Shown here: positions 1 through 52,923 of the stretch, piece after piece | Position numbering within the stretch: position 1 is the stretch's first letter | How the letters are laid out: every line of letters starts with the position of its first letter | From: a virus | Lineage: Duplodnaviria; Heunggongvirae; Uroviricota; Caudoviricetes | Virus record (IMG/VR): IMGVR_UViG_2877251553_000008 | Strand: one strand, 5' to 3' | Length of the DNA: 52,923 bases | Made by a program: the position numbers and the translations under genes | The notes under the pieces: generated by a model | Told to the model about the DNA's origin: nothing | Seen by the model: only the letters and a program-made list of their open reading frames with translations | Database searches by the model: none

Positions 1-221
1 ACCCGCAAACCACACTTCCCTTTAAAACGCGTAACATACATTGCCTGCGTTTAACTTTCTTTGAACTCTTGCAGAAAAATGAGAATTCGTGAGTACAATC
101 ACTCAAAATCGCCTGGCAAAAATAAAATCACCCTATAAATGCACAAAAAACGGGCAAAACTACCTGGTTCGCAAAACTGCGTCTAAAGTTAAACCGGGAC
201 CTCGCGAGCAAGGGTGAGACG

Positions 222-289
222 ATGGCGCTTTACACAATTGGTGAAGTGGCGTTGCTTTGTGATATTAACCCTGTCACGTTACGCGCGTG
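222..289 (+). pseudogene. mlrA: mlrA (yehV) 5' fragment, truncated by prophage integration
   Basis: ATG at 222 encodes MALYTIGEVALLCDINPVTLRA, the MerR-type HTH N-terminus recalled for MlrA; the frame hits TGA at 288-290 where similarity ends, taken as the host/prophage junction. Confidence 0.6.
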
Positions 290-448
290 ACGCAACATTT
301 TTAAAAATCGACGAAGACCGTCCAGGAGCGCCGTTTTTCAAGGGTTGGATAGATGATTCGTTTACCATGTCGACGAACTTCGACGAATTTCGCCGATAAA
401 AAGTGTCCCATACATGCCCCATTGATGCCCCATAAACAATATCAGGAA

Positions 449-499
449 TTGACACTGGTTATCCATACAGATAAAAATAACACCTGTACATAACTACAG
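449..499 (+). promoter_or_regulatory. sigma70-like promoter with overlapping LexA (SOS) box for the dinI-like gene
   Basis: TTGACA at 449-454, 17-bp spacer, TAAAAA at 472-477; perfect SOS-box pattern CTGT-N8-ACAG (CTGTACATAACTACAG) at 484-499; AGGAGG at 503-508, ATG at 515. Confidence 0.75.
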
Positions 500-514
500 T
501 TACAGGAGGGTGTT

Positions 515-763
515 ATGCGTGTTGAGATCTGTATCGCTAAAGAAAAAATCACTAAAATGCCAAACGGTGCTGTGGATGCGTTAAAGGAAGAATTAACCCG
601 ACGCATCAGTAAACGTTATGACGATGTAGAGGTGATCGTAAAAGCCACCAGCAACGATGGCCTTTCTGTTACGCGCACCGCCGATAAAGATTCAGCTAAA
701 ACTTTTGTTCAGGAGACTCTGAAAGATACCTGGAAGTCTGCTGACGAGTGGTTTTTTCACTAA
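515..763 (+). CDS. dinI: DinI-family DNA damage-inducible protein
   Basis: 82-aa [14 protein letters not shown]...[11 protein letters not shown] matches the DinI family in length and conserved C-terminus (ETWxSADxWF); preceded by a LexA box. Confidence 0.85.
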
Positions 764-1079
764 TTAACACGTAAAATCGGTAACGGCTGGAAATCATTCA
801 ATACTCGCACTATCGAAAGTTCGCCAGCCAGCCGTGGCACGTTCTTGCATACGACGTGCTACGGTTTCATTCATCTCCGACCGGAAACTTCTTATACAAA
901 GTCGATACGCCAACATCATAGATGATCACCACCTTCTGGCGAGAAACTCCTGATGCAATTTGTCGTCCGGCCTGTGCCTATTGCTCCGGCGTGAGAGTAA
1001 TACAGTAAACTGTAGAAAAAGCCCATTAAACCTAATATAATAATAAGTTACAGAATTATCTTTACTGAATAATAGATAT

Positions 1080-1625
1080 ATGAATATTAGTGAACTTAAA
1101 AAGTGTATACACTATGAAGTAATAGGTTGTAAACGCCCTTTCTCCTGGCGAAAAGCAATTGTTCGCGCAATAAAACACAGAAGATCACGTTATTTATTTT
1201 GGTGGCGCATAGCAAAATATCTTTTTGATAAAGGCGGATACCGGCGAAAGATTGCAGGAAAAATAGAACGCTTCATTCTTGATAAATACAATGTAACCGT
1301 TCCCTTAACTGTAAATATTGGTAAAGGGTTCGACATATCTTATCTCAATGGCGTTGTTATCGGTCACAAAGTTACAATAGGTGAAAATTGTTCAATTAAG
1401 CCTGGGGTAACTATTGGACTTCGCGGTGAATTTAATGATATGGATATTGTCATAGGAAATAATGTAACCATTGGCTGTAACGCCACCATCCTTGGTGGCA
1501 AAGTGCATATAGGGAATAATGTAAAAATAGGAGCTCATGCATTGGTACTGCATGACATTCCTGATGACTCCACATTCATTACCAAATTTCACTCTGAAAT
1601 TATTTATAATTCATCTCACACATAA
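1080..1625 (+). CDS. hexapeptide-repeat (left-handed beta-helix) acetyltransferase, CysE/WcaB-like
   Basis: 181-aa ORF with tandem hexapeptide repeats (VIGHKVTIGENCSI, VIGNNVTIGCNATI, GNNVKIGAHALV); markedly AT-rich compared with flanking phage DNA. Confidence 0.7.
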   Translation: MNISELKKCIHYEVIGCKRPFSWRKAIVRAIKHRRSRYLFWWRIAKYLFDKGGYRRKIAGKIERFILDKYNVTVPLTVNIGKGFDISYLNGVVIGHKVTIGENCSIKPGVTIGLRGEFNDMDIVIGNNVTIGCNATILGGKVHIGNNVKIGAHALVLHDIPDDSTFITKFHSEIIYNSSHT

Positions 1626-1635
1626 TTCCGTTTAA

Positions 1636-1893
1636 TCACAGCTCAGGCCATACGATATCCGGGGCTGTATTTATATCAATCCGACTCACTAATACCCGGT
1701 ATTTATTCCATGCCTCCAGCAACGATCTTTCTTCCTCCGTTGCGATTTCCAGATCTACAGCATCCTGCAGTGGCGCAATATACTCACTGAATTCCTGGAT
1801 ATAGAACTGTGTGGTGACGGTCTTCCAGCCATTCGGCTCCTGCTGTATCGAAGCATACCAGGCTATTTCAATATCGCTATGCTGCGGCAGCAT
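1636..1893 (-). pseudogene. tfa: tail fibre assembly protein Tfa, C-terminal fragment
   Basis: 85-aa ORF ...[45 protein letters not shown] matches the lambda Tfa C-terminus; an in-frame stop lies immediately upstream of the first Met. Confidence 0.7.
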
Positions 1894-2117
1894 TTAACCC
1901 CTTGTAATTCATCGCCATAATTGATTTAATTCACAAATAAAACCATAACATGGTGAAATCAATGAAAAAAAACACAGATGATGGGGCTAAAATTTACACA
2001 CCACTTACCCTAAAGCTTTATGACTGGTGGGTTTTGGGAGTATCAAATCGGCTTGCATGGGGGGTGATGCTGCCAACTTACTGATTTAGTGTATGATGGT
2101 GTTTTTGAGGTGCTCCA

Positions 2118-2393
2118 GTGGCTTCTGTTTCTATCAGCTGTCCCTCCTGTTCAGCTACTGACGGGGTGGTGCGTAACGGCAAAAGCACTGCCGGACATCA
2201 GCGCTATCTCTGCTCTCACTGCCGTAAAACATGGCAACTGCAGTTCACTTACACCGCTTCTCAACCCGGTACGCACCAGAAAATTATTGATATGGCCATG
2301 AATGGCGTTGGATGCCGGGCAACTGCACGCATTATGGGCGTTAGCCTCAACACGATTTTACGTCACTTAAAAAACTCAGGCCGCAGTCGGTAA
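2118..2393 (+). CDS. insA: IS1 InsA
   Basis: 91-aa [46 protein letters not shown]... Confidence 0.95.
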
Positions 2394-2815
2394 CCTCGCG
2401 CATACAGCCGGGCAGTGACGTCATCGTCTGCGCGGAAATGGACGAACAGTGGGGATACGTCGGGGCTAAATCGCGCCAGCGCTGGCTGTTTTACGCGTAT
2501 GACAGGCTCCGGAAGACGGTTGTTGCGCACGTATTCGGTGAACGCACTATGGCGACGCTGGGGCGTCTTATGAGCTTGCTGTCACCCTTTGAAGTGGTGA
2601 TATGGATGACGGATGGCTGGCCACTGTATGAATCCCGCCTGAAGGGAAAGCTGCACGTAATCAGCAAGCGATATACGCAGCGAATTGAGCGGCATAACCT
2701 GAATCTGAGGCAGCACCTGGCACGGCTGGGACGGAAGTCGCTGTCGTTCTCAAAATCGGTGGAGCTGCATGACAAAGTCATCGGGCATTATCTGAACATA
2801 AAACACTATCAATAA
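2312..2815 (+). CDS. insB: IS1 InsB (made as InsAB' by -1 frameshift at A6C)
   Basis: C-terminal part ...[22 protein letters not shown]...HYLNIKHYQ; start coordinate approximate. Confidence 0.85.
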
Positions 2816-3261
2816 GTTGGAGTCATTACCTGCATGGGGATGTCCTACAAAGGAACACCTTCTTCCACACTTTCTGGAACATGTAGGTAACAACCATCTG
2901 GATATTGGTGTTGGAACTGGGTTTTACCTTACTCACGTACCTGAGAGTAGTCTGATATCTTTAATGGATTTGAACGAAGCTAGTCTGAACGCGGCATCTA
3001 CAAGGGCTGGGGAATCAAAAATTAAACATAAAATTAGCCATGATGTTTTTGAACCTTATCCCGCGGCGTTACATGGTCAATTTGATTCCATTTCCATGTT
3101 TTACCTTCTTCACTGCCTGCCTGGAAATATATCTACAAAAAGCTGTGTAATACGCAATGCGGCGCAGGCGTAAGCGTACAGCCTGAACCGTCTGGTCAGA
3201 ATCTGACGAATTAGACAAAGTGGTGTCCACCAAATAAGTAGTGGGAACCAAAGTGTCAGAT

Positions 3262-3641
3262 ATGCAGAAAAATGTGAATCCCGGCAGGCGAAAAGGCTGC
3301 CCTAATTATCCTCCCGAATTTAAACAGCAGCTCGTTGCTGCCTCCTGTGAACCCGGGATATCCATCTCAAAACTTGCTCTGAAAATGGCATTAACGCCAA
3401 TCTGTTGTTCAAATGGCGACAACAATGGCGCGAGGGAAAGCTGCTATTACCTTCTTCAGAGAGCCCCCAGCTACTTCCTGTGACTCTCGATGCAGCTGCC
3501 GAACAGCCAGAATCGCTCGCAGAGGATCCGGAAACCCTCAGTATCAGCTGTGAGGTAACGTTCCGGCACGGGACGCTCCGCTTCAATGGCAATGTCAGCG
3601 AAAAGCTCCTGACTCTGCTGATACAGGAACTGAAGCGATGA
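3262..3641 (+). pseudogene. IS66-family orfA (TnpA), frameshifted
   Basis: Two overlapping frames (3241..3483 and 3405..3641) together give ...PEFKQQLVAASCEPGISISKLAL / FKWRQQWREGKLLLP...; one base missing near 3380-3385. Confidence 0.7.
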
Positions 3642-3985
3642 TCCCGTTACCTTCCGGGACCAAAATTTGGCTGGTTGCCGGTATCACCGATATGAGAAAT
3701 GGCTTCAACGGCCTGGCGGCAAAGGTGCAGACGACGCTGAAAGACGCTCCGATGTCAGGTCACGTTTTTATCTTCCGTGGGCGTAATGGCAGTCAGGTAA
3801 AGCTCCTCTGGTCTACCGGCGATGGACTGTGTCTGCTGACCAAACGGCTGGAGCGCGGCCGCTTCGCCTGGCCGTCAGCCCGGGATGGCAAAGTGTTCCT
3901 CACACCGGCACAGCTGGCGATGCTCCTTGAAGGTATCGGCTGGCGGCAGCCTAAAAGACTGCTTACGTCCCTGACTATGTTGTAA
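3638..3985 (+). CDS. IS66-family orfB (TnpB)
   Basis: 115-aa ORF MIPLPSGTKIWLVAGITDMRNGFNGLAAKV..., start overlaps the orfA stop (ATGA). Confidence 0.8.
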   Translation: MIPLPSGTKIWLVAGITDMRNGFNGLAAKVQTTLKDAPMSGHVFIFRGRNGSQVKLLWSTGDGLCLLTKRLERGRFAWPSARDGKVFLTPAQLAMLLEGIGWRQPKRLLTSLTML

Positions 3986-4033
3986 GCCTCTTTATCCTGG
4001 TCGACGCTGAATGAGCCTGGTAATATACCCGGT

Positions 4034-5572
4034 ATGAGCAGCTCACTTCCTGACGATATCAATGCACTGAAACGTCTCCTTGCCGAACAGGAGGCGCTGA
4101 ACCGTGCCCTGCTGGAAAAGCTGAACGAGCGTGAACGCGAAATAGACCATCTGCAGGCACAGCTGGATAAGCTGCGCCGGACGAACTTCGGCAGCCGCTC
4201 CGAAAAAGTCTCCCGTCGTATCGCACAGATGGAAGCTGACCTGAAGGCACTTCAGAAAGAAAGTGATACCCTTACCGGTCGGGTTGACGACCCGGCCGTG
4301 CAGCGCCCGCTGCGTCAAACCCGCACCCGCAAACCGTTCCCCGAATCACTCCCCCGCGATGAAAAACGGCTGCTGCCGGCAGCGTCATGCTGCCCGGAAT
4401 GTGGAGGCTCACTGAGCTATCCGGGTGAGGATGCCGCCGAACAGCTGGAGTTGATGCGCAGCGTCTTCCGGGTTATCCGGACTGTACGTGAAAAGCATGC
4501 CTGTACTCAGTGCGATGCCATCGTGCAGGCCCCCGCGCCTTCACGGCCCATCGAGCGGGGTATCGCAGGACCGGGGCTGCTGGCCCGCGTGCTGATCTCA
4601 AAGTATGCAGAGCACACCCCGCTGTACCGCCAGTCTGAAATGTACGGCCGCCAGGGCGTGGAGCTGAGTCGTTCACTGCTGTCGGGCTGGGTGGATGCAT
4701 GCTGCCGGCTACTGTCACCGCTGGAAGAAGCGCTTCAGGACTATGTGCTGACTGACGGTAAGCTCCATGCTGATGACACGCCTGTCCCGGTGCTGTTGCC
4801 AGGCAATAAGAAAACGAAGACCGGGCGGTTATGGACCTACGTTCGTGACGACCGTAACGCCGGGTCAACGCTGGCGCCGGCGGTGTGGTTCGCTTACAGC
4901 CCGGACAGAAAAGGCATCCATCCGCAGACCCATCTTGCGGGGTTCAGTGGTGTACTGCAGGCGGATGCATACGCCGGGTTCAACGAGCTGTACCGGGATG
5001 GCCGGATAACGGAAGCCGCCTGTTGGGCTCACGCCCGCCGTAAAATCCACGATGTGCACGTTCGCACCCCGTCAGCCCTGACGGAGGAAGCGCTGAAACG
5101 GATCGGCGAACTGTACGCCATCGAGGCAGAGATAAGGGGAATGACGGCGGAGCAGCGCCTTGCCGAACGTCAGTTGAAAACGAAACCGCTGCTGAAATCC
5201 CTGGAAAGCTGGCTGCGTGAAAAGATGAAAACCCTGTCGCGACACTCAGAACTGGCGAAAGCGTTCGCATACGCCCTGAACCAGTGGCCGGCGCTGACGT
5301 ACTATGCAGATGATGGCTGGGCTGAGGCGGACAATAACATCGCTGAAAATGCGTTGCGGATGGTCAGTCTGGGCCGCAAAAACTACCTGTTCTTCGGTTC
5401 GGATCATGGAGGAGAGCGGGGAGCGCTGCTGTACAGCCTGATCGGGACGTGCAAACTGAACGGAGTGGAGCCAGAAAGCTACCTCCGCTATGTACTTGAC
5501 GTCATAGCCGACTGGCCGATAAACCGGGTCGGCGAACTGCTCCCCTGGCGCGTAGCACTGCCGACTGAATAA
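4034..5572 (+). CDS. IS66-family transposase (orfC)
   Basis: 512-aa ORF with N-terminal coiled-coil and zinc-finger Cys pairs (CCPECG...CTQC), typical of IS66 TnpC. Confidence 0.85.
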
Positions 5573-5609
5573 CACATCCCCGTCAATACGGTTCTTGCTG
5601 CACGCTTAC

Positions 5610-5857
5610 AACTGTTACGACAACGCTCCGATGGAAAGCTTCTGGGGAACGCTGAAAAATGAGAGCCTGAGCCACTATCGTTTTAATAACCGGGATGAAG
5701 CCATCTCAGTAATACGGGAATACATTGAGATTTTCTACAATCGTCAGCGTCGTCACTCTCGTCTGGGGAATATCTCCCCGGCAGCCTTCAGGGAAAAATA
5801 TCATCAGATGGCTGCTTAAAAAAAGAACAAATGGTAGTGTCCGCTATTGCCAGTACA
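5610..5857 (+). mobile_element. IS3-family element, 3'-terminal fragment (orfB C-terminus plus right inverted repeat)
   Basis: In-frame ...NCYDNAPMESFWGTLKNE...YNRQRRHSRLGNISPAAF (end of a DDE transposase) ending 5819; terminal repeat GGTAGTGTCCGCTATTGCCAGTACA at 5833-5857; 5' part replaced by the IS66-family element. Confidence 0.7.
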
Positions 5858-6538
5858 CCTCATGTGGTTTGGGTTCGTAGTCGCTCTGAACTTGCGTTTC
5901 TGCTTACAGCGTAGCCTTAGCTCCTTACGAAGACGTGCCAGTCGGTCACGACCAACGATGATGCCATTCTCTGCCAGCTCCGTCTGGAGCCGCCGGGTTC
6001 CATATGTTTCGCGAGTGCGGATATGTGCCACCTTAATCTCCAGTTTTAGCCGCTCATCACTTTGTTTTCTGTCTGAGGGTTCATGCTGTACCCAGTTGTA
6101 ATAACCGCTCCTGGATACACCAAATACCTGACACATCGCTTCAATGGGAAATTGTTGTCGCCATTGTTCGATTAACGCGTATTTTTCAGCGACTCCTGTG
6201 CAAAATACGCTGTTGCTTTTTTTAATATATCTCGCTCAAGGCGAGCTTCATTTAACGCCTTACGCAGTTGCAGAATTTCAGATTCCAGTTCAGCCACCGT
6301 GCGGGAACCAGGAGTACCGAGCCCTTTTCTGGCGGCGGTAACCCATTGTCCTAAAGTGCCTTCAGGAAGGGATAATCGGGAAGCGCCTTCACTGATCGAA
6401 AGTTGATTTTCAAGAACCGTTCTGACAGCTTCGGCTTTGAACTCTTTAGAGTAACGTTGGTTTTTTCTGCTCATTATTAGCTCCTTCTGATGCCATTCTA
6501 TTTCAGGAAGGAGTGTCCGTTAAACTCAGGCTACCTCA
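5858..6538 (-). mobile_element. IS3-family element (IS600-like), 5' fragment with orfA and the first ~95 codons of orfB
   Basis: orfA at 6172..6474 (MSRKNQRYSKEFKAEAVRTVLENQLSISEGASRLSLPEG...); orfB N-terminus MCQVFGVSRSGYYNW... loses similarity at 5858 where the opposite-strand fragment abuts; left end ...CTACCTCA at 6538. Confidence 0.7.
6172..6474 (-). CDS. IS3-family orfA (IS600-like)
   Basis: 100-aa ORF with HTH and leucine-zipper-like C-terminus (ELESEILQLRKALNEARLERDILKKATAYFA). Confidence 0.8.
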   Translation of the reverse strand: MSRKNQRYSKEFKAEAVRTVLENQLSISEGASRLSLPEGTLGQWVTAARKGLGTPGSRTVAELESEILQLRKALNEARLERDILKKATAYFAQESLKNTR

Positions 6539-6587
6539 GTTCAACGGTTTTTGGATTACCTGCGACAATGTTTTTTAAATGCTGCAT
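6539..6587 (-). pseudogene. tfa: tfa 5' fragment (first 16 codons), cut by the IS3-family fragment
   Basis: ATG 3 nt downstream of the stf stop encodes MQHLKNIVAGNPKTVE, a Tfa-type N-terminus, then runs into the IS end at 6538. Confidence 0.55.
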
Positions 6588-6589
6588 GA

Positions 6590-9394
6590 TTATACCTGCG
6601 ATACGTTATACCATGTTCCGTTAATTAACTTTTGTATTGGTCTGAATACTGCCGGATCATCACCATCGACTTCACCGATAATACCAAGCCCCGTGATTAC
6701 ATGGCCTGATTTTTCATACATCACGCCTTTCTTCATGGTCTGAACAACTCGTGTGCCAAGTCTGACATCTCTCACATAGCGGGAATCAAAGTTACCGTAA
6801 TCCGAGGGATTAACACGTCCCGTAATATTTATGGTTTTATTACTTTGAATGCTTCCGGAGACAAAGCGCATAACATGGACGTTATTAGCATAAACATCCA
6901 GATTACCATCGCCATTTTGTTTAAAGCCCGTATCATTATCACCCAATACAATCGAATTACCGCCAAGAGCACTGGCTGTTCCGATACCCAGTGCACCATT
7001 CAGTTGACCACCAGATAACGGCAGTGCACCAACATCTCCTGCTGAAGGTTTTCTGGTGGTGGTGTAAAATTCGGACCAGTCGGCTTCAAAACCATAACCA
7101 TCACGGGCTGAACGATAAAAAATACCGCCATTTTTATAATTAATCCGAAACTGAGCTGCAGGACAACTTCCTTCTCCCATATAAAAATGAATAATTAACG
7201 TTGATGCACCTCTAATAGTTGCGTTATAGGCTCCGCTACTCCAGTTCCATCCAACTGCTTTATCATTCGCAACGGTGCTTCCTGTTTTCCCTAAGGCAAA
7301 CGCACCAACATGACTTGCTTTTAATGTGATATCGGAGGAACCATCAAAAGCCACATTGCTTATTTTCCTGGCAGTTTTTAATTTTGCAGCTGTAGAAGCA
7401 TTGCCGGATAGTTCACCAGAAAGGCCACCGCTGAATGTTTGTCGATTAGTCCAGGTATTCGCTGTACTGAGTAACGGTATTTTCTCCCCGCTTGTGCCGA
7501 GTTCTCGTAAACCGAGGTATTCGATAACGGCAGCAACAGTCGATTTCGCAAGAATATCCCGCCCGACTTTTGTCAGGGTTGCCAGGCTGGCGACATCATT
7601 CCCCGTAAAATACGGAAACTTGTCTGCCGCAGTAGTAAGCCCGGCCAGCGCCGTCAGGGTGGCATCTTTCGGTTGCTTACCCGCAAGCGCGTTAGTCATG
7701 GTGGTCGCAAAATTCGGGTCGTTTCCCAGCGCCGCCGCTAACTCGTTCAGCGTATTCAGTGCGTCAGGTGACGAATCTACAAGGGCGGCAATCGCAGCCA
7801 TAACGAAAGCCGTGCTTGCGATTTGGATATTATTCGTTCCCTGTCGCGCAGTTGGTGTTGTTGGCGTTCCGGTCAGTGCAGGACTATTTAAGGGCGCTTT
7901 CTTGTTCGTTTCACCCATTACCGCCTTAACCGCTTTTGGCGTTGCCGCCAGTGACTCGGAAGTGCTGTTGGTCGCACTGCTGAGCTGTACTATCCCCTTT
8001 TTCGTCGTGCTCGCATCCTCCAGCGCCACGGCGGATGCAATATCCTCTGCCCGTTTTGCTGCTGTCTCGGCGCGCGTTGCCGCGGATTCCGCCGTACTTT
8101 TGCTCTGAGCTGCCGCCGTCGCACTACCAGCTGCCTCTGATGCTTTCATTGTTGCTGTCGTGGCACTACCTTTCGCTGCTGACGCTTGTCTGGTCGCCTC
8201 ATCTTTTGAAGCAGACGCAGATGATGCCGATGACGCCGCTGAACTGGCTGACGATGCGGCAGCCGCCTTAGAGGAAGCAGCATTGTCTGCTGAAGTCTTT
8301 GCATTTGTTTCAGAGGTTTTTGCTGCAGAAGCAGACCTCGCTGCTGCAGTGGCTTGCTCAGTGGCTTTGCCAGCCTTCGTTGTGGCTGTTGAAGCGGATG
8401 ATGCGGCGCTTTCTGCCGATTTTCCGGCGGCGCTAGCACTGGCTGAGGCCTGCCCGGCACTTGTTGACGCGGCACTGGCAGACGACGCAGCCGCTGTTTT
8501 TGAGCCTGCCGCAGCTGAGGCGCTCTGTCCCGCTGCTGTTTCAGAAGACTTAGCGTTCGTCTCGGACGTTTTTGCCGCCTTCGCGGAATTTCCTGCCACC
8601 GTTGCCGAGGAAGCTGCACTACTGGCACTTGATGATGCATTCGTTTCTGAAGATTTCGCTGCCTCTTTTGAAGCCGCCGCACCCCGTGCCGAGGTGGCAG
8701 CTTCTGACGCCTTCGTGGTCGCTGTGGATGCAGAAGTGGCTGCCGATTTTTGTGATGCTGCGGCATTCGTTTCTGACGTTTTCGCGGCACTGGCGCTGGT
8801 AGCTGCCGCGCTTTTTGATGACTCTGCAGCAGCAGCACTTTTTGCTGCTTCACGGGCCTTTGTCGATGCCGTTCCTGCGCTGGAAGACGCTGACTGAGCC
8901 GACGACGCGGCCTGTCCGGCTGACGTGCTTGCGGCACGTGCTGAGGCTGCAGCATCGGTTGCATGAGTTGCCGCCTCGCTGGCTGATGCACTGGCATCGC
9001 TGGCTGATTTTTTCGCGGCTGCCGTATTCTGTGCAACCGCGGAGGCGTTACGTGACACCTCTTCCACCATCTGCTCAAAGCGGCGCAGTGCCTCCGGTCG
9101 GACATCATCCTCCGTCATGGCACCGAGAAAATCATTTAGCGTACCTGGTCTGGAACCTTCATAGACGGTAATGGTCCCGGCATGTGAAGGCGGAAAACCT
9201 TCAACCAGCAGGGTGACGCTGTACTGACCATGCTCAACATCCATGCTGTAACGTCCGGCTTCATCCGGATTTTCAGAGGCCACCGTGTTCACCACCACCG
9301 TGCTGCTGGTTCGTCTGGCCTTCAGCACAATGGTGCAGTTCTGTACTGGTTTTCCTGTGCCATCTTTAAGCACGCCAGAAATTTTTACTGTCAT
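6590..9394 (-). CDS. stf: side tail fibre protein Stf
   Basis: N-terminus MTVKISGVLKDGTGKPVQNCTI... matches lambda Stf; long Ala/Ser-rich repeat region; ATG at 9394 preferred over the TTG used by the ORF track. Confidence 0.9.
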   Translation of the reverse strand: MTVKISGVLKDGTGKPVQNCTIVLKARRTSSTVVVNTVASENPDEAGRYSMDVEHGQYSVTLLVEGFPPSHAGTITVYEGSRPGTLNDFLGAMTEDDVRPEALRRFEQMVEEVSRNASAVAQNTAAAKKSASDASASASEAATHATDAAASARAASTSAGQAASSAQSASSSAGTASTKAREAAKSAAAAESSKSAAATSASAAKTSETNAAASQKSAATSASTATTKASEAATSARGAAASKEAAKSSETNASSSASSAASSATVAGNSAKAAKTSETNAKSSETAAGQSASAAAGSKTAAASSASAASTSAGQASASASAAGKSAESAASSASTATTKAGKATEQATAAARSASAAKTSETNAKTSADNAASSKAAAASSASSAASSASSASASKDEATRQASAAKGSATTATMKASEAAGSATAAAQSKSTAESAATRAETAAKRAEDIASAVALEDASTTKKGIVQLSSATNSTSESLAATPKAVKAVMGETNKKAPLNSPALTGTPTTPTARQGTNNIQIASTAFVMAAIAALVDSSPDALNTLNELAAALGNDPNFATTMTNALAGKQPKDATLTALAGLTTAADKFPYFTGNDVASLATLTKVGRDILAKSTVAAVIEYLGLRELGTSGEKIPLLSTANTWTNRQTFSGGLSGELSGNASTAAKLKTARKISNVAFDGSSDITLKASHVGAFALGKTGSTVANDKAVGWNWSSGAYNATIRGASTLIIHFYMGEGSCPAAQFRINYKNGGIFYRSARDGYGFEADWSEFYTTTRKPSAGDVGALPLSGGQLNGALGIGTASALGGNSIVLGDNDTGFKQNGDGNLDVYANNVHVMRFVSGSIQSNKTINITGRVNPSDYGNFDSRYVRDVRLGTRVVQTMKKGVMYEKSGHVITGLGIIGEVDGDDPAVFRPIQKLINGTWYNVSQV

Positions 9395-9411
9395 ACTTTC
9401 CACCAATAAAA

Positions 9412-9440
9412 AAAGCCCGCAGCAGTGACGCCACGGGCTT
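9412..9440 (-). terminator. putative intrinsic terminator downstream of lom
   Basis: Minus-strand hairpin AGCCCG...CGGGCT followed by a T7 tract; the loop is long (~14 nt), so strength is uncertain. Confidence 0.4.
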
Positions 9441-9544
9441 CAGGACAGTGTAACTTTACGTTTCCTCAAACGCAGTTCACCCCATAAGGTGGATGAACCT
9501 GCGTATCATAACAATATTTACAGAAGATAAATCGGCGTCTGTTG

Positions 9545-10144
9545 TCAGAAACGGTATCCGATACCAACAATAAATGCATCCGTTCGCCAGTCGCCACTAC
9601 CGGAACCTTCATAAGCAAGGTCAACGGCCACGGATTCGGTCGGGTTAAACTGCACGCCAGCCCCCCACGCCAGAGAGGTATTGCTGTGGCGACCGTCATC
9701 ACTTCCGGTCAGCACGTCGTGCGTTTTCCCCTTGTTGTCAGTTACGCGGAGATAATCCCCGGAGAAAGTCGACACACGGCTGTAAGCCACACCCGCCATC
9801 GCATACGCGCTGAACCATTCATTCACGCGTACAGACGGCCCCGCCATCACACTGAACCAGCGGTTACGCACGGAATCTTCATGCCAGCGGGTATCGCTGT
9901 AGCGCGTTTTTTGCTCATCCTCAGCATTGGCATAACTGAAGGACGTAATCAGCCCCAGCGCGTCCGTAAACTCATAACGGTATTTCACGTTAATCCCGTT
10001 CAGATCATCACTACCGGGAACGTTCGTCGAGGCATGGAGATACCCCGCGCTCAGCGTGGACTGATGTTCTGCTGCACTCGCTGGCGTAGCAGCGGCGACC
10101 TGCCAGACTACTGCGGACAAAATAACAGCACATAATTTACGCAT
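9545..10144 (-). CDS. lom: Lom/Ail-family outer-membrane protein
   Basis: 199-aa ORF with signal peptide and C-terminal ...AFIVGIGYRF beta-barrel terminus; lambda-type position between J and stf. Confidence 0.9.
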   Translation of the reverse strand: MRKLCAVILSAVVWQVAAATPASAAEHQSTLSAGYLHASTNVPGSDDLNGINVKYRYEFTDALGLITSFSYANAEDEQKTRYSDTRWHEDSVRNRWFSVMAGPSVRVNEWFSAYAMAGVAYSRVSTFSGDYLRVTDNKGKTHDVLTGSDDGRHSNTSLAWGAGVQFNPTESVAVDLAYEGSGSGDWRTDAFIVGIGYRF

Positions 10145-10211
10145 AATTACCTCTCGCTTTTCTGCAATAAAAAAGGCGCCATTTCTGGCGCCCGTATCTG
10201 GGTTATAAAAT

Positions 10212-13200
10212 TCAGCTAATCGTGATGCCTGCAGTGGCTTTCTTCATCACCACAACCAGCAAATCGCTGATACTTGCTGTGGGATACCAGTTATTTACCA
10301 GCCATGCTGACACCGAAAACTCCAGTGTCATGTGACCGTGACCGGCAGGCATATCAATAACACCACTGTAAATCAGCGTATTATCCAGCGCGGTACGGTT
10401 ATAAATTTCAGCACCGTTTTTCCGCACTATCAGACGGCATGAGGAGTAAATATCAGTATGCTCTTTCTCATGTTTAGCGCCGCTGAATGCCACCGCCGGA
10501 ATAACAATCTGCCGGTCAAACGGCTGATCGTCATAAACCCTGACGGTAATGGTTCCTGATGGCCACCGCTCCGGTGCACGGGAGTCCCGGGGAAAGCTTT
10601 GCCCACTGTTTTAACGAGATCGCCTTCAATCTGGTTCGCGGACAATTTTCCCAGAACCCGACAGTTCTCGTTAATCGTGACGTTGTTGAGCGTCCCGGAG
10701 TTCGCATTCACGTTACCGCTGATATCGGCATTTTTCGCCGTCAGCCGCCCGTCCGGTGTCAGGGAAAATGCCGGAGGATTACCGCCGCTGGTAATGGTGG
10801 GAGCCGTCAGATATTTCAGGAACACTTCATTCATAAATATCTGATCGCCCTGACCAACAAACATCGGCTTTGTGTTGCCATTCGCAGGATTAATCATCGC
10901 AATCCTGTCTGCCGCCAGCAGCACCTGACTCTGCATTCCTGCTGGCGTATTCTCAATACCGGCATCGATACCCGCAATATAAAGGCGTCCGTCCTGCATC
11001 TGCTGCAGTTTCACGGCCCACATGCTGTTCAGGTTATTATTTGTATCAACCTGAACTTTCTGTATCTGCTGGATTGCCGCACTCTGATTTTCCAGTTTTT
11101 TATTGACGGTCTGCGTGATTTCATTGCTGACATTCGTAATGGACGTCCTGATTTCAGCCAGGTCCGGCGCAAGCTGACCGTTATCAATCTGCGTCCACAG
11201 CTCCTGGGCCAGATGTGTTTTCCCGATTTCTCCTTTGAAGAAATCCAGGTAACCTTCCGCATCATCGCTCGCCCGACCGACAGCCTCCACGAATGCCGAT
11301 TTGCCAACAGTATTCACACTGCGGATATAAAAATAATAATCATGGCCCGGTTTGATATTGATACTGGCAGCTATCCAGTACAGCGCCGAGCCAAGATAGC
11401 GGGCTGCGGTTTCAACCTGCCTGATATCCGCAATCCGCTTTTCCGAGAACCAGAACTCAAACTGTACCGTCGGGTAATAAACGGCAAGATGCGGCGTGGC
11501 GGTTATCTGAAAATAGCCCGGCGTCAGTTCAATGGTGGCGGGTTTTGCTGGCGCGTTAATCCGGAAGGTGGTGGTGGCCGGTTCGCCCTGCTGGCCATAA
11601 CTGTTAATTGCCCTGACTGTCAGGGTGTATTCCCCGAGCGGCAGACCACTGAAACGATGCTCTGTATCCGCAGTGATAGCGGTGGTCACCAGACGGCTGT
11701 CTTCTCCGCTTCCGCTGGTCAGTCGCAGACTGAAGCGCCCCCCTTCACCACCCGCGGCGTGTCCCATTTCGCCTGTGCCAGATACTGGCCGTCAGCTGCG
11801 CTCACCTCCACCGTCAGGTGCTGCACTGCCGGTGGGATGACGCTGTTCAGGGAGCCTGACTGCGGCTCAAAGCGGGCACCGTTATCCACGATGGCTTCTT
11901 TTTCCGGTACGTGCTGCACCGCCGTGATGGCAAAGGTGCCGTCCGTGTTTTCCCGGACGGAGACACAGCGGAACAGGCGACGGCGCAGTGACGGCAGGGA
12001 GAGTCCCCACACCCCGTATGTCTCCACACCATCAGGCAGGGTACTGACCTGTATCCGGTCCGGCGCGGGGTGTGCGGTGATGTCCACACTCACCGGCTTA
12101 CCGCTGCCGTTAATCAGGTTCACCGCCGATGTACCTGTCTCCGGCAGGGTAACCTCACGGTCCAGCGTCAGGGTGCGGGTGGCAGCATCAATGGACAGGA
12201 CACGTCCGCCGGTCATAGTCCCGGCATAGTCGTTATCACAGATTTCAATAATGTCACCCGGTGTGTGACGCAGCCCCTGTGACCCGAGCGTGAAGTCCAC
12301 CGTCTGCGTTTCCAGCAGTCCGGTCTTTATCACCCACAGACCTGCACGGTGAGCCTGACCGCGGCAGGTACAGCCAAACGCATCCATCTTCAGCAGGTTG
12401 CGTCCGTAGCGCAGTATGGCTTCCGGGTCTTCCACCAGTTCCGTGGAGGTCTGCCAGCCGTTCTGCGGGTCGGTGTAATTCACCTCCACCGCCGTGTGCC
12501 GGTCCTTCAGGGCACTGAAGCTGTAGCGGAATCCCACGCCGTTATCATCCACCACCACATCGCTGTTGGTGTACGGCCACACCACATCCGACGGGCGGTC
12601 CTGAACGAACGTCAGCGTCTGACCGTTCCATACCGGCATACAGCGCATCGCAGAGCAGAAATCACTGAGAACGTCCCACGCCTTACGCTGTTGTGCCAGG
12701 TACGCATTAAAGGTCATCCGCGGCTCGGTCCCCCGAAACCATCCGGGACCGTCTGGTCGCAGTACTGCCCGATGGCATACAGCGCCCACTTGTCCACATC
12801 CGCCGCCCCAGACGTTTTCCCATGCCGTAGCGCGGGTGAGTCAGCATGTCCCACAGGCACCAGGCCGGGTTGTTGCTGTATGCCGGTTTCAGACTGCCGT
12901 CCCAGATACCACTGTACGTGCGTTTTTCCGGGTCATAGTTTGACGGCACCTGGATGATGCGACCGCGGATATGGTAGTTCACCGTCATCTGCTGGCCGCC
13001 GAACTGCTCCGCATCCACCTGCAGCCCCACAATGGCCGTGTTCGGGTAGCACTGTTTCACATCGATGATTTCGGTGTATGACGACCACAGCGTCTTATTC
13101 TGCAGCTGGTCCGTGGTGCTGTCCGCCGTCTCCCTGACCATCCGGATGTTAAAGGGCCGGGGAGGCAGATTATCCAGAATCACCGAGGCCAGGAACTGTG

Positions 13201-13681
13201 AGGTGGTCTTGCCGTTAATGGTGACGTCCTTTTCCGTCACCCAGCGGCCATTACGCTGTAACTGAATCAGAATCCGGACAGAGGAAGGATTACGGTCGCC
13301 CTTTGACGTGGTCTGCACCAGTGACTGCACCCCGAAGGTAACCCGCAGGCGGTCAATGTTCGCGGACGTAATGGTGCGCGTCACCGGTTTTGCCTTCGTC
13401 ACTTCCACGCCCAGTCCGGTTTCAGAGCCGGAGGACTCAAAGCCTTCCGGTGGTGTCTGCTCCTGCTCCCCGGCGCGCCAGACCGCCGTCACACCGTGTA
13501 TCACGGGATTGCCGTCCGTGTCCGTCAGTGGGGTTTTGTTCACCAGAATACTCTGCAGTCCCTTCACCGGACCTTCTATCGGTCCCTCACCAATCGCATC
13601 AATCACACTCATCATCTGCGTGGATTTGAGATTATCCTTCGCCTCACGAGGAGTGTGTGCCTTACCGCCACCTTTTCCCAT
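10212..13681 (-). pseudogene. J: tail tip / host-specificity protein J, at least three frameshifts
   Basis: Four consecutive ORF pieces (12707..13681, 11719..12789, 10430..11767, 10212..10493) each match successive parts of lambda J (MGKG..HTPREAKDNLKST...; ...TEPRMTFNAYLAQQRKAWDV...; ...[16 protein letters not shown]...). Confidence 0.85.
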
Positions 13682-13784
13682 ACAGCCTTCCCCTGAATAA
13701 ATTAACCGCCACTTGCCATTCCGTACAGAAGTCGGATATCCTTCGCCCGAAAAGCATGAAACACATTTCTGCCATGCTAAAGAG

Positions 13785-13814
13785 AAACCCCGGTATCAGC
13801 AGATACCGGGGTTT
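13785..13814. other. strong 13-bp perfect stem-loop in the I-J insert
   Basis: AAACCCCGGTATC-agca-GATACCGGGGTTT, T-rich on both sides. Confidence 0.6.
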
Positions 13815-13920
13815 TCTTTCATGCCCACCGATAATCCTGTTGGTTAAAACCGGTAATGGCATAAAAATTCTGAATATCTTCACATTTTCACACACTGACT
13901 GTGGCGCTTATAATTTCGCT

Positions 13921-14018
13921 GCGTTAGTGTTTTTTTGCCCGAGTAACAAAAACAACTCCTTAACATTGATCTTCATTTGTCTGTCCCCGCAGCTCCGCGA
14001 TCACTGCGGGATTTTTTT
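13921..14018 (+). ncRNA. candidate small RNA (own promoter and intrinsic terminator), antisense to the tail operon
   Basis: Perfect -10 TATAAT at 13909-13914; ~95 nt with no ATG; terminator hairpin CCCGCAG-N11-CTGCGGG plus T7 at 13986-14018; CA-rich stretch AACAAAAACAACTCC. Confidence 0.35.
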
Positions 14019-14023
14019 ATGTT

Positions 14024-14704
14024 TTATCCCTGTCGCCCGATAACCACGACCTTTCCGCCCCCGCCTTCATCACGGGTGCTGATGTCCTGGGATATACGGC
14101 GGGAGCCAACCAGCATTTCCCCGTAAGGCACCGGCATCGGGTTCCCCTGGGCAATCATGTTATCCAGCGAGGAAAAGTACGTGTTCTGTCTGCCGTTATC
14201 CGTTGCGCGGTAATCCGGTGTTTTTGCCTTCGGGGCCAGCATCTGGGCCACACCGCCCAGAATCATGCTGGCTCCAAGTGAAAACAGCATCGTGGTGGCA
14301 GAAAAACCACCGGCTGCCAGGGCTGAACCCCATAACGCCATTGATGCCCCGGCAGTGAAGAAAGAGCCCACGATGGCTGCCGCCCCCAACACAATCTGCA
14401 GTCCACCCTTTCCGGCCCCGGCCAGTCGCGGCACAATATGGATGACCGTTCCCTCACCCAGCTGTTCGTGAAGACGGGCGTACACCGCCTCCGGTGCCGT
14501 GTCATAACCGGCAATACGTATCTGGTACCAGCCTTCGTTCATCTGACGGCGAAAGCCCGGCACCTGTAACGACAGCGCCCGGATGGCTTCCGCTGCCGTG
14601 TTCACATACAGGCTGAGGCGGCGGCCAAATCGTTGTAAATCCCCGTGAAGGCAGATGCGTGCCAGTGGCGGTGACGCCAGACAGAATGCGTTCGTCGTTG
14701 CCAT
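14024..14704 (-). CDS. I: tail tip assembly protein I
   Basis: 226-aa ORF MATTNAFCLASPPLARICLHGDLQRFGRR... matches lambda I. Confidence 0.85.
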   Translation of the reverse strand: MATTNAFCLASPPLARICLHGDLQRFGRRLSLYVNTAAEAIRALSLQVPGFRRQMNEGWYQIRIAGYDTAPEAVYARLHEQLGEGTVIHIVPRLAGAGKGGLQIVLGAAAIVGSFFTAGASMALWGSALAAGGFSATTMLFSLGASMILGGVAQMLAPKAKTPDYRATDNGRQNTYFSSLDNMIAQGNPMPVPYGEMLVGSRRISQDISTRDEGGGGKVVVIGRQG

Positions 14705-15343
14705 TTTTCGGAATACCTCTCCCGTTTACTCAGTTGTTCAGGCAGATGGTGAAGCAGCTCACCGTTGCCGCAGTAAATGGTGGCATGGTTCGGTACCGAA
14801 GCACCAAAGCAGCACAGCAGAATATCGCCCGGCTGTGCAGAGGACAGGGGCACCCGGTAAAAGCCGGTGACCGCCATATTGTCCAGGTACAGGTTCTGGC
14901 CGTTGCGCCACCAGTCATCCTCGCGATGAAAATCCGGCATATCAATTCCCGCCAGATGGTATGCATCCCGGAACAGCGTGTAACAGTCCGTCACCCCGTG
15001 CTCAAAGCGCCGTCCTGTCAGATGTGGCACACAGCGGAATTTATGAATTTCCCCCGGCAGACCAGCCACCAGGGCAGTGCGCTTTTTATCTGCAGCCGCC
15101 GGTCAGCCTCGCTCAGCCAGGGCAGCCCACCGGGATGACTGTGGACCAGTGCCACAATCTCCCCCTGCATCTCTGCCCGCAGCCAGTCTTCCGGTGCGAT
15201 ACGAAAATACGCCTCCGGCTCTGCAGAAATATTCACACAAGGATATACCACTCCCCCTCCGGCGTGCTTATCACGAAGCCGCACGACTCCGCAGGCGCAC
15301 ACCGCCGGGCATGCGCCAGAATCGCTGATTCAGTCTGTGTCAT
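14602..15343 (-). pseudogene. K: tail tip assembly protein K (MPN/JAMM plus NlpC/P60), two frameshifts
   Basis: Three pieces: MTQTESAILAHARRCAPAESCGFV.. / ..HSHPGGLPWLSEADRRLQ.. (JAMM motif) / ..TDCYTLFRDAYHLAG...NHATIYCG..GELLHH (NlpC/P60). Confidence 0.8.
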
Positions 15344-15353
15344 AAACCGGGAT

Positions 15354-16052
15354 TTACTGCGAAAGTTTATTAATGGAAAGGAAACCGCCAAAATTGCCGA
15401 CATTCCTGCGCAGTTCACACCCGCGCATGCACTTGCTGCATCTGTCCTTACGGATATCCGTGGTGGGGTTGTCGAACTCATCCGCCACCGCAGGACCGTT
15501 ATACCCGCATTCATCTCCCCGGTAATCCCACATACAGGTGTTCGCCAGCATGATGCGACCGGGAAACAGCGCCCCATCCGTCTCGGTCGGTGTAGCCAGC
15601 ACAAACGAGGCCGTCATGGCTGTCAGCTGCGACATCTGCTCCACCACCCAGCGGTCACTCAGCTCCTGCTCCGGGTCCGCCTCCGGATTGCCCGCAACGA
15701 AATTCACCGCATCCAGAAAACGGGCATACACCCGGCGGCGGACCACCGTGGCCCCCACCAGACTCTGCAGGTCTTCCGCCATCCCGGTGACCAGACCGAA
15801 CAGATTGGACACCGTCAGCGACGGTCTGGCACTGCTGCCCCGACCGTTCATCTCAAAGCCGCTGCCGTCAATCGGGTATGCCTCATACTTACGCCCCTGC
15901 CAGGTGACCGGCTCCCCTTTTTCATTCAGCTCATTACAGAAAAAATAACGTTCTCCACCGACCTCTGTCAGATCGATTTCCCAGAGCACCACGCTGGCCG
16001 ACTGCTCCGCACGGGTGCATTCATTCAGTGTTTCCTGCCGGATATCCTGCAT
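15354..16052 (-). CDS. L: tail tip assembly protein L
   Basis: 232-aa ORF MQDIRQETLNECTRAEQSASVVLWEIDLTEVGGERYFFCNE... matches lambda L. Confidence 0.9.
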   Translation of the reverse strand: MQDIRQETLNECTRAEQSASVVLWEIDLTEVGGERYFFCNELNEKGEPVTWQGRKYEAYPIDGSGFEMNGRGSSARPSLTVSNLFGLVTGMAEDLQSLVGATVVRRRVYARFLDAVNFVAGNPEADPEQELSDRWVVEQMSQLTAMTASFVLATPTETDGALFPGRIMLANTCMWDYRGDECGYNGPAVADEFDNPTTDIRKDRCSKCMRGCELRRNVGNFGGFLSINKLSQ

Positions 16053-16380
16053 CAGTTCACCACCTGTTCAAACTCTGCGCTGAACTCAACACGCAGCATA
16101 CTGACCCGCGACGACCATTTTGCGCAGGTCACCTTTATCTGCCGCCACTCATAAGGCGGCGTCCACAGAAAGGATTTCCAGCCCCGTGCTCAGCCAGAAA
16201 CGACTCAAGCGCCGTGGCCTCCCAACGGGGAACAGAAAGCGTCACGCTGTACGTTTTCAGGTCGGCATTCAGCCCGGCAGGCGCTCGCTGGGAATAGCCA
16301 TCACCAAAGCGCACTTTCCTGACGGAAGGGGCTGAAGCCACATCCATACCGGGTTTCACTTTCCAGCGGAAGGTCTTCAT
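16052..16380 (-). pseudogene. M: tail tip assembly protein M, frameshifted
   Basis: MKTFRWKVKPGMDVASAPSVRKVRFGDGYSQRAPAGLNADLKTYSVTLSV... then frame change at the run CCCC 16182-16185; C-terminus ...WKSFLWTPPYEWRQIKVTCAKW...EQVVN readable in the adjacent frame; stop overlaps the L start (TGATG). Confidence 0.8.
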
Positions 16381-18949
16381 CGTCCACCTCCGGAGAACAG
16401 ACCACCATCGCGCATCTGTGCCTGAATTTCATCACGGGCACCCTTGCGGGCCATGTCATACACTGCCTTCAGCATCTGTGGACCTGGCAGACCATTCGTA
16501 CCGTCGTTCTGAATCACCACGTTGTTGTTCTGCTCAAATCTGATACCCTCTGAACGCCGCATTTGCGCCGGACTTCCGGTGCCACCGACATAACCGCCGG
16601 TGGCATAGCCGCGCATCAGCCGGTAAAGATTTCCCACGCCAATCCGGCTGGTCGCCTCCTTCGTGAAGACAAACTCCCCGCGATGAACAATCCCCGCAGG
16701 TTCATATTTACCCCCCGTCCCCGTAAATCCCCCGGTCGCGAAATGGAAGTTCGCCGCCGCAGCCTGAATGGCTGTACCGCCTGACGCGGATGCGCCGCCA
16801 CCAACAGCCCCGCCAATGGCGCTGCCGATACTCCCGACTATCCCCACCATCGCCTGCTTCAGAAAAATCTCTGTCAGCATGGACAGCACAGAACGGGTGA
16901 AACCACGCCAGTTCTGTTCGCTGCCGGTCAGCATCGCTGCCATATTCTGTACAATACCGTCAAAGGTCTGCGTGGCCGCGTTTTTAACCTGCGAAAAACT
17001 GTCCGTCGCACTTTCCGCCCACTCGCCCCAGCCGGACTTCATCCCGGCCATCCAGCTTCCACGAAGCTGCTCCTCCGCAGACCAGGTGTTCTTCAGTGCA
17101 GATGTGGCCTTCGCCAGCGCAGCCGGATTATCACCGTACACCTCACGAAGGCGCTGCTCTTCCGACTCCCGCTGCGCCTGACGGTCGGTGAGTCCGCGTG
17201 CTTTTGCGCTGATTGCCGCCTGCTTCGCGCTCTGCTGCTGTTCAAACCGCGCCGCCTGCTGTGCCAGCTCATTCAGCCGTTTCTGGTGTTCAATCTTGTC
17301 GCCCAGCTCAGCCAGCTGGCGTTTGTACTCCAGCGTTTCTTTCTCATGGGCCAGCAGGGATTTTTCCTGCTCAGATAACTGCCGTTTCGTGGCGGCCTCT
17401 TTCAGGACCACATACTGATTTTCCGCTTCCCATAAATCCCGGCGCTGCTGGCTGATTTTCTCATTCACACCGCTGTGTTTTTCCAGCGTCCTGAGCTCGG
17501 TTTCAAGCGCCAGCATGGCTGCATGCGCCCGGTCTTCCTGGCGCTCACCGGCAGACACCTTCACACCTGACGGCTTTTTCAGCGTCGATTCATAATCCTT
17601 TTTTGCCGACGCCATCAGCGTGTTGTAATCCGCCTGCAGGATTTTTCCGTCTTTCAGGGCCTTATTCAGCTCTTTCTGACGGGCGGTATATTTATCCAGC
17701 GGCGTCTGCAGGCGCTCATACGCCTTCTGCGCCTCTCCGGTATACTTCAGCTGTGACGCCTCACGCTCAGCCCGGTCCCTTGCCGCCAGTTCACCGGCTT
17801 TTTCCATATCCGACTGCAGCGTGGCCGCTGCCAGACCCAGACGGGCATTTTCCCGGTCATCCCATGCCCCCTGAAGGTTCGCACGAAAAGAGGAGGTCTT
17901 TCCCCGGCGCTGGCTCCGGCTCTGGTACCACTGCCATTTTTTATCCGCCTCATCAAATGCCTTCTGCGCACTGGCGAGCATATCCGCTGAGGATTCAGGA
18001 CGACCGATATCCAGAATGGCATCCCACATCGATTTGAATGCCTTCCCTGTTTTATCCGCCCAGGTCTCCAGTGTTCCCATGTTTTCTTTCAGGCGACGGG
18101 TCTGCTCATCAAAGCCTTTCGTGGCGATATCGTTCGCCGCCTGCAATGCCCCGGCCTCGTCTCCGGAACGCTGCAGCTGTGCAACATACGCAATCTGCTC
18201 TGCCGTCACGTTACGGAACTGGCGCGCCATCGCCATCAGTCCCGACGTCGGGTCAGTGGTCAGCTTCCCGAAGGCTTCAGCGACTTTATCCACCTCCACA
18301 CCGGATGCAGACGCAAAACGCGCGACACTCTGGTTGATGGCATCAAACTGTTCACCACCACGCACACCGGCATTCACCAGGGCTGCCAGTGACTCTCTCG
18401 CCTGGTTAAACGTCAGCCCTGCTGCCTGCCCGGCTCTTGAGAGAGTCAGCATACGATCGGCAGTCAGTCCGGACTGATTACCGGAAAGAACCAGGGTTTT
18501 ATTAAACGCTGAAAGCGTGGAATCTCCCTGGTACCAGGCGTACACCAGCGCACCTGTCGCCACCGCCAGCGAGGTGACCCCGACCATCGGCAGGGTGATC
18601 GCACCGGCAAGCCCCTGAACATGGGGATCATCCCGCCGAAGGAGTCCTTCACCTGACCGCCCTGTTGCAGCAGGATCAGCCAGGGATTCTGACCACCTGC
18701 AAGCTGCGTGGCGATATCCGTAAACTGTGCGGGCAGGGTTCGCATGGCCGCTTTATACTGCCCGACGGAAATCCCGGCTTTTTGTGCAGCCAGCGCCTGG
18801 CGGCTCAGGCCCTGTTCAACAGCACTGGCGGTTTTTCTGGCGTCGGTATCCAGACCTGAAAAATGACGCCTTACCCGGCTCATCTGCTCATCGAAACGGA
18901 CAGCATCCAGACTCAGGTCAATAACAAGATCACCAACCGGCTGGGACAT
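16377..18949 (-). pseudogene. H: tape measure protein H, frameshifted near 18600
   Basis: N-terminal piece MSQPVGDLVIDLSLDAVRFDEQMSRVRRHFSG...GGMIPMFRGL and 736-aa piece MVGVTSLAVATGALVYAWYQG...DGGLFSGGGR match lambda H. Confidence 0.85.
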
Positions 18950-19095
18950 ATCTCACACCTCCCGGAATCCCCGCTGAAGCCATCATTAATGCGGCATCAT
19001 CCACCATGACATCCGCCACATCCGCAGACGATAAAATATCGCGCCCTCCGTCCCACCGAACCGGACGCCTCCGGCAAGTCCTGCCGCTTTCTGCA

Positions 19096-19799
19096 TCAGC
19101 ATTTTGTCCTCATCCGGCCTCTCCACCTGCTCTTCCTCATGCCGGGGACAAGCAGACTGAAATCAGAGGGATGCATATCCGGATCGCAAAAAAACAGGCT
19201 GAGTACAGCGTACGTCAGCCCGGAAAAATGCATATCCAGCTGGGTATCCTGAAAATAATGCGTACGGTAAAAACGGTGCCAGTCGGCATATTCGGTGGAT
19301 GTCATCCCGGCAAGCATGGCGCGCCAGTCGGGTCTCCCCATCTCACGCGCCAGTCTGAGGGCAAAGTTCAGCTCGCCGTCGAAGACTTTCCCGCAGAAAA
19401 ATCATCATCAGTCAGCGTGTTATTTTTCGCCACTTCAGTAATATCAGTATCCGGACGAACAGCTTCGATCATCCCGGACAGGCACAACACCACGTCTTCC
19501 GCCCGGGCAATGGCATCGGCAGGCCAGGTGGTGAGCACTTCCTGCTCTATCTTCATCACGGCCTCATTCATTGACGGTGACTGCGTTTTCTGTGGATGGT
19601 TATGCCACAGGGACATCGCCACCAGAAACGCGCCGGTTCTGACGAGATCTTCCACGCTTACCTGCAGGTTGCCGCAGGATTCTGCCTGTTCTGCACGCCG
19701 TTTCAGGAGGGCAAGATGCTCGATACGCTGCAGCGCAGACAATTCGGAAAGCGTGACAGACACACCGTTATATTCAAATTGTTCTGTTTTCAGAAACAT
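19096..19799 (-). CDS. T: G-T fusion made by programmed -1 ribosomal frameshift
   Basis: Slippery heptamer GGGAAAG on the minus strand at 19386-19392 near the end of G; the -1 frame continues to a stop at 19096 with T-like sequence (...ADWHRFYRTHYFQDTQLDMHFSGLTY...). Confidence 0.7.
19368..19799 (-). CDS. G: tail assembly chaperone G
   Basis: 143-aa ORF MFLKTEQFEYNGVSVTLSELSALQRIEHLALLKRRAEQ... matches lambda G. Confidence 0.9.
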   Translation of the reverse strand: MFLKTEQFEYNGVSVTLSELSALQRIEHLALLKRRAEQAESCGNLQVSVEDLVRTGAFLVAMSLWHNHPQKTQSPSMNEAVMKIEQEVLTTWPADAIARAEDVVLCLSGMIEAVRPDTDITEVAKNNTLTDDDFSAGKSSTAS

Positions 19800-19812
19800 G
19801 TATTACCTCCGT

Positions 19813-20565
19813 TTACCCTGCAGCGCCCGCTTCAGTAACGGTGACTTCAGCCACTGCGGCGAACTGACCATTTCCGCTCACCACAGGGATCTGCACCTTA
19901 CCTGTCGCCACGCCGTTTACCGTAATTGTCATATCTTTCACACTAATGGTGGCTTTCGACGGATCGGCGGAAACCGCTCTGAACGTCTTGTCGGTTGCAC
20001 TTTCCGGCTCAAAAGAAACCGTCAGGGTGGTTGTTTTCCCTTTTGCCACCGTACCGGATGTCGGCGTCACCTTAATCGCACTGACCGGCGTAATTTTGCT
20101 GCGTTCTTCCGCTACAGAAGGTTTACCCACGTTAGTGACTTTCACCGTGCGGGTGATCACTTCTTTCGCCGTCACGGCCTTACCGATACTGCTGACCCAG
20201 CCACGAAACACATCCACCGTGCCATTCGGAAAACGGATTTTATAGGCCTGGACATCGCCGCTTTCAAACCAGCCTATAAGCCCTTTCTGACCTTCCTCTC
20301 CCGGTTTCCAGGCCAGCGTAAAACTGGTATCACCTGCAGATTTCTGCCCCTGCCCGGTCGCGGTCCAGTCTGCGTCTTCATCATCCAGGTAGTTATCATC
20401 GTAGGATTCTGCCGTCATCTCGCCCGGCGTCAGATCCTTCACCTTAGCCAGTCGCTGCCAGTCAGCGTCTGACAACGGGTTTGCATAAGCATCACCCTTG
20501 CCGTTGTAAACCCACAGAGTGGTACCGGCACCTTTTACTGGCTCCAGGGGATTTGGTGTTGCCAT
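19813..20565 (-). CDS. V: major tail protein V
   Basis: 250-aa [96 protein letters not shown]...; assigned as lambda V from its position between G and U and its Ig-like C-terminal region. Confidence 0.9.
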
Positions 20566-20572
20566 ATCGTCC

Positions 20573-20968
20573 TCACATCTCGTATGTAATGGAATAAGTC
20601 AGATCCGCAGAGCTCCATAACGCCATATCGTCATCACGACGATACTCATAGCCCTGCGTAACCATCGTGGTAATCAGTCCTGCCAGTGCCTGGATCGCAG
20701 TCATCGCCGGATAAATCCGGCTTTCCATCCACTGATCAAGCTCTGAATCCGGTACCTGTGCCGGTAAAAACACCTCAATATGCAGCGTGGCCCGCCAGGT
20801 ATCTGCATCCAGCTCTTCACCGGTATACTCTGCATCCGTCAGATAAACCGCGATCGCAGGAAAATCCTCTTCGTCAAAAACAACGGGGCGACCATCAAAC
20901 AGCGTCGCCCCGTGTTCATGCTGCTCGAGTGCATCCAGCACTGCAGCACGGATATCAGTGTGTTTCAT
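20573..20968 (-). CDS. U: tail terminator protein U
   Basis: 131-aa [38 protein letters not shown]...; assigned as lambda U from size (131 aa) and position between Z and V. Confidence 0.85.
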
Positions 20969-21540
20969 CGTTTTATCGCAATCCTCAGTTGTTGTTTCAG
21001 CGCGGATGCCAGTTCTCCGGGCAGGCGTTCACGCCGGATACGGTCAACATTCTCATCAAATGCCTGTTTCAGTGGGGCCGCCATCGGGATTTTCACCACC
21101 TGAATGGGAAGGCGATTACGCTTTTTCCTTCCCTTGTCGTCATTGCCCTCCTCATATCTGGCCTGGGGAAGACGTTGCATAACATGCCAGCGCCCATTAT
21201 TTAATCGCTGGATAAATGCCCGCTGATAACGATGCTGACCGGCTTTGAGTATGCTGTTCGGACGACGCCCCAGCATTCTGATCCCCAGCTTAATCACAGG
21301 GAGATCACCGCGGTTAACGATAATTCTGGCATTCGGATTTCTGACCGTCGCCCGTTTCAGTCTGGACCGTTCCTTTACCAGTTTCCGTCTCACCCTGGTT
21401 TCCCGGGCAACCTGTGACGAAGACTGATTAATCGCCGTTGTGGCCACGCGGTTAATGGTCATTGCAGAAGCAGCCGGAATGGCGTTTTTACGAACCCGGC
21501 TCAGATTGTCAATCGCCTGATCAAGCCCTTTTATCGCCAT
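20965..21540 (-). CDS. Z: tail completion protein Z
   Basis: 191-aa ORF MAIKGLDQAIDNLSRVRKNAIPAASAMTINRVATTAINQS...; assigned as lambda Z from size and position between FII and U. Confidence 0.85.
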   Translation of the reverse strand: MAIKGLDQAIDNLSRVRKNAIPAASAMTINRVATTAINQSSSQVARETRVRRKLVKERSRLKRATVRNPNARIIVNRGDLPVIKLGIRMLGRRPNSILKAGQHRYQRAFIQRLNNGRWHVMQRLPQARYEEGNDDKGRKKRNRLPIQVVKIPMAAPLKQAFDENVDRIRRERLPGELASALKQQLRIAIKR

Positions 21541-21554
21541 AATTCACCCTGCGT

Positions 21555-21908
21555 TTATCGTCGCCGGTTAACTGCGGGTGGTTGCCCACGGTTGAGCCAG
21601 AGATAACAGCTACCCCCGTCATCCGGAGAAACACGATCCACCCAGAATGTCTCACCATTAATGGTCAGCGTGTCACCACGCCGCACGGCACGAACCGTAT
21701 CCGTCCGCACAAATAATGACGGGCTGCTTCCTTCAATACGGACCCCGCTACCGGCAAACCCCAGCGACTCCGGATCGTCAAAAACCCCCTGAACTTCGCT
21801 GCCACACTGTGCCCCCGAGGTGAACTGCGCACAGAGCCCCATCACTTCAACAATCGTTCTGTCCACCCTGGCAAGGGCAGCATCAAAGGAATTCTCAAAA
21901 TCACGCAT
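21555..21908 (-). CDS. FII: head-tail connector FII
   Basis: 117-aa ORF ending ...FWVDRVSPDDGGSCYLWLNRGQPPAVNRRR, matching the lambda FII C-terminus. Confidence 0.85.
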   Translation of the reverse strand: MRDFENSFDAALARVDRTIVEVMGLCAQFTSGAQCGSEVQGVFDDPESLGFAGSGVRIEGSSPSLFVRTDTVRAVRRGDTLTINGETFWVDRVSPDDGGSCYLWLNRGQPPAVNRRR

Positions 21909-22269
21909 AAACGGCCATTCCGCTCCTGACCATGTCTTTTGCCACTGAGGGGGGCATCAGAATTACTCTGCCAGCATCAACATGCTCAACAGGCTCACCT
22001 GTTTCATCGTCAACACCGCACAGGTAAAAACACTTCAGAAGCCTGATACGTTCCAGAATACCAACGTCATCCTCACCGGTGTGCCTGCATGCCTGCTCAT
22101 GAACGGTATCATCAACATCTGCGATTTCATTTTCCGAGGCGCAAATCTCCTCTTCCCACTCTGCCACACGCTGTGCGATATCCGCAGCACTCCCCGACAT
22201 ATCCGCCTCGCGCCCCAGCAGACCAGCCAGTTCACGAAGACGTTTCTGATTTTCTTCTTTTGTTGCCAT
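21901..22269 (-). CDS. FI: DNA packaging protein FI-like
   Basis: 122-aa acidic ORF placed between E and FII; assigned by position and composition, sequence similarity to lambda FI weak. Confidence 0.55.
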   Translation of the reverse strand: MATKEENQKRLRELAGLLGREADMSGSAADIAQRVAEWEEEICASENEIADVDDTVHEQACRHTGEDDVGILERIRLLKCFYLCGVDDETGEPVEHVDAGRVILMPPSVAKDMVRSGMAVYA

Positions 22270-22318
22270 ATCCAGCTCCCTGTGAAAAAAACACGGGGCA
22301 TTTCGCCCCGCTCACGGA

Positions 22319-23346
22319 TTATTTCACCTGTACCACCACAAACTCATCCGGATCCGGCAGCACCATCAGCGGCGCGGACTGCGTCATGGTGAATTCACAG
22401 GACGGATCGCCCACGGTCAGCCAGTGTTTCGGGTAACGGGAAGAAGCCACCACTCCTTCAGACAACGCCTGTGCATCCTTAATGGCTCCATAGCAACGAA
22501 TCCCCTCTGCTGCCGTATTCCCCAGCACCAGCGTGCCCTCCGGCAGATAACGTTTTTCGGTACCGTCCTCTGCCACATAAGACGTTTTCGCTACCGCAAT
22601 GACCAGATCGCCGTAATACCCTTGAAGGATACCACTGCGCCCAGATCTTTCACTGCCGTTTCGAGTTGTGAATTTGAACCGCGACGGGTATCCATTTTTT
22701 CGCGGAAAAGCTTAAAGCCATTCAGCAGACGCCAGACGGTACCGTCCATAATGGCAATATTCACAAGACCACTGGCCTGATCACAGAAAAGGTCGATATC
22801 ATATGTCGGGTCGAACGTGTCACGATCCTGTTTTGACCACTCCTTACCGCTACCTTGTATGATGTTATTCTTCGTCGATCGGCCAAAATCGACTTCAATT
22901 TTCTCGAACTGGTCTCCTTCCATCGTATATTTGCCATACAGCACGGCATTCACCGCCTGCATTTCTTCCACCTGCACAATAGCGTGCTCTTCCTGTTTGA
23001 GGTTATCAGTGATGATACGCAGACGACGGTAGGCCGGGTCGTTCAGCTGAGCCGGATCTTCACCGGGAAGGCGCTCAACCGCCTGCTGGTAATTAAATTC
23101 GTGTTTGGGCTTGACGTAGCCCGGACGCAACACGCGGGTTTCACCACCACGATGGCGCAGCACTTTTCCTTCAACGATCGGGGAGACATAGGCCGCCACC
23201 GGCGTTTTTCCGGTAATTTTGTCCAGCATCACCTCTTCGGTGTGGAAATTCACCGTACGGCGGAAAAACAGCTCCAGAAATAGCGCACGGAATTTAACTT
23301 TTTGTTCGGTATAACTGAGTAACTGGCGGGTCGTAAACAATCCCAT
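22319..23346 (-). pseudogene. E: major capsid protein E, frameshifted near 22580
   Basis: 251-aa piece MGLFTTRQLLSYTEQKVKFRALFLELFFRR...RRGSNSQLETAVKDLGA and 85-aa piece ...EGTLVLGNTAAEGIRCYGAIKDAQA...PLMVLPDPDEFVVVQVK match lambda E N- and C-terminal parts. Confidence 0.85.
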
Positions 23347-23403
23347 AAATCAGTTCCTTTCATTCAGAAATCAGTCAGGCCACCATGGTGGCCTGATAAC
23401 GTG

Positions 23404-23751
23404 TTACGGCAGAGCCGCGTGACTCAGGGCGGTGCCGGCAAAGGCATTTGCCTTTTTGTGTTCATCCACACTGTCAGGCCAGCGGATTGCCTCCGTCGCA
23501 AAGGTCCCCGACTTGTAATAGGTCAGCACCGTCTCTGTGCCTTCAAGCGGCAGTACCAGTATGCCAACCGCACTACCGGCTTTCTGTCCATCCCAGACCA
23601 CCAGTTTCCCGGTGGCTTCATCCAGCATCAGGGGCGTCAGAGCCGGTGTTGCAGAAGAAATCCCGCTGCTGCCTGTGGCGGTATGAGCCGGATCATTACC
23701 AGCAAAAATACGTACTTCCGCACGCTGTTCAGTGATGGTTTTCGTCACCAT
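23404..23751 (-). CDS. D: head decoration protein D
   Basis: 115-aa ORF ...NDPAHTATGSSGISSATPALTPLMLDEATGKLVVWDG...YKSGTF matches lambda D. Confidence 0.85.
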   Translation of the reverse strand: MVTKTITEQRAEVRIFAGNDPAHTATGSSGISSATPALTPLMLDEATGKLVVWDGQKAGSAVGILVLPLEGTETVLTYYKSGTFATEAIRWPDSVDEHKKANAFAGTALSHAALP

Positions 23752-23787
23752 TTTGTTAAAACCTCATATTGATGGTCAGCACTGACT

Positions 23788-25292
23788 TCATGGCATGGCC
23801 ATGAGCATTTTCACGTCCGCATCACCGTCTGCTGACGTCTGTGACACGCCACCCCGCACCGCTGCCGGTGAATGATTCGCCATGAAATGTTCAAACAGGG
23901 CGGTTGTGGATGCAGAGACCGGTTCTGCCTTACCTGATCCCGCAGCCAGCACAGCCCGGGCGCTCTCCACGGTCATTCCCGGGCAGGCAGCCAGCTGTTC
24001 AGCCTGCGCCTCAGCCCCTTTTGCCTCATCCAGTGCCATGATCTGATCACGGAGTGATGGTCCGGCATTCGCCTGCGGTGAAGCAGCCAGGATCGGGCGG
24101 GCTTTTTCCACCGTCATCTCCGGCATCGCCGCCAGCGTTGCTGCCAGTTGTTCACGACCGTTCGCTTCTTCACACGCCATAATGCGATCGGCTTCACTCT
24201 GCGCGGATGCCACCGGCTGCTGCGGTGCCGCCGCGGCCAGAATCGCCCGGGCCTGTTCAACGCTCATGCCCTGTTGCCCTGCCAGCATCGTGGCAAGCTG
24301 TTCACGTCCTTTCGCTTCCTGGCATGTCAGGATCCCCATCACTCGCTGGTTCTCCTGCACGGCGGCTTCCGTTGCAGTTAATTGCGGCATAGTGCCTCCT
24401 CTGACATTACTGTTCAGCGCCGTGGCCATCACACTGATGGCATCCGACGCATTGATTAATTCATCCGCCAGCCCGGCCTCAATGCCGGACTGACCTTCAA
24501 AAACGGCGGCCTCTGTTCCCGTGACCGCATCCACAGACAACCCGGTATACATCGCCACTTTTTCGGCAAACATCCGGTGCGCCGCATCAATCCGCTGCTG
24601 CATATCCTGGCGAACCTCTGCCGGCAACGCTTCAAACTGATTGCCATCCACCTTGTGCGCCCCGGCATAAATCAGCGTGATATCCACACCGGCCTGCGCC
24701 AGATGACCGGCATAGCTGACATGGCTCATCATCACGCCAATGGAGCCGATACGGGATGTCTGGGTAACCAGCCGTCGGGAGCAGGCCGACGCCAGCAGCA
24801 TGGCTGCAGAACAGGCCGTGTCATTGCACAGTGCCCAGACCGGCTTCTGCTGACGGAGGCGGTAAATCATGTCAGCGCAGTCAAACGCGCCGGCGGCCTG
24901 CCCACCCGGACTGTCAATGTCCAGCAGTATGCCCCGCACCTGGCTATCTGCCATTGCCTGCTGAAGACAGGCGACAATGCCGTCATAGCCAGTCATTCCG
25001 GAAAATGGCCGCATCCCCCCAGCCGGTGCACCAGCGTGCCGGTCACCGGCAGTACCGCAATACCGTTCACCACCCGGTAAACACGGGCCGGTCGTTTACC
25101 TCCGGCCATGTACTCGTCCGTTTCAGCCAGCATTCCGGGAGCATCAAGCTGTACCTGCTGTTGTGGTACCGAAAGACTTGCTGCGCCCATCTCGCGCCCG
25201 AGCGCGCAAAAGAAAACCCGCGCATAGGCGGGCTCCAGAAGCAGCGGTTCATTGAATGCTGCGGCAATAATGTGTGAAAGATTACGTCTCAC
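23788..25292 (-). pseudogene. C: capsid assembly protease C (S49/ClpP-like; Nu3 scaffold in frame), frameshifted near 25000
   Basis: N-terminal piece ...AAFNEPLLLEPAYARVFFCAL... and 408-aa piece ...GILLDIDSPGGQAAGAFDCADMIYRLR...RLVTQTSRIGSIGVM match lambda C. Confidence 0.85.
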
Positions 25293-26874
25293 GTGGTGTT
25301 GTCTCCTCTTCCGGCCTGCGACTCTCCGCTATCTGCTGCTGATACGCCTGCGCTATCCACACCGGACGTGAGAGTCCGGCTTTTTCCCGCTCTGCAGATT
25401 CCCTGACCTGCTGGCGGAAAATGTCCTGATAATCCTCGCCCATCAGCGCCAGCTCTTTCTCATACGTGCTCAGTCCGGCCTCAATGCGCATCACTGATTC
25501 CTGAACCTCCTTGAGCCCGTCAATGGCCATTCTTCCGGCTCCAATCCACTCAGCCCGTGACCAGGCTGATCGCGCCTGATAAAAATCAAAACGTGCCCGT
25601 GGCGGACGAATAATCCCCCGAAGAAGTGCCTCTTCCAGCCAGCAGGAAAACATCTGCGTGGCCAGCCGGGACGCAATAAATTTTCGCCGCCCCATAAAAT
25701 AGCGCCACGACTCATTGGCGGATGCGCGGGCACTTGAATAACTGACCTTCGAGTAATCACGGGACAACTGTTCGTAGGAAACGCCAAGACCGGCGGCGAT
25801 ATACCGCAGCAGCGCCTGTTCAAGCGCCGAAAATCCATTGTCTGAATCCTGCGCGGTCTGAAGTTTCAGATCATCACCGGGGAAAAGGTGCGGAATTTTG
25901 ACACCGCCCAGCGTCACGCTATTCGTGTCATACCAGGTGGAGAACTTATCCAGAATATTAATAAGCGGATTATCCTTCTGCCCCTGCGGCGCACCGGCGA
26001 TATATTCAAAGGCCTTTTCGGTATCAAGGTCACTTTCAATCGTCGCTGCATACATCGCCTTCACTATGGCCGACTGAAGCTGTGTTGCCTGCAGGGAATC
26101 CAGCATCTTCAGCCGTTCCATAACGCTGTAAAACTGATTGGCTCCACGGGTCTGCCCGTCCTCCACCGGCTCGAAAATATGCAGCATGGCCGGACGCCCG
26201 GTGGGTAGTTCACGCGGGATCCGTTCCCATCGTCCACTCCCGGAGCGAGGAAAATCATCCTCACAGATATGGTACGCAACGGCACGGCCATATCGATCAA
26301 CCTCCACACCAGCCCGCAGAAAACGGTTCCCCATACCGTGTCCTGGCGTGTCCACCCGTTTCGGACTCACGGCTTTAAAACGCGTACGAAACAGTTGCGT
26401 ACTCTCCGTATCCCAGACCGGCTGCACAAAGATTTCGCCGTTAAACGCATGAACGCCCACACCTTCACGGATAAATTCCGTAAACGTGCGTTTCCCTTCC
26501 ACGTCGATCTCACCAAACATCCCTTCTGCGTATTCTGACCAGGCCGCCTCCACCTCATCGACAAAACTTTTTGCCGCGGTCTCCCGCATCCCCAGCCAGC
26601 GCCAGTTCGGACGGTAGCTAATCAGAAACATATGCCCGACAATGTGATCCTTATGCAGTGCCACCGCATTGGCCGCTATTCCGTTATTGCGCACCAGATC
26701 ATCTGCACGGGCATTCCCCAGACGCAACGCGGGCAGCAGGGCCGCATCGGCACTCTGCGAGGGTGGCAACCACTCTGCCATTTGCCCGCCAAATCCTGCA
26801 CCGCCACCGGTGTAGCTGAGGCTCTCCCGAAGCGGAACGCCGTTCACATCAATCAGGACAGGCGTTCGTTTCAT
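25282..26874 (-). CDS. B: portal protein B
   Basis: 530-aa ORF MKRTPVLIDVNGVPLRESLSYTGGGAGFGGQMAEW... in the lambda B position. Confidence 0.9.
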   Translation of the reverse strand: MKRTPVLIDVNGVPLRESLSYTGGGAGFGGQMAEWLPPSQSADAALLPALRLGNARADDLVRNNGIAANAVALHKDHIVGHMFLISYRPNWRWLGMRETAAKSFVDEVEAAWSEYAEGMFGEIDVEGKRTFTEFIREGVGVHAFNGEIFVQPVWDTESTQLFRTRFKAVSPKRVDTPGHGMGNRFLRAGVEVDRYGRAVAYHICEDDFPRSGSGRWERIPRELPTGRPAMLHIFEPVEDGQTRGANQFYSVMERLKMLDSLQATQLQSAIVKAMYAATIESDLDTEKAFEYIAGAPQGQKDNPLINILDKFSTWYDTNSVTLGGVKIPHLFPGDDLKLQTAQDSDNGFSALEQALLRYIAAGLGVSYEQLSRDYSKVSYSSARASANESWRYFMGRRKFIASRLATQMFSCWLEEALLRGIIRPPRARFDFYQARSAWSRAEWIGAGRMAIDGLKEVQESVMRIEAGLSTYEKELALMGEDYQDIFRQQVRESAEREKAGLSRPVWIAQAYQQQIAESRRPEEETTPRET

Positions 26875-27077
26875 AACCTCACTCCCAGCGGACGACGGCG
26901 ACGGCGGGTTGTCCCCAGTACCGACTCCGCATCATTGATCGCCCGGTTAAGCTCATCCAGAGAAGCTGCCGTATATTCAATTCTGCGACCATCTTTCTGG
27001 ACAGACACCACCCGTTTACCGGTTAATAAATCAAGGCGCGCCTGACGCAGCGCCTGCAGTTCAGCGACTGTAACCAT
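26871..27077 (-). CDS. W: head-tail joining protein W
   Basis: 68-aa ORF MVTVAELQALRQARLDLLTGKRVVSVQKDGRRIEYTAASLDELNRAINDAES. Confidence 0.9.
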   Translation of the reverse strand: MVTVAELQALRQARLDLLTGKRVVSVQKDGRRIEYTAASLDELNRAINDAESVLGTTRRRRRPLGVRL

Positions 27078-29030
27078 TCACTCCTCCGGACAGCTTCGCT
27101 GCCAGTTCTTTAAGGGTTGGCCGGGTCGTCTCTTCTTCCCGGGATTTTGCCAGTACAGCCAGATCAAGCTGCCAGCGTTGCACGGACACACGTAATGCCG
27201 CGTAGGCATACACCAGGCAGTCCAGCGCTTCGTTACGCCGCTTTTTGTTATCCCACAGCAGACGCATCTTTCCTTTTTCCCACTTCTCCACAAGCTCTTC
27301 CGCCACCAGTTGCTGCGCCTCTGTCTGCGAAAAAATCTCCGGATCATCAGGAAAACGGATGGCATACGACGTGGCTTCATCCACAGGCGTGGGATCGGCT
27401 TTCATACGGGCATAGAGAATTTCTTTTGCGGTGTCCGTCCCCACTTCACACAGATACACGCCCCGCTGATTGCGGGTTTTTGGCATGGTGATCACCGGCT
27501 TGCCATAGACAGATGCGCCTTTTACCGGCAGCACCCGGAAAACACCGTGTTTTTTTGACCTCTGATAAACGATTTCGCCATCAATCCCCCGATGTCCCAG
27601 CAGACACGGGAAATAGTCATTTCGGTTCCGTCTGCATGGCGGTATTTTTTGTTGATCGCCGCATCCACACGTAATAGCGTCTCTTCCTCATCGGGACGCC
27701 CCATAATGATGATTTTATCCACCAGAAAGGCTTCCTCTCCCGGAGCCCATCCCCAGACATACATCTCAAAACGGTTTCGCTGCGAGTCAATGCCCGCCGT
27801 CAGATAAACCACCCGGGCAGGCACCGCCGTCGTGTAACGCACAACCTTATCCATCAGTACCTGGTGATCGAGTTTTTCGCCCACGGCCTCTTCCCAGGTC
27901 TCGCCCAGCGTGGTGTTCACAAAGGTTTTCAGGCCGTTGGGATCTTTCAGTGCATCCAGCCAGTCATAGACAATCTGTACCCAGGTGGTGAACGGACTGT
28001 ACGCCGTCCAGATATGGAAAGTGATGGAGCGCGGCGGCGGAATTTCATCACCCCGGGCGCTGAAAAACATCAGGCCGTCACGGGTCCACATGCCCGTGTT
28101 TTCACAGATCCACCGCCCGTTACTCTGGTCAAGCTCAGACTGATGGATCACACAGCCATGATGCTCACAAAGGTAGAAAACACTTTCTGGCTTATTCTTC
28201 TCCCACTTAAGACCGAAAGGCGAGGCATCATCGCCAAATTTCAGATACTGCTCCTCCCCACAGTGCGGACAGGGCACATAAAAACGCATGAAGTGTGCCG
28301 ACTCGTTAGCGGCTTTTTCGATCTGGCAGGAGCCTTTGATTTTAGGCGTCGAGCCGCGAATGGATTTTGGCCATACAGAGCCCTCAATACGTTTATCCCC
28401 CAGCAGGGTTGACGAACCCTCTTTTTCAACATCCGGTTCGAACGAGGAAAGCTCGTCATAACAGACCACATCCACGGATTTTTCACGGTAGTTTTTTGCT
28501 GCCGCACCACCCAGACACCAGAACCCCACACCGGAGGAAAAACGCTTCAGGGTGAGCGTATTATCGCGGTGTTTTCTTCCGAACCATGGAGCCAGCTCCA
28601 GCAATGCAGGAACATCCCTTATCGTTGGCTCAACATGAGATTTCATAAAATCTTCAGCAGCTGAGTCCGTGGGCTGAAAAAGAAGGCTGTTGCGTGATTT
28701 ATGCTCAATAAAATAAGCCTCCACTCCCAGCAACATCTTTGTATAACCAACACGGGCAGATTTAATCAGGTTAACCGTGCGAATCAGATCGTTGCCCATA
28801 CAGTTCATGATGCCAACCTGAAACGGCAGTGTTTCCCACCGCCCCGGGGTATAAGACGACTCTTTAGGAAGGTAATAATGTTTATTGGCCCACTGAACTG
28901 TCGTCAGTGGAACAGGAATAATGAGAGATAAAAGCCCTGTAGCTATCGCACCGGCTGCATTAGCTGCCTTCTGCGCGTCTGAAATCATCGATCCATCCGC
29001 CCACGTTTTCACCGGCCTTAGCTGAAACAT
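27061..29030 (-). pseudogene. A: terminase large subunit A, frameshifted near 27530
   Basis: 502-aa piece [27 protein letters not shown]... and 157-aa piece ...KGASVYGKPVITMPKTRNQRGVYLCEVGTDTAKE...WDNKKRRNEALDCLVYA match lambda A. Confidence 0.9.
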
Positions 29031-29508
29031 TGGAGGCTTTCGCGATTTCAGTTTTCACCACATCAAGGTGTGATGGTGAAATGTCCGGATATTTACGCTG
29101 TAATGTCAACGGCACACGCACAAGTATCCCCGAAATCTCCTGTGCCACACGTTGCAGAATGAAGGTAAACAGTTCAGTTTCCAGCACTACTCCGTCTTCA
29201 CGGGCATTTTTCAGTTCCTGCGCATCTGCCTGCACTTTTGTGAGCCGGTAGCGTTCATAGTCAATGGTGCCGGGTTGTAAATCTGACTCCGCTGCCGCAC
29301 GCAAATCGTCCAGTTCTTTGCGGAGCTTTTCGTTTTCGATATCAGTTTCCCTCTGCGCATACCACTGAATTGCCATGGCAGTATCAAATACAGATTCAAT
29401 GCCCTTACTACCTTTGGAGGCGCAAGGGAGTCCCTGAGACTGCCAGCGTTCAATCGTCCGCGGGTCCACGTTGAAAATTTCGGCAAGCCTCTTTTTATTA
29501 ACCTTCAT
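28960..29508 (-). CDS. Nu1: terminase small subunit Nu1
   Basis: 182-aa [36 protein letters not shown]...[30 protein letters not shown] matches lambda Nu1. Confidence 0.9.
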
Positions 29509-29684
29509 GAAAACAACCCATTATCAAATACAAGGCCCGACATGAAAACGCCAGAAAAAGGCATTTTCGGACACTTTCATGTCGGACCTTTACGGATGCA
29601 ATATTAAAAAAAACAAAAAGTTATATTCGAGAAGTACCGACACGATTTTCCCTGAAAAATTTTCATAAATAGTGAAAAACCGCG

Positions 29685-29696
29685 AGGTCGCCGCCC
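29685..29696 (-). other. cos cohesive-end site (cosN) with lambda-type cosB/cosQ flanks
   Basis: Reverse complement of 29685-29696 is GGGCGGCGACCT (lambda 12-nt cohesive end), followed on the minus strand by CGCGG..TTTCACTATTTATGAAAATTTT and preceded by ..GCGGGTCCTTTCCGGCGATCCGACAGGTTACG as at the lambda ends. Confidence 0.85.
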
Positions 29697-29895
29697 CGTA
29701 ACCTGTCGGATCGCCGGAAAGGACCCGCAAAATGATAATAATTATCATCTACATGTCACAACGTGCATCTACGCCATCAAACTACGTCAAATAATCAATT
29801 ATGACGCAGGTATCGTATTAATTGATCTGCATCAACTTAACGTAAAAACAACTTCAGACAATACAAATCAGCGACACTGAATACGGGGCAACCTC

Positions 29896-30090
29896 ATGTC
29901 AACGAAGAACAGAACCCGCAGAACAACAACCCGCAACATCCGCTTTCCTAACCAAATGATTGAACAAATTAACATCGCTCTTGAGCAAAAAGGGTCCGGG
30001 AATTTCTCAGCCTGGGTCATTGAAGCCTGCCGTCGGAGACTAACGTCAGAAAAGAGAGCATATACATCAATCCAAAGTGATGATGAATAA
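29896..30090 (+). CDS. YlcI-like small ribbon-helix-helix protein (DUF3950-type)
   Basis: 64-aa ORF with RHH-like pattern NIRFPNQMIEQINIALEQKGSGNFSAWVIEACRRRL; sits opposite the late genes between cos and the lysis cassette, as ylcI does in DLP12. Confidence 0.6.
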   Translation: MSTKNRTRRTTTRNIRFPNQMIEQINIALEQKGSGNFSAWVIEACRRRLTSEKRAYTSIQSDDE

Positions 30091-30283
30091 ACATCCCGGT
30101 TTCTTCCACCATCGCACCGGACAGGCGACTATGAGGGGACAACGCCGCGCTCCGTTAACGCGGTAAACCCCGGTGTGTATCGTTTTTGATTATCCCCGCA
30201 CACTCGCGCAGAGGAGTCTCCCTGTCGGGCTGCGGTCTCTGTTAATGAGGGAATACAGCGACGATACGGCGCATCAACAAAAC

Positions 30284-30750
30284 TTATTTCAGGCACTGAG
30301 TACGGATATATTCCTGCGCCCCTTCCAGTTGCTTCTGCATCGTCATCAGCCGCTCTCTGAGGGTGAAATAATCCCGTGTAACGGTGTCTGCCAGTCGGGG
30401 CCGGTTGCATTATCCACGCGGGCGGTGCCGGTGGCTTCACGCACGGGACCTGGACAGGTGGCGTTGATACGCAGGCGCTTACGACCAGCGGCAACGTCAG
30501 CGCGAAGAGTTTCATTTTCAGCTCTCGCATCGGCTAATTCCCTCGAGTATTTTGCATCGAGCGCAGCAACATCACGCTGACGCATCTGCATGTCAGTAAT
30601 TGCCGCGTTCGCCAGCTTCAGTTCTCTGACATTTTTGTCGCGCTGGGCTTTGTAGGTAATGGCGTTATCACGGTAATGATTCAGCCCCAGACTAAGCGCA
30701 CCACAGGCCACCAGCAGGGCAATGATGACCACGCACAGTACGCGGTTCAT
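30284..30750 (-). pseudogene. Rz: i-spanin Rz, frameshifted at 30397-30400
   Basis: [40 protein letters not shown]...VDNATGP then frame change; C-terminus [35 protein letters not shown] readable in the third frame. Confidence 0.8.
30346..30530 (-). pseudogene. Rz1: o-spanin Rz1, embedded in Rz in another frame, hit by the same frameshift
   Basis: N-terminus [22 protein letters not shown]...[15 protein letters not shown] in one frame; C-terminus [16 protein letters not shown] in the Rz frame; a single missing C in a C-run reconciles both genes. Confidence 0.7.
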
Positions 30751-30751
30751 T

Positions 30752-30850
30752 TCACCACCAGCGTATCTGACCGATGAAATAACCGGAGGCCATAATCACA
30801 AACACCAGCCAGATAAGAATGAACTTCCAGGTGGATAATTTTTCAGCCAT
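30752..30850 (-). CDS. candidate 32-aa single-pass membrane peptide between endolysin and Rz
   Basis: GGGAGA-N8-ATG start; [32 protein letters not shown]; stop TGA overlaps the Rz ATG (coupling); a longer 72-aa GTG-initiated version runs through a hairpin. Confidence 0.3.
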
Positions 30851-30925
30851 CACTCGAATCTCCCGAATCAGTTTGCTAAAATCAAACACACTTTCTCCTT
30901 TGACTTTTCCAGAGTCAGGAAACAC

Positions 30926-30958
30926 AAAACCCGCTTGCAGCCAACAAACGGGTTTTTT
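30926..30958. terminator. hairpin with T-rich flanks between R and Rz (possible bidirectional terminator)
   Basis: AAAACCCG-cttgcagccaacaaa-CGGGTTTTTT on the plus strand; the reverse complement is likewise followed by TTTTGTGTTT. Confidence 0.35.
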
Positions 30959-31047
30959 ACTTTTATTCACTTAGTTTTTGTCAGTTCGCAGGATTTCGTG
31001 TTATCCGTCCGTGTAAGCAAACCGCATTTTTCAGCAAAATATTCTGC

Positions 31048-31581
31048 TTATCTGTCGATACCCCAGCACGCCAGCGCGCTCTCCTGGTCACGACGGGATA
31101 CCTGACCGTAGCAGTTGTTTGAACGAATACGGCAGTCTCTGCCACCGTCCTTAATCCACCAGCGAATCGCCTCACACGCTCCCCTGCGATCACCTGCATT
31201 AATTCGTTTATAAAACGTCGACGGGAAACACTTACCGGGACCAATGTTGTACGGACAGAATGACGCGATCCCCGCTTTCTGGGGTTCGCTCAATGGCACT
31301 CTGATGTTTTTCTCCACCCATGCCAGCGCCTTATCACGCTCAATGGCGTTAACCCGGTCGCATTTTTCCTTCGACAACTTCATGCCCGGAACGACAGGTT
31401 TGCCATCCACCAGGATGGCACCGCGGCAGATGGTCCAGATACCCGCGCCATCACGGTATGCCGTGGTGTGGTTACCTTCCTTTTCATCCAGAAACTGGTC
31501 GAGAATGTCAGGCGCAGGCGCACCAGCGGCAATCAGCGCCAGAACGGCAGCCGACAGGCCGTATTTGATTTTGGTGTTCAT
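31048..31581 (-). CDS. R: SAR endolysin (phage lysozyme, GH24-type) R
   Basis: 177-aa ORF with N-terminal signal-anchor-release segment (YGLSAAVLALIAAGAPA) followed by a lysozyme domain (EGNHTTAYRDGAGIWTICRG...). Confidence 0.85.
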   Translation of the reverse strand: MNTKIKYGLSAAVLALIAAGAPAPDILDQFLDEKEGNHTTAYRDGAGIWTICRGAILVDGKPVVPGMKLSKEKCDRVNAIERDKALAWVEKNIRVPLSEPQKAGIASFCPYNIGPGKCFPSTFYKRINAGDRRGACEAIRWWIKDGGRDCRIRSNNCYGQVSRRDQESALACWGIDR

Positions 31582-31784
31582 GGATATATTAAATATTCAG
31601 CCGCTGTCCCTGGCCCACTAAATACGCACTTTAAGATAAGTCAGCCCCGGATGAAGCCAGTAAGCCGGCACTTTTTTAAAGGGTGGAGTATTAAAATCAC
31701 GAAGAAGAGCCTCCCGCACAATTGCATCCGGTAATGCTGCCAACTTACTGATTTAGTGTATGATGGTGATTTTAAGGTGCTTGC

Positions 31785-32060
31785 GTGGCTTCCATTTCCA
31801 TCAGATGTCCTTCCTGCTCCGCTACTGAAGGCGTGGTGCGTAACGGCAAAAGCACTGCCGGACATCAGCGCTATCTCTGCTCTCATTGCCGTAAAACATG
31901 GCAACTACAGTTCACTTACACCGCCTCTCAGCCCGGTACGCACCAGAAAATCATTGATATGGCCATGAATGGCGTCGGATGTCGCGCCAGTGCACGCATT
32001 ATGGGCGTTGGCCTCAACACGGTTTTACGTCACTTAAAAAACTCAGGCCGCAGTCGGTAA
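31785..32060 (+). CDS. insA: IS1 InsA
   Basis: 91-aa [43 protein letters not shown]... Confidence 0.95.
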
Positions 32061-32482
32061 CCTCGCGCATACAACCGGGCAGTGATGTGATTGTCTGCGC
32101 TGAAATGGACGAACAGTGGGGCTACGTCGGTGCTAAATCACGTCAGCGCTGGCTGTTTTACGCGTATGACAGGATACGGAGGACGGTTGTGGCGCACGTC
32201 TTCGGTGAACGCACTCTGGCCACACTGGAGCGTCTTCTGAGCCTGCTGTCGGCCTTTGAGGTCGTGGTATGGATGACGGATGGCTGGCCGCTGTATGAAT
32301 CACGCCTGAAGGGAAAGCTGCACGTTATCAGCAAGCGTTACACTCAGCGCATTGAGCGACATAATCTGAATCTGAGACAACATCTGGCAAGGCTGGGACG
32401 GAAGTCACTGTCGTTCTCAAAATCGGTGGAGCTGCATGACAAGGTCATCGGGCATTATCTGAACATAAAACACTATCAGTAA
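31979..32482 (+). CDS. insB: IS1 InsB
   Basis: 167-aa ORF ...[37 protein letters not shown]...HYLNIKHYQ. Confidence 0.9.
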
Positions 32483-33205
32483 GTTGGAGTCATTACCATT
32501 GCATCCTTATCAGCACCACTGGCCAGCGCTTCAATCTCAGCAGCTATCTGCAGATATCCCATGCAACGACCAATGCACTTCATCAGCCCCTGCTTTTTAT
32601 TGTTCTTCAGGTAATCAATGGCAAATTCAATGAGCGCCTCACTATGCTGGTGCGATGGCGGTGTTAATTTCCCATTTTCTGAGATGGTTATTTTCCCGCC
32701 ATCTCCGTATACAACAAAGGATGGCCGGTTACACTCCCATTCCTGATCTTTATCAGGTGCAGACGCAATAAAATAACGTTTATTTCCTTCCTCTCCGGCA
32801 CTTTTAACCGTAATGGAGTACTCAGACTGCAGACAAGACGCCTCTTTTTCTGACCGCAGTGTTGACGGCGGCATCTTCAGAGAACAAGTAATTATTCCCG
32901 GTAGTTTTCCTCTGTAGGTTATCAACACATCCTGCGCCTCTAAAATGATGGGGCGCTTTTCCTGCAACGGTTCGTTCCCTTCACATAACCCGGCAGCAAC
33001 ATCCATGAAAAACTGCTTCGCCTGCTTTTTCGCCTCCGCTTCGTAAAACTCCAGCTTGGCACCTTCAGTACGGTCAAGACTAATCGCCACATATGGCAAC
33101 AACAGTGACGGATACCCACCAATTTCCAGTGCCACAGTAACAGTAATCTTATCCGGGTAATTATTTATCCCTTTAACAACCAGTTCGTATTTTTTCTTCA
33201 TCACT

Positions 33206-33420
33206 TTACTCTCCCCGTACAGCCTTACGACGGTCCTCTCTGATTTTGAAATACAGGTTAGTCAGATATGTCAGCAGCCCAAACAGCAGACTCCCAGCAC
33301 GCCTATTGCCGCCCACTGAGACGGGGAAACCCTGTCCAGCAACTGCAGGAACCAGTAGCCCGTTCCCACCGCTGACGTGGTGTATGACACACCTGTTGTG
33401 ATTTTTTCCATCTGGTACAT
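33206..33420 (-). pseudogene. S: S21-like pinholin/antiholin with dual-start motif, frameshifted at 33293-33295
   Basis: [43 protein letters not shown] then frame change; remaining [28 protein letters not shown] readable in the adjacent frame; Met1 and Met4 give holin/antiholin starts. Confidence 0.8.
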
Positions 33421-33570
33421 ACCCCGTCTCCCGTTATCCGGAAGCTGACAACAATAAAAAAAGCCACCAGTTAAGTACTGATGGCTCTGATAACTCATGC
33501 AGGCATCTCAGACGACCCACTGACACTACCGGTGAGTTTAACGATACCTTCCATTTGACTGGCTCACTTT

Positions 33571-35465
33571 TTATGATGATGCCGGTGCATTTATCTCCAG
33601 CACCAGACTTTCTATCTCAACGCCATACGCTGCATTTTTGGTAATATCCGTCAGCGTCAGTGCATTTAGTCCCACTGCCAGACTGTCTTTTATGGCCTGG
33701 AATGCCGGGCCAGCCACTCCATTCAGTTTCGGAGTAACCGTGGCACTGCCGGCGGTGAACACCAGCTCCAGCGTCTGCCAGTCGTTACTGTAATTCCCGA
33801 ACTCGCCCAACTTTGTGTTTCCGGCTTTCTTGTGATGCATCAGATTCCGTTTGCCGTCTGTGGTCTGGGTGAAGAACGACATCAGGAACGGGTTACCAGT
33901 CCCGGTCATCGCCACGACGTCAGGTAACGCTACATCGGTATACAGATAAATTCCCAGACCGAACTGATTGTTGGTCAGTGCGCCTGACAGTCGAAACTTA
34001 CAGCTCAGTCTGCCACCCCGTGTCAGCAGGGAGACTGCGTCATCCACCGGGCGCGTCAGGGACCAGGCTTTATTGCTCTGCTTGGCGATCTTAAATACAC
34101 CACCCGACAACTGAATTCCGCCGTCCTTAATGGTCCAGCCCTGCGCAGCAGCCTCTCCGGCTGTCGGCAGCAGGGAGATTGTGCGAACGGACGTATCTGC
34201 AGACGGACCCGATGGCGTGTCGCCGCCGGGCGAGGGTTTGATTTCCGGTGCCTTACCACTGATGAAGGCTGAGGTGCGCCCGGCTGCGTTCAGAATAGCG
34301 GTTGCCATACGATCGGGAATAATGCCACGACGCGCCCATGAGCTGAAATTTGTCGGGCGATTTGATGATACCCAGTTTTTGTTCGTTCGGGATGCCGAAC
34401 CGTAATAACCAGACCCGACAATATCAGGATCTTCTGACGGGTTGTTTGTCGGTGTATTAACTCCGCTACCATCGGTCATAAAGGGAACAAAATAAATCTG
34501 CTGGGATTCTTTACCTTTATATGCACCATATACCACTTCATATTGCGTACCGTGTTCTTGTTTCCACGCGTATGTCGTGTCGCCACAAATCCAGGGGACT
34601 GTTGCCGGACTTCCACCGTGACACTGCGCCGCCAGCCCGGCAAGGTCAGCACGGAACTGCTGTACCATTGCAAGAAATGCTGCTGGCTGCTGGGCGTAAC
34701 TGGCATTCGTCATATCGAATTCCCCCTGCATCCAGCATATCGCCAGCAAAACGTTTTTCGGGTTTTTCTGCAATGCTGCCTTCGTGCGGAAAAGCAGATC
34801 CTGATATAACGGCTTACCCACTCCCCAGCGAGCCGAATCCTGACTGGCCCCCGTGGACTCGCTGAATGTCCCCTCCGTGCCCTGGGTGAATGCCGAACCA
34901 CCACGACAGCATGGTACCAGCAGGATCCCGCGTTATTAGGGATATACGGAAGCAGTTTTTTGGCAATATGTAAGCCCTGTCCGACACAGCCGTACTGCCC
35001 TTTGCTCAGGTCAGCCCGGGGATGGTTAATCGTACTCATATCCTGAACATCATGCAGACAATGGTCAGCAGGAATGATGTCGTTAAATACGCATACTTCA
35101 CCACCGGGAGTCACTGTGTTACGACGGGCCAGTTGCTTAATGCGCGGATGGGGCGCATCGTATGAATCCGGAAGCGGAAGCCCTTCACCGTAAGCCATGG
35201 CATTGGACTGCCCGGCCAGGGCAACAACAAATTAATACTCCGGGTTGCTGGTGGTGCTGATAACTGCGCCTTCTCCATCCGACGGCTTCACCACCACAGG
35301 TGTGGTGACATCACCTTCCGCCGCAATGGCCTGCATCAGGGTATAAGGCGTGATGGCCACCGGACTGCCAAATGGCTGCCACCCCTCCTTCAGTTTTTGT
35401 GTCAGTCGCTCCGCAAGGTCTGACGGCGACGCCGCCCTGACCACGTCATAGTGTTTAAATGCCAT
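33571..35465 (-). pseudogene. nanS-p: NanS-p-type sialate O-acetylesterase (DUF1737 plus SGNH esterase), two frameshifts
   Basis: Pieces MAFKHYDVVRAASPSDLAERLTQKLKEGWQPFGSPVAITPYTLMQAIAAEGD.. / ..NAMAYGEGLPLPDSYDAPHPRIKQLARRNT.. / ..MGKPLYQDLLFRTKAALQKNPKNVLLAICWMQGEFD...; typical position between stx/tRNAs and S in Stx phages. Confidence 0.75.
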
Positions 35466-35658
35466 AAATCCTCCCGGCCTGGATAATATTGTGAGTAAAA
35501 TGAGGAGCGGGCTGAAGTCCGGAAGTTACAGGACAATGGCAGAAGATAGACAACAGCCCGCAATATGAAAAAGGCCGCGCTATTGCGCAGAGTGATTACT
35601 GTCGGATATTATTCACCAGCTGAAATATTACTTCACGTTTTGTTGTTTATTCCTTGCC

Positions 35659-35687
35659 GCCCGCGTCTCCCAGCGCGGGCTTTTTTT
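35659..35687 (+). terminator. intrinsic terminator (plus strand)
   Basis: GCCCGCG-tctcccag-CGCGGGC followed by TTTTTTT. Confidence 0.6.
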
Positions 35688-35689
35688 GT

Positions 35690-35717
35690 CCATAAGAAAG
35701 CCCCTCCGGAGAGGGGC
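35690..35717 (-). terminator. intrinsic terminator (minus strand), downstream of the tRNA cluster
   Basis: Minus-strand hairpin GCCCCTC-tccg-GAGGGGC followed by TTTCTTAT. Confidence 0.5.
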
Positions 35718-35965
35718 TGGAGAGTGGCGCTATGTGCCATTGCATGGTGCCGGGTGCCTCCCGGTGAGTTCAGTATCAGCACCTGAACCCGCACAGAAAG
35801 GATAAGGGTCGGTGACAAAACACCAGTTGCTGATTGCCCTCCGCACAGGGGATTCACCATGCCAGTTTCTTTTAACAAACTCCCCGCAAACCAGACAACA
35901 GTCAACCGCCTGAATTGTGAGACATTTAAAAAAAGCCCGCAAAAGCGAGCCAGGGAAAATAAGTG

Positions 35966-36042
35966 TGGCGCGTTCTACTGTATTCGAACCAGTGACCGAT
36001 TGCTTAGAAGGCAATTGCTCTGTCCGGCTGAGCTAACAACGC
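35966..36042 (-). tRNA. argN: tRNA-Arg (anticodon UCU)
   Basis: Hand-folded cloverleaf: acceptor GCGTTGT, D-arm GCTC..GAGC, anticodon arm ATTGC-CTTCTAA-GCAAT, T-loop TTCGAAT, encoded CCA; one T-stem mismatch. Confidence 0.6.
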
Positions 36043-36058
36043 AGGATACAGATAATGA

Positions 36059-36132
36059 ACCGCCTTCGGGGACCCGAACTCCGCGCAACCAGCTTCGAAG
36101 GCTGGCGCTCTTTCCTGATGAGCTAATGGCGG
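36059..36132 (-). tRNA. tRNA-Arg-like (anticodon UCG by hand fold), possibly degenerate
   Basis: Acceptor CCGCCAT/AAGGCGG, D-arm GCTC..GAGC, anticodon arm CCAGC-CTTCGAA-GCTGG, T-loop TTCGGGT (G at position 58 is unusual), no encoded CCA. Confidence 0.4.
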
Positions 36133-36139
36133 TATGTGA

Positions 36140-36215
36140 TGGTGGCCCTTGCTGGATTTGAACCAGCGACCTGGCGATTATGAGTCGCTCGCTCTCACCA
36201 CTGAGCTAAAGGGCC
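36140..36215 (-). tRNA. ileZ: tRNA with CAU anticodon (Ile2 ileZ-type or Met)
   Basis: Perfect 7-bp acceptor stem GGCCCTT/AAGGGCC, D-arm, anticodon loop CTCATAA, T-arm GCTGG-TTCAAAT-CCAGC, encoded CCA. Confidence 0.75.
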
Positions 36216-36264
36216 GGGAGCAGAATAATAATGGTGCGTAATTAATTCTGCAATCTCATCCGTT

Positions 36265-37314
36265 TCAAACGATTAAATCCTGAACTTCCCTGACTGTCTG
36301 CTCAAAACGTCCGGTCTCCAGTTCAACGCCAATCGCACGACGCCCGAGCGCCAGTGCCGCTTTTACCGTTGAACCTGAGCCCATAAAAAAATCTGCAACC
36401 TGGTCTCCCGGACGACTGCTCGCGTTGATTATCTGCTGCAACATTTCTGCCGTTTTTTCGCACGGATGTTTCCCTGGATAGTACTGCACCGGTTTATACG
36501 TCCACACATCGGTGTACGGCACCTGCACCGTCACACCGAAATACCTCCGCAAATTTTTATATTCACTCTGCAGCTCCACATACTGCCGGCTCAGCTCACT
36601 GTATGTGCTGACCAGTTGGTAATGGGACTTTTCCAGTTCTCCCCGCTGATGTTTCTCTTCTGCCACCCGGGCAAACAGCGACTGTAATTTCAGATAATCG
36701 CTTTCGTTCGGTAGCTGCCACTGACTGGCACTGAACCAGTGCGACACCATGTTTTTCTTTCCTGTGGCATCTGCAATCTGTTTTGCCGTTATCCCCAGGG
36801 CAGCTCGCGCATCACGAAAGTAAGCAATCAGCGGGGCCATCACATGCTGTTTCAGTACCCTGCCCTTCGCCTCATAGCCATCATCTTTCGGGCGGTACGG
36901 CCCCTGATAATGTTCCGCGAACAGAATGCGCTCTGTGGCGGGGAAATACGCCCGCAGGCTTTCCTTGTTGCACCCGTTCCAGCGTCCGGACGGCTTTGCC
37001 CAGATAATATGGTTCAGCACACTGAAGCGTTCACGCATCATGATTTCGATATCAGATGCCAGGCGATGACCACAGAACAGGTAAAGACTTCCGGCAGGTT
37101 TCAGCACCCGCCAGAACTGCGCCAGACACTGGTCCAGCCACTTCAGGTAATCATCGTCGCCCTTCCACTGGTTATCCCAGCCCTCAGGCTTCACTTTAAA
37201 GTACGGCGGGTCCGTGACTATCAGGTCAACAGAATTTTCGGGTAACGACCGGATAAATTCCAGGCAGTCGGCGTTGATTAACTCACAACTGGATATTTTT
37301 ACAGTATTAGCCAT
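36265..37314 (-). CDS. DNA N6-adenine methyltransferase (DPPY motif)
   Basis: 349-aa ORF with DLIVTDPPYF catalytic motif and C-terminal SAM-binding FFMGSGSTVKAA. Confidence 0.85.
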   Translation of the reverse strand: MANTVKISSCELINADCLEFIRSLPENSVDLIVTDPPYFKVKPEGWDNQWKGDDDYLKWLDQCLAQFWRVLKPAGSLYLFCGHRLASDIEIMMRERFSVLNHIIWAKPSGRWNGCNKESLRAYFPATERILFAEHYQGPYRPKDDGYEAKGRVLKQHVMAPLIAYFRDARAALGITAKQIADATGKKNMVSHWFSASQWQLPNESDYLKLQSLFARVAEEKHQRGELEKSHYQLVSTYSELSRQYVELQSEYKNLRRYFGVTVQVPYTDVWTYKPVQYYPGKHPCEKTAEMLQQIINASSRPGDQVADFFMGSGSTVKAALALGRRAIGVELETGRFEQTVREVQDLIV

Positions 37315-37453
37315 AGATCAATAAGCACTTCTCTGATAGGCTCATACCGCTTTTGCGCAAAGCAGATGGGCCTGAGGTTTGCTTGTGACCCCAACGCATG
37401 AGCAGATGGCTGGTGGGTGCCCCTAACACCCACCAGCCGCCCATTTACCACAA

Positions 37454-37480
37454 ATAAAAAAGCCTTCACTGCGGAAGGCG
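37454..37480 (-). terminator. intrinsic terminator upstream of the methylase gene
   Basis: Minus-strand hairpin GCCTTC-cgcagt-GAAGGC followed by TTTTTTATTTG. Confidence 0.5.
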
Positions 37481-37536
37481 TCTGTAACAACCGAACTGAT
37501 AGTCTGCCAGACCCGCCATAACCAGCTGGGTCAGTA

Positions 37537-37662
37537 TTAACTGGCAGCGTTCGCGTGAAAGGTAAGTATTCTGCGCAATCTCCCGACTGTCGCCGGTTCG
37601 GTGACGCTTAATTCATTAAACACCACTCTGGCGGTTTCTGTCATATCCTGCTGTTTCAGCAT
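37537..37662 (-). CDS. hypothetical small protein (41 aa from internal ATG)
   Basis: MLKQQDMTETARVVFNELSVTEPATVGRLRRILTFHANAAS preceded by a purine-rich RBS; no homologue recalled. Confidence 0.25.
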   Translation of the reverse strand: MLKQQDMTETARVVFNELSVTEPATVGRLRRILTFHANAAS

Positions 37663-38195
37663 GTCTTTTTCCCTTTTCCGGTTAACGTGACACACCAATA
37701 ACTCTTGTCGAAAAAGCCAGCAAGCTGAAAGACAGGTATTCACCGCCACCAGCGCGTTTACTGTACTGACGCGATTTCAGTCATAAAAAACCCGCCAGGC
37801 GGCAGGTTTAAGCTGTATGACGGAGTGACCAATCTTAACAGATTAAGATGGTTTTTGTTATAACACAAATCATTTCCTCGGTATCTTTATATCCCTTATG
37901 TTTCAATCGCCATAGATACCATCAATGAAAGTCGCTTAAAAAACTCTGTAGCAGCTTTGTCTAACGTTGAATAAGTTCTTAGCTCTCCACGCCCGGGACC
38001 AGTCACAACCCACGGACGTCTTTTAGGTGTTCTGGCTCCCTCCGAAATCACAACACCTGATAGACTGACATCAATTGTTATCTCCGTTCTTGTTTCATCC
38101 TCATTAGACTGGCCCCCTGAATCTCCAGACAACCAGTATCACTTAAATAAGTGATAGTCTTAATACTAGTTTTTAGACTAGTCATTGGAGTACAG

Positions 38196-38561
38196 ATGAT
38201 TGATGTCTTAGGGCCGGAGAAACGCAGACGGCGTACCACACAGGAAAAGATCGCAATTGTTCAGCAGAGCTTTGAACCGGGGATGACGGTCTCCCTCGTT
38301 GCCCGGCAACATGGTGTAGCAGCCAGCCAGTTATTTCTCTGGCGTAAGCAATACCAGGAAGGAAGTCTTACTGCTGTGGCCGCCGGAGAACAGGTTGTTC
38401 CTGCCTCTGAACTTGCTGCCGCCATGAAGCAGATTAAAGAACTCCAGCGCCTGCTCGGCAAGAAAACGATGGAAAATGAACTCCTCAAAGAAGCCGTTGA
38501 ATATGGACGGGCAAAAAAGTGGATAGCGCACGCGCCCTTATTGCCCGGGGATGGGGAGTAA
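38196..38561 (+). CDS. insC: IS2 InsC (orfA)
   Basis: [56 protein letters not shown]... Confidence 0.95.
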
Positions 38562-39424
38562 GCTTAGTCAGCCGTTGTCTCCGGGTGTCGCGTGCGCAGT
38601 TGCACGTCATTCTCAGACGAACCGATGACTGGATGGATGGCCGCCGCAGTCGTCACACTGATGATACGGATGTGCTTCTCCGTATACACCATGTTATCGG
38701 AGAGCTGCCCACGTATGGTTATCGTCGGGTATGGGCGCTGCTTCGCAGACAGGCAGAACTTGATGGTATGCCTGCGATCAATGCCAAACGTGTTTACCGG
38801 ATCATGCGCCAGAATGCGCTGTTGCTTGAGCGAAAACCTGCTGTACCACCATCGAAACGGGCACATACAGGCAGAGTGGCCGTGAAAGAAAGCAATCAGC
38901 GATGGTGCTCTGACGGGTTCGAGTTCTGCTGTGATAACGGAGAGAGACTGCGTGTCACGTTCGCGCTGGACTGCTGTGATCGTGAGGCACTGCACTGGGC
39001 GGTGACTACCGGCGGCTTCAACAGTGAAACAGTACAGGACGTCATGCTGGGAGCGGTGGAACGCCGCTTCGGCAACGATCTTCCGTCGTCTCCAGTGGAG
39101 TGGCTGACGGATAATGGTTCATGCTACCGGGCTAATGAAACACGCCAGTTCGCCCGGATGTTGGGACTTGAACCGAAGAACACGGCGGTGCGGAGTCCGG
39201 AGAGTAACGGAATAGCAGAGAGCTTCGTGAAAACGATAAAGCGTGACTACATCAGTATCATGCCCAAACCAGACGGGTTAACGGCAGCAAAGAACCTTGC
39301 AGAGGCGTTCGAGCATTATAACGAATGGCATCCGCATAGTGCGCTGGGTTATCGCTCGCCACGGGAATATCTGCGGCAGCGGGCTTGTAATGGGTTAAGT
39401 GATAACAGATGTCTGGAAATATAG
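38519..39424 (+). CDS. insD: IS2 InsD (orfB transposase)
   Basis: 301-aa [33 protein letters not shown]...[23 protein letters not shown]... Confidence 0.95.
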
Positions 39425-39447
39425 GGGCAAATCCAGTAACTGTTCAT

Positions 39448-39839
39448 TTATCTTGAATCATTTTCGTGATTCATATAGCAATCCATTTCTAAAGATACCT
39501 CGAGCATTGCCAGACACCCTTCAACAAACCCTTCAGCTTTCTGCAATCTAATAACAACTTGATTAAGCGATATCCCCATTTTCGCCCCTAACGCTCGTAA
39601 TGTGATCCCATATACATAATACATTTCCAGTAATTGGTATTGATATGGTTCCTTTTTCTTGAGAACTGCCATAACTGAACTAATGATAAGACCATCATCA
39701 TCGCAACATTGCGGTCGATATTTTACTTTTGAGGGATGAGGCCTTTAAACCCCGCAGCAATTGGCGACCAACTAACATTCTCATGATTATTTGCCGCCCA
39801 TGCTCCCCAGCGTTCGAGAACCATCTGAATATCACGCAT
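39448..39839 (-). pseudogene. Q: late-gene antiterminator Q (Q82/QuuD family), frameshifted at 39733-39735
   Basis: ATG at 39839 with GGAGAAAG RBS encodes [35 protein letters not shown], then frame change, then ..[17 protein letters not shown]...LQKAEGFVEGCLAMLEVSLEMD; matches the recalled DLP12 QuuD layout. Confidence 0.65.
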
Positions 39840-39856
39840 CAACTTTCTCCACAAAA

Positions 39857-40876
39857 TCAGGACAGCACACCTATCGCCAGCGCGCGATCGATAAAACGAA
39901 ATATCAGCTCCAGTTGGGAACCATACTTCTCTTCAAATGCCACGGTATCCGCATGCAGTCCGTCATGGTGTTTTCTGCACAAAGGCAACACAAAAAGGTC
40001 ATGCGCTTTTGTACCCATTCCACCCTGACCATGACCAATCAGGTGATGAGGATCGTCGGCTGGCTTACCACAACATGCACACGGCTGCGTCTTAACCCAG
40101 CGCGTGTACTTTTCATTAACCCAGCGACGACGTTTGGGGCGTAACATAAAAGACTCCGGCGACTCCGGATCCACTTTCAGCGCCAGCACCTTTTTCGCCT
40201 TATCCCGGATGATGCTGGTGGCAGGAACCGAAGGCACAAGGTCACTTTCCCGGGTGACAGACGGCACAACAGGCTTCGGTAATCTCAGTGCCTTACGGGC
40301 TGCACTTTCCGGTAAGGCATCCGCCAGGTCATTACGAACCAGCCACCAGCACAGTTCCGGCATTGTCACAACGTGGCTGTCATCAAAACCGAGATCACGA
40401 CGGACTACGGACAACACCCAGCGGGCACAGTTATCCGTTGCCATTGATTCCAGACGTTCCGTGAACTGATCGCGAAGCAGGTTATCGCAGTGCCAGCACA
40501 GACGGATTGCGCCCGGCGCGTGTCGCATTGTGGTCATGTTCTCGCTGTGCCATCCGGAATGAGGCCACTGGCAGCCTTTTTCACGAAGTAACCAGCTCTC
40601 AAGGCATTCCACGCCACCAGCACGACGGATCACCGCCTCATGGCGGAACACGGCCCGAACGGCAGGATCATCCGCCAGCGGTTGTGATGCTGCCGGAACG
40701 GCACCACTGGCAAAAGATGAATAACGTTCCGGCTCAGGCTCCAGCAGGACACGCCCCTGCATAAACAGGGGCATCAGCTCTGAACCGGGTCTGAACAAGA
40801 CGATCCCCATACGCGGGGCAATTTCAGGGGTCAGCAGTGCTCTCACGGTCACCTCAGCAAACGATATTGAATGCAT
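39857..40876 (-). CDS. DUF968-type protein (YdfU-like), HNH-like Cys/His C-terminus
   Basis: 339-aa ORF with C-terminal ..[45 protein letters not shown]..; sits next to Q as ydfU does in Qin. Confidence 0.55.
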
Positions 40877-40897
40877 ACAGAGAAAAAAACTCAGTCA

Positions 40898-41155
40898 TCA
40901 CGCAGTAAACTCCTTCACCAGCGTTTCAAACTGGCTTACCTGTCCTTCCAGTTCCGCCACGCAATCCACCAGCTCATCCACCGCCTTTTGTGTGCGGTGT
41001 TTTGCCTGCAGCAGATCACGAAGCGCCGGAGTAAGCTGCTTGCGGAGCGTATCTTTTTTCACGCTCGTTTTTTCCATCTGTTCAGCACAACGAAGCATCT
41101 CCTGCGCCTGCCGACGAAGTTGTTCCGGTGAAACAGTGATTGTTCTGTTGTTCAA
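40898..41155 (-). CDS. hypothetical protein (85 aa)
   Basis: ORF between helicase and the DUF968 gene; predicted helical/coiled-coil; start overlaps the helicase stop. Confidence 0.4.
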   Translation of the reverse strand: MNNRTITVSPEQLRRQAQEMLRCAEQMEKTSVKKDTLRKQLTPALRDLLQAKHRTQKAVDELVDCVAELEGQVSQFETLVKEFTA

Positions 41156-42551
41156 AATAAACGCTCCGTTTTACTGCCCGACATGCGGTTATTGCTGTAT
41201 CTGCGCGGATTGCCCGGCGTCATGGGTGTGGAAAGAACCCGGGCACTCTCCTGGTCCACAGGCAGAAAATGTCCGTTATGAAAACGCCGGTAAATGGTCC
41301 CGAGTGTGCCATTACGCTGTTTCGTGATGTTGATTTCTGCTATGCCTCTGGCCTGTGTATCCGGGTTATACACCTCATCCCTGTAAAGCATCAGAATGAT
41401 GTCGGCATCAGCCTCTATTTCCCCGGAGTTTTTCAGGTCTGAGTTCATGGGACGTTTATTGGGTCTGGATTCCACGCCTCGGGAGAGCTGGCTCAGAGCA
41501 ATCAGCGGGAAACCGCCGGATTTTGCCAGGCTTTTAAGTCCCTTTGAGATTTCCCCCACAGCAAGGTCGTGACGCCCCGTGCTGCGGGTTTTAATCAGAC
41601 CGAGGTAATCGACCACCACCAGCGCCGTTTCCGGATGCTTCATCCGGTGGTACCTCGTGGTTGCACATATCTCATCAATTGTTAGATTTGCCTGGTCCAC
41701 CATCCAGATATTACGCCCCGTCATTCGTCCCACGCCCTGCGAGAAACGAGCCCAGTCTTCATCTTCAAAACGGGCAACAGACTTAAGACGGGATACCGGC
41801 ATTCCACCGGCAGTAGACACCATACGTTCACCAATCTGGATGTTCGCCATCTCCATGGTGAACAGAAGCACGCCATGCCCCTGCTCAGTCACCTTGTCGA
41901 TGATGTCCAGCGCCAGTTCGGTTTTCCCCATCGAAGGACGAGCCGCAATGAATACCAGGTCGCCTGGCTCCATCCCCCTGTTTTTGCGTCCAGTTCATTA
42001 ATACCAGTCATCAGTGTTCTGGATTTCTCCAGTCCCTGATTCCGGCATTCAACACGGCCCACCACTTCCGGAAGGACATCATCAATGTGAACCGGCTGAA
42101 TGACGCCCTTTCCGGTCGACAGTGAGGCCATCATGTTCTGCGCATCCTTCAGGGCATCCTCGGCTGCTTCACAGGTATACGCATCACGTAAATTCTGTAA
42201 TGCTTCAGTCAGTGTTTTTTCTGCATCACGCAGTGCGGCATTGCGCCGCAACGCTGCGACATAGTGCTCCAGTGAAGACTTCACCCAGGTTTTGCGTCCG
42301 GTGTCGGTAATCACCGGGGCAAGTTCCGGCATCTCATTGCACAGCAGTACGGGGTCAATGACGCCGGATATGCGAGCCTGTCTGCAAATCCCCGCGTAAA
42401 TATCCCGGTACTGACGCACAAAAAATACATCCGCCGGAAGTGTGGCCAGAATATCCATCACTTCCGGATCGGCCCCACGCAGAAAAAACGCACCGATGAC
42501 AGCGCCTTCCAGGTCATCGTTACGCCATGCCGGGGTGTTCTGGCTGGTCAT
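41152..42551 (-). pseudogene. replicative DNA helicase (DnaB family), frameshifted near 41975
   Basis: 220-aa N-terminal piece and 273-aa piece with Walker A (IAARPSMGKTELAL) and RecA-like DnaB C-terminal motifs. Confidence 0.8.
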
Positions 42552-43435
42552 GCGGCAACACCTCCGATACGAGAAAGGTAGCTGGGCCAGTTAAACGACA
42601 ACCAGTTGCGCCCGCCATCGGTGATCCTGTCGGCAATCCGGGGACTGATGAACGCCCACAATTCTTCCGGTGAAAGGTTGCTGATCAGGATAGTTGGCAA
42701 AATACCCTCATACCGGGCATTGATAATTTCCTGCAAAATGGCCATTTCAGCCGCACTGCCAAACTGAACGCCGACTTCGTCGACAATCAGCAAATCCAGT
42801 GACGCATAATGCTCAATGACGTCATCCGCTGTTTTTTCACTGTCATTCCGCCAGCAGTTTTTCACAGCCCGGGTAAGGCGCATCACGTCGGTGATCTCCA
42901 CACTGGCCAGATAGTTACGGATGATGTGTTTTGCCATTGATACCGCCAGATGATTTTTCCCGGTACCGCAACTGCCGGTCATAACAAGACTGGTACCGTT
43001 CTCCAGCATATCTGGCCAGTTCTCCGCATAGCGGCGACAGGCCGCAAGATTTCTGGCTGCGTCAGGATTAACCTCCAGATAATTATCAAACTCGCAGTCC
43101 CGAAAACGCAGAGCAATTCCGGCGTTATCAGTCAGTTCTTCCGCCTTAAGGGACGACAGTTCCATGGTCAAATCACTGGCCTCAGCGATCAAGCAGTCAG
43201 GGCAGCATGAAATTTTTTCTCTGTCCTCGCCATTACGATCGATCCACACCAGTATATGCGTACGATATTTACCGTGTTTTTCGCAATATCCGCGACCTTC
43301 ACGCATCAGGCAGGAACGATAAGGCCATGGCTTTTCGCCCTTCTGAGCAAATGCAATCTCTGCCCGTAACTCATCCATTCGCGCCTGTAGTCTTGTTTGT
43401 TTCTCACGTTGGTCAATCGTCATCATCGCTGTCAC
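42548..43435 (-). CDS. DnaC/IstB-like replication ATPase (helicase loader)
   Basis: 295-aa ORF with Walker A (MTGSCGTGKNHLAVSMA) and Walker B (LLIVDEVG). Confidence 0.8.
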   Translation of the reverse strand: MTAMMTIDQREKQTRLQARMDELRAEIAFAQKGEKPWPYRSCLMREGRGYCEKHGKYRTHILVWIDRNGEDREKISCCPDCLIAEASDLTMELSSLKAEELTDNAGIALRFRDCEFDNYLEVNPDAARNLAACRRYAENWPDMLENGTSLVMTGSCGTGKNHLAVSMAKHIIRNYLASVEITDVMRLTRAVKNCWRNDSEKTADDVIEHYASLDLLIVDEVGVQFGSAAEMAILQEIINARYEGILPTILISNLSPEELWAFISPRIADRITDGGRNWLSFNWPSYLSRIGGVAA

Positions 43436-43436
43436 C

Positions 43437-44261
43437 TCAGAATGTCAATTTGTTACTGGATTTACCGAATTTGTCAGACATGGCTCCCAGGCCAGCCAGG
43501 ACATCGACCTGTCGCTGTCGCCCACCTCCGTGAGCGGCTGGCTGTTGCCAGTAATCTTCGAAGTGACGATCGGGTCCAAAGAACGTCGCAGCCTGCTTCA
43601 CGAACTGTGTGCCGGTATTTCCTGTAGCACGTACCCAGGCGGCATACCGCTTCACGCCATCAAGCATGGTCTCCGGTTTTATTCCCTCCCTGATACGGGC
43701 TTTCCAGGCTTTGAAGGCTGCTGACTTGGAATTGCCACCAGCACGTTTGGGATATTCCTGCCAGGCCTGTTCAAATTCCGGTGAATATTCCTGTCTGGCA
43801 GAACGCGCTGGTGCAGACGCGTCAGCGGATGCGCCAATAGTTGATTCATTGACTGGTTCTTTGACTGGTTCAAAAGAGTGACTGGTTCTGGGTGAATCTC
43901 CTGCACTACCCCCTGGTGCAACTCCTACACCACCTGGTGAATTTGCTGCACTAGGTAGTGAATTATTTGCACTACCACCTGGTGAATCTTTTGCACCATC
44001 AAGACGAAGAAGATAAATATTGCTCGAGTTCCCTTTTTCACCTTTCCGGGAAACTTTTTTTACCAGTCCAGATTCACAAAGAGCCGTAATATAATTCATC
44101 ACAGAACGTTTGCTAATCTCGCACTGATCAGCAATATGCTGATAGCTGGGCCAGCACTCGCCCTGATCGCTGGCATTATCAGCCAGCTTAATCAGAACCA
44201 GTTTTCGCAACGGATTTCCCACACGAATTTTCATCGCTTTCACCATCAGCTCCATGCTCAT
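43437..44261 (-). CDS. replication initiation protein (O-like, N-terminal HTH)
   Basis: 274-aa ORF; N-terminal winged-HTH region (KLADNASDQGECWPSYQHIADQCEISKRSVMNYITALCESGLV); origin-type iterons lie inside the gene; start may be slightly downstream. Confidence 0.7.
   Translation of the reverse strand: MSMELMVKAMKIRVGNPLRKLVLIKLADNASDQGECWPSYQHIADQCEISKRSVMNYITALCESGLVKKVSRKGEKGNSSNIYLLRLDGAKDSPGGSANNSLPSAANSPGGVGVAPGGSAGDSPRTSHSFEPVKEPVNESTIGASADASAPARSARQEYSPEFEQAWQEYPKRAGGNSKSAAFKAWKARIREGIKPETMLDGVKRYAAWVRATGNTGTQFVKQAATFFGPDRHFEDYWQQPAAHGGGRQRQVDVLAGLGAMSDKFGKSSNKLTF
43878..43990. repeat. five ~22-bp iterons (candidate phage origin) inside the O-like gene
   Basis: CCTGGTGAATCTCCTGCACTACC / CCTGGTGCAACTCCTACACCACC / CCTGGTGAATTTGCTGCACTAGG / TAGTGAATTATTTGCACTACCACC / CCTGGTGAATCTTTTGCACCATC, followed by an AT-rich stretch. 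Confidence 0.7.
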
Positions 44262-44481
44262 AACACACCTCCCAGGCGTTTAAACATTTTTCCAGACAGA
44301 AATACCGCCAGAGGGTAACTGATGGTGTAGCTACGCCCTGTAGTTCGCACACGACTTTCTGGCTTTCAGCGTTGACTAGGCAAACCCGCAGAACGTGACC
44401 GTTGCTGGTGGCGAACCACTGCCCCACACGGGGGCAACGGTTGTATCGGTGATACAGGGAATTAACGATGTGGCGGATCAT
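44188..44481 (-). CDS. hypothetical protein (97 aa), overlaps the O-like start
   Basis: ORF MIRHIVNSLYHRYNRCPRVGQWFATSNGHVLRVCL...; no homologue recalled; the 74-nt overlap with the O-like gene makes boundaries uncertain. Confidence 0.3.
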   Translation of the reverse strand: MIRHIVNSLYHRYNRCPRVGQWFATSNGHVLRVCLVNAESQKVVCELQGVATPSVTLWRYFCLEKCLNAWEVCYEHGADGESDENSCGKSVAKTGSD

Positions 44482-44672
44482 GGACGCACCTCCGCCGTAG
44501 TTACGTATTTAACCGGGCTACCTTTCATTGAGATGGTTTCACACATCTCTGCCGCTTTCAGTTCCGCTGTTTTTCTGGATTTATAGCGACGGTGCCAGAC
44601 AGATACATCCGTGCGAACTGATACATCGTTTCTGTATTCCGTAGTGGAGATGATGATTTCGTAACTAATCAT
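44478..44672 (-). CDS. hypothetical protein (64 aa)
   Basis: Small ORF with ATGA coupling to the upstream Rha-like gene; no homologue recalled. Confidence 0.3.
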   Translation of the reverse strand: MISYEIIISTTEYRNDVSVRTDVSVWHRRYKSRKTAELKAAEMCETISMKGSPVKYVTTAEVRP

Positions 44673-45520
44673 GGGCGAACCTCCTTGTCAGAACCATTCA
44701 GCCTGGAATCAACAAGTGCAGCGCCAAAAACAGCATCACCAACACGGTCGTACAGTTTGCTAGCCAGCGGAGATTCAATGGCCTTAAGCATTGGATAAAG
44801 CTGGCTTGTCCAGATTTGATGGATTTCACGCAAATGCAGGTATACGCCTCTGGCGTTTCGTGCGACAGCTGACATATCAACCGCGTCAGCACCAGATAAA
44901 TTCTTCTCCATCTGGTTAAAGGCGTTGATGTATGCCTCTTTGAACCGGGCTGCACGTTTGCCAGTAAAGCCCATAGCAAGGAACGCGAAGCCATCACGGG
45001 TGATTTGATAGCAAGGTAGTTTGCGGCCTGTGCAATCGGTGTAATCACTCACCGAAAAATTGCGGGCAGTGAATGATGCGGAGCATTCAAGCGTGCGGAT
45101 CTTTTTCAGTACATCGTCATGACGCTTGGAGAAGAAGTTGGCAACAGCCAGGGATGAAGTAACAGCCTGACCATCAACGATGGCAATTTCAGGTTGAGTG
45201 AGGGTTGGGATCGTAGCCATGATGGCAGCCTCCGTTGACTGTGGAAAACTTCCACCACCGGAGCTGCGAAACTCACTGGTGGCAGACTGAACAGGGTTCG
45301 CAGTACCGGCGTCAACGGAGACCGGCGAGCCTTTCGGCTCCCCTGCCCAGCCCACCATAATTCTGGCGTGCGTGAGCGCGGACGATAAAAAAGACGCTGG
45401 CGCGTCATATATCGCCGTTGACAATTCCGGGCTGCGACCCCCGGCACCCACTTTATAAGGTGCAGAGACAGTGTAACGTCCCGAAATTGCAGAATCAATA
45501 TTTGGTCTTGAAATGATCAT
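44669..45520 (-). CDS. Rha-family phage regulatory protein (functional start probably ATG at 45220)
   Basis: Rha domain IVDGQAVTSSLAVANFFSKRHDDVLKKIRTLEC... begins ~100 codons into the ORF; internal ATG at 45220 has a GGAGG RBS. Confidence 0.6.
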   Translation of the reverse strand: MIISRPNIDSAISGRYTVSAPYKVGAGGRSPELSTAIYDAPASFLSSALTHARIMVGWAGEPKGSPVSVDAGTANPVQSATSEFRSSGGGSFPQSTEAAIMATIPTLTQPEIAIVDGQAVTSSLAVANFFSKRHDDVLKKIRTLECSASFTARNFSVSDYTDCTGRKLPCYQITRDGFAFLAMGFTGKRAARFKEAYINAFNQMEKNLSGADAVDMSAVARNARGVYLHLREIHQIWTSQLYPMLKAIESPLASKLYDRVGDAVFGAALVDSRLNGSDKEVRP

Positions 45521-45628
45521 ATAGCTGCTGATATCTTTAGAACTGTTCTTGGATGTTTCGGAGCCGTTTTATGCGAAACAGCTCCCCGTTATTGATGTTG
45601 AGTGAGCCGGGTTACTCCCGGCTTTTTT

Positions 45629-46336
45629 TCACCGCTGCCAACCAATAACCTGAAATAACCCCATTTTCGGGTGATACCAGCGAGTCCCTCGCGGTTCTGC
45701 TTCCTCCATAACCCGATAAAAAGCAGCCATAAACGGTTCCACAGCAACAATTGCGCGACGTGACAACAATCCGTCCGGCGTCATGAACTCATGGGTGTCT
45801 GTAGGAATCTGATAGGCGTTCACCAGATTGCGGCATTTATCATCTGACAAACCGGTTTTTGCTTTCAGTTGGCGATATCCGGCATAGCCCTCACGAATAG
45901 TGCCCTTTTTAATTTGCTCGACTGTTTCAGCAACGTGGCTGACTTTTTCTTCCACCTGAGTGATCCGTTTCTGCTGACGAACTGCTTCAAGAGCCATCGC
46001 GGCAACCATTTCGATTTCGCTCATTGGCTTACGGATCTGTTCTTCCAGTTCGCGCCAGCGATCTACCAGGCGAGCAGTGAATTCAGGACAGAGCTGTGCG
46101 ACGACAATGATGCTGTCGCGCTTACCTTGTTCTCCTTCAAACAGGTAATGCTCATATTGAACTTTAAAACCTAAGTTATTGATTCTTTCGGAAACCTCAA
46201 TTTGAGGAGACCGGACAACGCCACCTTTGGCTAATGTTTCAATAGTGCGTTTCACATTGTCATGACGTTTACCCACCAGCTCTGCGATCTCAACGCTGGT
46301 CATGGATGCTTTGCCGTTAAAAATTGCGGTGTTCAT
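45629..46336 (-). CDS. Rha-family / antirepressor-like protein
   Basis: 235-aa ORF with N-terminal SVEIAELVGKRHDNVKRTIETL Rha signature; start coupled (ATGA) to the cro-like gene. Confidence 0.65.
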   Translation of the reverse strand: MNTAIFNGKASMTSVEIAELVGKRHDNVKRTIETLAKGGVVRSPQIEVSERINNLGFKVQYEHYLFEGEQGKRDSIIVVAQLCPEFTARLVDRWRELEEQIRKPMSEIEMVAAMALEAVRQQKRITQVEEKVSHVAETVEQIKKGTIREGYAGYRQLKAKTGLSDDKCRNLVNAYQIPTDTHEFMTPDGLLSRRAIVAVEPFMAAFYRVMEEAEPRGTRWYHPKMGLFQVIGWQR

Positions 46337-46560
46337 TGTTGGTCTCCTGTGGGCTTGTCATCTTCTGTATTCGCTAGACTTGGGTGTGTATATGGAATGC
46401 TCGGATCCAGATGACAAAGAATGGCAACATCCTCCGGAACACCTCGCGTTTTCCACTTTCCAACACCTTGACTGCCACGAGGCCTTCCTTTCTTTGGGAA
46501 CCTGCGACCAATAGCGGCATTGGTTTTAAATTGAATTTTTAATATTTCATAAAGGGTCAT
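46333..46560 (-). CDS. cro: Cro-like small regulator (first gene of the rightward early operon)
   Basis: 75-aa ORF transcribed divergently from cI across a 111-bp operator region; assigned by position, sequence similarity to known Cro weak. Confidence 0.4.
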   Translation of the reverse strand: MTLYEILKIQFKTNAAIGRRFPKKGRPRGSQGVGKWKTRGVPEDVAILCHLDPSIPYTHPSLANTEDDKPTGDQQ

Positions 46561-46671
46561 TCTTTAGTCTCACACCAGATACTTTGTTATCCAACGATGT
46601 TAACCGCAAGAATCCAAAGTATCAAGATATTCTGTTACTTTAGTATCAACAGCCATGAGAGGAGAAGAAAA
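46561..46671. promoter_or_regulatory. cI/cro divergent promoter-operator region (OR-like)
   Basis: Repeated half-site core GTATCA/TGATAC (GATACT 46579-46584; AGTATCAA 46618-46625 and 46642-46649); RBS GAGAGGAG before the cI ATG. Confidence 0.5.
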
Positions 46672-47327
46672 ATGAAGTCTTTAGGTGAACGTCTCATCAA
46701 CGCACGGCAAAAAGCTGGGTTAACACAAGATGCGTTGGCTAAAAAAGCTGGGATCACCAGAGTTGCAATCAGTAAAGCCGAGCAAGGCCTTACAAAAAGT
46801 TTCAACGGTGACACCCTTTTTAAAGTTGCAGCTGCACTGCGGTGTTCACCGCAGTGGCTTCAGAACGGAGATGAAAAAGATAAGCATTGGGAAAATAATG
46901 TTAAGAGCTGCCCACAGAGAGACACAGCACACTCTTACCCTGTAATTAACTGGGTTCAGGCAGGATTATTCGCAACTTCTGGTGATGACTACAACATGTA
47001 TGATCAGGATAATTGGAGGCATTCTGTAAAATACGCTGGTGAGAGGGGTTCTGGCTGGAAGTGCACGGAGACTCAATGACTTCGCCCGTAGGAATAACAT
47101 TTCCTGAAGGAATGTCGATCCTTGTCAACCCAGATAAAGAAGTTTTTTCAGGGTGTTACGTCATCGCCAGAAAAAAATCCACCAATGAAGCAACATTCAA
47201 AAAATATATTTCTGACATGGGAAAGGCGTTTCTAAAGCCCCTTAATCCACAATATCCAATCATAGAAATGGACAATGATTGCGAAATAGTAGGTGTTGTG
47301 GTTGATGCCAGGTGGGATATTTTCTGA
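46672..47327 (+). pseudogene. cI: CI-type repressor (HTH plus S24 LexA-like peptidase), frameshifted at G-run 47045-47048
   Basis: N-terminal MKSLGERLINARQKAGLTQDALAKKAGITRVAISKAEQG (HTH) ...KYAGE; C-terminal domain with catalytic G-D-S-M (VHGDSMTSP) and KKY; adding one G to GGGG restores ...AGERGFWLEVHGDSM. Confidence 0.8.
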
Positions 47328-47339
47328 CCAGACACAAAG

Positions 47340-47430
47340 CACAAAAAGAAAACAAAGTATCAAAAATCACTTGTCACACCTTGATACCTTAGTTACCATA
47401 AAACAAAGTTCGTAACTGAGGTATCATCTC
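47340..47430 (+). promoter_or_regulatory. second operator-bearing promoter region (OL/pL-like) downstream of cI
   Basis: Same half-site core as the cI-cro region: AGTATCAA 47356-47363, TTGATACC 47381-47388 (inverted pair), GGTATCA 47420-47426. Confidence 0.45.
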
Positions 47431-47675
47431 ATGTTCAATAAAGCTACAACTCTTGACTGTCTCGAAGAACTGAAAAACCTCGGCAGCCTCATTACACTAA
47501 TAGCAAAAGCAACACCTGATGCTACGCTCTCTAGCGATATAGAGTCATGCGCAGGACTGGCATGGGATATGACAAATAGCATATCCAGAAAGCTATCGTC
47601 AGCAATGCTTTTACAGAACAAAAATTCTGCAATCAACAACCGTCTTCGCACCCAACGCGAAGCCTGCGGCTTAAC
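47431..47675 (+). pseudogene. first early-left gene (unknown function), 3' end cut by IS911
   Basis: ORF MFNKATTLDCLEELKNLGSLITLIAKATPDATLSSDIESCAGLAWDMTNS... continues into the IS911 end; not Arg-rich, so not an obvious N homologue. Confidence 0.4.
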
Positions 47676-47683
47676 TGAAGTGG

Positions 47684-48852
<1,169 letters not shown>

Positions 48853-48960
48853 TGGAGCACCTGTGTTGTTCTGAGGTGAGCATATCACCTCTGTTCAGGT
48901 GGCCAAATTCAGTGTGCCACTTCAGTGTTATGTTCAACCAGTTACTTAAACAGGTAAGAA

Positions 48961-49278
48961 ATGGCAACTGACTCACAACTAACCATAGAAACGGCCCTGA
49001 ATGTCGGCCTGGCGCTCCTTGGTTATTTTTACATCGTGTTCTGCAGCAGACGGTGGCTGTCGCTGTTGTTCCTGAAAAAATGGAATAAACGCCGTAAGCA
49101 GGATGAACGCCAGAAGGCAATGAATGCGTTTTCCGAAGCCTTCGGAATTGACGGCATGGAACCAGGGGATCCAGCTCGCGCAATCAGCAGAGGGGGTGTA
49201 GTAATCCTTGTATATCGGAGTGAAGAGAAAAATGACGATCACAAAACAACGAGTAGAAAAAATCATATATCGCCATGA
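48961..49278 (+). CDS. hypothetical small membrane protein (N-terminal TM helix, basic tail)
   Basis: 105-aa ORF; TM segment LNVGLALLGYFYIVF followed by SRRW..KKWNKRRKQDERQK; 3' end overlaps the next gene. Confidence 0.4.
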   Translation: MATDSQLTIETALNVGLALLGYFYIVFCSRRWLSLLFLKKWNKRRKQDERQKAMNAFSEAFGIDGMEPGDPARAISRGGVVILVYRSEEKNDDHKTTSRKNHISP

Positions 49279-49546
49279 AATGGGACTGAACAGCGATGTC
49301 ACTGCCGAAGAGGTTTATGACCTGGCTGTACTGGCGCTGAATTTATCAAATATCGCAAACCTGAAGCGATACGAGCTTGATATGGATGGTTGCGACTCGT
49401 GCGGTCAGGATTGTGGCGCAGATATGACTGAAGATCCTGATGGTGATTATGTCCTGTTTGATGACGTGGTTAAGTTGTTTGAATTTGATACAACCACTCA
49501 AAAGTTAGAAATCCCGGCAAAGGAGGCTGCCAGTGAGCAAGATTGA
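49232..49546 (+). CDS. hypothetical protein (104 aa)
   Basis: ATG at 49232 with GGAG RBS; MTITKQRVEKIIYRHEMGLNSDVTAEEVYDLAV...; acidic Cys-containing C-terminus. Confidence 0.4.
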   Translation: MTITKQRVEKIIYRHEMGLNSDVTAEEVYDLAVLALNLSNIANLKRYELDMDGCDSCGQDCGADMTEDPDGDYVLFDDVVKLFEFDTTTQKLEIPAKEAASEQD

Positions 49547-50078
49547 CTATCAGGCACTGCGTGAGGCGGCAGAGAAGGCTACGAAAGGTAAGTGGGCTGT
49601 TGAATTCGACGATGAGATTTACTCCACTGACGGCATAAACCATGAGCAAATAGCTATGGTGTTCAGTGAAAACGAATCTCGTGATGCTGAATTCATCGCC
49701 GCAGCCAATCCGGCTACCGTCTTGGCGCTTCTGGATGAACGGGAAAGAAACCAGCAATACATCAAACGCCGCGACCAGGAGAACGAGGATATTGCGCTTA
49801 CGGTTGGGAAGCTGCGCGTTGAGCTTGAAGCAGCAAAATCAAAACTCAACGAGCAGCGCGAGTATTACGAGGGAGTTATCTCTGATGGGTGCAAGCGTAT
49901 TGCTGAACTGGAAGCGCGGGAAGTTCAATTACCGACTCGCTACGACCTTCGATATGGACACCCGATAAATGCAGATGAGCGACAAGTCATGATACCTAAA
50001 GAAAATGGCAGTTGGCTTTACCTGATTGACCTAGAACACGCATTACGCGTCGCTGACATTCGTATCAAAGGAGAGTGA
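49533..50078 (+). CDS. Ead/Ea22-like protein
   Basis: 181-aa ORF (GTG start, AAGGAGG RBS) with ..ATKGKWAVEFDDEIYS...AAANPATVLALLDERE.. typical of the Ead/Ea22 family. Confidence 0.6.
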   Translation: MSKIDYQALREAAEKATKGKWAVEFDDEIYSTDGINHEQIAMVFSENESRDAEFIAAANPATVLALLDERERNQQYIKRRDQENEDIALTVGKLRVELEAAKSKLNEQREYYEGVISDGCKRIAELEAREVQLPTRYDLRYGHPINADERQVMIPKENGSWLYLIDLEHALRVADIRIKGE

Positions 50079-50079
50079 T

Positions 50080-50343
50080 ATGGCCACTTTAACAAAAAAA
50101 GAACGGGCATGGTTGAATGAATTACAGGACGTTCTTGATCGCTGTCCATTACCAAAAAAAATTGGTTTTTACACCATTGGCGATAAAACCATTTACCTGT
50201 ATGACCTACGCCGCATGGATGAAATCATGGAGGCTCTTGATAATCGTTCGTCGATGGATTGGTGTGTTGCTGTCCATGATATGAATGCAGGGTTTGATGA
50301 AAAGATTTTGTTCCCCTCATCAGTTGAAAGCACTGCGGGTTAA
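50080..50343 (+). CDS. hypothetical protein (87 aa)
   Basis: Compact ORF immediately after the previous stop; no homologue recalled. Confidence 0.4.
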   Translation: MATLTKKERAWLNELQDVLDRCPLPKKIGFYTIGDKTIYLYDLRRMDEIMEALDNRSSMDWCVAVHDMNAGFDEKILFPSSVESTAG

Positions 50344-50353
50344 GGAGTAACAC

Positions 50354-50617
50354 ATGACCACTATAACCAAAGAGCGACTGCTGACAATCAAGCAGTGGCG
50401 CGAAACATACGGACCGGGTAGCAACGTTGTGCTTCCAGCAGAAGAAGCGGAAGAGCTGGCACGGATTGCGCTGGCATCACTGGCAGCAGAGCCGGTGGCA
50501 AAGATTATAGCTCATTACCCATTAGGAGTTGACGTAGGCAAACAAAAATTCGTACAGGCCATTAGAGAGCTTCCTGACTTTGGCGGATATCTATTTGCCG
50601 CCCTCCAGCGCCGATAG
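50354..50617 (+). CDS. hypothetical protein (87 aa)
   Basis: ORF with RBS GGAG; no homologue recalled. Confidence 0.4.
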   Translation: MTTITKERLLTIKQWRETYGPGSNVVLPAEEAEELARIALASLAAEPVAKIIAHYPLGVDVGKQKFVQAIRELPDFGGYLFAALQRR

Positions 50618-50865
50618 TGCCGGAAGAAATGTATAGGCAGGATGCGCCAGTTGAAGGCAGCAGCAAAGCGGCTGCATACGCTACAGGCTGGAACGATTGC
50701 CGCGAAGCCATGCTTCAGTCCGGAAACTTTCGGGAAAATAAAGATTCGTCAACCAATAATTTTCGGAAAATCCCGGAAGCGTCAACCAGCTCTCCGGTAA
50801 CTCCGGATGGTTGGATAAGCTGTAGTGAGCGAATGCCGGACGACAGGCAGGAGGTGAATCAATGA
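50617..50865 (+). CDS. hypothetical protein, DUF551-like C-terminus (82 aa)
   Basis: ...TPDGWISCSERMPDD resembles the DUF551 WIS..RLP motif; stop overlaps the next ATG. Confidence 0.35.
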   Translation: MPEEMYRQDAPVEGSSKAAAYATGWNDCREAMLQSGNFRENKDSSTNNFRKIPEASTSSPVTPDGWISCSERMPDDRQEVNQ

Positions 50866-50945
50866 GCTGGCCTGATGCAATCGTAACTCTGGGGGTGGTA
50901 TTCGCAGCAGCGTTTGTTGTGTTCTCGATTTGTCGATGGGGATAA
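50862..50945 (+). CDS. candidate 27-aa hydrophobic peptide
   Basis: AGGAGG-N7-ATG; MSWPDAIVTLGVVFAAAFVVFSICRWG; ATGA-coupled to the upstream gene. Confidence 0.35.
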   Translation: MSWPDAIVTLGVVFAAAFVVFSICRWG

Positions 50946-50949
50946 CCAC

Positions 50950-51192
50950 ATGTTCGCTTTGATTCAACGCGGTCAGATATACACGGACAGAGCCGGATAC
51001 CCCGTGGTGATTACTCGCATCACTGAGCACTCAGTGTTCTTTCGACGGATGGACGGACGATCCGGGCGGGTACGCATTGGTGAGTTAAACTGCCTGTTCG
51101 AACATATTGACCACCAGGAGTACCGCAAAATTCTCGCGGACACTGAGCAGGAAAAGCACCTGAAAAAATTACGAGCCATAAAAAGGAAGTAA
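50950..51192 (+). CDS. hypothetical protein (80 aa, DUF4222-like)
   Basis: MFALIQRGQIYTDRAGYPVVITRITEHSVFFRRMDGRSGRVRIGELNCLFEHIDHQEYRKILADTEQEKHLKKLRAIKRK. Confidence 0.45.
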   Translation: MFALIQRGQIYTDRAGYPVVITRITEHSVFFRRMDGRSGRVRIGELNCLFEHIDHQEYRKILADTEQEKHLKKLRAIKRK

Positions 51193-51195
51193 AGA

Positions 51196-51330
51196 ATGAA
51201 TAAAGCATTTGAACGATGGGTCCACCAGCGTTACGGCAATCGCTATGACCTGACGCGAGATGTTGACGGCTTCTACTGTCGTGAAGTTGTGAAGCGAATG
51301 TTTGACGTGTGGTGCCACTGCCGTGGATGA
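51196..51330 (+). CDS. candidate 44-aa Cys-rich small protein
   Basis: AAGGAAG RBS; MNKAFERWVHQRYGNRYDLTRDVDGFYCREVVKRMFDVWCHCRG. Confidence 0.3.
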   Translation: MNKAFERWVHQRYGNRYDLTRDVDGFYCREVVKRMFDVWCHCRG

Positions 51331-51348
51331 AAATTTTATGAGGTTGGC

Positions 51349-51603
51349 ATGCAGACAATCATCTATCAGATAACCCCCAGCAAATGGTGTACGGAGAGAG
51401 TCCTCATTGCATCAACAGGGCTAAAGCCTGGCACCATTGAGCGGGCAAGAAGAAAGTCATGGATGCAGGGAAAAGAATACCGCCATTACGCTGTAGAAGG
51501 TGATCCGGGGCACTACAGTGAATGCCTGTACAACATCGAAGAAATTATGCGATGGATCGAAAACCAGAAACAACCAGGTGCCAAAAATGCAAGTTCCGGT
51601 TAA
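51349..51603 (+). CDS. xis: putative excisionase (Xis-like, DUF1233-type)
   Basis: 84-aa ORF immediately upstream of int; assigned mostly by position and size. Confidence 0.5.
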   Translation: MQTIIYQITPSKWCTERVLIASTGLKPGTIERARRKSWMQGKEYRHYAVEGDPGHYSECLYNIEEIMRWIENQKQPGAKNASSG

Positions 51604-51636
51604 CCTGTTAATGCTCCTGGACGTCTGGGAGGTTTA

Positions 51637-52923
51637 ATGAGTAACGCATCATACCCGACAGGCGTTGAAAAACATGGAGGATCACTCCGTATATGGTTTC
51701 ACTATAATGGCAAACGTGTCAGAGAAAACCTCGGTGTTCCTGACACAGCCAAAAACCGGAAGATCGCTGGTGAACTTCGCACTTCCGTTTGTTTTGCAAT
51801 CAGAATGGGGAGTTTCGACTACGCCGCGCAGTTCCCTAATTCCCCTAACCTGAAACACTTTGGTCTGGGAAAAAGAGAGATAACCGTTAAGGCACTTTCG
51901 GAAAAATGGTTGGACCTTAAGAAAATTGAGATTTGTGCGAATGCACTTAACCGTTACCAGTCAGTAATTAAAAACATGTTACCAATGTTAGGTGAAAAAA
52001 AACTGGTTTCATCCATAACAAAAGAGGATTTACTTTTCGTAAGGAGAGATTTGTTGACCGGTTACCAAAAGCTTTCTAATGGAAAGACTTCTTCCATAAA
52101 AGGGCGCTCAGTGGTCACGGTAAACTACTATATGACAACCATAGCTGGAATGTTTCAATTTGCAACAGATAATGGTTATACCTCAGGAAACCCATTTAAC
52201 GGTCTGGCTCCCTTAAAAAAGTCCAAGGTAAAACCAGATCCTCTCACCCGTGACGAATTTATTCGTTTTATTGAGGCTTGCCGTCATCAACAAACAAAAA
52301 ACCTGTGGATTCTCGCTGTATACACGGGTATTCGTCACGGGGAGTTGGTATCGCTGGCATGGGAAGATATAGACCTTAAAGCAAGGACTATAACCATCCG
52401 TAGAAATTATACAAAACTTGGCGAATTCACTCCACCAAAAACCGATGCAGGCACCGGAAGGACAATTCATCTGGTTCAACCAGCTATTGATGCTCTTAAA
52501 AGCCAGGCGGAAATGACCATGCTTGGAAAGCAACATTCTGTAGAGGTGAAGCAGAGGGAATATGGGAGAACTGCTGTGCATAAATGCACTTTTGTTTTTA
52601 GTCCTCAGGTAACAAAACAGCAGCAGTTGTCCGGACCTCACTACAAGGTTGACTCCATCAGGGAGTCATGGACAAGTATCTTAAAACGCGCAGGTCTGAG
52701 ACACAGAAAATCGTACCAATCCAGGCATACTTATGCATGCTGGTCACTTGCCGCAGGAGCTAATCCTAGTTTTATCGCAAGCCAGATGGGCCACACAAAC
52801 GCACAAATGGTATTCAATGTTTACGGAGCATGGATGAAAGACAACAATCACGAACAGATAGAACTCCTTAACAAAAGACTATCTGAAAGTGTCCCATGTA
52901 TGCCCCATAAGAAAGCTGGGTAA
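51637..52923 (+). CDS. int: tyrosine-type site-specific integrase
   Basis: 428-aa ORF; C-terminal catalytic region with ..HGELVSLAWEDID.. and ..SRHTYACWSLAAGANPSFIASQMGHTNAQMVFNVYGAWM (R..H..R..Y signature); AT-rich; stop is the last codon of the window. Confidence 0.9.
   Translation: MSNASYPTGVEKHGGSLRIWFHYNGKRVRENLGVPDTAKNRKIAGELRTSVCFAIRMGSFDYAAQFPNSPNLKHFGLGKREITVKALSEKWLDLKKIEICANALNRYQSVIKNMLPMLGEKKLVSSITKEDLLFVRRDLLTGYQKLSNGKTSSIKGRSVVTVNYYMTTIAGMFQFATDNGYTSGNPFNGLAPLKKSKVKPDPLTRDEFIRFIEACRHQQTKNLWILAVYTGIRHGELVSLAWEDIDLKARTITIRRNYTKLGEFTPPKTDAGTGRTIHLVQPAIDALKSQAEMTMLGKQHSVEVKQREYGRTAVHKCTFVFSPQVTKQQQLSGPHYKVDSIRESWTSILKRAGLRHRKSYQSRHTYACWSLAAGANPSFIASQMGHTNAQMVFNVYGAWMKDNNHEQIELLNKRLSESVPCMPHKKAG

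Follow-up and report, generated by a model that had tools for sequence, protein, structure and literature searches.

A toxin-free lambdoid prophage in mlrA

The stretch of DNA analyzed here (the window; 52,923 nucleotides) very probably holds, at positions 290 to 52923, a mosaic lambdoid prophage inserted in mlrA of a Shigella chromosome, a toxin-free relative of the Stx phages that most likely never carried stx. It is an ordinary prophage of a known kind, a toxin-free member of a large lambdoid population with a common late module. A previous reading of the sequence alone (the sequence-only reading) had described an Stx-phage-like scaffold without stx that was either a precursor of Stx phages or an stx-lost derivative.

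Insertion site, attachment core, and integrase

Positions 1 to 289 of the window aligned with positions 2646 to 2934 of the locus fetched from K-12 MG1655 (286 of 289 nucleotides identical), a stretch comprising the btsS-mlrA spacer and mlrA nucleotides 1 to 68, and the homology ended exactly at 289. The host btsS-mlrA intergenic region occupies 1 to 221 on the plus strand (99% alignment to K-12; btsS lies immediately upstream in O157 strain TR01) and is followed by a 5' fragment of mlrA (yehV), codons 1 to 22, at 222 to 289 on the same strand. The translation of this fragment, MALYTIGEVALLCDINPVTLRA, is residues 1 to 22 of MlrA, and the first phage base completes a stop codon; in TR01, PGAP annotates this same stretch as a partial CDS. 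The sequence-only reading had recognized mlrA in this fragment and named the site as one used by O157 Stx1 prophages, and in both respects it proved correct; it had also suggested looking for the 3' half of the gene beyond int. The copy of the attachment-site core at the int-distal junction (269 to 289, CCCTGTCACGTTACGCGCGTG) is identical to the 21-bp direct repeat in the annotation of YYZ-2008, an Stx1 prophage of O157:H7, and a second copy was found after int in E. coli 266917_2. The mlrA-site-specific tyrosine integrase (51637 to 52923, plus strand) is identical to that of YYZ-2008 at 426 of 428 residues, and in a prophage of the same lineage the 3' part of mlrA begins 20 bp past the integrase gene. 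Both marks of a lambdoid prophage that integrates in yehV/mlrA, the 21-bp core in the 5' end of the gene and the cognate integrase, were therefore present. The excisionase (51349 to 51603, plus strand) has 100% amino acid identity to xis of 266917_2. The prophage measures ~52.6 kb, from 290 to the integrase stop codon at 52923, and its left junction in mlrA is common to 469 of 5426 complete E. coli genomes.

An integrase so close to the O157:H7 Stx1 phage type would have directed insertion at the 21-bp core, within mlrA codons 16 to 23, and the insertion severs the first 22 codons from the rest of this gene for a MerR-type regulator. For E. coli O157, an effect of mlrA disruption on curli and biofilm, as proposed previously, is established (PMC3874044); the host here is Shigella, in which the curli clusters usually already contain pseudogenes (PMC6854044). 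The presence in a Shigella lineage of an O157-type mlrA integrase, together with an acceptor-like late region, means that use of the attachment site extends beyond STEC.

Non-Stx lambdoid prophages in yehV/mlrA have been documented in STEC, including E. coli O157:H7, for example, in strain TW14359 (PMC8309913). The present prophage has the same insertion site, core, and lambdoid organization, likewise without stx, and differs from them in its Shigella host, its mosaic composition, and its load of insertion sequences. O157:H7 TR01 also carries an stx-free prophage at the same mlrA junction, and the closest relative overall is a prophage in mlrA of E. coli 266917_2, with 96% identity across 76% of the right half.

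A late region collinear with those of Stx2a phages

All of the late genes named previously (methylase, three-tRNA cluster, NanS-p esterase, and S21/SAR-type lysis genes) were located, in that order and on the minus strand, and the order is collinear with that of Stx2a phages. The N6/N4 DNA methyltransferase gene (36265 to 37314; PF01555) encodes a product with 95% amino acid identity to its 266917_2 homologue. The tRNA cluster, Ile2(CAU)/Arg(UCG)/Arg(UCU), spans 35966 to 36215; ARAGORN labels the CAU tRNA as Met, and RefSeq gives tRNA-Ile in homologous loci. Immediately after tRNA-Arg lies a terminator-like hairpin (35934 to 35951, minus strand) that is conserved in Stx2 phages. The sialate O-acetylesterase gene nanS-p (33571 to 35465) retains its DUF1737, SASA, and DUF6645 domains, but a TAA codon at 35234 to 35232 splits it, in every assembly of this prophage, into a DUF1737 part (77 amino acids) and an SASA/DUF6645 part (542 amino acids). 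The lysis genes are a class II (S21-type) holin gene (33209 to 33420), assigned by homology, PF04971, and the intact 71-amino-acid product in CP026807; an endolysin gene (31048 to 31581; PF00959), whose product appears SAR-like because residues 8 to 24 are, by inspection only, hydrophobic and Ala/Gly rich; and an Rz-type gene (30287 to 30741; homology and PF03245). The components of an S21-type holin/SAR endolysin cassette, PF04971, PF00959, and Rz, all gave Pfam matches in the identical-lineage locus.

A probable late terminator (tR') can be read at 37790 to 37815 on the minus strand, downstream of a probable pR', in a segment collinear with the region next to Q in Stx2_95; like this pR', the other promoter positions given for the prophage are predictions. 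The late operon runs from Q through IS2, the probable pR'/tR', a small ORF, the methylase, the three tRNAs, the terminator, and a cargo position to the small RNA STnc100 and the convergent small-RNA candidate, followed by nanS-p, holin, endolysin, and Rz. This is the late architecture of Stx-converting phages: Q, late promoter and terminator, tRNAs in some, cargo, nanS-p, and lysis cassette.

The comparison with sequenced phages supports the description as an Stx-phage-like scaffold only in part. The right half is indeed most like Stx2a and Stx1a phages, whereas the head/tail half matches non-Stx lambda- or phage-21-like phages. Stx2_95 and Stx2_12E129_yecE, long-tailed Stx2a phages from the LC5678xx series, and the Oslovirus Stx2_EC3283 are collinear over Q, methylase, three tRNAs, STnc100, nanS-p, and holin, and cover 50 to 56% of the right half at ~90% identity; they differ in carrying a 1331-bp stx2AB cassette at 35924 and other head/tail genes. 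YYZ-2008 (NC_011356), in addition to the repeat and integrase, has similar xis, nanS-p, and lysis genes and an STnc100 gene after its cargo, but its stx1AB genes come straight after Q, without methylase or tRNA cluster, and it aligns with just ~13 kb of the window (88%). The stx-free PhiR5_1/PhiR12 series and phage Nil3 have the same STnc100 spacer (93 to 97% identity; PhiR5_1, 96.6%) and differ in Q and the early regions; PhiR5_1 also shares the lambda-like head/tail genes (92% over 79%) and lacks the tRNA and methylase block. The late signature attributed to Stx phages is therefore real as collinearity with Stx2_95 and Stx2_EC3283 but is not specific to Stx phages, since the same tRNA/STnc100 junction is unoccupied in 1007 of the 5426 complete E. 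coli genomes (~19%; 94 to 99% identity), including O157:H7 and O111:H8, and also in stx-free phages propagated on E. coli laboratory strains.

The stx position is unoccupied

When the window was searched by tblastn with Stx1A, Stx1B, Stx2A, and Stx2B, the best E value was 0.5, confirming that stx is absent; the prophage lacks the stxA and stxB genes by which an Stx-converting lambdoid phage is recognized. Alignment to two unrelated Stx2a phages placed their stx2AB cassette (1331 bp) at a single junction, window position ~35924, flanked by the terminator that follows tRNA-Arg and by STnc100. STnc100 follows stx2B by 75 nucleotides in Stx2a phages and likewise follows stx1B in Stx1 phages. In E. 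coli JE86-ST05, a terB/DUF3927 cassette (749 bp) sits at 35928 to 35932, 5 to 8 nucleotides from the stx position. The stx-free, stx1, stx2, and terB alleles have a common module boundary, and the unoccupied cargo position can be given as 35924 to 35932. Mapping of the stx2 cassette boundaries to one nucleotide against the empty site should be useful for junction PCRs that distinguish occupied from unoccupied states.

We weighed whether stx had once stood at ~35924 and been lost cleanly, for example, by homologous recombination with an stx-free sibling in the same cell. The prophage has the integrase and attachment site of O157:H7 Stx1 phages, its right half most resembles Stx2a and Stx1a phages among sequenced phages, and the same genome contains sibling prophages with this late module, at least one of them with the same methylase and an stx-free spacer (L017), so that homologous exchange would be easy; since the alleles have their module boundaries in common, such an exchange would leave no scar. 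A scar-free junction alone cannot, in consequence, separate a never-occupied site from this kind of loss. However, the prophage has neither an stx remnant nor a scar, its flanks share only 79 to 92% identity with the two aligned Stx2a phages, and at the junction its nearest relatives were stx free (96 to 99% identity). The suggested search for a deletion breakpoint in 35466 to 35965 therefore gave no positive support for an stx-lost derivative, and we regard loss as unlikely. Because the empty configuration occurs in ~19% of complete E. coli genomes, no special event is needed to explain it. The apparent hole at the stx locus is what a very common late-gene module normally looks like without toxin genes.

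The other suggestion, a direct precursor in whose lineage stx first inserted, holds only loosely, in the sense of an acceptor scaffold. The unoccupied position does coincide with the stx2 cassette boundaries, and the GC content of that cassette is below that of its flanks (44% versus 53%), as expected of an acquired cassette. The same is true, however, of about a thousand other prophages; this one is an IS-ridden Shigella resident whose flanks diverge by 8 to 21% from the aligned Stx2 phages, and no feature singles it out as ancestral. Such direct ancestry seems to us extremely improbable, and a prophage that never carried stx remains the preferred reading.

Small-RNA genes in the 500-bp stretch

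The stretch from 35466 to 35965, described previously as only ~500 bp with terminators where stxAB would be, holds an STnc100 gene and a convergent candidate small-RNA gene and, because it holds regulatory RNA genes, should not be taken as a sign that the toxin was lost. The two convergent terminators reported at 35659 to 35717 correspond to real terminator-like sites (35659 to 35680, plus strand, and 35718 to 35699, minus strand), but these belong to the small-RNA genes, and the stx position lies instead at ~35924. The STnc100 gene (RF02076; 35688 to 35891, minus strand) is full length, matching model positions 1 to 206 of 206 with a covariance-model score of 130.4 bits (gathering score, 47), and the hairpin at 35718 to 35699 is its terminator. 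It lies after the stx slot and before the sialate esterase gene, which is the position published for the STnc100/PasD family (bioRxiv 10.64898/2026.05.13.724894; PMC12370729), and in Stx1 and Stx2 phages it directly follows stxB (also PMC12370729); unlike the published loci, the gene here comes directly after the tRNA terminator. STnc100 has been reported in STEC vesicles (PMC12370729).

The putative convergent gene (35583 to 35690, plus strand) lies in the position of AgvB and comprises a predicted −35 element (TTGCGC), an 18-nucleotide spacer, a −10 element (TATTAT), a G/U-rich body, and the terminator at 35659 to 35680 with a run of seven U residues (fold z = −2.5). The same allele occurs in Stx2 phages, including Stx2a phages, and in PhiR5_1. 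No Rfam family matched it, and the AgvB covariance model (RF02702) had no match in 35540 to 35700 at E values up to 10; it has just its promoter and position in common with the Rfam AgvB loci, and its body is different. Both small RNAs are predicted to be expressed. We offer only tentatively two separate proposals, that the ~70-nucleotide plus-strand transcript candidate (35619 to 35690) is an undescribed allele replacing AgvB, with a G/U-rich seed, and that 35924 to 35932, where the tRNA-Arg terminator gives way to the STnc100 promoter, is a discrete, reusable cargo position. If the latter is true, the entry of unrelated cassettes (stx2AB and terB/DUF3927) within ~8 nucleotides would imply directed insertion or exchange rather than scattered illegitimate recombination.

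Host lineage, assembly errors, and insertion sequences

The host is identified as Shigella, of the S. dysenteriae/S. boydii lineage; the protein names of the cluster table, where exact matches are labeled Shigella, are the sole source of the organism names. The identical prophage is present in Shigella assemblies CP026807, CP045784, CP026834, and AKNG01, in which its genes are intact. In the window, tblastn matches to ~20 genes fall in more than one reading frame, and the frameshifts in Q, cI, holin, J, terminase, dnaB, and nanS-p might suggest a remnant in an advanced state of decay. However, over 21 kb the window was 99.93% identical, with 3 substitutions, to the same prophage as assembled elsewhere, and 27 of 28 single-base indels were deletions in the window, 23 of them in C or G runs. 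This pattern, with intact genes elsewhere, points to homopolymer under-calling by the sequencing method; we attribute the approximately 28 single-base deletions in C/G runs to sequencing artifacts and consider extensive decay very unlikely. The assembly is prone to such errors, which would yield ~20 false pseudogene calls by annotators. Examples are the holin frameshift at 33296 (a C run), the Q frameshift at 39736 (a G run), and an additional nanS-p frameshift at 34930.

Real damage is limited to IS1, IS2, IS911, and IS66 insertions. One IS1 (2063 to 2831, plus strand; 9-bp target duplication TGCATGGGG; InsA and InsB Pfam matches; matching an IS1 of TR01) lies in a SAM-methyltransferase-like cargo gene, and another (31729 to 32497; duplication ATTGCATCC, also 9 bp) lies within a DUF1327 gene between holin and endolysin. 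An IS66-family element with three ORFs spans 3262 to 5572 on the plus strand, coordinates being those of the ORFs (NF033517 transposase, 466 bits, with TnpB_IS66 and HTH_Tnp_1 neighbors). Two elements lack a target duplication: IS2 (38104 to 39434, plus strand; NF006918 TnpB, 728 bits), which replaces ~0.5 kb found in E. coli 266917_2, and an IS3-family element (47678 to 48926, minus strand; NF033516, 300 bits), which replaces ~1.9 kb likewise found in 266917_2 and which we take to be IS911 from its ends and OrfA sequence. Core genes are intact in the better assemblies, but the prophage is probably not freely inducible, because these elements interrupt accessory genes and have deleted short segments.

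The left end also carries a DinI-like gene (515 to 763, plus strand; 96% amino acid identity to the TR01 protein; PF06183 in the same-lineage locus) and a hexapeptide-repeat acetyltransferase cargo gene (1080 to 1625, plus strand; 36% GC), which has Hexapep Pfam matches, falls below every NCBIfam cutoff, and is labeled "serine acetyltransferase [Shigella boydii]" by sources.

Structural, early, and regulatory genes

Lambda-like tail genes (side tail fiber, Lom, J, I, K, L, M, tape measure, G/T, V, U, and Z) and head genes (FII, FI, E, D, C, portal, W, terminase A, and Nu1), assigned by tblastn against annotated homologues and by Pfam in same-lineage loci, lie within 6590 to 29508 on the minus strand, with best phage matches to PhiR5_1, phage 21, and ev017. 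The 130-amino-acid antiterminator Q (39448 to 39839, minus strand) is 99% identical to Q of 266917_2 and intact in CP026807. Homology and Pfam matches identified early-right genes at 39857 to 44481 (minus strand) for a DUF968 protein, a DnaB-type helicase, a helicase-loader ATPase, and an HTH_36 replication protein, with small ORFs. Two genes for Rha-family regulators, of which the first also has an Ash domain, were assigned by homology and domains, together with a cro-like gene, to 44669 to 46560 (minus strand), a region that includes C4 antisense RNA and isrK (45275 to 45463). The LexA-family (S24 peptidase) repressor (46672 to 47327, plus strand) has 100% amino acid identity on either side of a G-run under-call at 47049 and is an intact 218-amino-acid protein in CP026807.

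Position of the stx2 genes in related phages

An earlier, sequence-only reading had described a Stx-phage-like scaffold sited in mlrA and lacking stx, and this observation was confirmed; tblastn of all four Stx subunits against the window found no stx. The relevant interval runs on the minus strand from a DNA methylase gene (37314-36265) through genes for tRNA-Ile2, tRNA-Arg, and tRNA-Arg (36215-35966) and a terminator hairpin (35951-35934) to the start of the sialate O-acetylesterase gene nanS-p at 35465. When Stx2_95 and Oslovirus Stx2_EC3283, Stx2a phages that are unrelated to each other, were aligned to the window, in both of them the left and right homologies were seen to converge on a single window base, 35924, at which the phages carry an additional 1,331 bp consisting of stx2A and stx2B (44% GC). 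Neither direct nor inverted repeats, indicative of a transposon or of a deletion between repeats, were found at the ends of the stx2 cassette. The small RNA STnc100 starts 75 nt past stx2B in Stx2_95 and 79 nt past stx1B in YYZ-2008, an Stx1 prophage of Escherichia coli O157:H7, in agreement with its published placement after stxB (PMC12370729).

In an alignment of nine sequences, the stx-free, stx1, stx2, and terB alleles were homologous from TCACAATTCAG (~35918) toward STnc100 and unrelated upstream of it. The terB/DUF3927 cassette of E. coli JE86-ST05 (749 bp) enters at 35928-35932. Judged from these alignments, this site is a module boundary open to different cargo and unoccupied in the window.

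Absence or loss of stx

The prophage had been proposed to be either a precursor or an stx-lost derivative of an Stx phage. This interpretation was supported in part. The late region is collinear with that of Stx2a phages, but the flanks of the junction are closer to those of stx-free relatives (96 to 99% identity) than to those of the two Stx2a phages (79 to 92%). Aligned with stx-flanking sequence, the stretch at 35466-35965 did contain one clean junction, but at 35924 and not at the two hairpins, and no scar was present there.

The empty junction is also widespread. A 251-nt query centered on it was matched contiguously in 1,007 of 5,426 complete E. coli genomes, among them O157:H7 and O111:H8 strains, in which it lies in non-Stx prophages. 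Our first count, of ~1,000 genomes, had been made with a query of 681 nt, exactly 80% of which Stx2 phages could cover from one side; the recount with the shorter query left the outcome unchanged. The same spacer occurs in two stx-free phages, PhiR5_1, which was grown on E. coli C, and Nil3, which came from O157:H7. The simplest reading of these comparisons is that the prophage would be a toxin-free sibling of the Stx phages. That stx was once present and was lost through homologous exchange is possible because a second prophage of the same genome bears the same module, although both the nearer identity of the stx-free flanks and the frequency of the empty junction argue against it. This second prophage (L017; CP026807.1, 820844-841893) is lambdoid and has an identical methylase and an stx-free tRNA/nanS-p spacer, and a further lambdoid prophage on the same Shigella chromosome (L030; CP026807.1, 1490203-1507795) has an identical portal protein. 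The two are ready partners for inter-prophage recombination.

STnc100 and a candidate small RNA between the tRNA genes and nanS-p

Full-length STnc100 was identified by Rfam at 35891-35688 on the minus strand (130 bits; gathering score, 47). Both of the convergent hairpins previously noted in this gap are real, but they have specific owners: the minus-strand hairpin (35718-35699) is the STnc100 terminator, and the plus-strand hairpin (35659-35680) terminates a short unit that has its promoter region in common with the Rfam AgvB loci of YYZ-2008 and PPyecE_EH1910, which are likewise convergent with STnc100. This unit, at 35583-35690 on the plus strand, would encode an RNA of ~70 nt whose body is G/U-rich, unlike AgvB, and the same allele is found in Stx2a phages, PhiR5_1, and E. 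coli JE86-ST05. Scanning 35540-35700 against Rfam yielded no family, only subthreshold noise, and we therefore grade the unit as a candidate small RNA only; a literature search with its sequence strings found nothing.

On the minus strand at 35870-35898, we observed a −35 element (TTGTCT) and a −10 element (TTAAAA) separated by a 17-nt spacer, at a position conserved in stx-free, stx1, and stx2 alleles. Transcription would start at ~35863 if this is the STnc100 promoter, and the Rfam model would then include promoter DNA as its first ~30 positions.

Relatives and host of the prophage

The element is a mosaic lambdoid prophage of ~52.6 kb. Its head and tail half (~6.6 to 29.5 kb) is lambda-like, with Nu1, A, W, portal, C, D, E, FI, FII, Z, U, V, G/T, H, M, L, K, I, J, Lom, and side tail fiber genes, and its best phage matches are the stx-free PhiR5_1, phage 21, and ev017 (87 to 93% over 72 to 79%). 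For the regulatory half (29 to 52.9 kb), the best phage records are long-tailed Stx2a and Stx1a phages (~87 to 91% over 50 to 56%), and the best match of all is an stx-free mlrA prophage in E. coli 266917_2 (96.4% over 76%).

Proteins identical to the tail fiber, methylase, and acetyltransferase of the window carry the source names Shigella dysenteriae, Shigella boydii (UniProt B2TVY8_SHIB3), and MULTISPECIES Shigella, and CP026807.1, CP045784.1, CP026834.1, and AKNG01 all carry this prophage together with its IS insertions. On these matches, the host is Shigella, and the element is a fresh instance, in that genus, of a well-known kind.

Two further Rfam matches at 45275-45463 on the minus strand, one to C4 antisense RNA (79 bits) and one to isrK (56 bits), overlap a Rha/Ash-family gene (44669-45520) at its 5′ end. 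The C4 and isrK pair is also found in YYZ-2008, and the arrangement resembles an antirepressor control module of the P1/P7 type.

Insertion in mlrA

Window positions 1-289 align with K-12 MG1655 across the btsS-mlrA spacer and mlrA nucleotides 1 to 68 (286/289 identical), with 289 being exactly the last position homologous to K-12. Translation of 222-287 gives MALYTIGEVALLCDINPVTLRA, MlrA residues 1 to 22, and the first phage base completes a stop codon that closes the fragment. The final 21 nt of host sequence, CCCTGTCACGTTACGCGCGTG (269-289), are the direct repeat annotated at both ends of YYZ-2008. The right end of the window is the stop codon of a 428-amino-acid tyrosine integrase that matches the YYZ-2008 integrase at 426 of 428 residues. 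As had been anticipated, the rest of mlrA lies beyond int, beginning 20 bp past it in CP026807.1 and 266917_2 and followed by yohO, yehW, yehX, and yehY. The left junction is present in 469 of the 5,426 complete E. coli genomes. Together, these findings show that the original placement in mlrA (yehV) was right; non-Stx prophages at yehV are well documented (PMC8309913).

Just past the right end of the window, the phage sequence after int continues in frame into the mlrA core, and as a result gene callers annotate a 233-amino-acid "MlrA" with a phage-supplied N terminus and a nonstandard start codon (28577-29278 and 7308-8009 in comparison loci L003 and L024, respectively). The first helix of the MerR-type DNA-binding domain is absent from this product. 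An effect of mlrA disruption on curli regulation is established for E. coli O157, and in some non-O157 strains the phenotype is recovered when mlrA is provided in trans (PMC3874044). Since Shigella curli clusters generally contain pseudogenes already (PMC6854044), the regulatory effect of mlrA disruption in this host is probably minor.

Assembly artifacts and real lesions

By tblastn, about 20 genes in the window are broken across reading frames. Over 21,050 bp, the window is 99.93% identical to CP026807.1, the differences being 3 substitutions plus 12 single-base deletions, each deletion lying in a C or G run. Comparison of the whole prophage with other assemblies revealed 28 single-base indels; at 27 of these the window is one base short, and 23 of the 28 lie in C/G runs (sites include 10593, 11744, 12735, 27591, 33296, 34930, 35840, 35848, 39736, 41979, and 47049); two such undercalls affect the first hairpin of STnc100. 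Other assemblies of this prophage have intact copies of the genes concerned. These comparisons indicate that the source assembly undercalls C/G homopolymers and that the ~20 gene breaks, which include false frameshifts in J, K, tape measure, T, capsid, terminase, Rz, holin, nanS-p, Q, dnaB, cI, and others, are not real. A dead prophage with pseudogenized Q, cI, holin, and nanS-p was rejected upon comparison with CP026807, CP045784, and AKNG01.

Lesions common to several assemblies are real. IS1 copies with target duplications lie at 2063-2831, within a methyltransferase cargo gene, and at 31729-32497, between holin and endolysin; an IS66-family element occupies 3262-5572; and nanS-p is divided by a TAA codon. 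IS2 (38104-39434, directly after Q) and IS911 (47678-48926) lack target duplications and replace ~0.5 kb and ~1.9 kb, respectively, which suggests IS-mediated deletions. The replaced sequences, part of a WYL-domain gene beside Q and early-left genes, are present in 266917_2.

The tail fiber assembly gene expected past the side tail fiber gene is missing (5816-6474), and IS3-type remnants and the IS66 element are found instead; its sole remainder is an 85-amino-acid Caudo_TAP fragment (1636-1893). Between this remnant and DinI, a plus-strand gene (1080-1625, 36% GC) encodes a hexapeptide-repeat acetyltransferase of 181 amino acids that scored under the cutoff of every NCBIfam family (the best, EpsC, gave 85 bits against 150). 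An identical protein bears an S. boydii name, and the gene may be cargo for surface polysaccharide modification.

What the first reader, a model, noticed from the sequence alone, without database searches (positions are those of the whole stretch)
449..1625. SOS-controlled dinI-like gene plus AT-rich acetyltransferase at the prophage attR end
The dinI-like gene has a textbook promoter with a perfect LexA box over the start site, so it responds to DNA damage independently of phage late transcription. The next gene is a hexapeptide acetyltransferase with much lower GC than the rest, suggesting separate acquisition. Acetyltransferases at this position can modify surface polysaccharide or small molecules.
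Basis: partly seen in the sequence, partly recalled or inferred. Interest (0 to 1): 0.4.

Follow-up and report, generated by a model that had tools for sequence, protein, structure and literature searches.

The report
Prophage dinI and acetyltransferase-like cargo genes
The left end of this prophage carries an ordinary, already-annotated DNA-damage-inducible dinI-like gene and, next to it, a separately acquired AT-rich phage gene that databases call "serine acetyltransferase", although it lacks that enzyme's catalytic residues and its function is unknown.

Summary
A lambdoid prophage sits in mlrA/yehV. At its tail-fibre end is a dinI-like gene (515-763). It has a perfect -35 hexamer and a mediocre -10. 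A CTGT-N8-ACAG LexA box lies at 482-501. The identical promoter and SOS box are already annotated in phage VT1-Sakai. Gifsy prophage dinI homologues are experimentally LexA-controlled. This part is therefore known biology.

The next intact gene (1080-1625) encodes a hexapeptide-repeat (left-handed beta-helix) protein. It has the lowest GC in the window (0.36; GC3 0.28). It belongs to a mobile cassette: a Cin-like invertase remnant, this gene, and the 3' end of a tail-fibre-assembly gene. The cassette also occurs in P1-like plasmids and in myovirus prophages.

It is not a serine acetyltransferase. It falls below every curated cut-off. CysE residues His158, Asp143, Arg192 and His193 are replaced by Tyr, Thr, Met and Asp. 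It is nevertheless under strong purifying selection (dN/dS about 0.1). It nearly always lies convergent with a tail-fibre assembly gene. It belongs to PHROG 2154, a family of unknown function. Its likely role is envelope-glycan or receptor modification, but this is untested. Overall interest is low to moderate.

The parts
223..291 (+). 5' fragment of the host gene mlrA/yehV (MALYTIGEVALLCDINPVTLRA*), interrupted by the prophage. The att core lies at about 271-290.
   Evidence: Sequence read. The VT1-Sakai record annotates yehV' and its attachment site at the homologous position. btsS/yehU lies immediately outside in E. coli B19374 and FDAARGOS_944.
449..478 (+). Sigma-70-type promoter of the dinI-like gene: TTGACA, a 17/18-nt spacer, then TAAAAA/AAAAAT.
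   Evidence: Consensus scan gives 10 of 12 matches. Annotated as a 'putative promoter' in AP000400 at the homologous bases. Invariant in 4 of 5 aligned copies and retained in H10407.
453..472 (+). Upstream, weaker LexA-like box CACTGGTTATCCATACAGAT, overlapping the -35 hexamer and spacer.
   Evidence: Own heterology index 9.4-10.1. The homologous box is stronger in H10407 (CACTGTTTATTCATACAGTT, HI 4.8) and is present in phiNP (HI 7.5).
482..501 (+). Main LexA box ACCTGTACATAACTACAGTT (core CTGT-N8-ACAG at 484-499). It lies between the -10 and the ribosome-binding site, 13 nt before the ATG.
   Evidence: Annotated as 'LexA protein / putative SOS box' in AP000400. The motif is retained despite sequence change in H10407 and phiNP.
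515..763 (+). dinI-like gene (82 aa). AGGAGG ribosome-binding site at 504-509.
   Evidence: PF06183 E=1.1e-18. phrog_189 'RecA filament binding protein DinI' E=3e-30. NCBIfam DinI equivalog scores 68 bits, below its cut-off of 111.
830..866 (+). 14-bp hairpin followed by UUUCAUUCAU. This is a terminator-like end of the dinI module and coincides with the homology breakpoint.
   Evidence: RNA fold of 764-900: -37.2 kcal/mol, z=-3.2. Homology with VT1-Sakai and Stx phages ends at 867-874.
867..995 (-). C-terminal remnant (43 codons, internal stop) of a Cin/Pin-type serine DNA invertase. Non-functional.
   Evidence: Translation gives TLTPEQ*AQAGRQIASGVSRQKVVIIYDVGVSTLYKKFPVGDE*. RefSeq annotates the same piece as an HTH-domain pseudogene in four other genomes. 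The resemblance to Cin is from my own knowledge.
1013..1041 (+). Promoter-like site (TAGAAA, 17-nt spacer, TATAAT) upstream of the acetyltransferase-like gene.
   Evidence: Consensus scan gives 10 of 12 matches. Its function is not shown. No good Shine-Dalgarno sequence precedes the ATG.
1080..1625 (+). AT-rich gene for a 181-aa left-handed beta-helix (hexapeptide) protein of PHROG 2154. RefSeq annotates it as 'serine acetyltransferase'. The catalytic His/Asp of CysE are replaced by Tyr88/Thr73.
1636..1893 (-). 3' remnant (85 codons) of a tail-fibre assembly gene, convergent with the acetyltransferase-like gene. It is a hybrid: 1636-1770 belongs to the cassette, and 1643-2000 continues as in prophages that lack the cassette.
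   Evidence: PF02413 E=6e-22. Breakpoints from blastn. Full-length tfa genes at this position in L001 and L002.

Best explanation
Two independent cargo modules sit side by side at the tail-fibre/attR end of a decayed lambdoid prophage inserted in mlrA.

Module A (about 440-874) is a self-contained SOS gene. LexA bound to two boxes that bracket the -10 (453-472 and 482-501) blocks a strong -35 promoter. After DNA damage LexA is cleaved and an 82-aa DinI-like protein is made. By homology this protein binds RecA filaments and modulates the SOS signal. A hairpin at 830-866 probably ends the transcript.

Module B (867-1770) is a mobile tail-fibre-end cassette. It holds a dead Cin-like invertase stub, an AT-rich gene with its own promoter-like site, and the 3' end of tfa. 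The gene encodes a cytoplasmic left-handed beta-helix acyltransferase-fold protein of phage family PHROG 2154. It is not a serine acetyltransferase. My committed guess is that it is a lysogenic-conversion factor acting on a sugar or envelope-glycan precursor (LPS core, O-unit, ECA or colanic acid), and so alters the receptor seen by phages carrying the linked tail-fibre/tfa cassette. It would use a non-canonical active site (Tyr88 in place of the general-base His).

Shown: the sequence anatomy, homology, composition, selection and synteny. Inferred: LexA binding, RecA binding, the transcript ends, and all of the biochemical function of the beta-helix protein.
For: dinI module:
- Pfam and PHROG matches.
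- LexA core and heterology index better than any shuffle.
- The same promoter and SOS box are annotated in VT1-Sakai.
- The two-box geometry is kept in diverged copies in H10407 and phiNP.
- Gifsy dinI homologues were experimentally LexA-controlled and 4.6-23-fold induced, with boxes 19 bp from the ATG.
- The hairpin lies at the module boundary.

Cassette:
- Lowest GC in the window.
- Breakpoints at 867 and 1770.
- The same invertase-stub/gene/tfa unit occurs at four different chromosomal sites, and the gene and tfa also occur on P1-like plasmids (no invertase stub found there) and in a myovirus.

Protein:
- Hexapep domain and a full-length match to phrog_2154.
- dN/dS of 0.07-0.12 against 84-88%-identical DNA copies.
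- A convergent tfa lies within 12 bp in 46 of 47 close loci, and within 92 bp in 20 of 43 loci of the 35-52%-identity clade. The same holds in a 53%-identity member.
- Other relatives sit next to a GtrC-type glycosyltransferase (L008) or a weak GT9 heptosyltransferase-like gene (L065). These hint at glycan chemistry.
Against: - No experiment supports LexA binding for this exact site, and the -10 is weak.
- For the beta-helix protein the catalytic His/Asp dyad of the closest characterised enzymes is absent in the whole clade at 53% identity or more. Acetyl transfer to a hydroxyl is therefore doubtful.
- The structure model is poor in the beta-helix (pLDDT 50-66) and gave no significant fold match.
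- No ribosome-binding site is evident.
- The tfa linkage could be simple hitch-hiking at a moron insertion site rather than functional coupling.
- In this window the linked tfa is truncated and separated from the tail-fibre gene by IS1 and IS66 elements. Any coupling to this prophage's own fibre is lost.
Confidence: 0.6

Rival explanations
1. The AT-rich gene is a true serine O-acetyltransferase (CysE isoform), an auxiliary metabolic gene that boosts cysteine synthesis, as its RefSeq name implies.
For: The best sequence matches among solved structures are SATs, at E about 1e-13. RefSeq and several phage records name it serine acetyltransferase. The best NCBIfam hits are EpsC and CysE.
Against: Scores are far below the curated cut-offs: 77 vs 211 for TIGR01172 and 53 vs 397 for PRK11132. 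CysE Asp143, His158, Arg192 and His193 align with Thr, Tyr, Met and Asp. His158 and Asp143 are the proposed catalytic pair (PMC8786284). The long N-terminal SATase domain and the C-terminal CysK-binding tail are both absent, and the protein is only 181 aa.
Confidence: 0.03
2. The beta-helix protein is a non-catalytic pseudoenzyme. It would be a trimeric scaffold or ligand-binder kept for a binding function, such as sequestering a nucleotide-sugar, CoA thioester or host protein, rather than for acyl transfer.
For: The His/Asp dyad was lost together (His to Tyr, and Asp/Glu to Thr/Lys/Val) in every member at 53% identity or more, while all members at 52% or less keep it. Purifying selection nevertheless remains strong.
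Against: Several LbH N-acyltransferases work without a catalytic base (own knowledge: QdtC and WlbB class). Loss of His therefore does not prove inactivity. The rest of the beta-helix signature (GVTIGLR, IGCNxxILGG, IGAH) is conserved across both clades.
Confidence: 0.2
3. The acetyltransferase-like gene is co-transcribed with dinI from the LexA-controlled promoter. It would then be an SOS-induced function used during prophage induction rather than in the lysogen.
For: Both genes are on the same strand, and the simple scan found no canonical terminator between them. In Citrobacter phiNP the order dinI-hicA-hicB-sat is all on one strand and tightly spaced. VT1-Sakai annotators assumed that the dinI promoter also serves the next gene.
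Against: A stable 14-bp hairpin with a U-rich tail lies at 830-866, exactly at the module boundary. A separate promoter-like site (TAGAAA-17-TATAAT) lies at 1013-1041. Copies of the gene in P1-like, P2-like and other contexts have no dinI and no LexA box nearby. The juxtaposition here arises from two independent modules.
Confidence: 0.15
4. The gene acetylates a small molecule (an antibiotic of the Vat/CatB/MAT type, or a metabolite) and gives the lysogen a resistance or detoxification trait.
For: There are weak matches to the Vat, CatB, maltose and galactoside acetyltransferase models over the C-terminal coils.
Against: All of these matches are 22-34 bits against cut-offs of 300-475 and reflect only the generic hexapeptide repeat. 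The N-terminal helical domain is of the CysE/EpsC/WcaB type. Persistent linkage to tail-fibre genes is not explained by drug resistance.
Confidence: 0.07
5. The CTGT-N8-ACAG motif is a chance match and the dinI-like gene is not LexA-regulated.
For: One other such core occurs in the window, and 24 of 100 shuffles gave at least 2 cores. The heterology matrix was built from sites I recalled from memory.
Against: The full 20-mer scores better than the best site in all 20 shuffles. It sits precisely between the -10 and the RBS. A second box flanks the -10. Both boxes are retained, with different sequences, in H10407 and phiNP. Homologous Gifsy sites are experimentally validated.
Confidence: 0.03

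Closest known systems
H0001 (dinI homologue) of phage VT1-Sakai / Sp15, with its annotated 'putative promoter' and 'putative SOS box' (AP000400)
   Same: Integrated in yehV/mlrA at the same att. The 440-874 region is about 96% identical. The promoter and LexA-box bases are identical.
   Different: In VT1-Sakai the next gene is a YkgJ-like ORF on the same strand. Here that gene is replaced by the invertase-stub/beta-helix/tfa cassette.
dinI homologues of Salmonella Gifsy-1/-2/-3 (first gene of the LexA-repressed dinI-antirepressor-irsA operon)
   Same: A prophage-borne DinI-like gene with a LexA box a few bases before the RBS. Damage induction was demonstrated (PMC3121763; PMC8072944).
   Different: The Gifsy operon lies downstream of the replication genes and carries the small antirepressor that triggers induction. 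Here the gene is at the tail-fibre end. No antirepressor-sized ORF follows it: only about 100 nt precede the hairpin.
Chromosomal DinI of E. coli K-12
   Same: Same fold family. 43% identity over the full length, with a conserved C-terminal TW-SAD-WF helix.
   Different: Below the NCBIfam equivalog cut-off, 68 vs 111. Fewer acidic residues in the C-terminal helix. Phage-borne.
Short CysE/EpsC/WcaB-type LbH O-acetyltransferases
   Same: An N-terminal helical domain followed by about five hexapeptide coils. Best HMM hits are EpsC (E=4.5e-24), CysE (E=1.7e-21) and WcaB (E=1.4e-16).
   Different: Fails every curated cut-off. The catalytic His and its Asp partner, and the serine-binding Arg-His, are substituted. 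Encoded on phages next to tail-fibre genes, not in biosynthetic clusters.
NeuO, the polysialic-acid O-acetyltransferase of prophage CUS-3 (PMC3046976)
   Same: A prophage-borne cytoplasmic LbH protein acting as a lysogenic-conversion factor on a surface polysaccharide. This is the functional precedent for the favoured hypothesis.
   Different: No specific sequence relationship was found. No 5' heptanucleotide repeat tract for phase variation is present. NeuO retains a catalytic His (own knowledge). The substrate here is unknown.
'sat' of Citrobacter phage phiNP, 'sacF' of P1-like phage-plasmid JL22, and PHROG 2154
   Same: Same protein family: 42%, 37% and full-length profile match respectively. 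Same position convergent with tfa. The authors state the function is unknown, or list it only as a predicted 'fitness' gene.
   Different: phiNP keeps the His/Asp dyad (JL22's residues were not examined). The window protein belongs to the Tyr/Thr sub-clade.
Receptor-masking genes placed beside receptor-binding genes (cor of phi80/N15/HK022; llp of T5). Own knowledge, an analogy only.
   Same: A small cargo gene genetically linked to the host-range determinant, so that the two travel together.
   Different: Cor and Llp are envelope proteins that block FhuA. The protein here is a cytoplasmic beta-helix protein, and any receptor effect is hypothetical.

Membership tests
DinI family (Pfam PF06183) | Profile match above the gathering score over the whole domain | tested here: met
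   67.7 bits against a cut-off of 24.2; residues 16-80 cover profile positions 1-63 of 63.
DinI equivalog (NCBIfam NF007893, chromosomal DinI) | Score at or above the curated cut-off of 111 bits | tested here: not met
   68 bits. It is a DinI-like paralogue, not the housekeeping DinI.
DinI family | Binding to RecA nucleoprotein filaments | not testable with these tools
   Only the conserved C-terminal helix motif was seen.
E. coli LexA regulon (SOS box) | CTGT-N8-ACAG palindrome with a heterology index in the functional range | tested here: met
   Perfect core at 484-499. HI 7.4 with a matrix built from 24 remembered sites, better than all 20 shuffles. The matrix is my own, not the published Lewis matrix.
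E. coli LexA regulon (SOS box) | The box overlaps the promoter or transcription start | tested here: met
   The boxes at 453-472 and 482-501 flank the -10 at 472-478. The +1 is inferred, not mapped.
E. coli LexA regulon (SOS box) | LexA binding and damage-inducible transcription | not testable with these tools
   Shown only for the Gifsy homologues in the literature.
Bacterial transferase hexapeptide (LbH) superfamily (PF00132) | Hexapeptide repeats above the gathering score | tested here: met
   50.6 bits against 27, in two stretches.
Serine O-acetyltransferase CysE (TIGR01172 / PRK11132) | Score at or above the curated cut-off | tested here: not met
   76.9 vs 210.65, and 52.9 vs 397.
Serine O-acetyltransferase CysE | Catalytic His158 with Asp143 (E. 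coli numbering; PMC8786284) | tested here: not met
   Tyr88 and Thr73 align at these positions in HMMER, MAFFT and BLAST alignments.
Serine O-acetyltransferase CysE | Serine-binding Arg192-His193 (own knowledge of the E. coli structure) | tested here: not met
   'DRHPK' aligns with 'NDMDIV', placing Met and Asp at these positions.
EpsC / WcaB / NeuD / WbbJ / Vat / CatB equivalogs | Score at or above the curated cut-off of each model | tested here: not met
   85 vs 150, 59-60 vs 195-196, 49 vs 161, 40 vs 243, 29 vs 300 and 24 vs 350.
PHROG 2154 (phage protein family, function unknown) | Full-length profile match | tested here: met
   E=2.8e-77; residues 1-180 cover profile positions 4-184 of 185.
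NeuO-type phase-variable prophage O-acetyltransferase | Heptanucleotide repeat tract in the 5' coding region | tested here: not met
   The repeat search of 1-3200 found no tandem tract in or before the gene.
Known anti-phage defence systems (PADLOC-DB v2) | Match to any defence-protein model | tested here: not met
   No family at E<=0.01 for either protein.
Cin/Gin/Pin/Hin invertible tail-fibre switch | Intact serine invertase plus inverted crossover sites flanking the segment | tested here: not met
   Only 43 C-terminal codons remain, with an internal stop. No crossover-core-like AAACCNNGGTTT lies within 1-7500, and no suitable inverted repeats were found.

The most novel reading that the evidence does not exclude
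The Tyr/Thr sub-clade of PHROG 2154, to which this gene belongs, may be a mechanistically new kind of phage beta-helix protein. It has lost the His/Asp dyad of CysE-type acetyltransferases yet is strongly conserved. It travels with tail-fibre/tfa host-range cassettes across lambdoid, P1-like and P2-like phages. On this reading it masks or alters the very receptor that the linked fibre recognises, for example LPS core or another glycan assembled in the cytoplasm. That would make it a receptor-matched superinfection-exclusion module working by an unconventional (base-independent or non-catalytic) mechanism.
Probability: 0.15. Interest if true: 0.55.

Novelty: already known. Interest (0 to 1): 0.22.

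Why it matters
As it stands this matters little. A LexA-controlled dinI-like gene at the end of a lambdoid prophage is textbook-level and has been annotated in VT1-Sakai since 2000. The identical beta-helix protein is already in RefSeq.

Three modest points of value remain:
1. The database name 'serine acetyltransferase' for this phage family is almost certainly wrong. It should not be read as a cysteine-metabolism gene.
2. The family is a recurrent cargo gene physically coupled to tail-fibre assembly genes in at least three phage types and in P1-like plasmids. Authors have explicitly called its role unknown (PMC9603915). It is a cheap, well-defined target for a receptor-modification or superinfection-exclusion experiment.
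3. The correlated loss of the catalytic dyad under purifying selection is a small enzymological puzzle.

Tried and rejected
- Structure. The AlphaFold2 model from a 33-sequence alignment had mean pLDDT 69.8. The helical N-domain was good, but the beta-helix scored only 50-66. Foldseek against the PDB gave nothing with E<1, although SATs were the top non-significant hits. I drew no structural conclusion.
- Defence systems. PADLOC found no match.
- Invertible-switch idea. I asked whether the gene might sit inside a Cin/Pin-type invertible segment and be phase-variable. I rejected this. The invertase is a 43-codon stub with a stop. No crossover-core motif or suitable inverted repeat lies near it. 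All 47 close copies have the same orientation relative to tfa.
- P1-like origin of the stub. I looked for the invertase stub upstream of the gene in a P1-like plasmid. It is absent there. Instead there is about 1 kb of GC-rich unannotated sequence.
- Gifsy-type antirepressor. No plausible ORF follows dinI. The only candidate, 834-953, is antisense to the invertase stub and crosses the module boundary.
- LexA boxes near the beta-helix gene in dinI-less contexts. None were found, so SOS control is not a family property.
- Rfam scan of 1-2200. It gave only sub-threshold hits: IS009 at 101.5 vs 117 bits inside the tfa remnant, and CssrB at 29 vs 76.
- Literature. Searches found no functional study of this protein family.
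Full report
**Observation.** The features reported are all present.
- An 82-codon ORF at 515-763(+) is a DinI-family gene (Pfam PF06183, E=1.1e-18; phrog_189, E=3e-30).
- Upstream lies a perfect TTGACA (449-454). After 17 or 18 nt comes a mediocre -10, TAAAAA or AAAAAT, matching 4 of 6 positions.
- Next come the LexA core CTGT-N8-ACAG at 484-499, an AGGAGG ribosome-binding site at 504-509, and the ATG.
- The 181-codon ORF at 1080-1625(+) carries hexapeptide repeats (PF00132, 50.6 bits against 27).
- That ORF is the most AT-rich 546-bp stretch of the whole 53-kb window: GC 0.361 and GC3 0.280, against 0.52 overall and GC3 of 0.44-0.64 in other phage genes.

**Context.**
- Bases 223-291 encode the first 23 residues of the host regulator MlrA/YehV. 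They end at the attachment site annotated for phage VT1-Sakai.
- In E. coli B19374 and FDAARGOS_944 the gene outside is btsS/yehU.
- The window's other end carries the integrase (51637-52923). The late genes run on the minus strand towards the dinI end.
- By the lambda convention this is therefore the tail-fibre/attR end of a lambdoid prophage. The dinI-like gene is transcribed against the late operon.
- The end is decayed. The tail-fibre assembly gene is reduced to 85 codons (1636-1893, PF02413). A SAM-methyltransferase gene is split by IS1, and IS66-family genes follow.

**Two modules, not one.** blastn against fetched loci gives sharp breakpoints.
- 440-867/874 matches VT1-Sakai and about 150 Stx-type phage records at 94-97%.
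- 867-995(-) is a 43-codon C-terminal stub of a Cin/Pin-type DNA invertase with an internal stop. RefSeq annotates it as an HTH pseudogene in four other genomes.
- 1006-1770 (the beta-helix gene plus the tfa 3' end) matches P1-like plasmids and myovirus vB_EcoM-613R2 at 84-85%.
- From 1643 onward the window follows prophages that lack the cassette altogether (L003).
- The stub/gene/tfa unit recurs at four different chromosomal sites: near mlrA, prfC, pphA and argW-intS. It sits in siphovirus-type and baseplate-bearing prophages.
- Only 91 of 5,426 complete E. coli genomes carry the gene. In 27 of them it is on 90-115-kb plasmids.
- 'Separate acquisition' is therefore right. The dinI module and the conserved tfa 3' end can serve as homologous anchors for swapping the cassette in or out. 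That last point is an inference.

**The dinI module.**
- I built a heterology index from 24 E. coli LexA boxes recalled from memory. It is therefore an approximation of the published index.
- On this index the 20-mer at 482-501 (ACCTGTACATAACTACAGTT) scores 7.4. This is within the range of the genuine sites and better than the best site in each of 20 shuffled windows (8.4-12.9).
- A second box at 453-472 (HI 9.4-10.1) overlaps the -35 and spacer. The two boxes flank the -10.
- The geometry is conserved while the sequence drifts. The ETEC H10407 copy has CACTGTTTATTCATACAGTT and TACTGTATACAAACACAGTG (HI 4.8 and 3.9). Citrobacter phage phiNP has two boxes (HI 7.5 and 2.7) in the same TTGACActg...cag-TAAAT-...CTGT...CAG layout.
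- The VT1-Sakai GenBank record already labels exactly these bases 'putative promoter' and 'LexA protein, putative SOS box'.
- For the Gifsy prophages the homologous arrangement was shown experimentally to be LexA-dependent (PMC3121763). It was induced 4.6-23-fold by nalidixic acid, with boxes 19 bp from the ATG and HI 3.9-5.3 (PMC8072944).
- A 14-bp hairpin with a U-rich tail at 830-866 (z=-3.2) coincides with the end of the conserved module. The unit looks monocistronic here.
- No antirepressor-sized ORF follows, unlike the Gifsy dinI-antirepressor-irsA operon.
- The protein is a paralogue. It keeps the C-terminal TW-SAD-WF helix.
- Its role for the phage is as open as it is for Gifsy, where deletions had no effect on induction.

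**The 'acetyltransferase'.**
- NCBIfam ranks EpsC, CysE and WcaB first, but all are far below their cut-offs: 85 vs 150, 77 vs 211, and 59-60 vs 195-196. NeuD, WbbJ, Vat and CatB match only through generic repeats.
- The best solved relatives are serine acetyltransferases at E about 1e-13.
- In the HMMER, MAFFT and BLAST alignments the catalytic His158 of E. coli CysE aligns with Tyr88. Its partner Asp143 aligns with Thr73, and the Arg192-His193 pair aligns with Met-Asp. The role of His158 and Asp143 is taken from PMC8786284.
- The pattern is phylogenetically clean. Every relative at 53% identity or more has Tyr, with Thr, Lys or Val at the Asp position. Every relative at 52% or less keeps His, with Asp or Glu (Ser in three distant sequences).
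- The gene is not decaying. dN/dS against the P1-like and 613R2 copies is 0.07-0.12, at dS 0.44-0.64.
- It matches PHROG 2154 end to end (E=2.8e-77), a family of unknown function, and nothing in PADLOC.
- The literature only lists it. It is a predicted 'fitness' cargo gene in phiNP (PMC6456863). [quoted passage not shown]

**Synteny.**
- Across 95 fetched loci, 46 of 47 Tyr-clade copies have a tail-fibre assembly gene convergent within 12 bp. Of 43 His-clade copies (35-52% identity), 20 have one within 92 bp.
- A 53%-identity Tyr-clade member sits the same way in a P2-like tail cluster.
- Several of the remaining copies abut other tail or baseplate genes. Some lie at prophage ends next to integrase or host genes.
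- Two relatives neighbour glycosyltransferase-like genes: a GtrC-type gene in Salmonella and a weak GT9 match.
- dinI is adjacent only in the lambdoid context and in phiNP, where a hicAB pair lies between the two genes.
- No LexA box accompanies the gene elsewhere.

**Mechanism.**
- For dinI, LexA occludes the promoter until RecA-stimulated self-cleavage. The product then acts on RecA filaments. This is inferred from homology, with high confidence for the regulation.
- For the beta-helix protein I commit to a lysogen-expressed, cytoplasmic acyltransferase-fold protein that alters an envelope-glycan precursor. This would change the receptor for phages carrying the linked fibre cassette. NeuO of CUS-3 is the precedent for an LbH conversion enzyme. 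The cor and llp genes (own knowledge) are the precedent for linking exclusion to host-range genes.
- I rate this specific function at about 0.35. The main rivals are a non-catalytic pseudoenzyme (0.2), SOS co-transcription with dinI (0.15, a question of regulation rather than function), small-molecule acetylation (0.07) and a true serine acetyltransferase (0.03).
- The overall confidence of 0.6 refers to the composite anatomical and regulatory picture, not to the biochemical function.

**Known versus new.**
- The dinI/LexA part is already known and already annotated.
- The beta-helix gene is an already catalogued family member, and identical proteins are in RefSeq.
- As far as my searches show, two points are not in the literature: the loss of the catalytic dyad in a conserved sub-clade, and the breadth of the tfa linkage. 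They are incremental.

**Verdict.** The acetyltransferase function is over-interpreted and the database name is misleading. Interest is 0.22.

**Dead ends.**
- The structure model was low in confidence and the fold search was uninformative.
- There is no evidence for an active invertible switch.
- No Rfam family reached threshold.

Noticed in passing
window 37287-37306 (gene 36265-37314, minus strand): The best LexA-box match in the whole window (AACTGGATATTTTTACAGTA, own HI 4.7-4.9) is not at dinI. It lies in codons 3-9 of a phage DNA N6-adenine methyltransferase gene (PF01555). About 150 nt upstream is a terminator-like GC stem and T-run. The region is 95-99% conserved in Stx2-converting phages. 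Whether LexA controls this methylase or an internal promoter is unknown.
   Followed up: partly
window 46597-47079(+), 46333-46560(-), 45629-46336(-), 44669-45520(-): The candidate immunity repressor is only 160 aa, with an HTH_3 domain and no Peptidase_S24 domain. It lies divergent from a small cro-like ORF, which is followed by an Ant-type anti-repressor (phrog_63) and an Ash-Rha protein. The prophage may therefore not be induced by repressor self-cleavage. What triggers induction was not worked out.
   Followed up: partly
window about 2090-2857, 3241-5572, 38151-39424, 47684-48523: Several insertion sequences riddle the prophage. IS1 splits a class I SAM-methyltransferase gene. IS66-family ORFs lie between the tfa remnant and the tail-fibre gene. 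IS3-family transposase genes lie in the early region. Relatives without the cassette carry an ipaH effector gene here (L003). This suggests a Shigella or enteroinvasive E. coli background and a defective prophage.
   Followed up: no
window 1667-1870 (minus strand): There is a sub-threshold Rfam match to IS009 (RF02111; 101.5 bits against a gathering score of 117; full-length model). It lies inside the tail-fibre-assembly remnant.
   Followed up: no
L010 about 5052-6000 (P1-like plasmid NZ_CP062860.1): About 1 kb of GC-rich, unannotated sequence lies between the holin gene and the acetyltransferase-like gene. In P1 this position would carry cin and the alternative fibre segment. It contains GTGCGCCC... 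and other highly structured-looking stretches. It could be a non-coding RNA element such as an intron or retron remnant. I did not examine it.
   Followed up: no
L012 643-1256 (Citrobacter phage phiNP): A hicA-hicB toxin-antitoxin pair with its own promoter-like site sits between the LexA-controlled dinI-like gene and the sat homologue. This shows that the dinI-to-tfa interval is a general cargo hotspot.
   Followed up: no
L065 3021-4124 and L008 2710-4248: Distant relatives of the beta-helix protein lie next to a weak GT9 (heptosyltransferase-like) ORF and a GtrC-type (PF19528) glycosyltransferase, respectively. These are the only contextual hints that the family acts on LPS or O-antigen.
   Followed up: partly
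L018 (IMGVR_UViG_2872174743_000006, 52,691 bp): An IMG/VR viral contig is almost identical to the window over its first 5,622 bases (4 mismatches). The same prophage lineage is therefore already in public viral collections.
   Followed up: no

What the first reader, a model, noticed from the sequence alone, without database searches (positions are those of the whole stretch)
10212..47327. At least 17 single-base frameshifts, preferentially in G/C runs: likely sequencing errors, not decay
Broken genes: J (3), K (2), M, H, E, C, A, nanS-p (2), S, Rz/Rz1, Q, helicase, cI, IS66 orfA. All seven junctions I reconstructed are a missing base, five of them inside G/C runs of 3-5 nt (cI 47045-47048, Rz 30397-30400, M 16182-16185, S 33293-33295, Q 39733-39735); the H and IS66 orfA sites are 1-2-nt runs. 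No premature stops or deletions accompany them, and a normally identical IS orfA is also hit. This pattern fits homopolymer undercalling better than real pseudogenisation, and it decides whether the prophage is functional.
Basis: partly seen in the sequence, partly recalled or inferred. Interest (0 to 1): 0.6.

Follow-up and report, generated by a model that had tools for sequence, protein, structure and literature searches.

The report
Sequencing-error frameshifts in a Shigella prophage
The many broken genes in this Shigella dysenteriae prophage are almost all artefacts of one public long-read genome assembly that dropped a single base from runs of G or C, so they show poor sequence quality and are not evidence of gene decay.

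Summary
The window lacks one base at 28 sites, 26 of them inside 10212-47327. Twenty-three sites break 18 genes.

All 28 are deletions and 27 lie in G/C runs. The chance that a run is shortened rises with its true length: 0.1% for 3 bases, 5% for 4, 28% for 5, 50% for 6 and 100% for 7. None of 582 A/T runs of 4 or more bases is affected.

The window is base-for-base identical to GenBank CP026825.1, most likely Shigella dysenteriae ATCC 12021 from a PacBio-only project.

- **Relatives:** The same prophage in other S. dysenteriae assemblies and short-read contigs has the longer run at every site. One draft differs over 21.3 kb by 0 substitutions but 5 such deletions.
- **Rest of the assembly:** The defect also hits the chromosomal genes osmF and cmoB, a second prophage and the plasmid.
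- **Sister assemblies:** These have their own, statistically independent sets of such deletions.
- **Repair test:** Adding one base per site restores every gene.

Verdict: this is homopolymer under-calling, a known artefact. The lesions that are real are one nanS-p stop codon and several IS insertions. Three sites (IS66 orfA, M, cI) are individually less certain.

The parts
3380..3380 (+). IS66 orfA: T where siblings have TT. This is the only site not in a G/C run. CP026834 shares the short allele, so it may be real.
10589..10592 (-). J (tail tip): G4 in the window, G5 in relatives. Single-base omission.
11738..11743 (-). J: C6 in the window, C7 in relatives.
12730..12734 (-). J: C5 in the window, C6 in relatives.
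12806..12809 (-). J: C4 in the window, C5 in relatives.
15051..15055 (-). K: C5 in the window, C6 in S. dysenteriae siblings.
15241..15242 (-). K: G2 in the window, G3 in relatives.
16182..16185 (-). M: C4 in the window, C5 in the 99.8%-identical contigs L012 and L014. The short allele also occurs on two unrelated contigs, so this site is less certain on its own.
18612..18615 (-). H (tape measure): C4 in the window, C5 in relatives.
19052..19054 (-). T (tail assembly, the G-T frameshift product): C3 in the window, C4 in relatives.
19144..19147 (-). T: G4 in the window, G5 in relatives.
22295..22298 (.). Intergenic, between E and FI: one arm of a GGGGGC...GCCCCC hairpin reads G4 instead of G5.
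22306..22309 (.). Intergenic: the other arm of the same hairpin reads C4 instead of C5.
22619..22621 (-). E (major capsid): C3 in the window, C4 in relatives.
25015..25020 (-). C (S49 head protease/scaffold): C6 in the window, C7 in relatives.
27586..27590 (-). A (large terminase): C5 in the window, C6 in relatives.
30397..30400 (-). Rz: G4 in the window, G5 in relatives. The site may also lie in the embedded Rz1, which was not tested.
30930..30932 (.). Intergenic, between R and Rz: C3 in the window, C4 in relatives.
33293..33295 (-). S (holin): C3 in the window, C4 in relatives.
34927..34929 (-). nanS-p esterase: C3 in the window, C4 in relatives.
35837..35839 (.). Intergenic, between nanS-p and the tRNA cluster: C3 in the window, C4 in relatives.
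35848..35851 (.). Intergenic: G4 in the window, G5 in relatives.
37582..37584 (-). 65-aa hypothetical gene: C3 in the window, C4 in relatives.
39733..39735 (-). Q antiterminator: G3 in the window, G4 in relatives.
41974..41978 (-). DnaB-type helicase: C5 in the window, C6 in relatives.
44336..44338 (-). 74-aa hypothetical gene: C3 in the window, C4 in relatives.
47045..47048 (+). cI/LexA-family repressor: G4 in the window, G5 in all close relatives. The same short allele recurs on 9 other contigs, mostly error-prone or of unknown sequencing platform.
50601..50603 (+). 170-aa hypothetical gene, split here into 87 + 82 aa: C3 in the window, C4 in relatives.
35232..35234 (-). Real lesion, not an error: an in-frame TAA in nanS-p. 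It is present in every S. dysenteriae sibling, including the clean assemblies, and absent from the E. coli relatives.
38105..39437 (+). Real lesion: an IS2 copy replaces the first ~134 codons of the WYL-domain gene. The siblings share it.
47684..48523 (-). Real lesion: the transposase of an IS3-family element. Its insertion truncates the HTH gene downstream of cI after codon 82. The siblings share it.

Best explanation
The frameshifts are consensus-calling errors of the deposited assembly. They are not mutations in the bacterium.

The window is part of GenBank CP026825.1. This is most likely the chromosome of Shigella dysenteriae ATCC 12021, from a series of historical Shigella strains sequenced with PacBio only.

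In that generation of single-molecule sequencing, adjacent identical bases are often merged into one pulse, C and G especially. When coverage is modest, the consensus caller leaves a homopolymer one base short. The chance of this rises steeply with run length. Each omission inside a gene appears as a -1 frameshift.

What is shown here:
- the identity of the source record;
- the pure-deletion, G/C-run, length-dependent signature;
- its absence from independent assemblies of the same DNA;
- its presence elsewhere in the same assembly and in sister assemblies;
- full restoration of all genes by adding one base per site.

What is inferred: the sequencing platform, the physical cause (pulse merging and low coverage), and the strain name of the chromosome record.
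For: 1. **Source.** Window 15282-36874 and 41637-52923 are 100% identical, with no gaps, to CP026825.1. The next accession, CP026826.1, is an S. dysenteriae ATCC 12021 plasmid. The accession block CP026774-CP026878 is cited to Kim et al. [quoted passage not shown]

2. **Signature.** 28 of 28 events are 1-base deletions and 27 of 28 are in G/C runs. The rate by true run length is 1/832 (3 bases), 10/207 (4), 10/36 (5), 4/8 (6) and 2/2 (7). No A/T run of 3 or more bases is hit (0 of 1500).

3. **Indels versus substitutions.**
   - Against CP026807 over the whole 52.9 kb there are 27 indels, all deletions in the window. There are only 13 substitutions outside one recombination patch.
   - Against draft AKNG01000044 over 21.3 kb there are 0 substitutions and 5 G/C-run deletions.

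4. **Independent assemblies** carry the longer run at every site they cover.
   - Intact S. dysenteriae-specific products sit on 49-114 contigs each.
   - The truncated H, A and Rz products sit on the source contig only. Truncated C and E sit on the source plus CP026823.

5. **Assembly-wide.**
   - osmF in the chromosomal flank is hit.
   - A second locus has sixteen 1-base G/C-run deletions, one of them in cmoB.
   - The plasmid has a C5 where its relative has C6.
   - The chromosomal flank is hit at the prophage's per-run rate (1 observed, 2.8 expected). The plasmid is hit 16-fold less often (1 observed, 15.7 expected; p = 2e-6), as coverage-dependent error would predict.

6. **Sister assembly CP026823** has an almost identical length profile: 2, 14, 10, 4 and 2 errors for run lengths 3 to 7. 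It shares 11 sites with the window, against 7.2 expected for independent errors given run length and 0.77 if sites were random.

7. **Repair test.** Inserting one base per site makes every gene a single full-length, stop-free alignment.

8. **No selection signature.** Five of the 28 sites are intergenic, about what the non-coding fraction predicts.

9. **Published precedent.** The same signature is reported for PacBio assemblies as omission of a C or G in runs of 3 or more, giving frame shifts (PMC4487206). In another case 243 under-called homopolymers were confirmed by Sanger sequencing (PMC4687164).
Against: - No raw reads were available, so no site has been verified directly for this strain.
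- The platform is inferred from an accession block and a paper title. The paper itself could not be read.
- Three sites fit less well:
  - IS66 orfA (3380) is a T, not in a G/C run, and CP026834 shares the short allele.
  - The short M allele occurs on two unrelated contigs with other haplotypes.
  - The short cI allele occurs on nine other contigs, including six Logan assemblies of unknown sequencing platform.
- Sharing with CP026823 at 4-base runs is somewhat above expectation (3 observed, 0.7 expected). This implies additional site-specific susceptibility, or a little shared ancestry.
- Shigella genomes do carry many genuine pseudogenes, so decay is plausible a priori.
Confidence: 0.95

Rival explanations
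1. Genuine pseudogenisation. The prophage of this strain is truly decaying, and each frameshift is a fixed mutation that inactivates the gene.
For: - Shigella lineages are known for massive gene decay and IS expansion (general knowledge).
- This prophage does carry real lesions shared with its relatives: a nanS-p stop codon and IS2, IS1, IS3-family and IS66 insertions.
- CP026823 shares 11 of the short alleles.
Against: - The private lesions are exclusively -1 events in G/C runs. No private nonsense mutation, larger indel or insertion was found.
- There are 0 substitutions against 5 deletions over 21.3 kb relative to AKNG01.
- Intergenic runs, the chromosomal genes osmF and cmoB, a second prophage and the plasmid are hit in the same way.
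- The allele sharing does not track relatedness. It tracks run length instead.
- The intact alleles are found on 49-114 other contigs.
Confidence: 0.02
2. Real slipped-strand mutagenesis. A mismatch-repair-deficient or otherwise mutator lineage accumulated homopolymer indels, or the sites are phase-variable tracts.
For: - Homopolymer indel rates do rise with run length in living cells (established knowledge of replication slippage).
- The cI and M runs show the same short allele in several unrelated assemblies.
Against: - Slippage produces insertions as well as deletions and also affects A/T runs. Here 28 of 28 events are deletions, and 0 of 582 A/T runs of 4 or more bases are hit, including 22 runs of 7-8 bases.
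- A mutator would also raise the number of base substitutions, yet there are none in 21.3 kb.
- At about 0.15-0.5 events per kb, a 4.7-Mb chromosome would carry many hundreds of frameshifts, which is not compatible with viability (inference).
- The plasmid is spared 16-fold.
- Runs of 3-5 bases are too short for classical phase variation.
Confidence: 0.01
3. A mixture. Nearly all sites are errors, but one or a few are genuine mutations that happen to look the same. IS66 orfA at 3380 is the most likely, followed by M at 16182 or cI at 47045.
For: - The orfA site is a T, not a G/C run, and is shared with CP026834, which shares no other unambiguous short allele with the window. The one other call, at 34927, lies next to further indels in the diverged nanS-p stretch and is unreliable.
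- The short M allele occurs on two other haplotypes.
- The short cI allele occurs on 10 contigs. Two Logan contigs from different projects share both it and an A7-to-A6 change.
Against: - For M and cI, the closest sequences to this window all carry the longer run. These are L012 and L014 at 99.8% identity for M, and AKNG01 with 0 mismatches plus seven other assemblies for cI.
- The other assemblies that carry the short cI allele show further homopolymer deletions nearby, so they look error-prone themselves.
- The short alleles are on 3 (M) and 10 (cI) contigs, against at least 1000 contigs for the intact products.
Confidence: 0.2

Closest known systems
Homopolymer under-calling in PacBio RS-era, long-read-only bacterial assemblies (e.g. 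Streptomyces leeuwenhoekii C34, PMC4487206; Clostridium autoethanogenum DSM 10061, PMC4687164)
   Same: - The discrepancies are single-base omissions only, located in homopolymer runs.
[quoted passage not shown]
- They produce apparent frameshifts and false pseudogenes.
- Short-read or Sanger data always show the longer run.
   Different: - The density here is high: about 0.5 per kb in the window, against 0.04% of bases in S. leeuwenhoekii and about 0.06 per kb in C. autoethanogenum.
- In the low-GC C. autoethanogenum, A/T runs were also hit. Here no A/T run of 3 or more bases is hit.
- The platform of the present record is inferred, not read from the record.
Genuine gene decay in Shigella (IS expansion plus point pseudogenes)
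   Same: The same organism group. The window does contain real decay of this type: IS1, IS2, IS3-family and IS66 insertions and a nanS-p nonsense codon, all shared by descent with sibling strains.
   Different: Real decay is shared among relatives and is of mixed type. The 28 deletions are of one type only, and outside the window they recur mostly in error-prone sister assemblies.
Slipped-strand mispairing, phase-variable homopolymer tracts and mismatch-repair mutator spectra
   Same: The events are at homopolymers, and the probability rises with tract length.
   Different: - Only deletions are seen, and only in G/C runs.
- The tracts are mostly 4-6 bases long.
- There are no accompanying substitutions.
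- The plasmid is spared.
- Independent assemblies of the same DNA lack them.
Programmed frameshifts that are normal in this kind of locus (lambda G-T tail chaperone; IS2/IS3 orfA-orfB)
   Same: They also make a gene appear as two overlapping reading frames. The window contains both a G/T pair and IS2/IS3-family elements.
   Different: These are conserved in all relatives and need no missing base. None of the 28 sites is of this kind. The two T sites lie inside T, not at the G-T slippery site.

Membership tests
Long-read homopolymer under-calling artefact | All discrepancies against trusted sequence are single-base omissions (no insertions, no larger events) | tested here: met
   27 of 27 indels against CP026807 outside the mosaic patch are -1 in the window, and the M site is -1 against L012 and L014. 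Binomial p = 7e-9.
Long-read homopolymer under-calling artefact | Errors sit in homopolymer runs, and the probability rises with run length | tested here: met
   Shortened G/C runs by true length: 1/832 (3 bases), 10/207 (4), 10/36 (5), 4/8 (6), 2/2 (7).
Long-read homopolymer under-calling artefact | Preference for C/G runs of 3 or more bases (as reported in PMC4487206) | tested here: met
   27 of 28 sites are in G/C runs. 0 of 582 A/T runs of 4 or more bases are hit; Fisher p = 1e-14. Precedent.
Long-read homopolymer under-calling artefact | Independent assemblies of the same DNA, especially short-read ones, show the longer run | tested here: met
   CP026807, CP045784, CP026834, AKNG01, MINT01, Logan ERR5984632, QXIE01, QXIC01, ACAWDF01 and MEGAHIT contig L065 carry the longer run at every site they cover. 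The one clear exception is CP026834 at the IS66 orfA site, 3380. The sequencing platform of each was not verifiable.
Long-read homopolymer under-calling artefact | The defect is spread over the whole assembly, including core genes and other replicons | tested here: met
   osmF, cmoB and a second prophage and the plasmid are all hit. Only about 13 kb of core chromosome could be examined.
Long-read homopolymer under-calling artefact | The assembly was made from long reads without short-read polishing | tested here: inconclusive
   The accession lies in a block attributed to a 'PacBio sequencing' paper, and the neighbouring record is an ATCC Shigella strain. The paper is not held.
Long-read homopolymer under-calling artefact | Raw reads or Sanger sequencing of the same strain show the longer run | not testable with these tools
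   No read data are accessible.
Genuine pseudogenisation / prophage decay | Lesions of mixed type (nonsense, indels of various sizes, IS insertions) accumulate together with substitutions | tested here: not met
   The lesions private to this assembly are only -1 events in G/C runs. There are 0 substitutions against 5 deletions in 21.3 kb relative to AKNG01.
Genuine pseudogenisation / prophage decay | Lesions are inherited by the closest relatives | tested here: not met
   Not met for the 28 deletions. Met only for the nanS-p TAA and the IS insertions.
Slipped-strand mutation / mutator / phase variation | Both gains and losses of repeat units occur, in A/T as well as G/C tracts | tested here: not met
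   There are no insertions, and no A/T run of 3 or more bases is affected.

The most novel reading that the evidence does not exclude
A few of the sites may be real, recurrent slippage hot spots in lambdoid prophages rather than errors. The candidates are the G5 run in the cI repressor gene and the G5 run in tail gene M. Their one-base-shorter alleles turn up in several unrelated public assemblies. If real, prophages could switch the repressor or tail assembly off by a one-base contraction.
Probability: 0.05. Interest if true: 0.35.

Novelty: not a real feature. Interest (0 to 1): 0.08.

Why it matters
The finding has no biological novelty, but it has practical consequences.

- **The record is unreliable for gene-integrity questions.** CP026825.1 carries roughly 0.15-0.5 spurious frameshifts per kb, and at least CP026823, CP026805, CP026872 and PTES01 from the same accession block show the same defect. 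By extrapolation that means several hundred false pseudogenes per genome.
- **Downstream analyses would be misled.** Pseudogene counts, prophage intactness calls, pan-genome analyses and protein databases built on these records are affected. The truncated products are already in public protein collections.
- **For this prophage,** all head, tail, lysis, replication, regulatory and integration genes are intact once corrected. Whether it is functional depends on the real IS insertions, not on the frameshifts.

Tried and rejected
- **Complete E. coli RefSeq genomes.** No near-identical record; the best matches are about 96% identical. The source turned out to be a Shigella record. At 96% identity some extra indels appeared (9400, 21543, 29733, 35935, 30097). 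Siblings share these, so I dropped them as real lineage differences.
- **UPEC957C as a reference.** It has its own annotated frameshifts, in Z and FII, so a single reference was not trustworthy.
- **Overall homopolymer spectrum of the window against references.** Not visibly depleted, so this crude test is uninformative. Only the aligned, per-run comparison shows the effect.
- **Repeat-driven polishing failure.** I considered that errors pile up in prophages because reads map ambiguously to repeated phage DNA. I rejected this: the chromosomal flank has the same per-run rate once its G/C-run content is counted.
- **Reading the source paper, or finding the accession or strain in the literature.** Not held, or no hits.
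- **A re-sequenced chromosome of the same strain.** The plasmid of S. dysenteriae NCDC 599-52 is nearly identical to the source plasmid, but its chromosome did not come up in any look-up.

Full report
**What is in the window.** The window is a lambdoid prophage. Its late genes (Nu1 to J, lom, tail fibre) lie on the minus strand. The repressor, early-left genes, xis and int lie on the plus strand, and the integrase ends at 52923. IS1 and IS66 copies lie at 2.1-5.6 kb, an IS1 fragment at about 32 kb, IS2 at 38105-39437 and an IS3-family element at about 47.7-48.9 kb. Three tRNA genes at 35966-36215 are intact.

**Checking the observation.** I ran tblastn with proteins taken from annotated E. coli relatives. 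It shows frame switches in J (4), K (2), M, H, T (2), E, C, A, Rz, S, nanS-p, a 65-aa gene, Q, the DnaB-type helicase, a 74-aa gene and cI. DNA alignment to four E. coli relatives gave the first clear pattern. Almost every isolated indel is a base missing from the window where the relative has a G or C run one base longer.

**Finding the source.** No complete E. coli genome is closer than about 96%. An exact-protein look-up with the portal protein returned GenBank CP026825.1 (GCA_002949915.1). It is 100.000% identical to window 15282-36874, with no gaps. A second look-up confirmed identity for 41637-52923. The next accession, CP026826.1, is 'Shigella dysenteriae strain ATCC 12021 plasmid'. Accessions CP026774 to CP026878 are attributed in PMC7819885 to Kim et al. 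[quoted passage not shown] I could not read that paper. The platform and the strain name of the chromosome are therefore inferences.

**The same prophage elsewhere.** The look-ups also returned the orthologous prophage in other S. dysenteriae assemblies:
- CP026807 (strain 204/96), CP045784 (CFSAN029786, a different project), CP026834 (ATCC 49347), CP026823, CP026805 and CP026840;
- the drafts AKNG01, PSST01, PSSQ01, MINT01, QXIE01, QXIC01 and ACAWDF01;
- a Logan short-read assembly.

Against CP026807 the whole 52.9-kb window has 152 mismatches. Of these, 139 fall in one recombination patch at 14-17 kb and only 13 fall elsewhere. Outside the patch there are 27 indels, and every one is a single base missing from the window. 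The M site lies inside the patch. It is resolved by two contigs that are 99.8% identical there and carry C5 where the window has C4.

The total is 28 sites. The other two are IS66 orfA at 3380 and a 170-aa gene at 50601-50603. Every independent assembly has the longer run at every site it covers. The exceptions are sister assemblies of the same accession block. A MEGAHIT metagenome contig that encodes the window's exact L protein also has the extra base at both K sites and at the M site.

**The signature.** All 28 events are deletions, and 27 of 28 are in G/C runs. The number of shortened runs by true length is:

| True G/C run length | Runs | Shortened |
|---|---|---|
| 3 | 832 | 1 |
| 4 | 207 | 10 |
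| 5 | 36 | 10 |
| 6 | 8 | 4 |
| 7 | 2 | 2 |

Not one A/T run of 3 or more bases is affected (0 of 1500), including 22 runs of 7-8 bases. The binomial p for direction is 7e-9, and the Fisher p for G/C against A/T is 1e-14.

**Indels without substitutions.** Draft AKNG01000044 differs from the source over 21.3 kb by zero substitutions and six 1-base indels. Five are G/C-run deletions in the source: four in the prophage and one in the chromosomal gene osmF. No known mutational process gives five frameshifts and no substitutions.

**Assembly-wide, not prophage-specific.**
- A second locus of CP026825.1 holds another prophage next to cmoA, cmoB and yecN. It has sixteen 1-base G/C-run deletions in 21 kb against CP026807, one of them in the chromosomal tRNA-modification gene cmoB.
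- After normalising for G/C-run content, the chromosomal flank is hit at the same rate as the prophage (1 observed, 2.8 expected).
- A 25-kb stretch of the plasmid has one error, again C5 for C6, where 15.7 would be expected (p = 2e-6). That fits an error rate that depends on coverage or replicon copy number. It does not fit a cellular mutational process.

**Sister assemblies.** CP026823 has its own 21 private G/C-run deletions in this region and shares 11 of the window's. Its length profile (2, 14, 10, 4 and 2 errors for lengths 3 to 7) is nearly the same as the window's. The overlap of 11 sites compares with 7.2 expected if the two error sets are independent given run length, and with 0.77 if sites were random. 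But the sharing is what systematic, length-dependent error predicts. It involves both C7 runs, half of the C6 runs and progressively fewer of the shorter ones.

**Census of products.**
- The truncated H, A and Rz products exist on the source contig only.
- Truncated C and E exist on two contigs, the source and CP026823.
- The corresponding intact, S. dysenteriae-specific proteins are on 49-114 contigs each.

**Repair test.** Adding one base at each of the 28 sites turns every affected gene into a single full-length alignment with no stop codons. The one residue is an in-frame TAA in nanS-p at 35232-35234. It is present in all S. dysenteriae siblings, including the clean assemblies, and absent from the E. 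coli relatives. It is therefore a real lineage-specific nonsense codon.

**Precedent.** Omission of a C or G in runs of three or more, giving frame shifts that Illumina data correct, is described for a PacBio assembly of Streptomyces leeuwenhoekii (PMC4487206). In a PacBio RS II finished genome of Clostridium autoethanogenum, 243 under-called homopolymers were confirmed by Sanger sequencing (PMC4687164).

**Caveats.** Three sites are individually less secure.
- **IS66 orfA (3380).** The missing base is a T outside any G/C run, and CP026834 shares the short allele. CP026834 shares no other unambiguous short allele with the window; the one other call, at 34927, is unreliable. This site may be a real mutation of that IS copy.
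- **M.** The short allele is also on two unrelated contigs with different haplotypes.
- **cI.** The short allele is on nine other contigs: an NCTC-type record, two more records of the same accession family, and six Logan assemblies whose platform I could not determine. Several of these show further homopolymer deletions nearby.

For both M and cI, the sequences closest to this window have the longer run. The intact products are on at least 1000 contigs, against 3 and 10 for the truncated ones.

**Verdict.** Its interpretation, homopolymer under-calling rather than decay, is supported with high confidence. The feature is an artefact of the deposited assembly. Its only value is as a quality warning for this record and its sister records. 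Whether the prophage is functional depends on the real IS insertions and cannot be settled here.

Noticed in passing
window 14000-16450: A recombination patch covering the end of I, then K, L, M and the start of H. It holds 139 of the 152 mismatches to the S. dysenteriae sibling CP026807. Within 15974-20425 the window instead matches E. coli-type contigs (MINT01000643, Logan ERR5984632) at 99.8%.
   Followed up: partly
window 35232-35234 (minus strand): A real in-frame TAA splits nanS-p into a 77-aa DUF1737 part and a 542-aa esterase part. It is present in all S. dysenteriae siblings and absent from the E. coli relatives.
   Followed up: yes
window 38105-39437; 47684-~48900; 31979-32482; 2118-5572: Real IS insertions shared with sibling strains:
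- IS2 replaces the N-terminal two thirds of a WYL-domain gene.
- An IS3-family element truncates the HTH gene downstream of cI after codon 82.
- An IS1 fragment lies between the DUF1327 gene and R.
- IS1 plus IS66 lie beyond the tail-fibre gene.

These insertions, not the frameshifts, bear on whether the prophage is functional.
   Followed up: partly
window 43359-43380: An in-frame 21-bp copy-number difference of a direct repeat (TCTGCCCGTAACTCATCCATT) in the DnaC-like ATP-binding gene gives 292 aa instead of 299. It is polymorphic among siblings: CP026840, CP026805 and PSST01 have the extra copy, while CP026807, CP026823 and AKNG01 do not.
   Followed up: partly
window 47045-47048 and 16182-16185; loci L051, L053-L063: The one-base-shorter cI allele recurs on 9 other public contigs, and the shorter M allele on 2 contigs of different haplotype. 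Either the same runs are error hot spots for several platforms, or they are real slippage hot spots. The platform of the Logan runs is unknown.
   Followed up: partly
loci L008, L018, L034, L042 (CP026823); L021, L043 (CP026805); L055 (CP026872); L056 (PTES01): Sister assemblies from the same accession family carry their own private sets of G/C-run single-base deletions. CP026823, for example, has 21 private ones in this 53-kb region. The quality problem therefore affects several public Shigella 'complete genomes'.
   Followed up: partly
L049 (CP026826.1 60001-85000) vs L050 (CP119451.1): The source's invasion plasmid is almost identical to pINV of S. dysenteriae NCDC 599-52: 3 mismatches, all in IS600 copies, and one C5-for-C6 deletion in 25 kb. 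It shows 16-fold fewer homopolymer errors than the chromosome. NCDC 599-52 may be the same or a very close strain, and its chromosome would be the ideal comparator.
   Followed up: partly
L001 (NZ_CM149646.1) 14455-15395, corresponding to window 21278-21612: The E. coli reference UPEC957C has its own annotated 'frameshifted' Z and FII genes. The window is the longer, intact sequence there. Assembly errors of this kind are thus not confined to the Shigella records.
   Followed up: no
window 50094: This is the only indel against draft AKNG01000044 in which the window is longer (A7 against A6). It is probably an error or a real difference in that draft.
   Followed up: no
window 22295-22309: Both arms of a GGGGGC-ATTTC-GCCCCC hairpin between E and FI (terminator-like) each lose one base in the window, so the stem stays symmetrical but is one pair shorter.
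   Followed up: no

What the first reader, a model, noticed from the sequence alone, without database searches (positions are those of the whole stretch)
13682..14023. ~340-bp insert between tail genes I and J carrying a small-RNA-like promoter-terminator unit
Lambda has only a short I-J spacer. This insert has a perfect TATAAT (13909-13914), about 95 nt without any ATG, and a strong terminator (13986-14018), all antisense to the tail operon, plus a 13-bp perfect hairpin (13785-13814). The putative transcript has a CA-rich stretch (AACAAAAACAACTCC) of the sort sRNA sponges use. It resembles prophage anti-sRNAs reported in EHEC, but I cannot confirm identity from memory.
Basis: partly seen in the sequence, partly recalled or inferred. 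Interest (0 to 1): 0.7.

Follow-up and report, generated by a model that had tools for sequence, protein, structure and literature searches.

The report
Known prophage small RNA PasB

Summary
The promoter-terminator unit is the gene for PasB, found in EPEC E2348/69 by RIL-seq and northern blot (Pearl Mizrahi 2021). The published northern probe matches window 13991-14013 exactly. The 83-nt RNA maps to 13936-14018 (+) with one substitution, at position 27. In E2348/69 it lies in the same place, between I and J, antisense to the tail operon.

PasB needs Hfq for stability. It had 37 RIL-seq partners: 30 CDS/5'UTR and no sRNA. It is not AgvB or AsxR: those lie at the PR' moron site, Rfam gives no match here, and predicted pairing with GcvB is no better than for shuffled sequences. 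The sponge idea is therefore unsupported.

Modest additions from this work:
- PasB is one allele of a larger I-J spacer family that includes EcOnc22/23/24 of O157 Sakai (Tree 2014). The family occurs in about a third of complete E. coli genomes.
- A CRP-like palindrome upstream of the promoter is invariant across the family.
- The 13-bp hairpin belongs to a separate, non-coding 160-bp module that is nearly invariant. It is probably a two-way terminator, and its role is unproven.

Verdict: already known, low interest.

The parts
13682..14023 (.). I-J intergenic spacer, 342 bp (60 bp in lambda)
   Evidence: ORF coordinates. Lambda annotation. Nothing is annotated in this spacer in RefSeq genomes.
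13936..14018 (+). PasB small RNA, 83 nt, using the ends mapped in E2348/69. It has one substitution, at window 13962 (A instead of C), which is RNA position 27.
   Evidence: Published coordinates and probe. Exact probe match at 13991-14013. Alignment to NC_011601.1. Zhu et al. place the PasB versus PasB-2 difference at position 27.
13887..13914 (+). Sigma-70 promoter-like site, TTCACA-16-TATAAT (11/12). It predicts a start near G13921, 15 nt upstream of the published 5' end.
   Evidence: Promoter scan. The same site is found in E2348/69. The -10 hexamer is conserved across alleles while the -35 is variable.
13866..13887 (+). CRP-like palindrome AATTCTGAATATCTTCACATTT. Both half-sites are invariant across the family and the spacing to the RNA start region is fixed.
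   Evidence: It matches 14 of 16 consensus positions and is the only match in the window (0.04 expected). Across 17 promoter variants the half-sites never change, the N6 varies, and the distance to GCGTTA is always 33 nt. CRP binding is not tested.
13921..13935 (+). Possible 5' leader of a 98-nt primary transcript (GCGUUA plus a U-run). It is absent from the published 83-nt form.
   Evidence: GCGTTA and the T-run are conserved in all alleles. A U-run/A-run 5' hairpin is possible (I2) but is not supported beyond shuffles.
13942..13956 (+). Inferred to be an Hfq distal-face binding motif.
   Evidence: Every allele has 2-5 A-R-N triplets at this position although the sequences differ. Tree 2014 shows that Hfq binds A-R-N repeats (abstract).
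13956..13974 (+). Conserved single-stranded core: CUCCUUA (anti-Shine-Dalgarno-like, 13956-13962) and the invariant AUCUUC (13969-13974). This is the candidate seed.
   Evidence: Invariant columns in alignments A2 and A3. The region is unpaired in the fold and in the consensus structure. Zhu et al. propose a seed just upstream of the terminator.
13986..14018 (+). Intrinsic terminator of PasB: a 7-bp stem, an 11-nt loop, then A and U7. It ends 5 nt from the I stop codon.
   Evidence: The stem is invariant in 16 of 16 alleles while the loop varies in length and sequence.
13700..13862 (.). Left module: a non-coding segment specific to this spacer type. It is absent from E2348/69, Sakai and lambda.
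   Evidence: Present in 1446 genomes and >=99% identical in 1441 records, never annotated, and found only in this context. Not shared with E2348/69. Natural 1-nt and 47-nt indel variants exist, so it is not coding. It combines freely with different PasB alleles.
13785..13814 (.). 13-bp perfect hairpin with an A-tract on one side and a T-tract on the other. It looks like a terminator in both directions.
   Evidence: Fold z-scores are -6.0 (+ strand) and -5.0 (- strand). Hairpins in the same position, with a T-tract on the tail-operon strand, occur in the E2348/69 and Sakai spacers and in lambda. The scan's strict T-count rule does not call the window or lambda hairpins terminators.
14024..14704 (-). 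Tail assembly gene I (226 aa), the upstream flank of the spacer
   Evidence: 479 relatives were found in viral contigs.
10215..13681 (-). Tail tip gene J, the downstream flank. In this window it is split over four reading-frame segments.
   Evidence: tblastn with the intact J protein of strain E2865. ORF list.

Best explanation
Window 13936-14018 (+) is the gene for PasB. Its promoter region spans 13866-13914. PasB is an Hfq-dependent, trans-acting, base-pairing small RNA carried by lambda-like prophages in the spacer between tail genes I and J, antisense to the late tail operon.

Shown, in EPEC E2348/69 and by homologues in O157 Sakai:
- An RNA of about 83-85 nt is made.
- It is strongly depleted without Hfq.
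- On Hfq it is ligated almost always as the second RNA of chimeras, to 37 partners that are mostly coding regions and 5'UTRs.

Inferred:
- The 3' terminator hairpin, the U7 tail and the U-rich stretch before it bind the proximal face of Hfq.
- The run of A-R-N triplets binds the distal face.
- The conserved unpaired core (CUCCUUA ... AUCUUC) pairs with target mRNAs near ribosome-binding sites or inside coding regions and changes their translation or stability.
- The gene is transcribed in the lysogen from its own strong promoter, independently of the silent late operon.

The rest of the insert, the left module with the 13-bp hairpin, is a separate non-coding element. It is most likely a two-way intrinsic terminator. 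It occupies the position that operon-strand terminator hairpins occupy in other I-J spacers.
For: Identity:
- The reverse complement of the PasB northern probe matches 13991-14013 exactly.
- 82 of 83 nt are identical to E2348CN_0006, and the promoter is identical.
- The location in E2348/69 is the same, between tail assembly protein I and gpJ, on the opposite strand.

Expression and Hfq dependence, from the literature:
- PasB was confirmed by northern blot, and its stability depends on Hfq.
- In the hfq mutant the log2 fold change is -6.8 (padj 2e-40) in one condition and -2.4 in the other.
- RIL-seq found 37 partners: 30 CDS/5'UTR, 4 3'UTR/IGR and 0 sRNA. The fraction of fragments with PasB as RNA2 is 1.0 and 0.99.

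Homologues:
- EcOnc22/23/24 in Sakai Sp15, Sp14 and Sp11 give a northern band of about 85 nt that is destabilised in the hfq mutant.
- Their probe maps to the PasB-like RNA body in those I-J spacers.

Anatomy:
- Promoter match of 11/12 and a terminator.
- The body is unpaired apart from the terminator.
- The family conservation pattern fits an sRNA: the promoter -10, the terminator stem and the core are invariant, while the 5' part and the loop vary.

Spread: 4386 copies in 1796 of 5426 complete E. coli genomes, and 128 phage records including phages propagated on K-12 or E. coli C.
Against: - There are no expression data for the strain this window comes from.
- The consensus promoter predicts a start near 13921, 15 nt upstream of the published 5' end (13936). 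That end was estimated only from read coverage and band size. Processing or a second start would have to be assumed.
- No regulatory outcome on any target has been shown. Both papers say the function is not elucidated.
- No common target motif was reported for PasB: it is absent from Table S7.
- The terminator stem never varies, so there is no covariation support.
- The terminator role of the 13-bp hairpin rests on its shape and on positional analogy only.
Confidence: 0.9

Rival explanations
1. The RNA would be an anti-sRNA or sponge of the AgvB/AsxR kind, using its CA-rich stretch to bind the GU-rich seed of GcvB or another core sRNA and block it.
For: - The stretch AACAAAAACAAC looks superficially like GcvB target sites.
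- AgvB also carries an A-R-N motif and is prophage-encoded.
Against: - RIL-seq lists 0 sRNA partners for PasB. GcvB's single sRNA-class partner count fits the gcvB-sroC chimeras seen in Table S3.
- No gcvB-pasB row was found in the stored tables. That search is weak, because the tables were cut when stored and tab matching is uncertain.
- Duplex energy with GcvB is -21.3 kcal/mol for the PasB body and -9.4 for the CA stretch. Of shuffled sequences, 76-80% do at least as well. The AgvB 5' end scores -19.4, which only 2% of shuffles reach.
- The CA content is not conserved in other alleles (AAGAAUAAU, AAUAAU).
- There is no Rfam AgvB or AsxR match, and the locus and length are different.
Confidence: 0.04
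2. PasB acts mainly in cis. It is perfectly complementary to the I-J intercistronic part of the late tail mRNA and is transcribed head-on against it. It could therefore trigger RNase III cleavage or transcriptional interference and so set the level of J (host-range protein) relative to the upstream tail genes.
For: - The gene lies antisense inside the tail operon in every member.
- Its position is fixed 5 nt from the I stop codon.
- It always occurs together with an operon-strand terminator-like hairpin just upstream of J.
Against: - The RNA does not overlap the I coding region or the J ribosome-binding site, which is 150-250 nt away.
- RIL-seq shows many trans partners, over 98% of them core-genome encoded by fragment count.
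- In this window J is frameshifted but PasB is intact. This fits a host-directed role in the lysogen rather than a role in tail assembly.
- No data exist on late mRNA processing at this site.
Confidence: 0.1
3. The insert encodes a small protein, on either strand, rather than RNAs.
For: - Mechanical ORFs cross the region: 128 aa on the + strand and 77 aa on the - strand.
- Some phage records annotate 33-50 aa hypothetical proteins antisense to PasB.
Against: - There is no ATG in the sRNA.
- The ORFs run through two strong hairpins.
- Natural variants of the left module carry 1-nt and 47-nt indels.
- The sRNA alleles differ by indels that are not multiples of three.
- The annotated ORFs differ from phage to phage and none is conserved.
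Confidence: 0.01
4. The left module (13700-13862) is a second small-RNA gene. It would either be a + strand RNA of about 72 nt from the weak promoter-like site TTGCCA-18-TATCCT, ending at the hairpin, or a 3'-end fragment of non-antiterminated tail-operon transcripts ending at the same hairpin.
For: - A promoter-like site (9/12) lies at 13713-13742.
- The predicted RNA 13745-13822 has a 5' stem-loop, an A-rich linker and a hairpin followed by UUUUCUUU, with z = -6.0.
- The module is nearly invariant in 1446 genomes.
Against: - The -10 hexamer is poor (TATCCT).
- No promoter-like site was found on the - strand.
- No transcript data exist, because E2348/69 lacks the module.
- Near-identity of the copies may simply reflect recent spread.
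- One natural variant has deleted the hairpin (L064).
- Rfam gives only sub-threshold matches.
Confidence: 0.15

Closest known systems
PasB (E2348CN_0006) of EPEC O127:H6 E2348/69 prophage PP6 (Pearl Mizrahi et al. 2021, PMC8550237; Zhu, Shabalina and Storz 2026 preprint)
   Same: It is the same gene. 82 of 83 nt are identical, the promoter is identical, the probe matches exactly, and the position and strand between I and J are the same. The one difference is at position 27, where Zhu et al. place the PasB versus PasB-2 difference.
   Different: The window's spacer is 342 bp rather than 240 bp. The J-proximal 95 bp of E2348/69, with its CAGGCACC hairpin, is replaced by a different 180-bp segment with the 13-bp hairpin. 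Expression was not measured for this strain.
EcOnc22/23/24 of EHEC O157:H7 Sakai prophages Sp15, Sp14 and Sp11 (Tree et al. 2014, PMC4104026, Table S2)
   Same: They share the I-J spacer position and strand, the invariant terminator stem, the AUCUUC core, the GC(G/A)UUA start region and the CRP-like site. The size is about 85 nt and the RNA is destabilised in the hfq mutant.
   Different: The region is only about 75-80% identical over 141 nt. The 5' part differs (CCUGAAAAAUAACUCCAUAACG), and no consensus promoter is called in Sakai. Neither Pearl Mizrahi's Table S6 nor the main text of Zhu et al. ('EcOnc' occurs 0 times) links PasB to EcOnc22-24.
AgvB and AsxR anti-sRNAs (Rfam RF02702, RF02703)
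   Same: They are prophage-encoded, Hfq-binding, short, end in an intrinsic terminator, and have a variable 5' part containing A-R-N motifs.
   Different: They lie in the moron site downstream of Q/PR' as convergent pairs, are 51-60 nt long and share a 42-nt 3' region that is unrelated to PasB. They act on the sRNAs GcvB and FnrS. PasB gives no Rfam match, shows no GcvB complementarity above chance and has no sRNA partners.
Phage lambda I-J spacer
   Same: It has the same flanking genes. A GC-rich hairpin with a T-rich tail on the operon strand lies just upstream of J (AAACCGCC-TGCG-GGCGGTTT). The last ~30 nt before the J start codon resemble the window's (GGCGGTT..ATTTAT..GG.G.AGG).
   Different: It is only 60 bp long and has no promoter-terminator unit on the opposite strand.

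Membership tests
PasB sRNA (prophage I-J spacer family) | Sequence identity to the published 83-nt PasB, including the northern probe target | tested here: met
   The probe matches exactly at 13991-14013, and 82 of 83 nt are identical.
PasB sRNA (prophage I-J spacer family) | Located between tail assembly gene I and tail tip gene J of a lambdoid prophage, on the strand opposite the tail operon | tested here: met
   Window coordinates. E2348/69 annotation. Six phages and three Sakai prophages show the same arrangement.
PasB sRNA (prophage I-J spacer family) | Own promoter and an intrinsic terminator with a U-tract of at least 6 | tested here: met
   TTCACA-16-TATAAT and a 7-bp stem followed by U7. 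Both are identical in E2348/69.
PasB sRNA (prophage I-J spacer family) | Expressed as an RNA of about 83 nt whose level depends on Hfq | not testable with these tools
   Shown for E2348/69 and for the Sakai homologues. No data exist for this strain.
AgvB/AsxR anti-sRNAs | Match to the Rfam covariance models RF02702 or RF02703 (the conserved ~42-nt 3' region) | tested here: not met
   No match at the gathering score or at E<=10. Positive control: AgvB scored 96.5 bits in Sakai.
AgvB/AsxR anti-sRNAs | Located in the moron insertion site downstream of Q/PR', in a convergent sRNA pair | tested here: not met
   The paper's description does not fit a position inside the tail operon. The window's own PR' site holds STnc100 and an EcOnc08-like RNA instead.
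AgvB/AsxR anti-sRNAs | 5' region complementary to the seed of a core sRNA (GcvB R1 for AgvB) | tested here: not met
   Duplex energies are no better than for shuffled sequences (fraction 0.74-0.80), against 0.007-0.02 for AgvB. RIL-seq lists 0 sRNA partners.
AgvB/AsxR anti-sRNAs | Length of 51-60 nt | tested here: not met
   83 nt as published, or 98 nt as predicted from the promoter.
Canonical Hfq-dependent trans-acting sRNA | Hfq-binding module: a terminator hairpin preceded by a U-rich stretch and followed by poly(U) | tested here: met
   The sequence UUUGUCUGU is followed by the hairpin and U7. The module definition is the one cited in Tree 2014 (Ishikawa 2012).
Canonical Hfq-dependent trans-acting sRNA | Regulates mRNAs through a conserved single-stranded seed | not testable with these tools
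   There are 30 CDS/5'UTR partners on Hfq and a conserved unpaired core. No target has been validated, and no common motif was reported for PasB.
CRP-dependent promoter | CRP consensus site at a productive distance from the transcription start (-41.5, -61.5 and so on) | tested here: inconclusive
   The site matches 14 of 16 positions, and its half-sites and spacing are invariant across the family. Its centre is at -44.5 from the start predicted by TATAAT, or about -60.5 from the published 5' end. The true start is unknown, and binding is not testable here.

The most novel reading that the evidence does not exclude
The I-J spacer of lambdoid prophages would be a dedicated sRNA cassette site with three properties.

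1. It holds one large, allelically diversified family, PasB plus EcOnc22-24 and other types. These share a promoter frame, core and terminator but carry different 5' target-recognition parts. They reassort independently of the flanking tail genes and of the J-proximal module.
2. Its transcription is gated by cAMP-CRP through the family-invariant palindrome at 13866-13887.
3. Because the cassette is always paired with a terminator-like hairpin on the tail-operon strand, it also affects read-through into J.

Point 1 is essentially shown here, and the papers I read do not state it. Points 2 and 3 are untested.
Probability: 0.2. Interest if true: 0.45.

Novelty: already known. Interest (0 to 1): 0.22.

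Why it matters
PasB is one of the most connected accessory-genome sRNAs on Hfq in EPEC, and its function is still unknown. This window shows it in its most common genomic form.

Recognising the locus matters for annotation. The RNA is not in Rfam and is not annotated in RefSeq, so it will keep being 'rediscovered'.

The analysis offers three leads for people working on PasB:
- It belongs with EcOnc22-24 in a family present in about a third of complete E. coli genomes, with up to 8 copies per genome. This contradicts the published picture of PasB as the least diverse Pas sRNA.
- A CRP-like site is conserved at a fixed distance from the RNA start region. This suggests how PasB is regulated.
- A terminator-like hairpin always separates the cassette from J.

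Tried and rejected
- Rfam at gathering and permissive thresholds found nothing at the locus. The weak matches (SSRC34_2 at E 0.03, STnc310, CopA) only reflect the hairpin shape.
- The AgvB/AsxR identity was rejected on locus, length, Rfam result and pairing.
- My first look at EcOnc10/11/12 as possible I-J sRNAs was wrong. EcOnc10 lies near the terminase and lysis genes.
- Taken at face value, the EcOnc22-24 coordinates fall on the J-proximal hairpin. Calibration with AgvB showed that the old Sakai coordinates are about 140 nt lower than in NC_002695.2. The probe sequence then settled the location.
- The 5' hairpin between the U-run and the A-run is 84% paired across alleles, but this is no better than shuffles.
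- The terminator stem shows no covariation because it is invariant.
- The CAGGCACC hairpin of other spacers has one compensatory pair, which is only weak support (63 of 500 shuffles do as well).
- Searching paper texts for the hairpin and terminator sequences found nothing.
- The left module has no diverged relatives in E. coli genomes or phages, so no comparative test is possible.
- A scan of the window for PasB pairing sites timed out and was dropped. An earlier duplex script failed twice.
- I could not extract the list of PasB RIL-seq targets.
- The species-representative genome scan used too loose a pattern. Most of its 37 hits are generic terminators in unrelated phyla. Only the two E. 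albertii contigs, plus two probably contaminating or mis-binned contigs, are true relatives.
Full report
**Observation.**
The tail operon runs on the minus strand. Gene I is 14024-14704 and the first J ORF starts at 13681, so the spacer is 13682-14023, 342 bp. In phage lambda, I ends at 15444 and J starts at 15505, a 60-bp spacer.

- TTCACA-16-TATAAT lies at 13887-13914 and matches 11 of 12 consensus positions.
- A 7-bp GC-rich stem (13986-13992 with 14004-14010) is followed by A and T7.
- There is no ATG between 13915 and 14018.
- A 13-bp perfect hairpin lies at 13785-13797 and 13802-13814.
- The stretch AACAAAAACAACTCC lies at 13945-13959.

**Identity.**
Rfam has no family for this RNA at either the gathering or a permissive threshold. 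The insert is nevertheless common. Megablast finds it in 1612 of 5426 complete E. coli genomes, always between 'tail assembly protein' and 'gpJ', and never annotated.

A literature search led to the Pas sRNAs of EPEC E2348/69. Table S6 of Pearl Mizrahi et al. 2021 gives these details for PasB:
- locus tag E2348CN_0006;
- coordinates NC_011601.1, minus strand, 1466343 to 1466261, 83 nt;
- prophage PP6;
- northern probe AATCCCGCAGTGATCGCGGAGCT.

The reverse complement of that probe matches window 13991-14013 exactly, with 0 matches expected by chance. In E2348/69 the RNA lies between the tail assembly gene (ending at 1466255) and gpJ (starting at 1466496), on the opposite strand. From 13860 to 14045 the window is identical to E2348/69 apart from two bases upstream of the promoter and one base inside the RNA. 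That base is window 13962, A instead of C, at RNA position 27. Zhu et al. 2026 place the difference between PasB and their variant PasB-2 at this position. PasB therefore corresponds to window 13936-14018 (+).

**What is known about how it works.**
- PasB was confirmed by northern blot and its stability depends on Hfq.
- In the hfq mutant its level falls by log2 6.8 (padj 2e-40) in DMEM and by 2.4 in overnight static LB (conditions).
- In RIL-seq it ranks 15th by number of partners. It has 37 unique partners: 30 CDS/5'UTR, 4 3'UTR/IGR and 0 sRNA.
- It is the second RNA in 100% and 98.7% of chimeric fragments, which is the signature of a bona fide sRNA.
- There are 258 fragments in DMEM and 1820 in LB.
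- Both papers state that the function is not yet elucidated.

The RNA's anatomy fits a canonical Hfq-dependent base-pairing RNA.
- The fold is unstructured apart from the terminator.
- The terminator is preceded by a U-rich stretch and followed by U7.
- There are five consecutive A-R-N triplets at 13942-13956.
- The unpaired core contains CUCCUUA, which by my own knowledge equals the anti-Shine-Dalgarno end of 16S rRNA, and AUCUUC.

**The sponge idea.**
- AgvB and AsxR are 51-60 nt RNAs in the moron site downstream of PR'.
- Rfam finds AgvB in Sakai at 96.5 bits but finds nothing here.
- I took GcvB from E2348/69 and computed duplex energies.
  - The AgvB 5' end gives -19.4 kcal/mol on GcvB 66-85, which only 2% of shuffles reach.
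  - The PasB body gives -21.3 kcal/mol, which 76% of shuffles equal or beat.
  - The CA stretch alone gives -9.4 kcal/mol, which 80% of shuffles equal or beat.
- RIL-seq shows no sRNA partner for PasB.
- In other alleles the stretch reads AAGAAUAAU or AAUAAU, so A-R-N triplets are conserved and CA content is not.

The anti-sRNA reading is not supported.

**A larger family.**
A more sensitive blastn search with the 141-nt promoter-plus-RNA segment finds 4386 places in 1796 of 5426 genomes, up to 8 per genome. In 801 records the best match is only 60-80% identical. It also finds 128 phage records, mostly Stx1a, Stx2a and Stx2c phages.

I fetched spacers from six phages, three Sakai prophages and 80 viral contigs. 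These gave 20 distinct alleles.

Invariant or conserved across alleles (alignments):
- the block CTTCACATTTT;
- a TATAAT-like -10;
- GC(G/A)TTA followed by a T-run;
- ATCTTC;
- the terminator stem, followed by at least six T.

The 15-25 nt after the T-run and the terminator loop differ sharply between allele types. The consensus structure is the terminator alone, with no covariation because the stem never varies.

Among 78 contigs with nearly identical I genes there are 18 different RNA bodies and two different J-proximal modules, in mixed combinations. The cassette therefore reassorts.

**Link to EcOnc22/23/24.**
Tree et al. 2014 list EcOnc22/23/24 in Sakai Sp15, Sp14 and Sp11, with a northern band of about 85 nt that is destabilised in the hfq mutant.
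- Their published coordinates fall inside the I-J spacers of NC_002695.2.
- They appear about 140 nt too low, and AgvB shows the same offset.
- Their probe shares an exact 23-mer with the PasB-like RNA body in all three spacers.

PasB and EcOnc22-24 are therefore one family. Table S6 of the 2021 paper notes EHEC homologues for PasA and PasD but not for PasB. The 2026 preprint does not mention EcOnc at all and describes PasB as the least diverse Pas sRNA.

In a one-genome-per-species scan, true relatives appeared only in Escherichia albertii and in two probably contaminating or mis-binned contigs.

**Promoter and 5' end.**
The 11/12 promoter predicts a start near G13921, giving a 98-nt RNA. The published 5' end, estimated from coverage and band size, is 13936.

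Across alleles the -35 hexamer called by the scan is not conserved. What is invariant is a palindrome just upstream, AATTCTGAATATCTTCACATTT at 13866-13887.
- It matches 14 of 16 positions of the CRP consensus AAATGTGA-N6-TCACATTT (consensus from my own knowledge).
- It is the only match in the 52.9-kb window, where 0.04 are expected.
- In all 17 promoter variants both half-sites are unchanged and the central six bases vary.
- The 33 nt between the site and GCGTTA vary in sequence but never in length.

The centre of the site is at -44.5 from the predicted start, or about -60.5 from G13937. The latter would fit a class I arrangement with the conserved TANNNT (TAGTGT, 13925-13930) as the -10 element.

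PasB is higher in stationary LB than in DMEM, the reverse of Spf. This is compatible with CRP activation but equally with a stationary-phase effect. It is a lead, not a finding.

**The rest of the insert.**
The J-proximal part (13700-13862) is not shared with E2348/69.
- It occurs in 1446 genomes, is at least 99% identical in 1441 records, occurs only in this context and is never annotated.
- Natural variants with 1-nt indels and a 47-nt deletion that removes the hairpin show that it is not coding.
- The 13-bp hairpin has an A-tract on one side and a T-tract on the other, so it looks like a terminator in both directions. It folds very stably on both strands, with z = -6.0 and -5.0.

The common 240-bp spacers have a different hairpin at the same place (CAGGCACC..GGTGCCTG).
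- The scan calls it a terminator on the tail-operon strand in E2348/69 and Sakai.
- It shows one compensatory C:G to U:A change, which is only weak support.

Lambda has its own hairpin there. The scan's strict T-count rule does not call the window or lambda hairpins terminators.

My reading is that a hairpin or terminator in front of J is a general feature of these operons, read through by Q-modified polymerase (established lambda biology, from my own knowledge). The window carries a different version of it. A second sRNA ending at this hairpin cannot be excluded.

**Verdict.**
It is the published PasB, not a new element and not an anti-sRNA of the AgvB/AsxR type.

The additions from this work are modest and mostly untested:
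- the link to EcOnc22-24;
- the real diversity and prevalence of the family;
- the conserved CRP-like site;
- the separate hairpin module.

Noticed in passing
window 10215-13681 (-): Tail tip gene J is split over four reading-frame segments compared with the intact 1131-aa J of strain E2865. Residues 1-292 are in frame -3, 304-649 in frame -1, 648-1022 in frame -3 and 1002-1131 in frame -2. The prophage is probably defective, or the sequence carries indel errors. PasB is intact.
   Followed up: partly
window 35579-35687 (+): The reverse complement of the EcOnc08/21/42 northern probe of Tree 2014 matches 35579-35613 exactly. A + strand terminator follows at about 35659-35687, convergent with STnc100. 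This looks like an EcOnc08-like sRNA, also reported as the E2348C_1409.E2348C_1408.IGR sRNA. It is not in Rfam and occupies the site where AgvB sits in Sakai.
   Followed up: partly
window 35688-36215 (-) and 45275-45463 (-): Other Rfam matches at the gathering score are STnc100 (35688-35891), three tRNAs (35969-36215), C4 antisense RNA (45275-45362) and isrK (45387-45463).
   Followed up: no
window 13866-13887 (+): A CRP-like palindrome lies upstream of the PasB promoter. Its half-sites and its distance to the RNA start region are invariant in all 17 promoter variants examined, while the sequence in between varies.
   Followed up: partly
L011 1295-1330 (Sakai Sp15); L009 (phage 1717): The Sakai EcOnc22 and phage 1717 alleles keep the CRP-like site and a -10-like hexamer (AATAAT, TATCAT). 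They have no recognisable -35, and the scan calls no promoter in Sakai. EcOnc22 is nevertheless detected by northern blot. This fits an activator-dependent promoter.
   Followed up: no
L098 1690-1870 (Escherichia albertii NBRC 107761): This is a PasB-family allele whose upstream region, including the CRP-like site and the -10, is replaced by unrelated sequence containing a GC-rich hairpin. It may be a promoter swap or a dead copy.
   Followed up: no
L114 (Collinsella sp. MAG) and L127 (Parendozoicomonas haliclonae, 460-bp contig): These contigs carry both the PasB terminator pattern and the TCTGA-N6-TCACATTT motif. They are probably E. coli prophage DNA that was mis-binned or contaminates these assemblies.
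   Followed up: no
NC_002695.2 compared with the coordinates in Tree 2014 Table S2: The Sakai coordinates published in 2014 are about 137-146 nt lower than in the current RefSeq version around 1.94 Mb, judged from AgvB. EcOnc positions therefore cannot be read directly onto NC_002695.2.
   Followed up: yes
L064 (IMG/VR contig 2671180417_000014): This is a natural variant of the window-type spacer. It lacks the 13-bp hairpin through a 47-nt deletion between short direct repeats (CATTTCT / TTTTCT).
   Followed up: no

Follow-up and report, generated by a model that had tools for sequence, protein, structure and literature searches.

Between the endolysin gene R and the spanin gene Rz of the prophage analysed here (the window, meaning the whole stretch of 52,923 nt), we identified a small cassette in which a GC-rich hairpin precedes an ORF for a 45-residue membrane peptide. 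Comparison with related loci indicates that the ORF is a real gene and that it moves together with the hairpin as a single promoterless unit of about 230 nt (roughly 30752-30965). We consider it slightly more probable than its contrary that this unit encodes an antisense-controlled, toxin-like membrane peptide, which would be expressed from the late transcript.

A small gene between R and Rz

The R-Rz junction contains the following features:

31048..31581, minus strand: R (177 aa), a phage lysozyme of the SAR type that borders the spacer on its upstream side (Pfam PF00959, 1.3e-23; phrog_7 endolysin)
30960..31047, minus strand: R 3' untranslated stretch, outside the mobile cassette (87-90% identity to 933W/Stx-type phages)
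30752..30889, minus strand: small ORF of 45 aa, PHROG 6632, from GTG 30889 to TGA 30754-30752 (phrog_6632, PGAP, CP-1639)
30752..30850, minus strand: 32-aa core from an internal in-frame start, ATG 30850 (Shine-Dalgarno sequence GGGAG, 30864-30860)
30346..30750, minus strand: Rz (i-spanin), ATG 30750, downstream border of the spacer (Pfam PF03245; C-terminal Rz1 match)

The initial annotation had noticed a spacer of 0.3 kb between R and Rz, which is indeed present and measures 297 nt (31047 to 30751). It had also described in this spacer a 32-aa ORF starting with an ATG; its sequence was correctly read, but the conserved frame is the 45-aa one that starts at GTG 30889, 5 nt after the Shine-Dalgarno (SD) sequence AAGGAG (30900-30895). 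This longer form is the one used by PGAP (WP_000459345.1), by the CP-1639 record (CAH23245.1) and by PHROG 6632. The overlap that had been proposed between the stop of the ORF and the Rz start had to be corrected: one base separates the TGA (30754-30752) from the Rz ATG at 30750 (TGAaATG). With this spacing, the small ORF and Rz are positioned for translational coupling.

R is homologous to rrrQ of E. coli K-12 except for its last two codons. Since the homologous rrrQ and rzpQ genes of the K-12 Qin prophage overlap, leaving zero spacer, the spacer corresponds to an insertion relative to the Qin arrangement. Some 90 nt of the usual R 3' UTR precede the cassette, and homology among cassettes starts about 10 nt upstream of the hairpin. 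933W/Stx-type phages carry ant in place of the small-ORF cassette, and most Stx2a phages matched only query positions 1-86 or 1-94 in a distant blastn search. In Sakai Sp9, Sp10 and Sp12, an R-ant-48aa-Rz junction is found instead of the small-ORF cassette.

Several comparative observations argue that the small ORF is a real gene. It matched phrog_6632 over its entire length (E = 1.2e-29, residues 1-45 aligned to all 45 profile positions), and a Pantoea-type member also hits this profile. The protein was identical in 79/79 IMG/VR E. coli-type loci, the length of 45 codons is kept across genera, and distant homologs keep a SKxIRExRxM..L..W(K/R)F motif followed by the TM segment. Among 13 diverse members, the core codons displayed a pS of 0.76 and a pN of 0.24 (pN/pS about 0.3, with saturated synonymous sites), together with pairwise omega values of 0.08-0.27 and a third-position substitution pattern, indicating that the core is under purifying selection. 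A non-coding spacer or a decayed known gene, with an ORF arising by chance, might be suspected when considering how short the ORF is and that it is unannotated in most PGAP and GenBank records. This explanation is refuted by the comparative data (omega 0.1-0.3, third-position pattern, kept length and full-length profile), since relatives align to an ORF that is intact and selected in all of them rather than to a degenerate fragment of another gene, and we give it next to no weight.

Searches in Pfam and NCBIfam (E <= 1) returned nothing but noise for the peptide, with no membership in the Hok/Gef, Ldr, TisB, Ibs, ShoB or ZorO families. At the cassette, Rfam gave only noise (window at E <= 10; 14 related loci at the gathering threshold) and the PADLOC defence models gave no match. 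PHROG 6632 is listed as 'unknown function', and searches of the literature and of supplements, including an EHEC Ribo-seq small-gene supplement, gave no match to the peptide sequence, to WP_000459345 or to phrog_6632.

The single transmembrane (TM) helix that had been proposed for the peptide was supported, the best 19-mer being residues 24-42 with a mean Kyte-Doolittle value of 2.13. Five K/R residues are located on the N side of this helix versus one on the C side (positive-inside), and an AlphaFold2 model (pLDDT 86) displayed a helix-kink-helix fold with helices at residues 4-17 and 20-44. The N-terminal helix is amphipathic and precedes the single TM helix, beyond which only RWW remains. 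We propose that the peptide adopts an inner-membrane, N-in, single-TM topology; with 45 aa, it has the size and hydrophobicity of type I toxins (under about 60 aa, membrane).

The internal start corresponds to Met14, which is invariant, and Arg9 is always encoded by a rare codon (CGG or AGG) followed by GAG, the two codons together making the GGGAG sequence. The 32-aa core is then a possible second product from this internal start. A Serratia locus (L028) carries the core alone, directly after gpV, without hairpin or N-terminal codons, indicating that the antisense unit described below is not required for the peptide to occur.

Hairpins and a predicted antisense RNA

The region upstream of the ORF and its first codons contain the following features:

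30926..30958, no strand assigned: GC-rich hairpin between an A-tract and a T-tract (terminator scan; RNAalifold compensatory changes)
30894..30922, minus strand: small second hairpin, in which the U-tract tail UUUCCU and GACU pair with AGUC and the Shine-Dalgarno AGGAGA
30854..30882, plus strand: predicted antisense promoter in codons 3-13, with -35 TCGAAT (30854-30859), 17-nt spacer and extended -10 TGcTAAAAT (30874-30882)
30888..30962, plus strand: predicted cis-antisense RNA of about 72 nt (from promoter and terminator positions)

A T-flanked hairpin at 30926-30958 had also been noticed initially, and the terminator scan bore this out: 13 pairs form in the minus-strand RNA, followed by UUUUGUGUUU, and on the plus strand the hairpin is followed by TTTTTTACTTTT. 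Since an A-tract and a T-tract flank it, this hairpin resembles an intrinsic terminator that would work both ways. It is located 36 nt 5' of the small-ORF start in the sense direction, and in the antisense direction it corresponds to the predicted 3' end of an antisense RNA. RNAalifold analysis of relatives called 12 stem pairs, 7 of them with compensatory changes (8/12 in the antisense alignment). Over 401 nt, the window differs from its nearest relative only by two changes, both private to the window (C to A, and loss of a G), which face each other in the stem. Across 52 distinct leaders, the hairpin precedes the start by 25-38 nt. Altogether, these patterns indicate that it is more than a chance structure.

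The small second hairpin may sequester the SD. It was present in the minimum free energy folds of the window and of 12/14 relatives, and its inner stems vary among relatives (TGACT/AGTCA, CCTTG/CAAGG, CGTTA/TAACG). RNAalifold, as a strict covariation test, did not call it, and its stems are in different registers in each lineage. Single-sequence z values compared to shuffles ranged from -0.3 to -2.9, which is not significant; since each hairpin alone is not significant, we keep this second hairpin as suggestive only.

On the plus strand, codons 3-13 carry a predicted promoter. Its -10 element, TGCTAAAAT, is built into codons 3-6, including GAT TTT AGC, and a TGnTA(A/T/G)(A)AT sequence was found at the same position in 14/14 diverse members. 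The motif is kept against GC pressure in two members (L229, L234) and through amino-acid changes in two others (L027, L230); in one member with a Ser to Ile change, only the 'n' of the TGnTA motif is altered. An extended -10 was found in 18/21 members versus 1.9-2.8 expected under synonymous recoding, and 0/200,000 simulations reached 18, a statistic that overstates significance because the sequences are related. Synonymous change was low in codons 2-13 (pS 0.32 versus 0.76), which, together with the invariant AGC and CGA codons, would be explained in our model by the presence of an antisense promoter in this stretch. Since the -35 is weak (3/6), promoter strength is expected to depend on the extended -10. 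Among very distant homologs, the promoter motif is absent in 3/8 and the hairpin in 2/8.

The RNA predicted from this promoter has its 5' end opposite the GTG, includes an anti-SD CUCCUU and would be terminated by the hairpin with its U-run. Its predicted length is 74-80 nt in all relatives and its predicted fold contains two hairpins (-18.6 kcal/mol, z = -3.3). Such an antisense RNA of about 70 bases would probably mask the ribosome-binding site of the peptide.

Other candidates were set aside. A plus-strand site at 30767-30796 (CTGACC-18-CATAAT, from the scan tool) lacks conservation in both Salmonella and E. fergusonii, and most members lack the key A at position 2 when the Leu18 TTA is considered as an antisense -10 (nnTAAT), so that the codon 3-6 site was preferred. 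Published prophage sRNAs map to other loci, the EcOnc/AsxR/AgvB anti-sRNAs being 3' of pR' and stx and the Pas sRNAs upstream of the holin, and no published sRNA at the cassette site was found in the prophage sRNA literature. In the sense direction, the scan gave no conserved promoter, neither in the 25-38 nt between hairpin and start nor upstream of the hairpin, where nothing is conserved; the A-rich stretch at the hairpin contains -10-like hexamers in some members that are not conserved. Since the cassette has no sense promoter, the peptide is expected only from the phage late transcript.

These signals could also be explained without any antisense RNA, if the cassette was a plain late-gene moron encoding an ordinary accessory membrane protein of 45 aa. 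The hairpin would then stabilise the sense mRNA, serve as a site for its processing or act as a leaky terminator, and the conservation of codons 2-13 would come from the internal SD of Met14 and from the AU-rich needs of the initiation region. Consistent with this, the sense RNA is the more stable form of the hairpin in 45/52 leaders, via G-U pairs, suggesting that the hairpin may serve mainly the sense transcript, and the internal GGGAG made by rare Arg codons is a selected sense-strand signal in that same stretch. The weak -35, the lack of an Rfam family or published sRNA at the site and the Serratia locus that keeps the core without its leader also go in this direction. However, AU-richness and an SD leave unexplained why the third position of codon 5 is a C (AGC or ATC, never AGT) and why TGnTAnnAT is retained despite amino-acid changes (18/21 members versus 2-3 expected), and the conserved A-tract 5' of the hairpin has no explanation either. 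In our antisense model, this A-tract and the joint movement of hairpin and ORF would result from their belonging to one antisense unit. We therefore see the accessory-protein explanation as a serious but rather unlikely one.

Distribution of the cassette in phage operons

The cassette is carried by 871/5426 complete E. coli genomes (about 16%) and by the Stx1 phage H-19B, and it is found in late operons across Enterobacterales prophages. The order of its elements is constant (A-tract, hairpin, T-tract, SD, GTG/TTG start, ORF), behind five different endolysin types, and the spanins that follow it are of the PF03245 or DUF2514 type or are separated ones. It adjoins Rz in several unrelated lysis cassettes of Escherichia, Salmonella, Citrobacter and Edwardsiella, and at least six lysis-cassette types have it before Rz. 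It is located between the gpV and W baseplate genes in Pantoea, Yersinia and Serratia, and other copies follow DUF2612, S74 tail-fibre, LPD38 or T7-gp14-like genes or are found among head genes. Since copies are also present among baseplate, tail-fibre, internal-virion and head genes in other genera, the cassette is not specific to lysis cassettes, and a lysis-specific nature was rejected from this genome-wide context survey. Some distant members stand alone among type II toxin-antitoxin genes.

This distribution bears on whether the peptide is a dedicated lysis protein, either holin/antiholin-like or modulating spanins or pinholins, with the 45-aa and 32-aa forms acting as an effector/inhibitor pair that would tune lysis timing or Rz. 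Such a role would fit with a position just before the i-spanin gene in six or more different lysis cassettes, where the TGAnATG junction is conserved, and with the other, unrelated small TM ORFs that occupy the R-Rz junction elsewhere (phrog_4906, 4493/1115 and 12997, also listed as 'unknown function', with up to four ORFs in a row). It would also fit with two conserved starts that each have their own SD, with a stem-loop beside the first SD that recalls the sdi structure of lambda S. Dual-start holins, such as lambda S107/S105 with its sdi stem-loop and S21, have an SD for each start and a stem-loop beside the first one; holin genes are located upstream of the endolysin gene, their starts are 2-3 codons apart, and holins end in a charged C-terminal tail and in most cases contain 2-3 TM helices. 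In contrast, the small ORF is downstream of R, has starts 13 codons apart, ends with RWW only and has no holin Pfam/PHROG match or homology. It is not spanin-like either, with 3 residues beyond the TM helix, no lipobox and no similarity to spanin families, and with the true Rz/Rz1 following at 30750. Considering that the same cassette is found in virion operons and among toxin-antitoxin genes, we judge a dedicated lysis protein improbable; this alternative concerns peptide function and would be compatible with antisense control.

Another explanation is that the peptide is made in lysogens, from its own prophage-state promoter, as a moron contributing to superinfection exclusion or host fitness. 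HK97 gp15 and similar small inner-membrane morons mediate exclusion. As with morons, the cassette separates genes that are direct neighbours in relatives (rrrQ/rzpQ in Qin; gpV/W), and its ORF is still intact in the prophage studied here, which has a broken holin, an IS1 and a broken Rz (frameshifted into the Rz1 frame, with a 1-nt deletion near 30400 compared to E. coli 09-02E). The classical moron, which Juhala et al. 2000 are said to have described, has a promoter upstream and a terminator downstream of its gene, whereas the cassette has a terminator-like hairpin upstream and no sense promoter. No such promoter exists in the 25-38 nt between hairpin and ORF, nothing is conserved further upstream, a sense-direction terminator directly precedes the ORF and no PADLOC match was found, so that expression in lysogens appears highly improbable.

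Known systems and a proposed mechanism

The antisense-controlled arrangement that we favour resembles several known systems in part. In phage P22, the sar RNA of about 69 nt is made from a promoter inside the operon and is complementary to the ant ribosome-binding site, so that it shares with our prediction a phage-encoded antisense RNA acting against the ribosome-binding site of a neighbouring gene. P22 Ant is a soluble antirepressor from the immI region, not a membrane peptide, a mobile cassette or part of a late operon. In E. coli, the antisense RNA SymR measures 77 nt, is transcribed from a promoter within the symE ORF and covers the 5' end and the ribosome-binding site of its target mRNA (PMC1891008). 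The RNA predicted here is similar in its length (72-80 nt), in its promoter in codons 3-13 and in its 5' end opposite the start codon. However, SymE is a cytosolic protein of 113 aa with its own LexA-controlled promoter, whereas the small ORF encodes a 45-aa membrane peptide, lacks a promoter and sits in a late operon, with zero sequence similarity to SymE.

The type I pair hokW-sokW is found in the lambdoid Stx2 prophage Sp5, where induction of the prophage also induces HokW, which promotes lysis and the release of phages (PMC8621323). The cassette shares with Hok/Sok a small inner-membrane peptide and an antisense RNA, here a predicted one, in a lambdoid prophage. It differs in having no Hok_Gef Pfam or Sok/hok Rfam match, no mok-like overlapping frame and no autonomous toxin promoter, so that expression must come from the surrounding operon, contrary to type I toxins. 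Its topology also differs from that of Hok, with a polar N-terminal helix, a TM helix and then RWW only. Finally, HnrS (EcOnc10-12) of EHEC is a 66-nt sRNA that is antisense to lambdoid late genes and ends at an intrinsic terminator (PMC13502914). It has another locus and sequence, acts in trans on hha and is located downstream of Rz, and was thus rejected as the predicted RNA. An HnrS-like copy is also present in the window itself, around 30162-30209 of the plus strand, and about 680 nt separate it from the antisense RNA predicted here. Linked hairpin or antisense signals are mentioned neither in the PHROG entry nor in the papers found, and a type I toxin-antitoxin-like arrangement at the R-Rz junction appears to be undescribed so far.

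The initial annotation had suggested a lysis regulator or a toxin-like peptide, and it is the toxin-like part that gains support from a selected membrane peptide with a non-ATG start and a conserved antisense promoter and terminator. In the mechanism that we propose, the Q-antiterminated pR' transcript would read through the hairpin, and its strong SD and GTG would yield the 45-aa peptide, to which the internal SD and ATG could add the 32-aa core. On the plus strand, the extended -10 in codons 3-6 would fire an RNA of about 72 nt with full complementarity to the 5' leader and its SD. In lysogens, or when read-through is weak, this RNA would block translation of the peptide and probably trigger cleavage of its message; in combination with the GTG start and the terminator facing the sense transcript, it would keep a potentially membrane-damaging peptide off. 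During late infection, massive transcription would outrun the antisense RNA, and the peptide would then build up in the inner membrane.

More tentatively, and at odds that we place clearly below even, the cassette may represent a widespread phage-borne family resembling type I toxin-antitoxin systems. A constitutive cis-antisense RNA and a bidirectional terminator would set a threshold for a promoterless toxin, so that the peptide would be made only at the peak of late transcription, helping membrane collapse and thereby influencing lysis timing and, in Stx phages such as H-19B, toxin release. Few gene sets have been studied as thoroughly as lambdoid lysis cassettes, yet the cassette is unannotated or 'hypothetical'. 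If true, the R-Rz junction would be a hot spot for swapping several families of tiny membrane proteins, and the cassette would bring both a new toxin family and a new type I design, in which a promoterless toxin rides the phage late operon. It would also be a concrete candidate for the fine control of lysis timing and of phage or Shiga-toxin release.

The R-Rz spacer and its small gene

The lysis region of the window contains the following features:

31581..31048, minus strand: R, encoding a SAR-type lysozyme (PF00959)
30752..30889, minus strand: small ORF of 45 codons
Starting at 30750 (ORF 30346-30750), minus strand: Rz (PF03245)
32476-33204, minus strand: 242-aa ORF, function unknown, between the holin remnant and R
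31785-32482 (region about 31735-32500): IS1 copy (insA/insB), between the holin remnant and R
29896-30090, plus strand, opposite the late genes: YnfO/YlcI-like (DUF3950-type) small gene between Rz and the terminase small subunit gene, convergent with Rz

As the initial annotation described, 297 nt separate R from Rz. Since the orthologous rrrQ and rzpQ genes of K-12 Qin overlap and the window R is colinear with rrrQ except for its last two codons, this spacer represents an insertion relative to the Qin arrangement. Its first ~90 nt (31047-30960) are ordinary R 3' UTR common to 933W-type phages, where ant occupies the site taken in the window by a hairpin and the small ORF, hereafter the cassette (~230 nt). 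The stop codon of this ORF had been thought to overlap the Rz start; the TGA (30754-30752) in fact ends one base before the Rz ATG.

The conserved start of the small ORF is a GTG (30889) located 5 nt after AAGGAG, giving a 45-aa product that matches PHROG 6632 (listed as function unknown) from end to end (E = 1.2e-29). Some genomes annotate it as WP_000459345.1 (PGAP) and the CP-1639 record as a "putative bacteriophage protein", while the H-19B record leaves the R-Rz gap empty. The 401-nt junction was found in 871 of 5426 complete E. coli genomes (coverage of at least 80%) and in 39 phage records, mostly of Stx1a/Stx2 phages. Protein and DNA searches recovered 45-codon homologs from Salmonella, E. 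fergusonii, Citrobacter, Edwardsiella, Yersinia, Trabulsiella, Izhakiella, Sodalis, Brenneria, Pantoea and Symbiopectobacterium, and an Azoarcus MAG carries a homolog with 48% identity. Among 13 diverse members (Nei-Gojobori), pS was 0.76 and pN 0.24 over codons 15-44, with pairwise omega values of 0.08-0.27. Only 40 clusters came out of a profile search against 1.84 billion representative proteins; the family is small but real. Conservation is strongest in the N-terminal helix and at the beginning of the TM segment, SKxIRExRxM..L..W(K/R)F. An AlphaFold2 model of the peptide (pLDDT 86) has a helix at 4-17, a kink and a helix at 20-44, and hydropathy with the positive-inside rule predicts an N-in, single-pass topology.

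The 32-aa membrane peptide initially proposed from ATG 30850 corresponds to the conserved core and not to the whole gene, this ATG, preceded by GGGAG, being codon 14 of the 45-aa frame. All 45-codon members keep the upstream SD and start with GTG or TTG instead of ATG. Met14 is invariant, and the Arg9 codon is always a rare CGG or AGG followed by GAG, so that an internal GGGAG stands 9 nt ahead of the Met14 ATG; Serratia has just the 32-aa core, directly after the gpV stop codon. Because of these features, both the 45-aa and the 32-aa products are plausible.

A mobile cassette of late operons

The hairpin at 30926-30958 was also correctly recognized: a terminator scan of the minus strand flagged it as terminator-like, with 13 pairs and then UUUUGUGUUU, and on the plus strand the hairpin is followed by TTTTTTACTTTT. 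In every lineage, an A-tract, a GC-rich hairpin and a T-tract lie 25-38 nt upstream of the small ORF, and homology extends upstream to ~10 nt beyond the hairpin and no farther. Compensatory changes affect 7 of 12 stem pairs in the sense alignment and 8 of 12 in the antisense alignment. The window and its closest relative differ only twice over 401 nt, at opposite stem positions (a C-to-A change and a G deletion).

Five kinds of endolysin precede the cassette (a SAR lysozyme, a 162-aa PF00959 lysozyme beside a holin_2_3 gene, GH19, GH108 and a 138-aa enzyme), and in lysis loci it is followed by PF03245, DUF2514 or separated spanins, usually through a TGAnATG junction. It also lies between the baseplate spike gene gpV and W in Yersinia, Pantoea and Serratia, after DUF2612, an S74 tail-fibre gene or an LPD38 protein, between T7-gp14-like and SLT internal-virion genes, and among head genes; some copies stand alone among ParE, YafQ/RelB, HicB or PrlF/YhaV modules. 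The baseplate, tail-fibre, internal-virion and head positions rule out a lysis-specific element. Since the cassette is always oriented like the surrounding late genes and no sense promoter was recognisable in any cassette surveyed, it is a promoterless unit of late operons. Both the small gene and the cassette are well established.

The R-Rz junction of lambdoid phages was observed to be a hot spot of tiny single-TM ORFs from unrelated PHROGs (6632, 4906, 4493/1115 and 12997), with up to four in series before Rz (loci L110 from IMG/VR, PhiR12_1, GER2, two 933W-type loci, L015 and L016, and Sakai Sp9, Sp10 and Sp12). The 933W-type phages have between ant and Rz an ORF of 43-48 aa (MISDKLITL...) that is listed in Sakai as ECs_5722, ECs_1966 and ECs_5732 and left unannotated by many records. 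The L110-type variant, very common in E. coli prophages (43/80 matches), has a TTG start, the identical N-terminal 23 residues and the antisense motif described below, with a different TM and C-terminus (...WSIPFLWVVSQLIVAIKG) over 44 aa; in some copies, a premature stop leaves 37 aa. (R/K)WW-TGAnATG before Rz ends three unrelated peptide families. The E. fergusonii locus (about 3860-4140) has two copies of the 13-nt junction TGGTGGTGATATG (...WW stop, 1 nt, ATG): one follows a 35-aa phrog_12997 ORF that lies upstream of the hairpin, and the other follows the 45-aa ORF. This junction looks like a shared microhomology for exchange of different small-ORF cassettes.

Window positions 30093-30283, just downstream of Rz, are 94% identical to the Sakai Sp9 region holding EcOnc12 = HnrS, so that the window probably has an hnrS copy of its own, transcribed in antisense orientation to the late genes (Hfq-peak sequence at ~30162-30209, plus strand). 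HnrS is a prophage sRNA of 66 nt that depends on Hfq and represses hha (PMC13502914). Upstream of the holin gene, cassette-bearing phages of Salmonella and Citrobacter (L005 and L019, positions 400-2200) carry tRNA genes together with copies of the STnc100-family sRNA (Rfam RF02076; scores of up to 89.6 bits).

A predicted antisense RNA

Synonymous change is far lower in codons 2-13 (pS 0.32 vs 0.76 in the rest of the gene), where the Asp3 GAT, Ser5 AGC and Arg12 CGA codons are invariant. The opposite strand of GAT-TTT-AGC-AAA reads TTTGCTAAAATC, an extended -10 promoter motif (TGnTAAAAT) found at the identical position in 14 of 14 diverse members, with a weak -35 (TCGAAT or TCGCAA) 17 nt upstream. 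In the Azoarcus member, a Ser-to-Ile change (AGC to ATC) alters only the free "n", and the motif is kept in distant homologs whose residues differ or whose GC is high (AAT TCT AGC, TGCTAGAAT; GAT CTT AGC AAG, TGCTAAGAT; CAC ATT AGC, TGCTAATGT). TGnTAnnnT lies within the first ten codons of 18 of 21 members, compared to 1.9-2.8 expected under synonymous recoding; none of 200,000 simulations reached 18, a significance overstated by the kinship of the lineages. Three very distant members lack the motif and two lack the hairpin.

The predicted transcript would start opposite the start codon (30888-30890, plus strand), span the anti-SD CUCCUU and terminate at hairpin plus U-run, near 30957-30964. 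It would measure ~72 nt in the window and 74-80 nt in all relatives, and folds into two hairpins (-18.6 kcal/mol, z = -3.3). This antisense RNA is a well-supported prediction. As a single hypothesis, it accounts for the constraints on codons, the A-tract conserved on the 5' side of the hairpin, the fixed hairpin-start distance and the co-mobility of hairpin and ORF.

Likeness to known systems and proposed role

The predicted RNA shares its geometry with SymR, a 77-nt RNA whose promoter lies inside its target ORF (PMC1891008), and the product resembles Hok, Ldr or TisB in being a small membrane peptide. In addition, hokW-sokW, a type I pair of a lambdoid Stx prophage, speeds lysis and doubles phage release (PMC8621323). 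Given these likenesses, we infer an antisense-guarded, toxin-like membrane peptide. The earlier suggestion of a lysis regulator or toxin-like peptide is partly supported: the toxin-like part gains support from the membrane peptide and antisense signals, and the peptide may also influence lysis. Since the cassette is not, as type I systems are, an autonomous locus with its own toxin promoter, we describe it as probably working like a type I or SymR-like pair and do not file it as one. It matched no known toxin, holin, spanin or sRNA family in Pfam, NCBIfam, Rfam or PADLOC, and we found no paper mentioning the peptide or an RNA at the R-Rz site; AsxR, AgvB, other EcOnc RNAs, Pas RNAs and StxS lie upstream of the holin gene and HnrS downstream of Rz, unlike the cassette.

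In the lysogen, the sense-direction terminator ahead of the ORF, its GTG start and the antisense RNA would hold the peptide silent. The Q-modified late transcript would then pass through the hairpin and outrun the antisense RNA, so that the peptide would build up late, with translation probably running on into Rz. In most members, the U-tract tail pairs with the SD in a second small hairpin, whose register varies by lineage and which is not significant alone.

In the window, the pinholin gene (33271-33498, minus strand) is shortened with an altered C-terminus, and the loss of 1 nt from a C-run near 30400 swaps the Rz and Rz1 frames: the Rz1 tail now closes the Rz ORF and the Rz1-frame ORF (30129-30530) extends to 133 aa, so that both spanin genes are broken. 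With a truncated holin, an IS1 upstream of R and a frameshifted Rz, this prophage is lysis-defective, and its cassette is probably a passenger.
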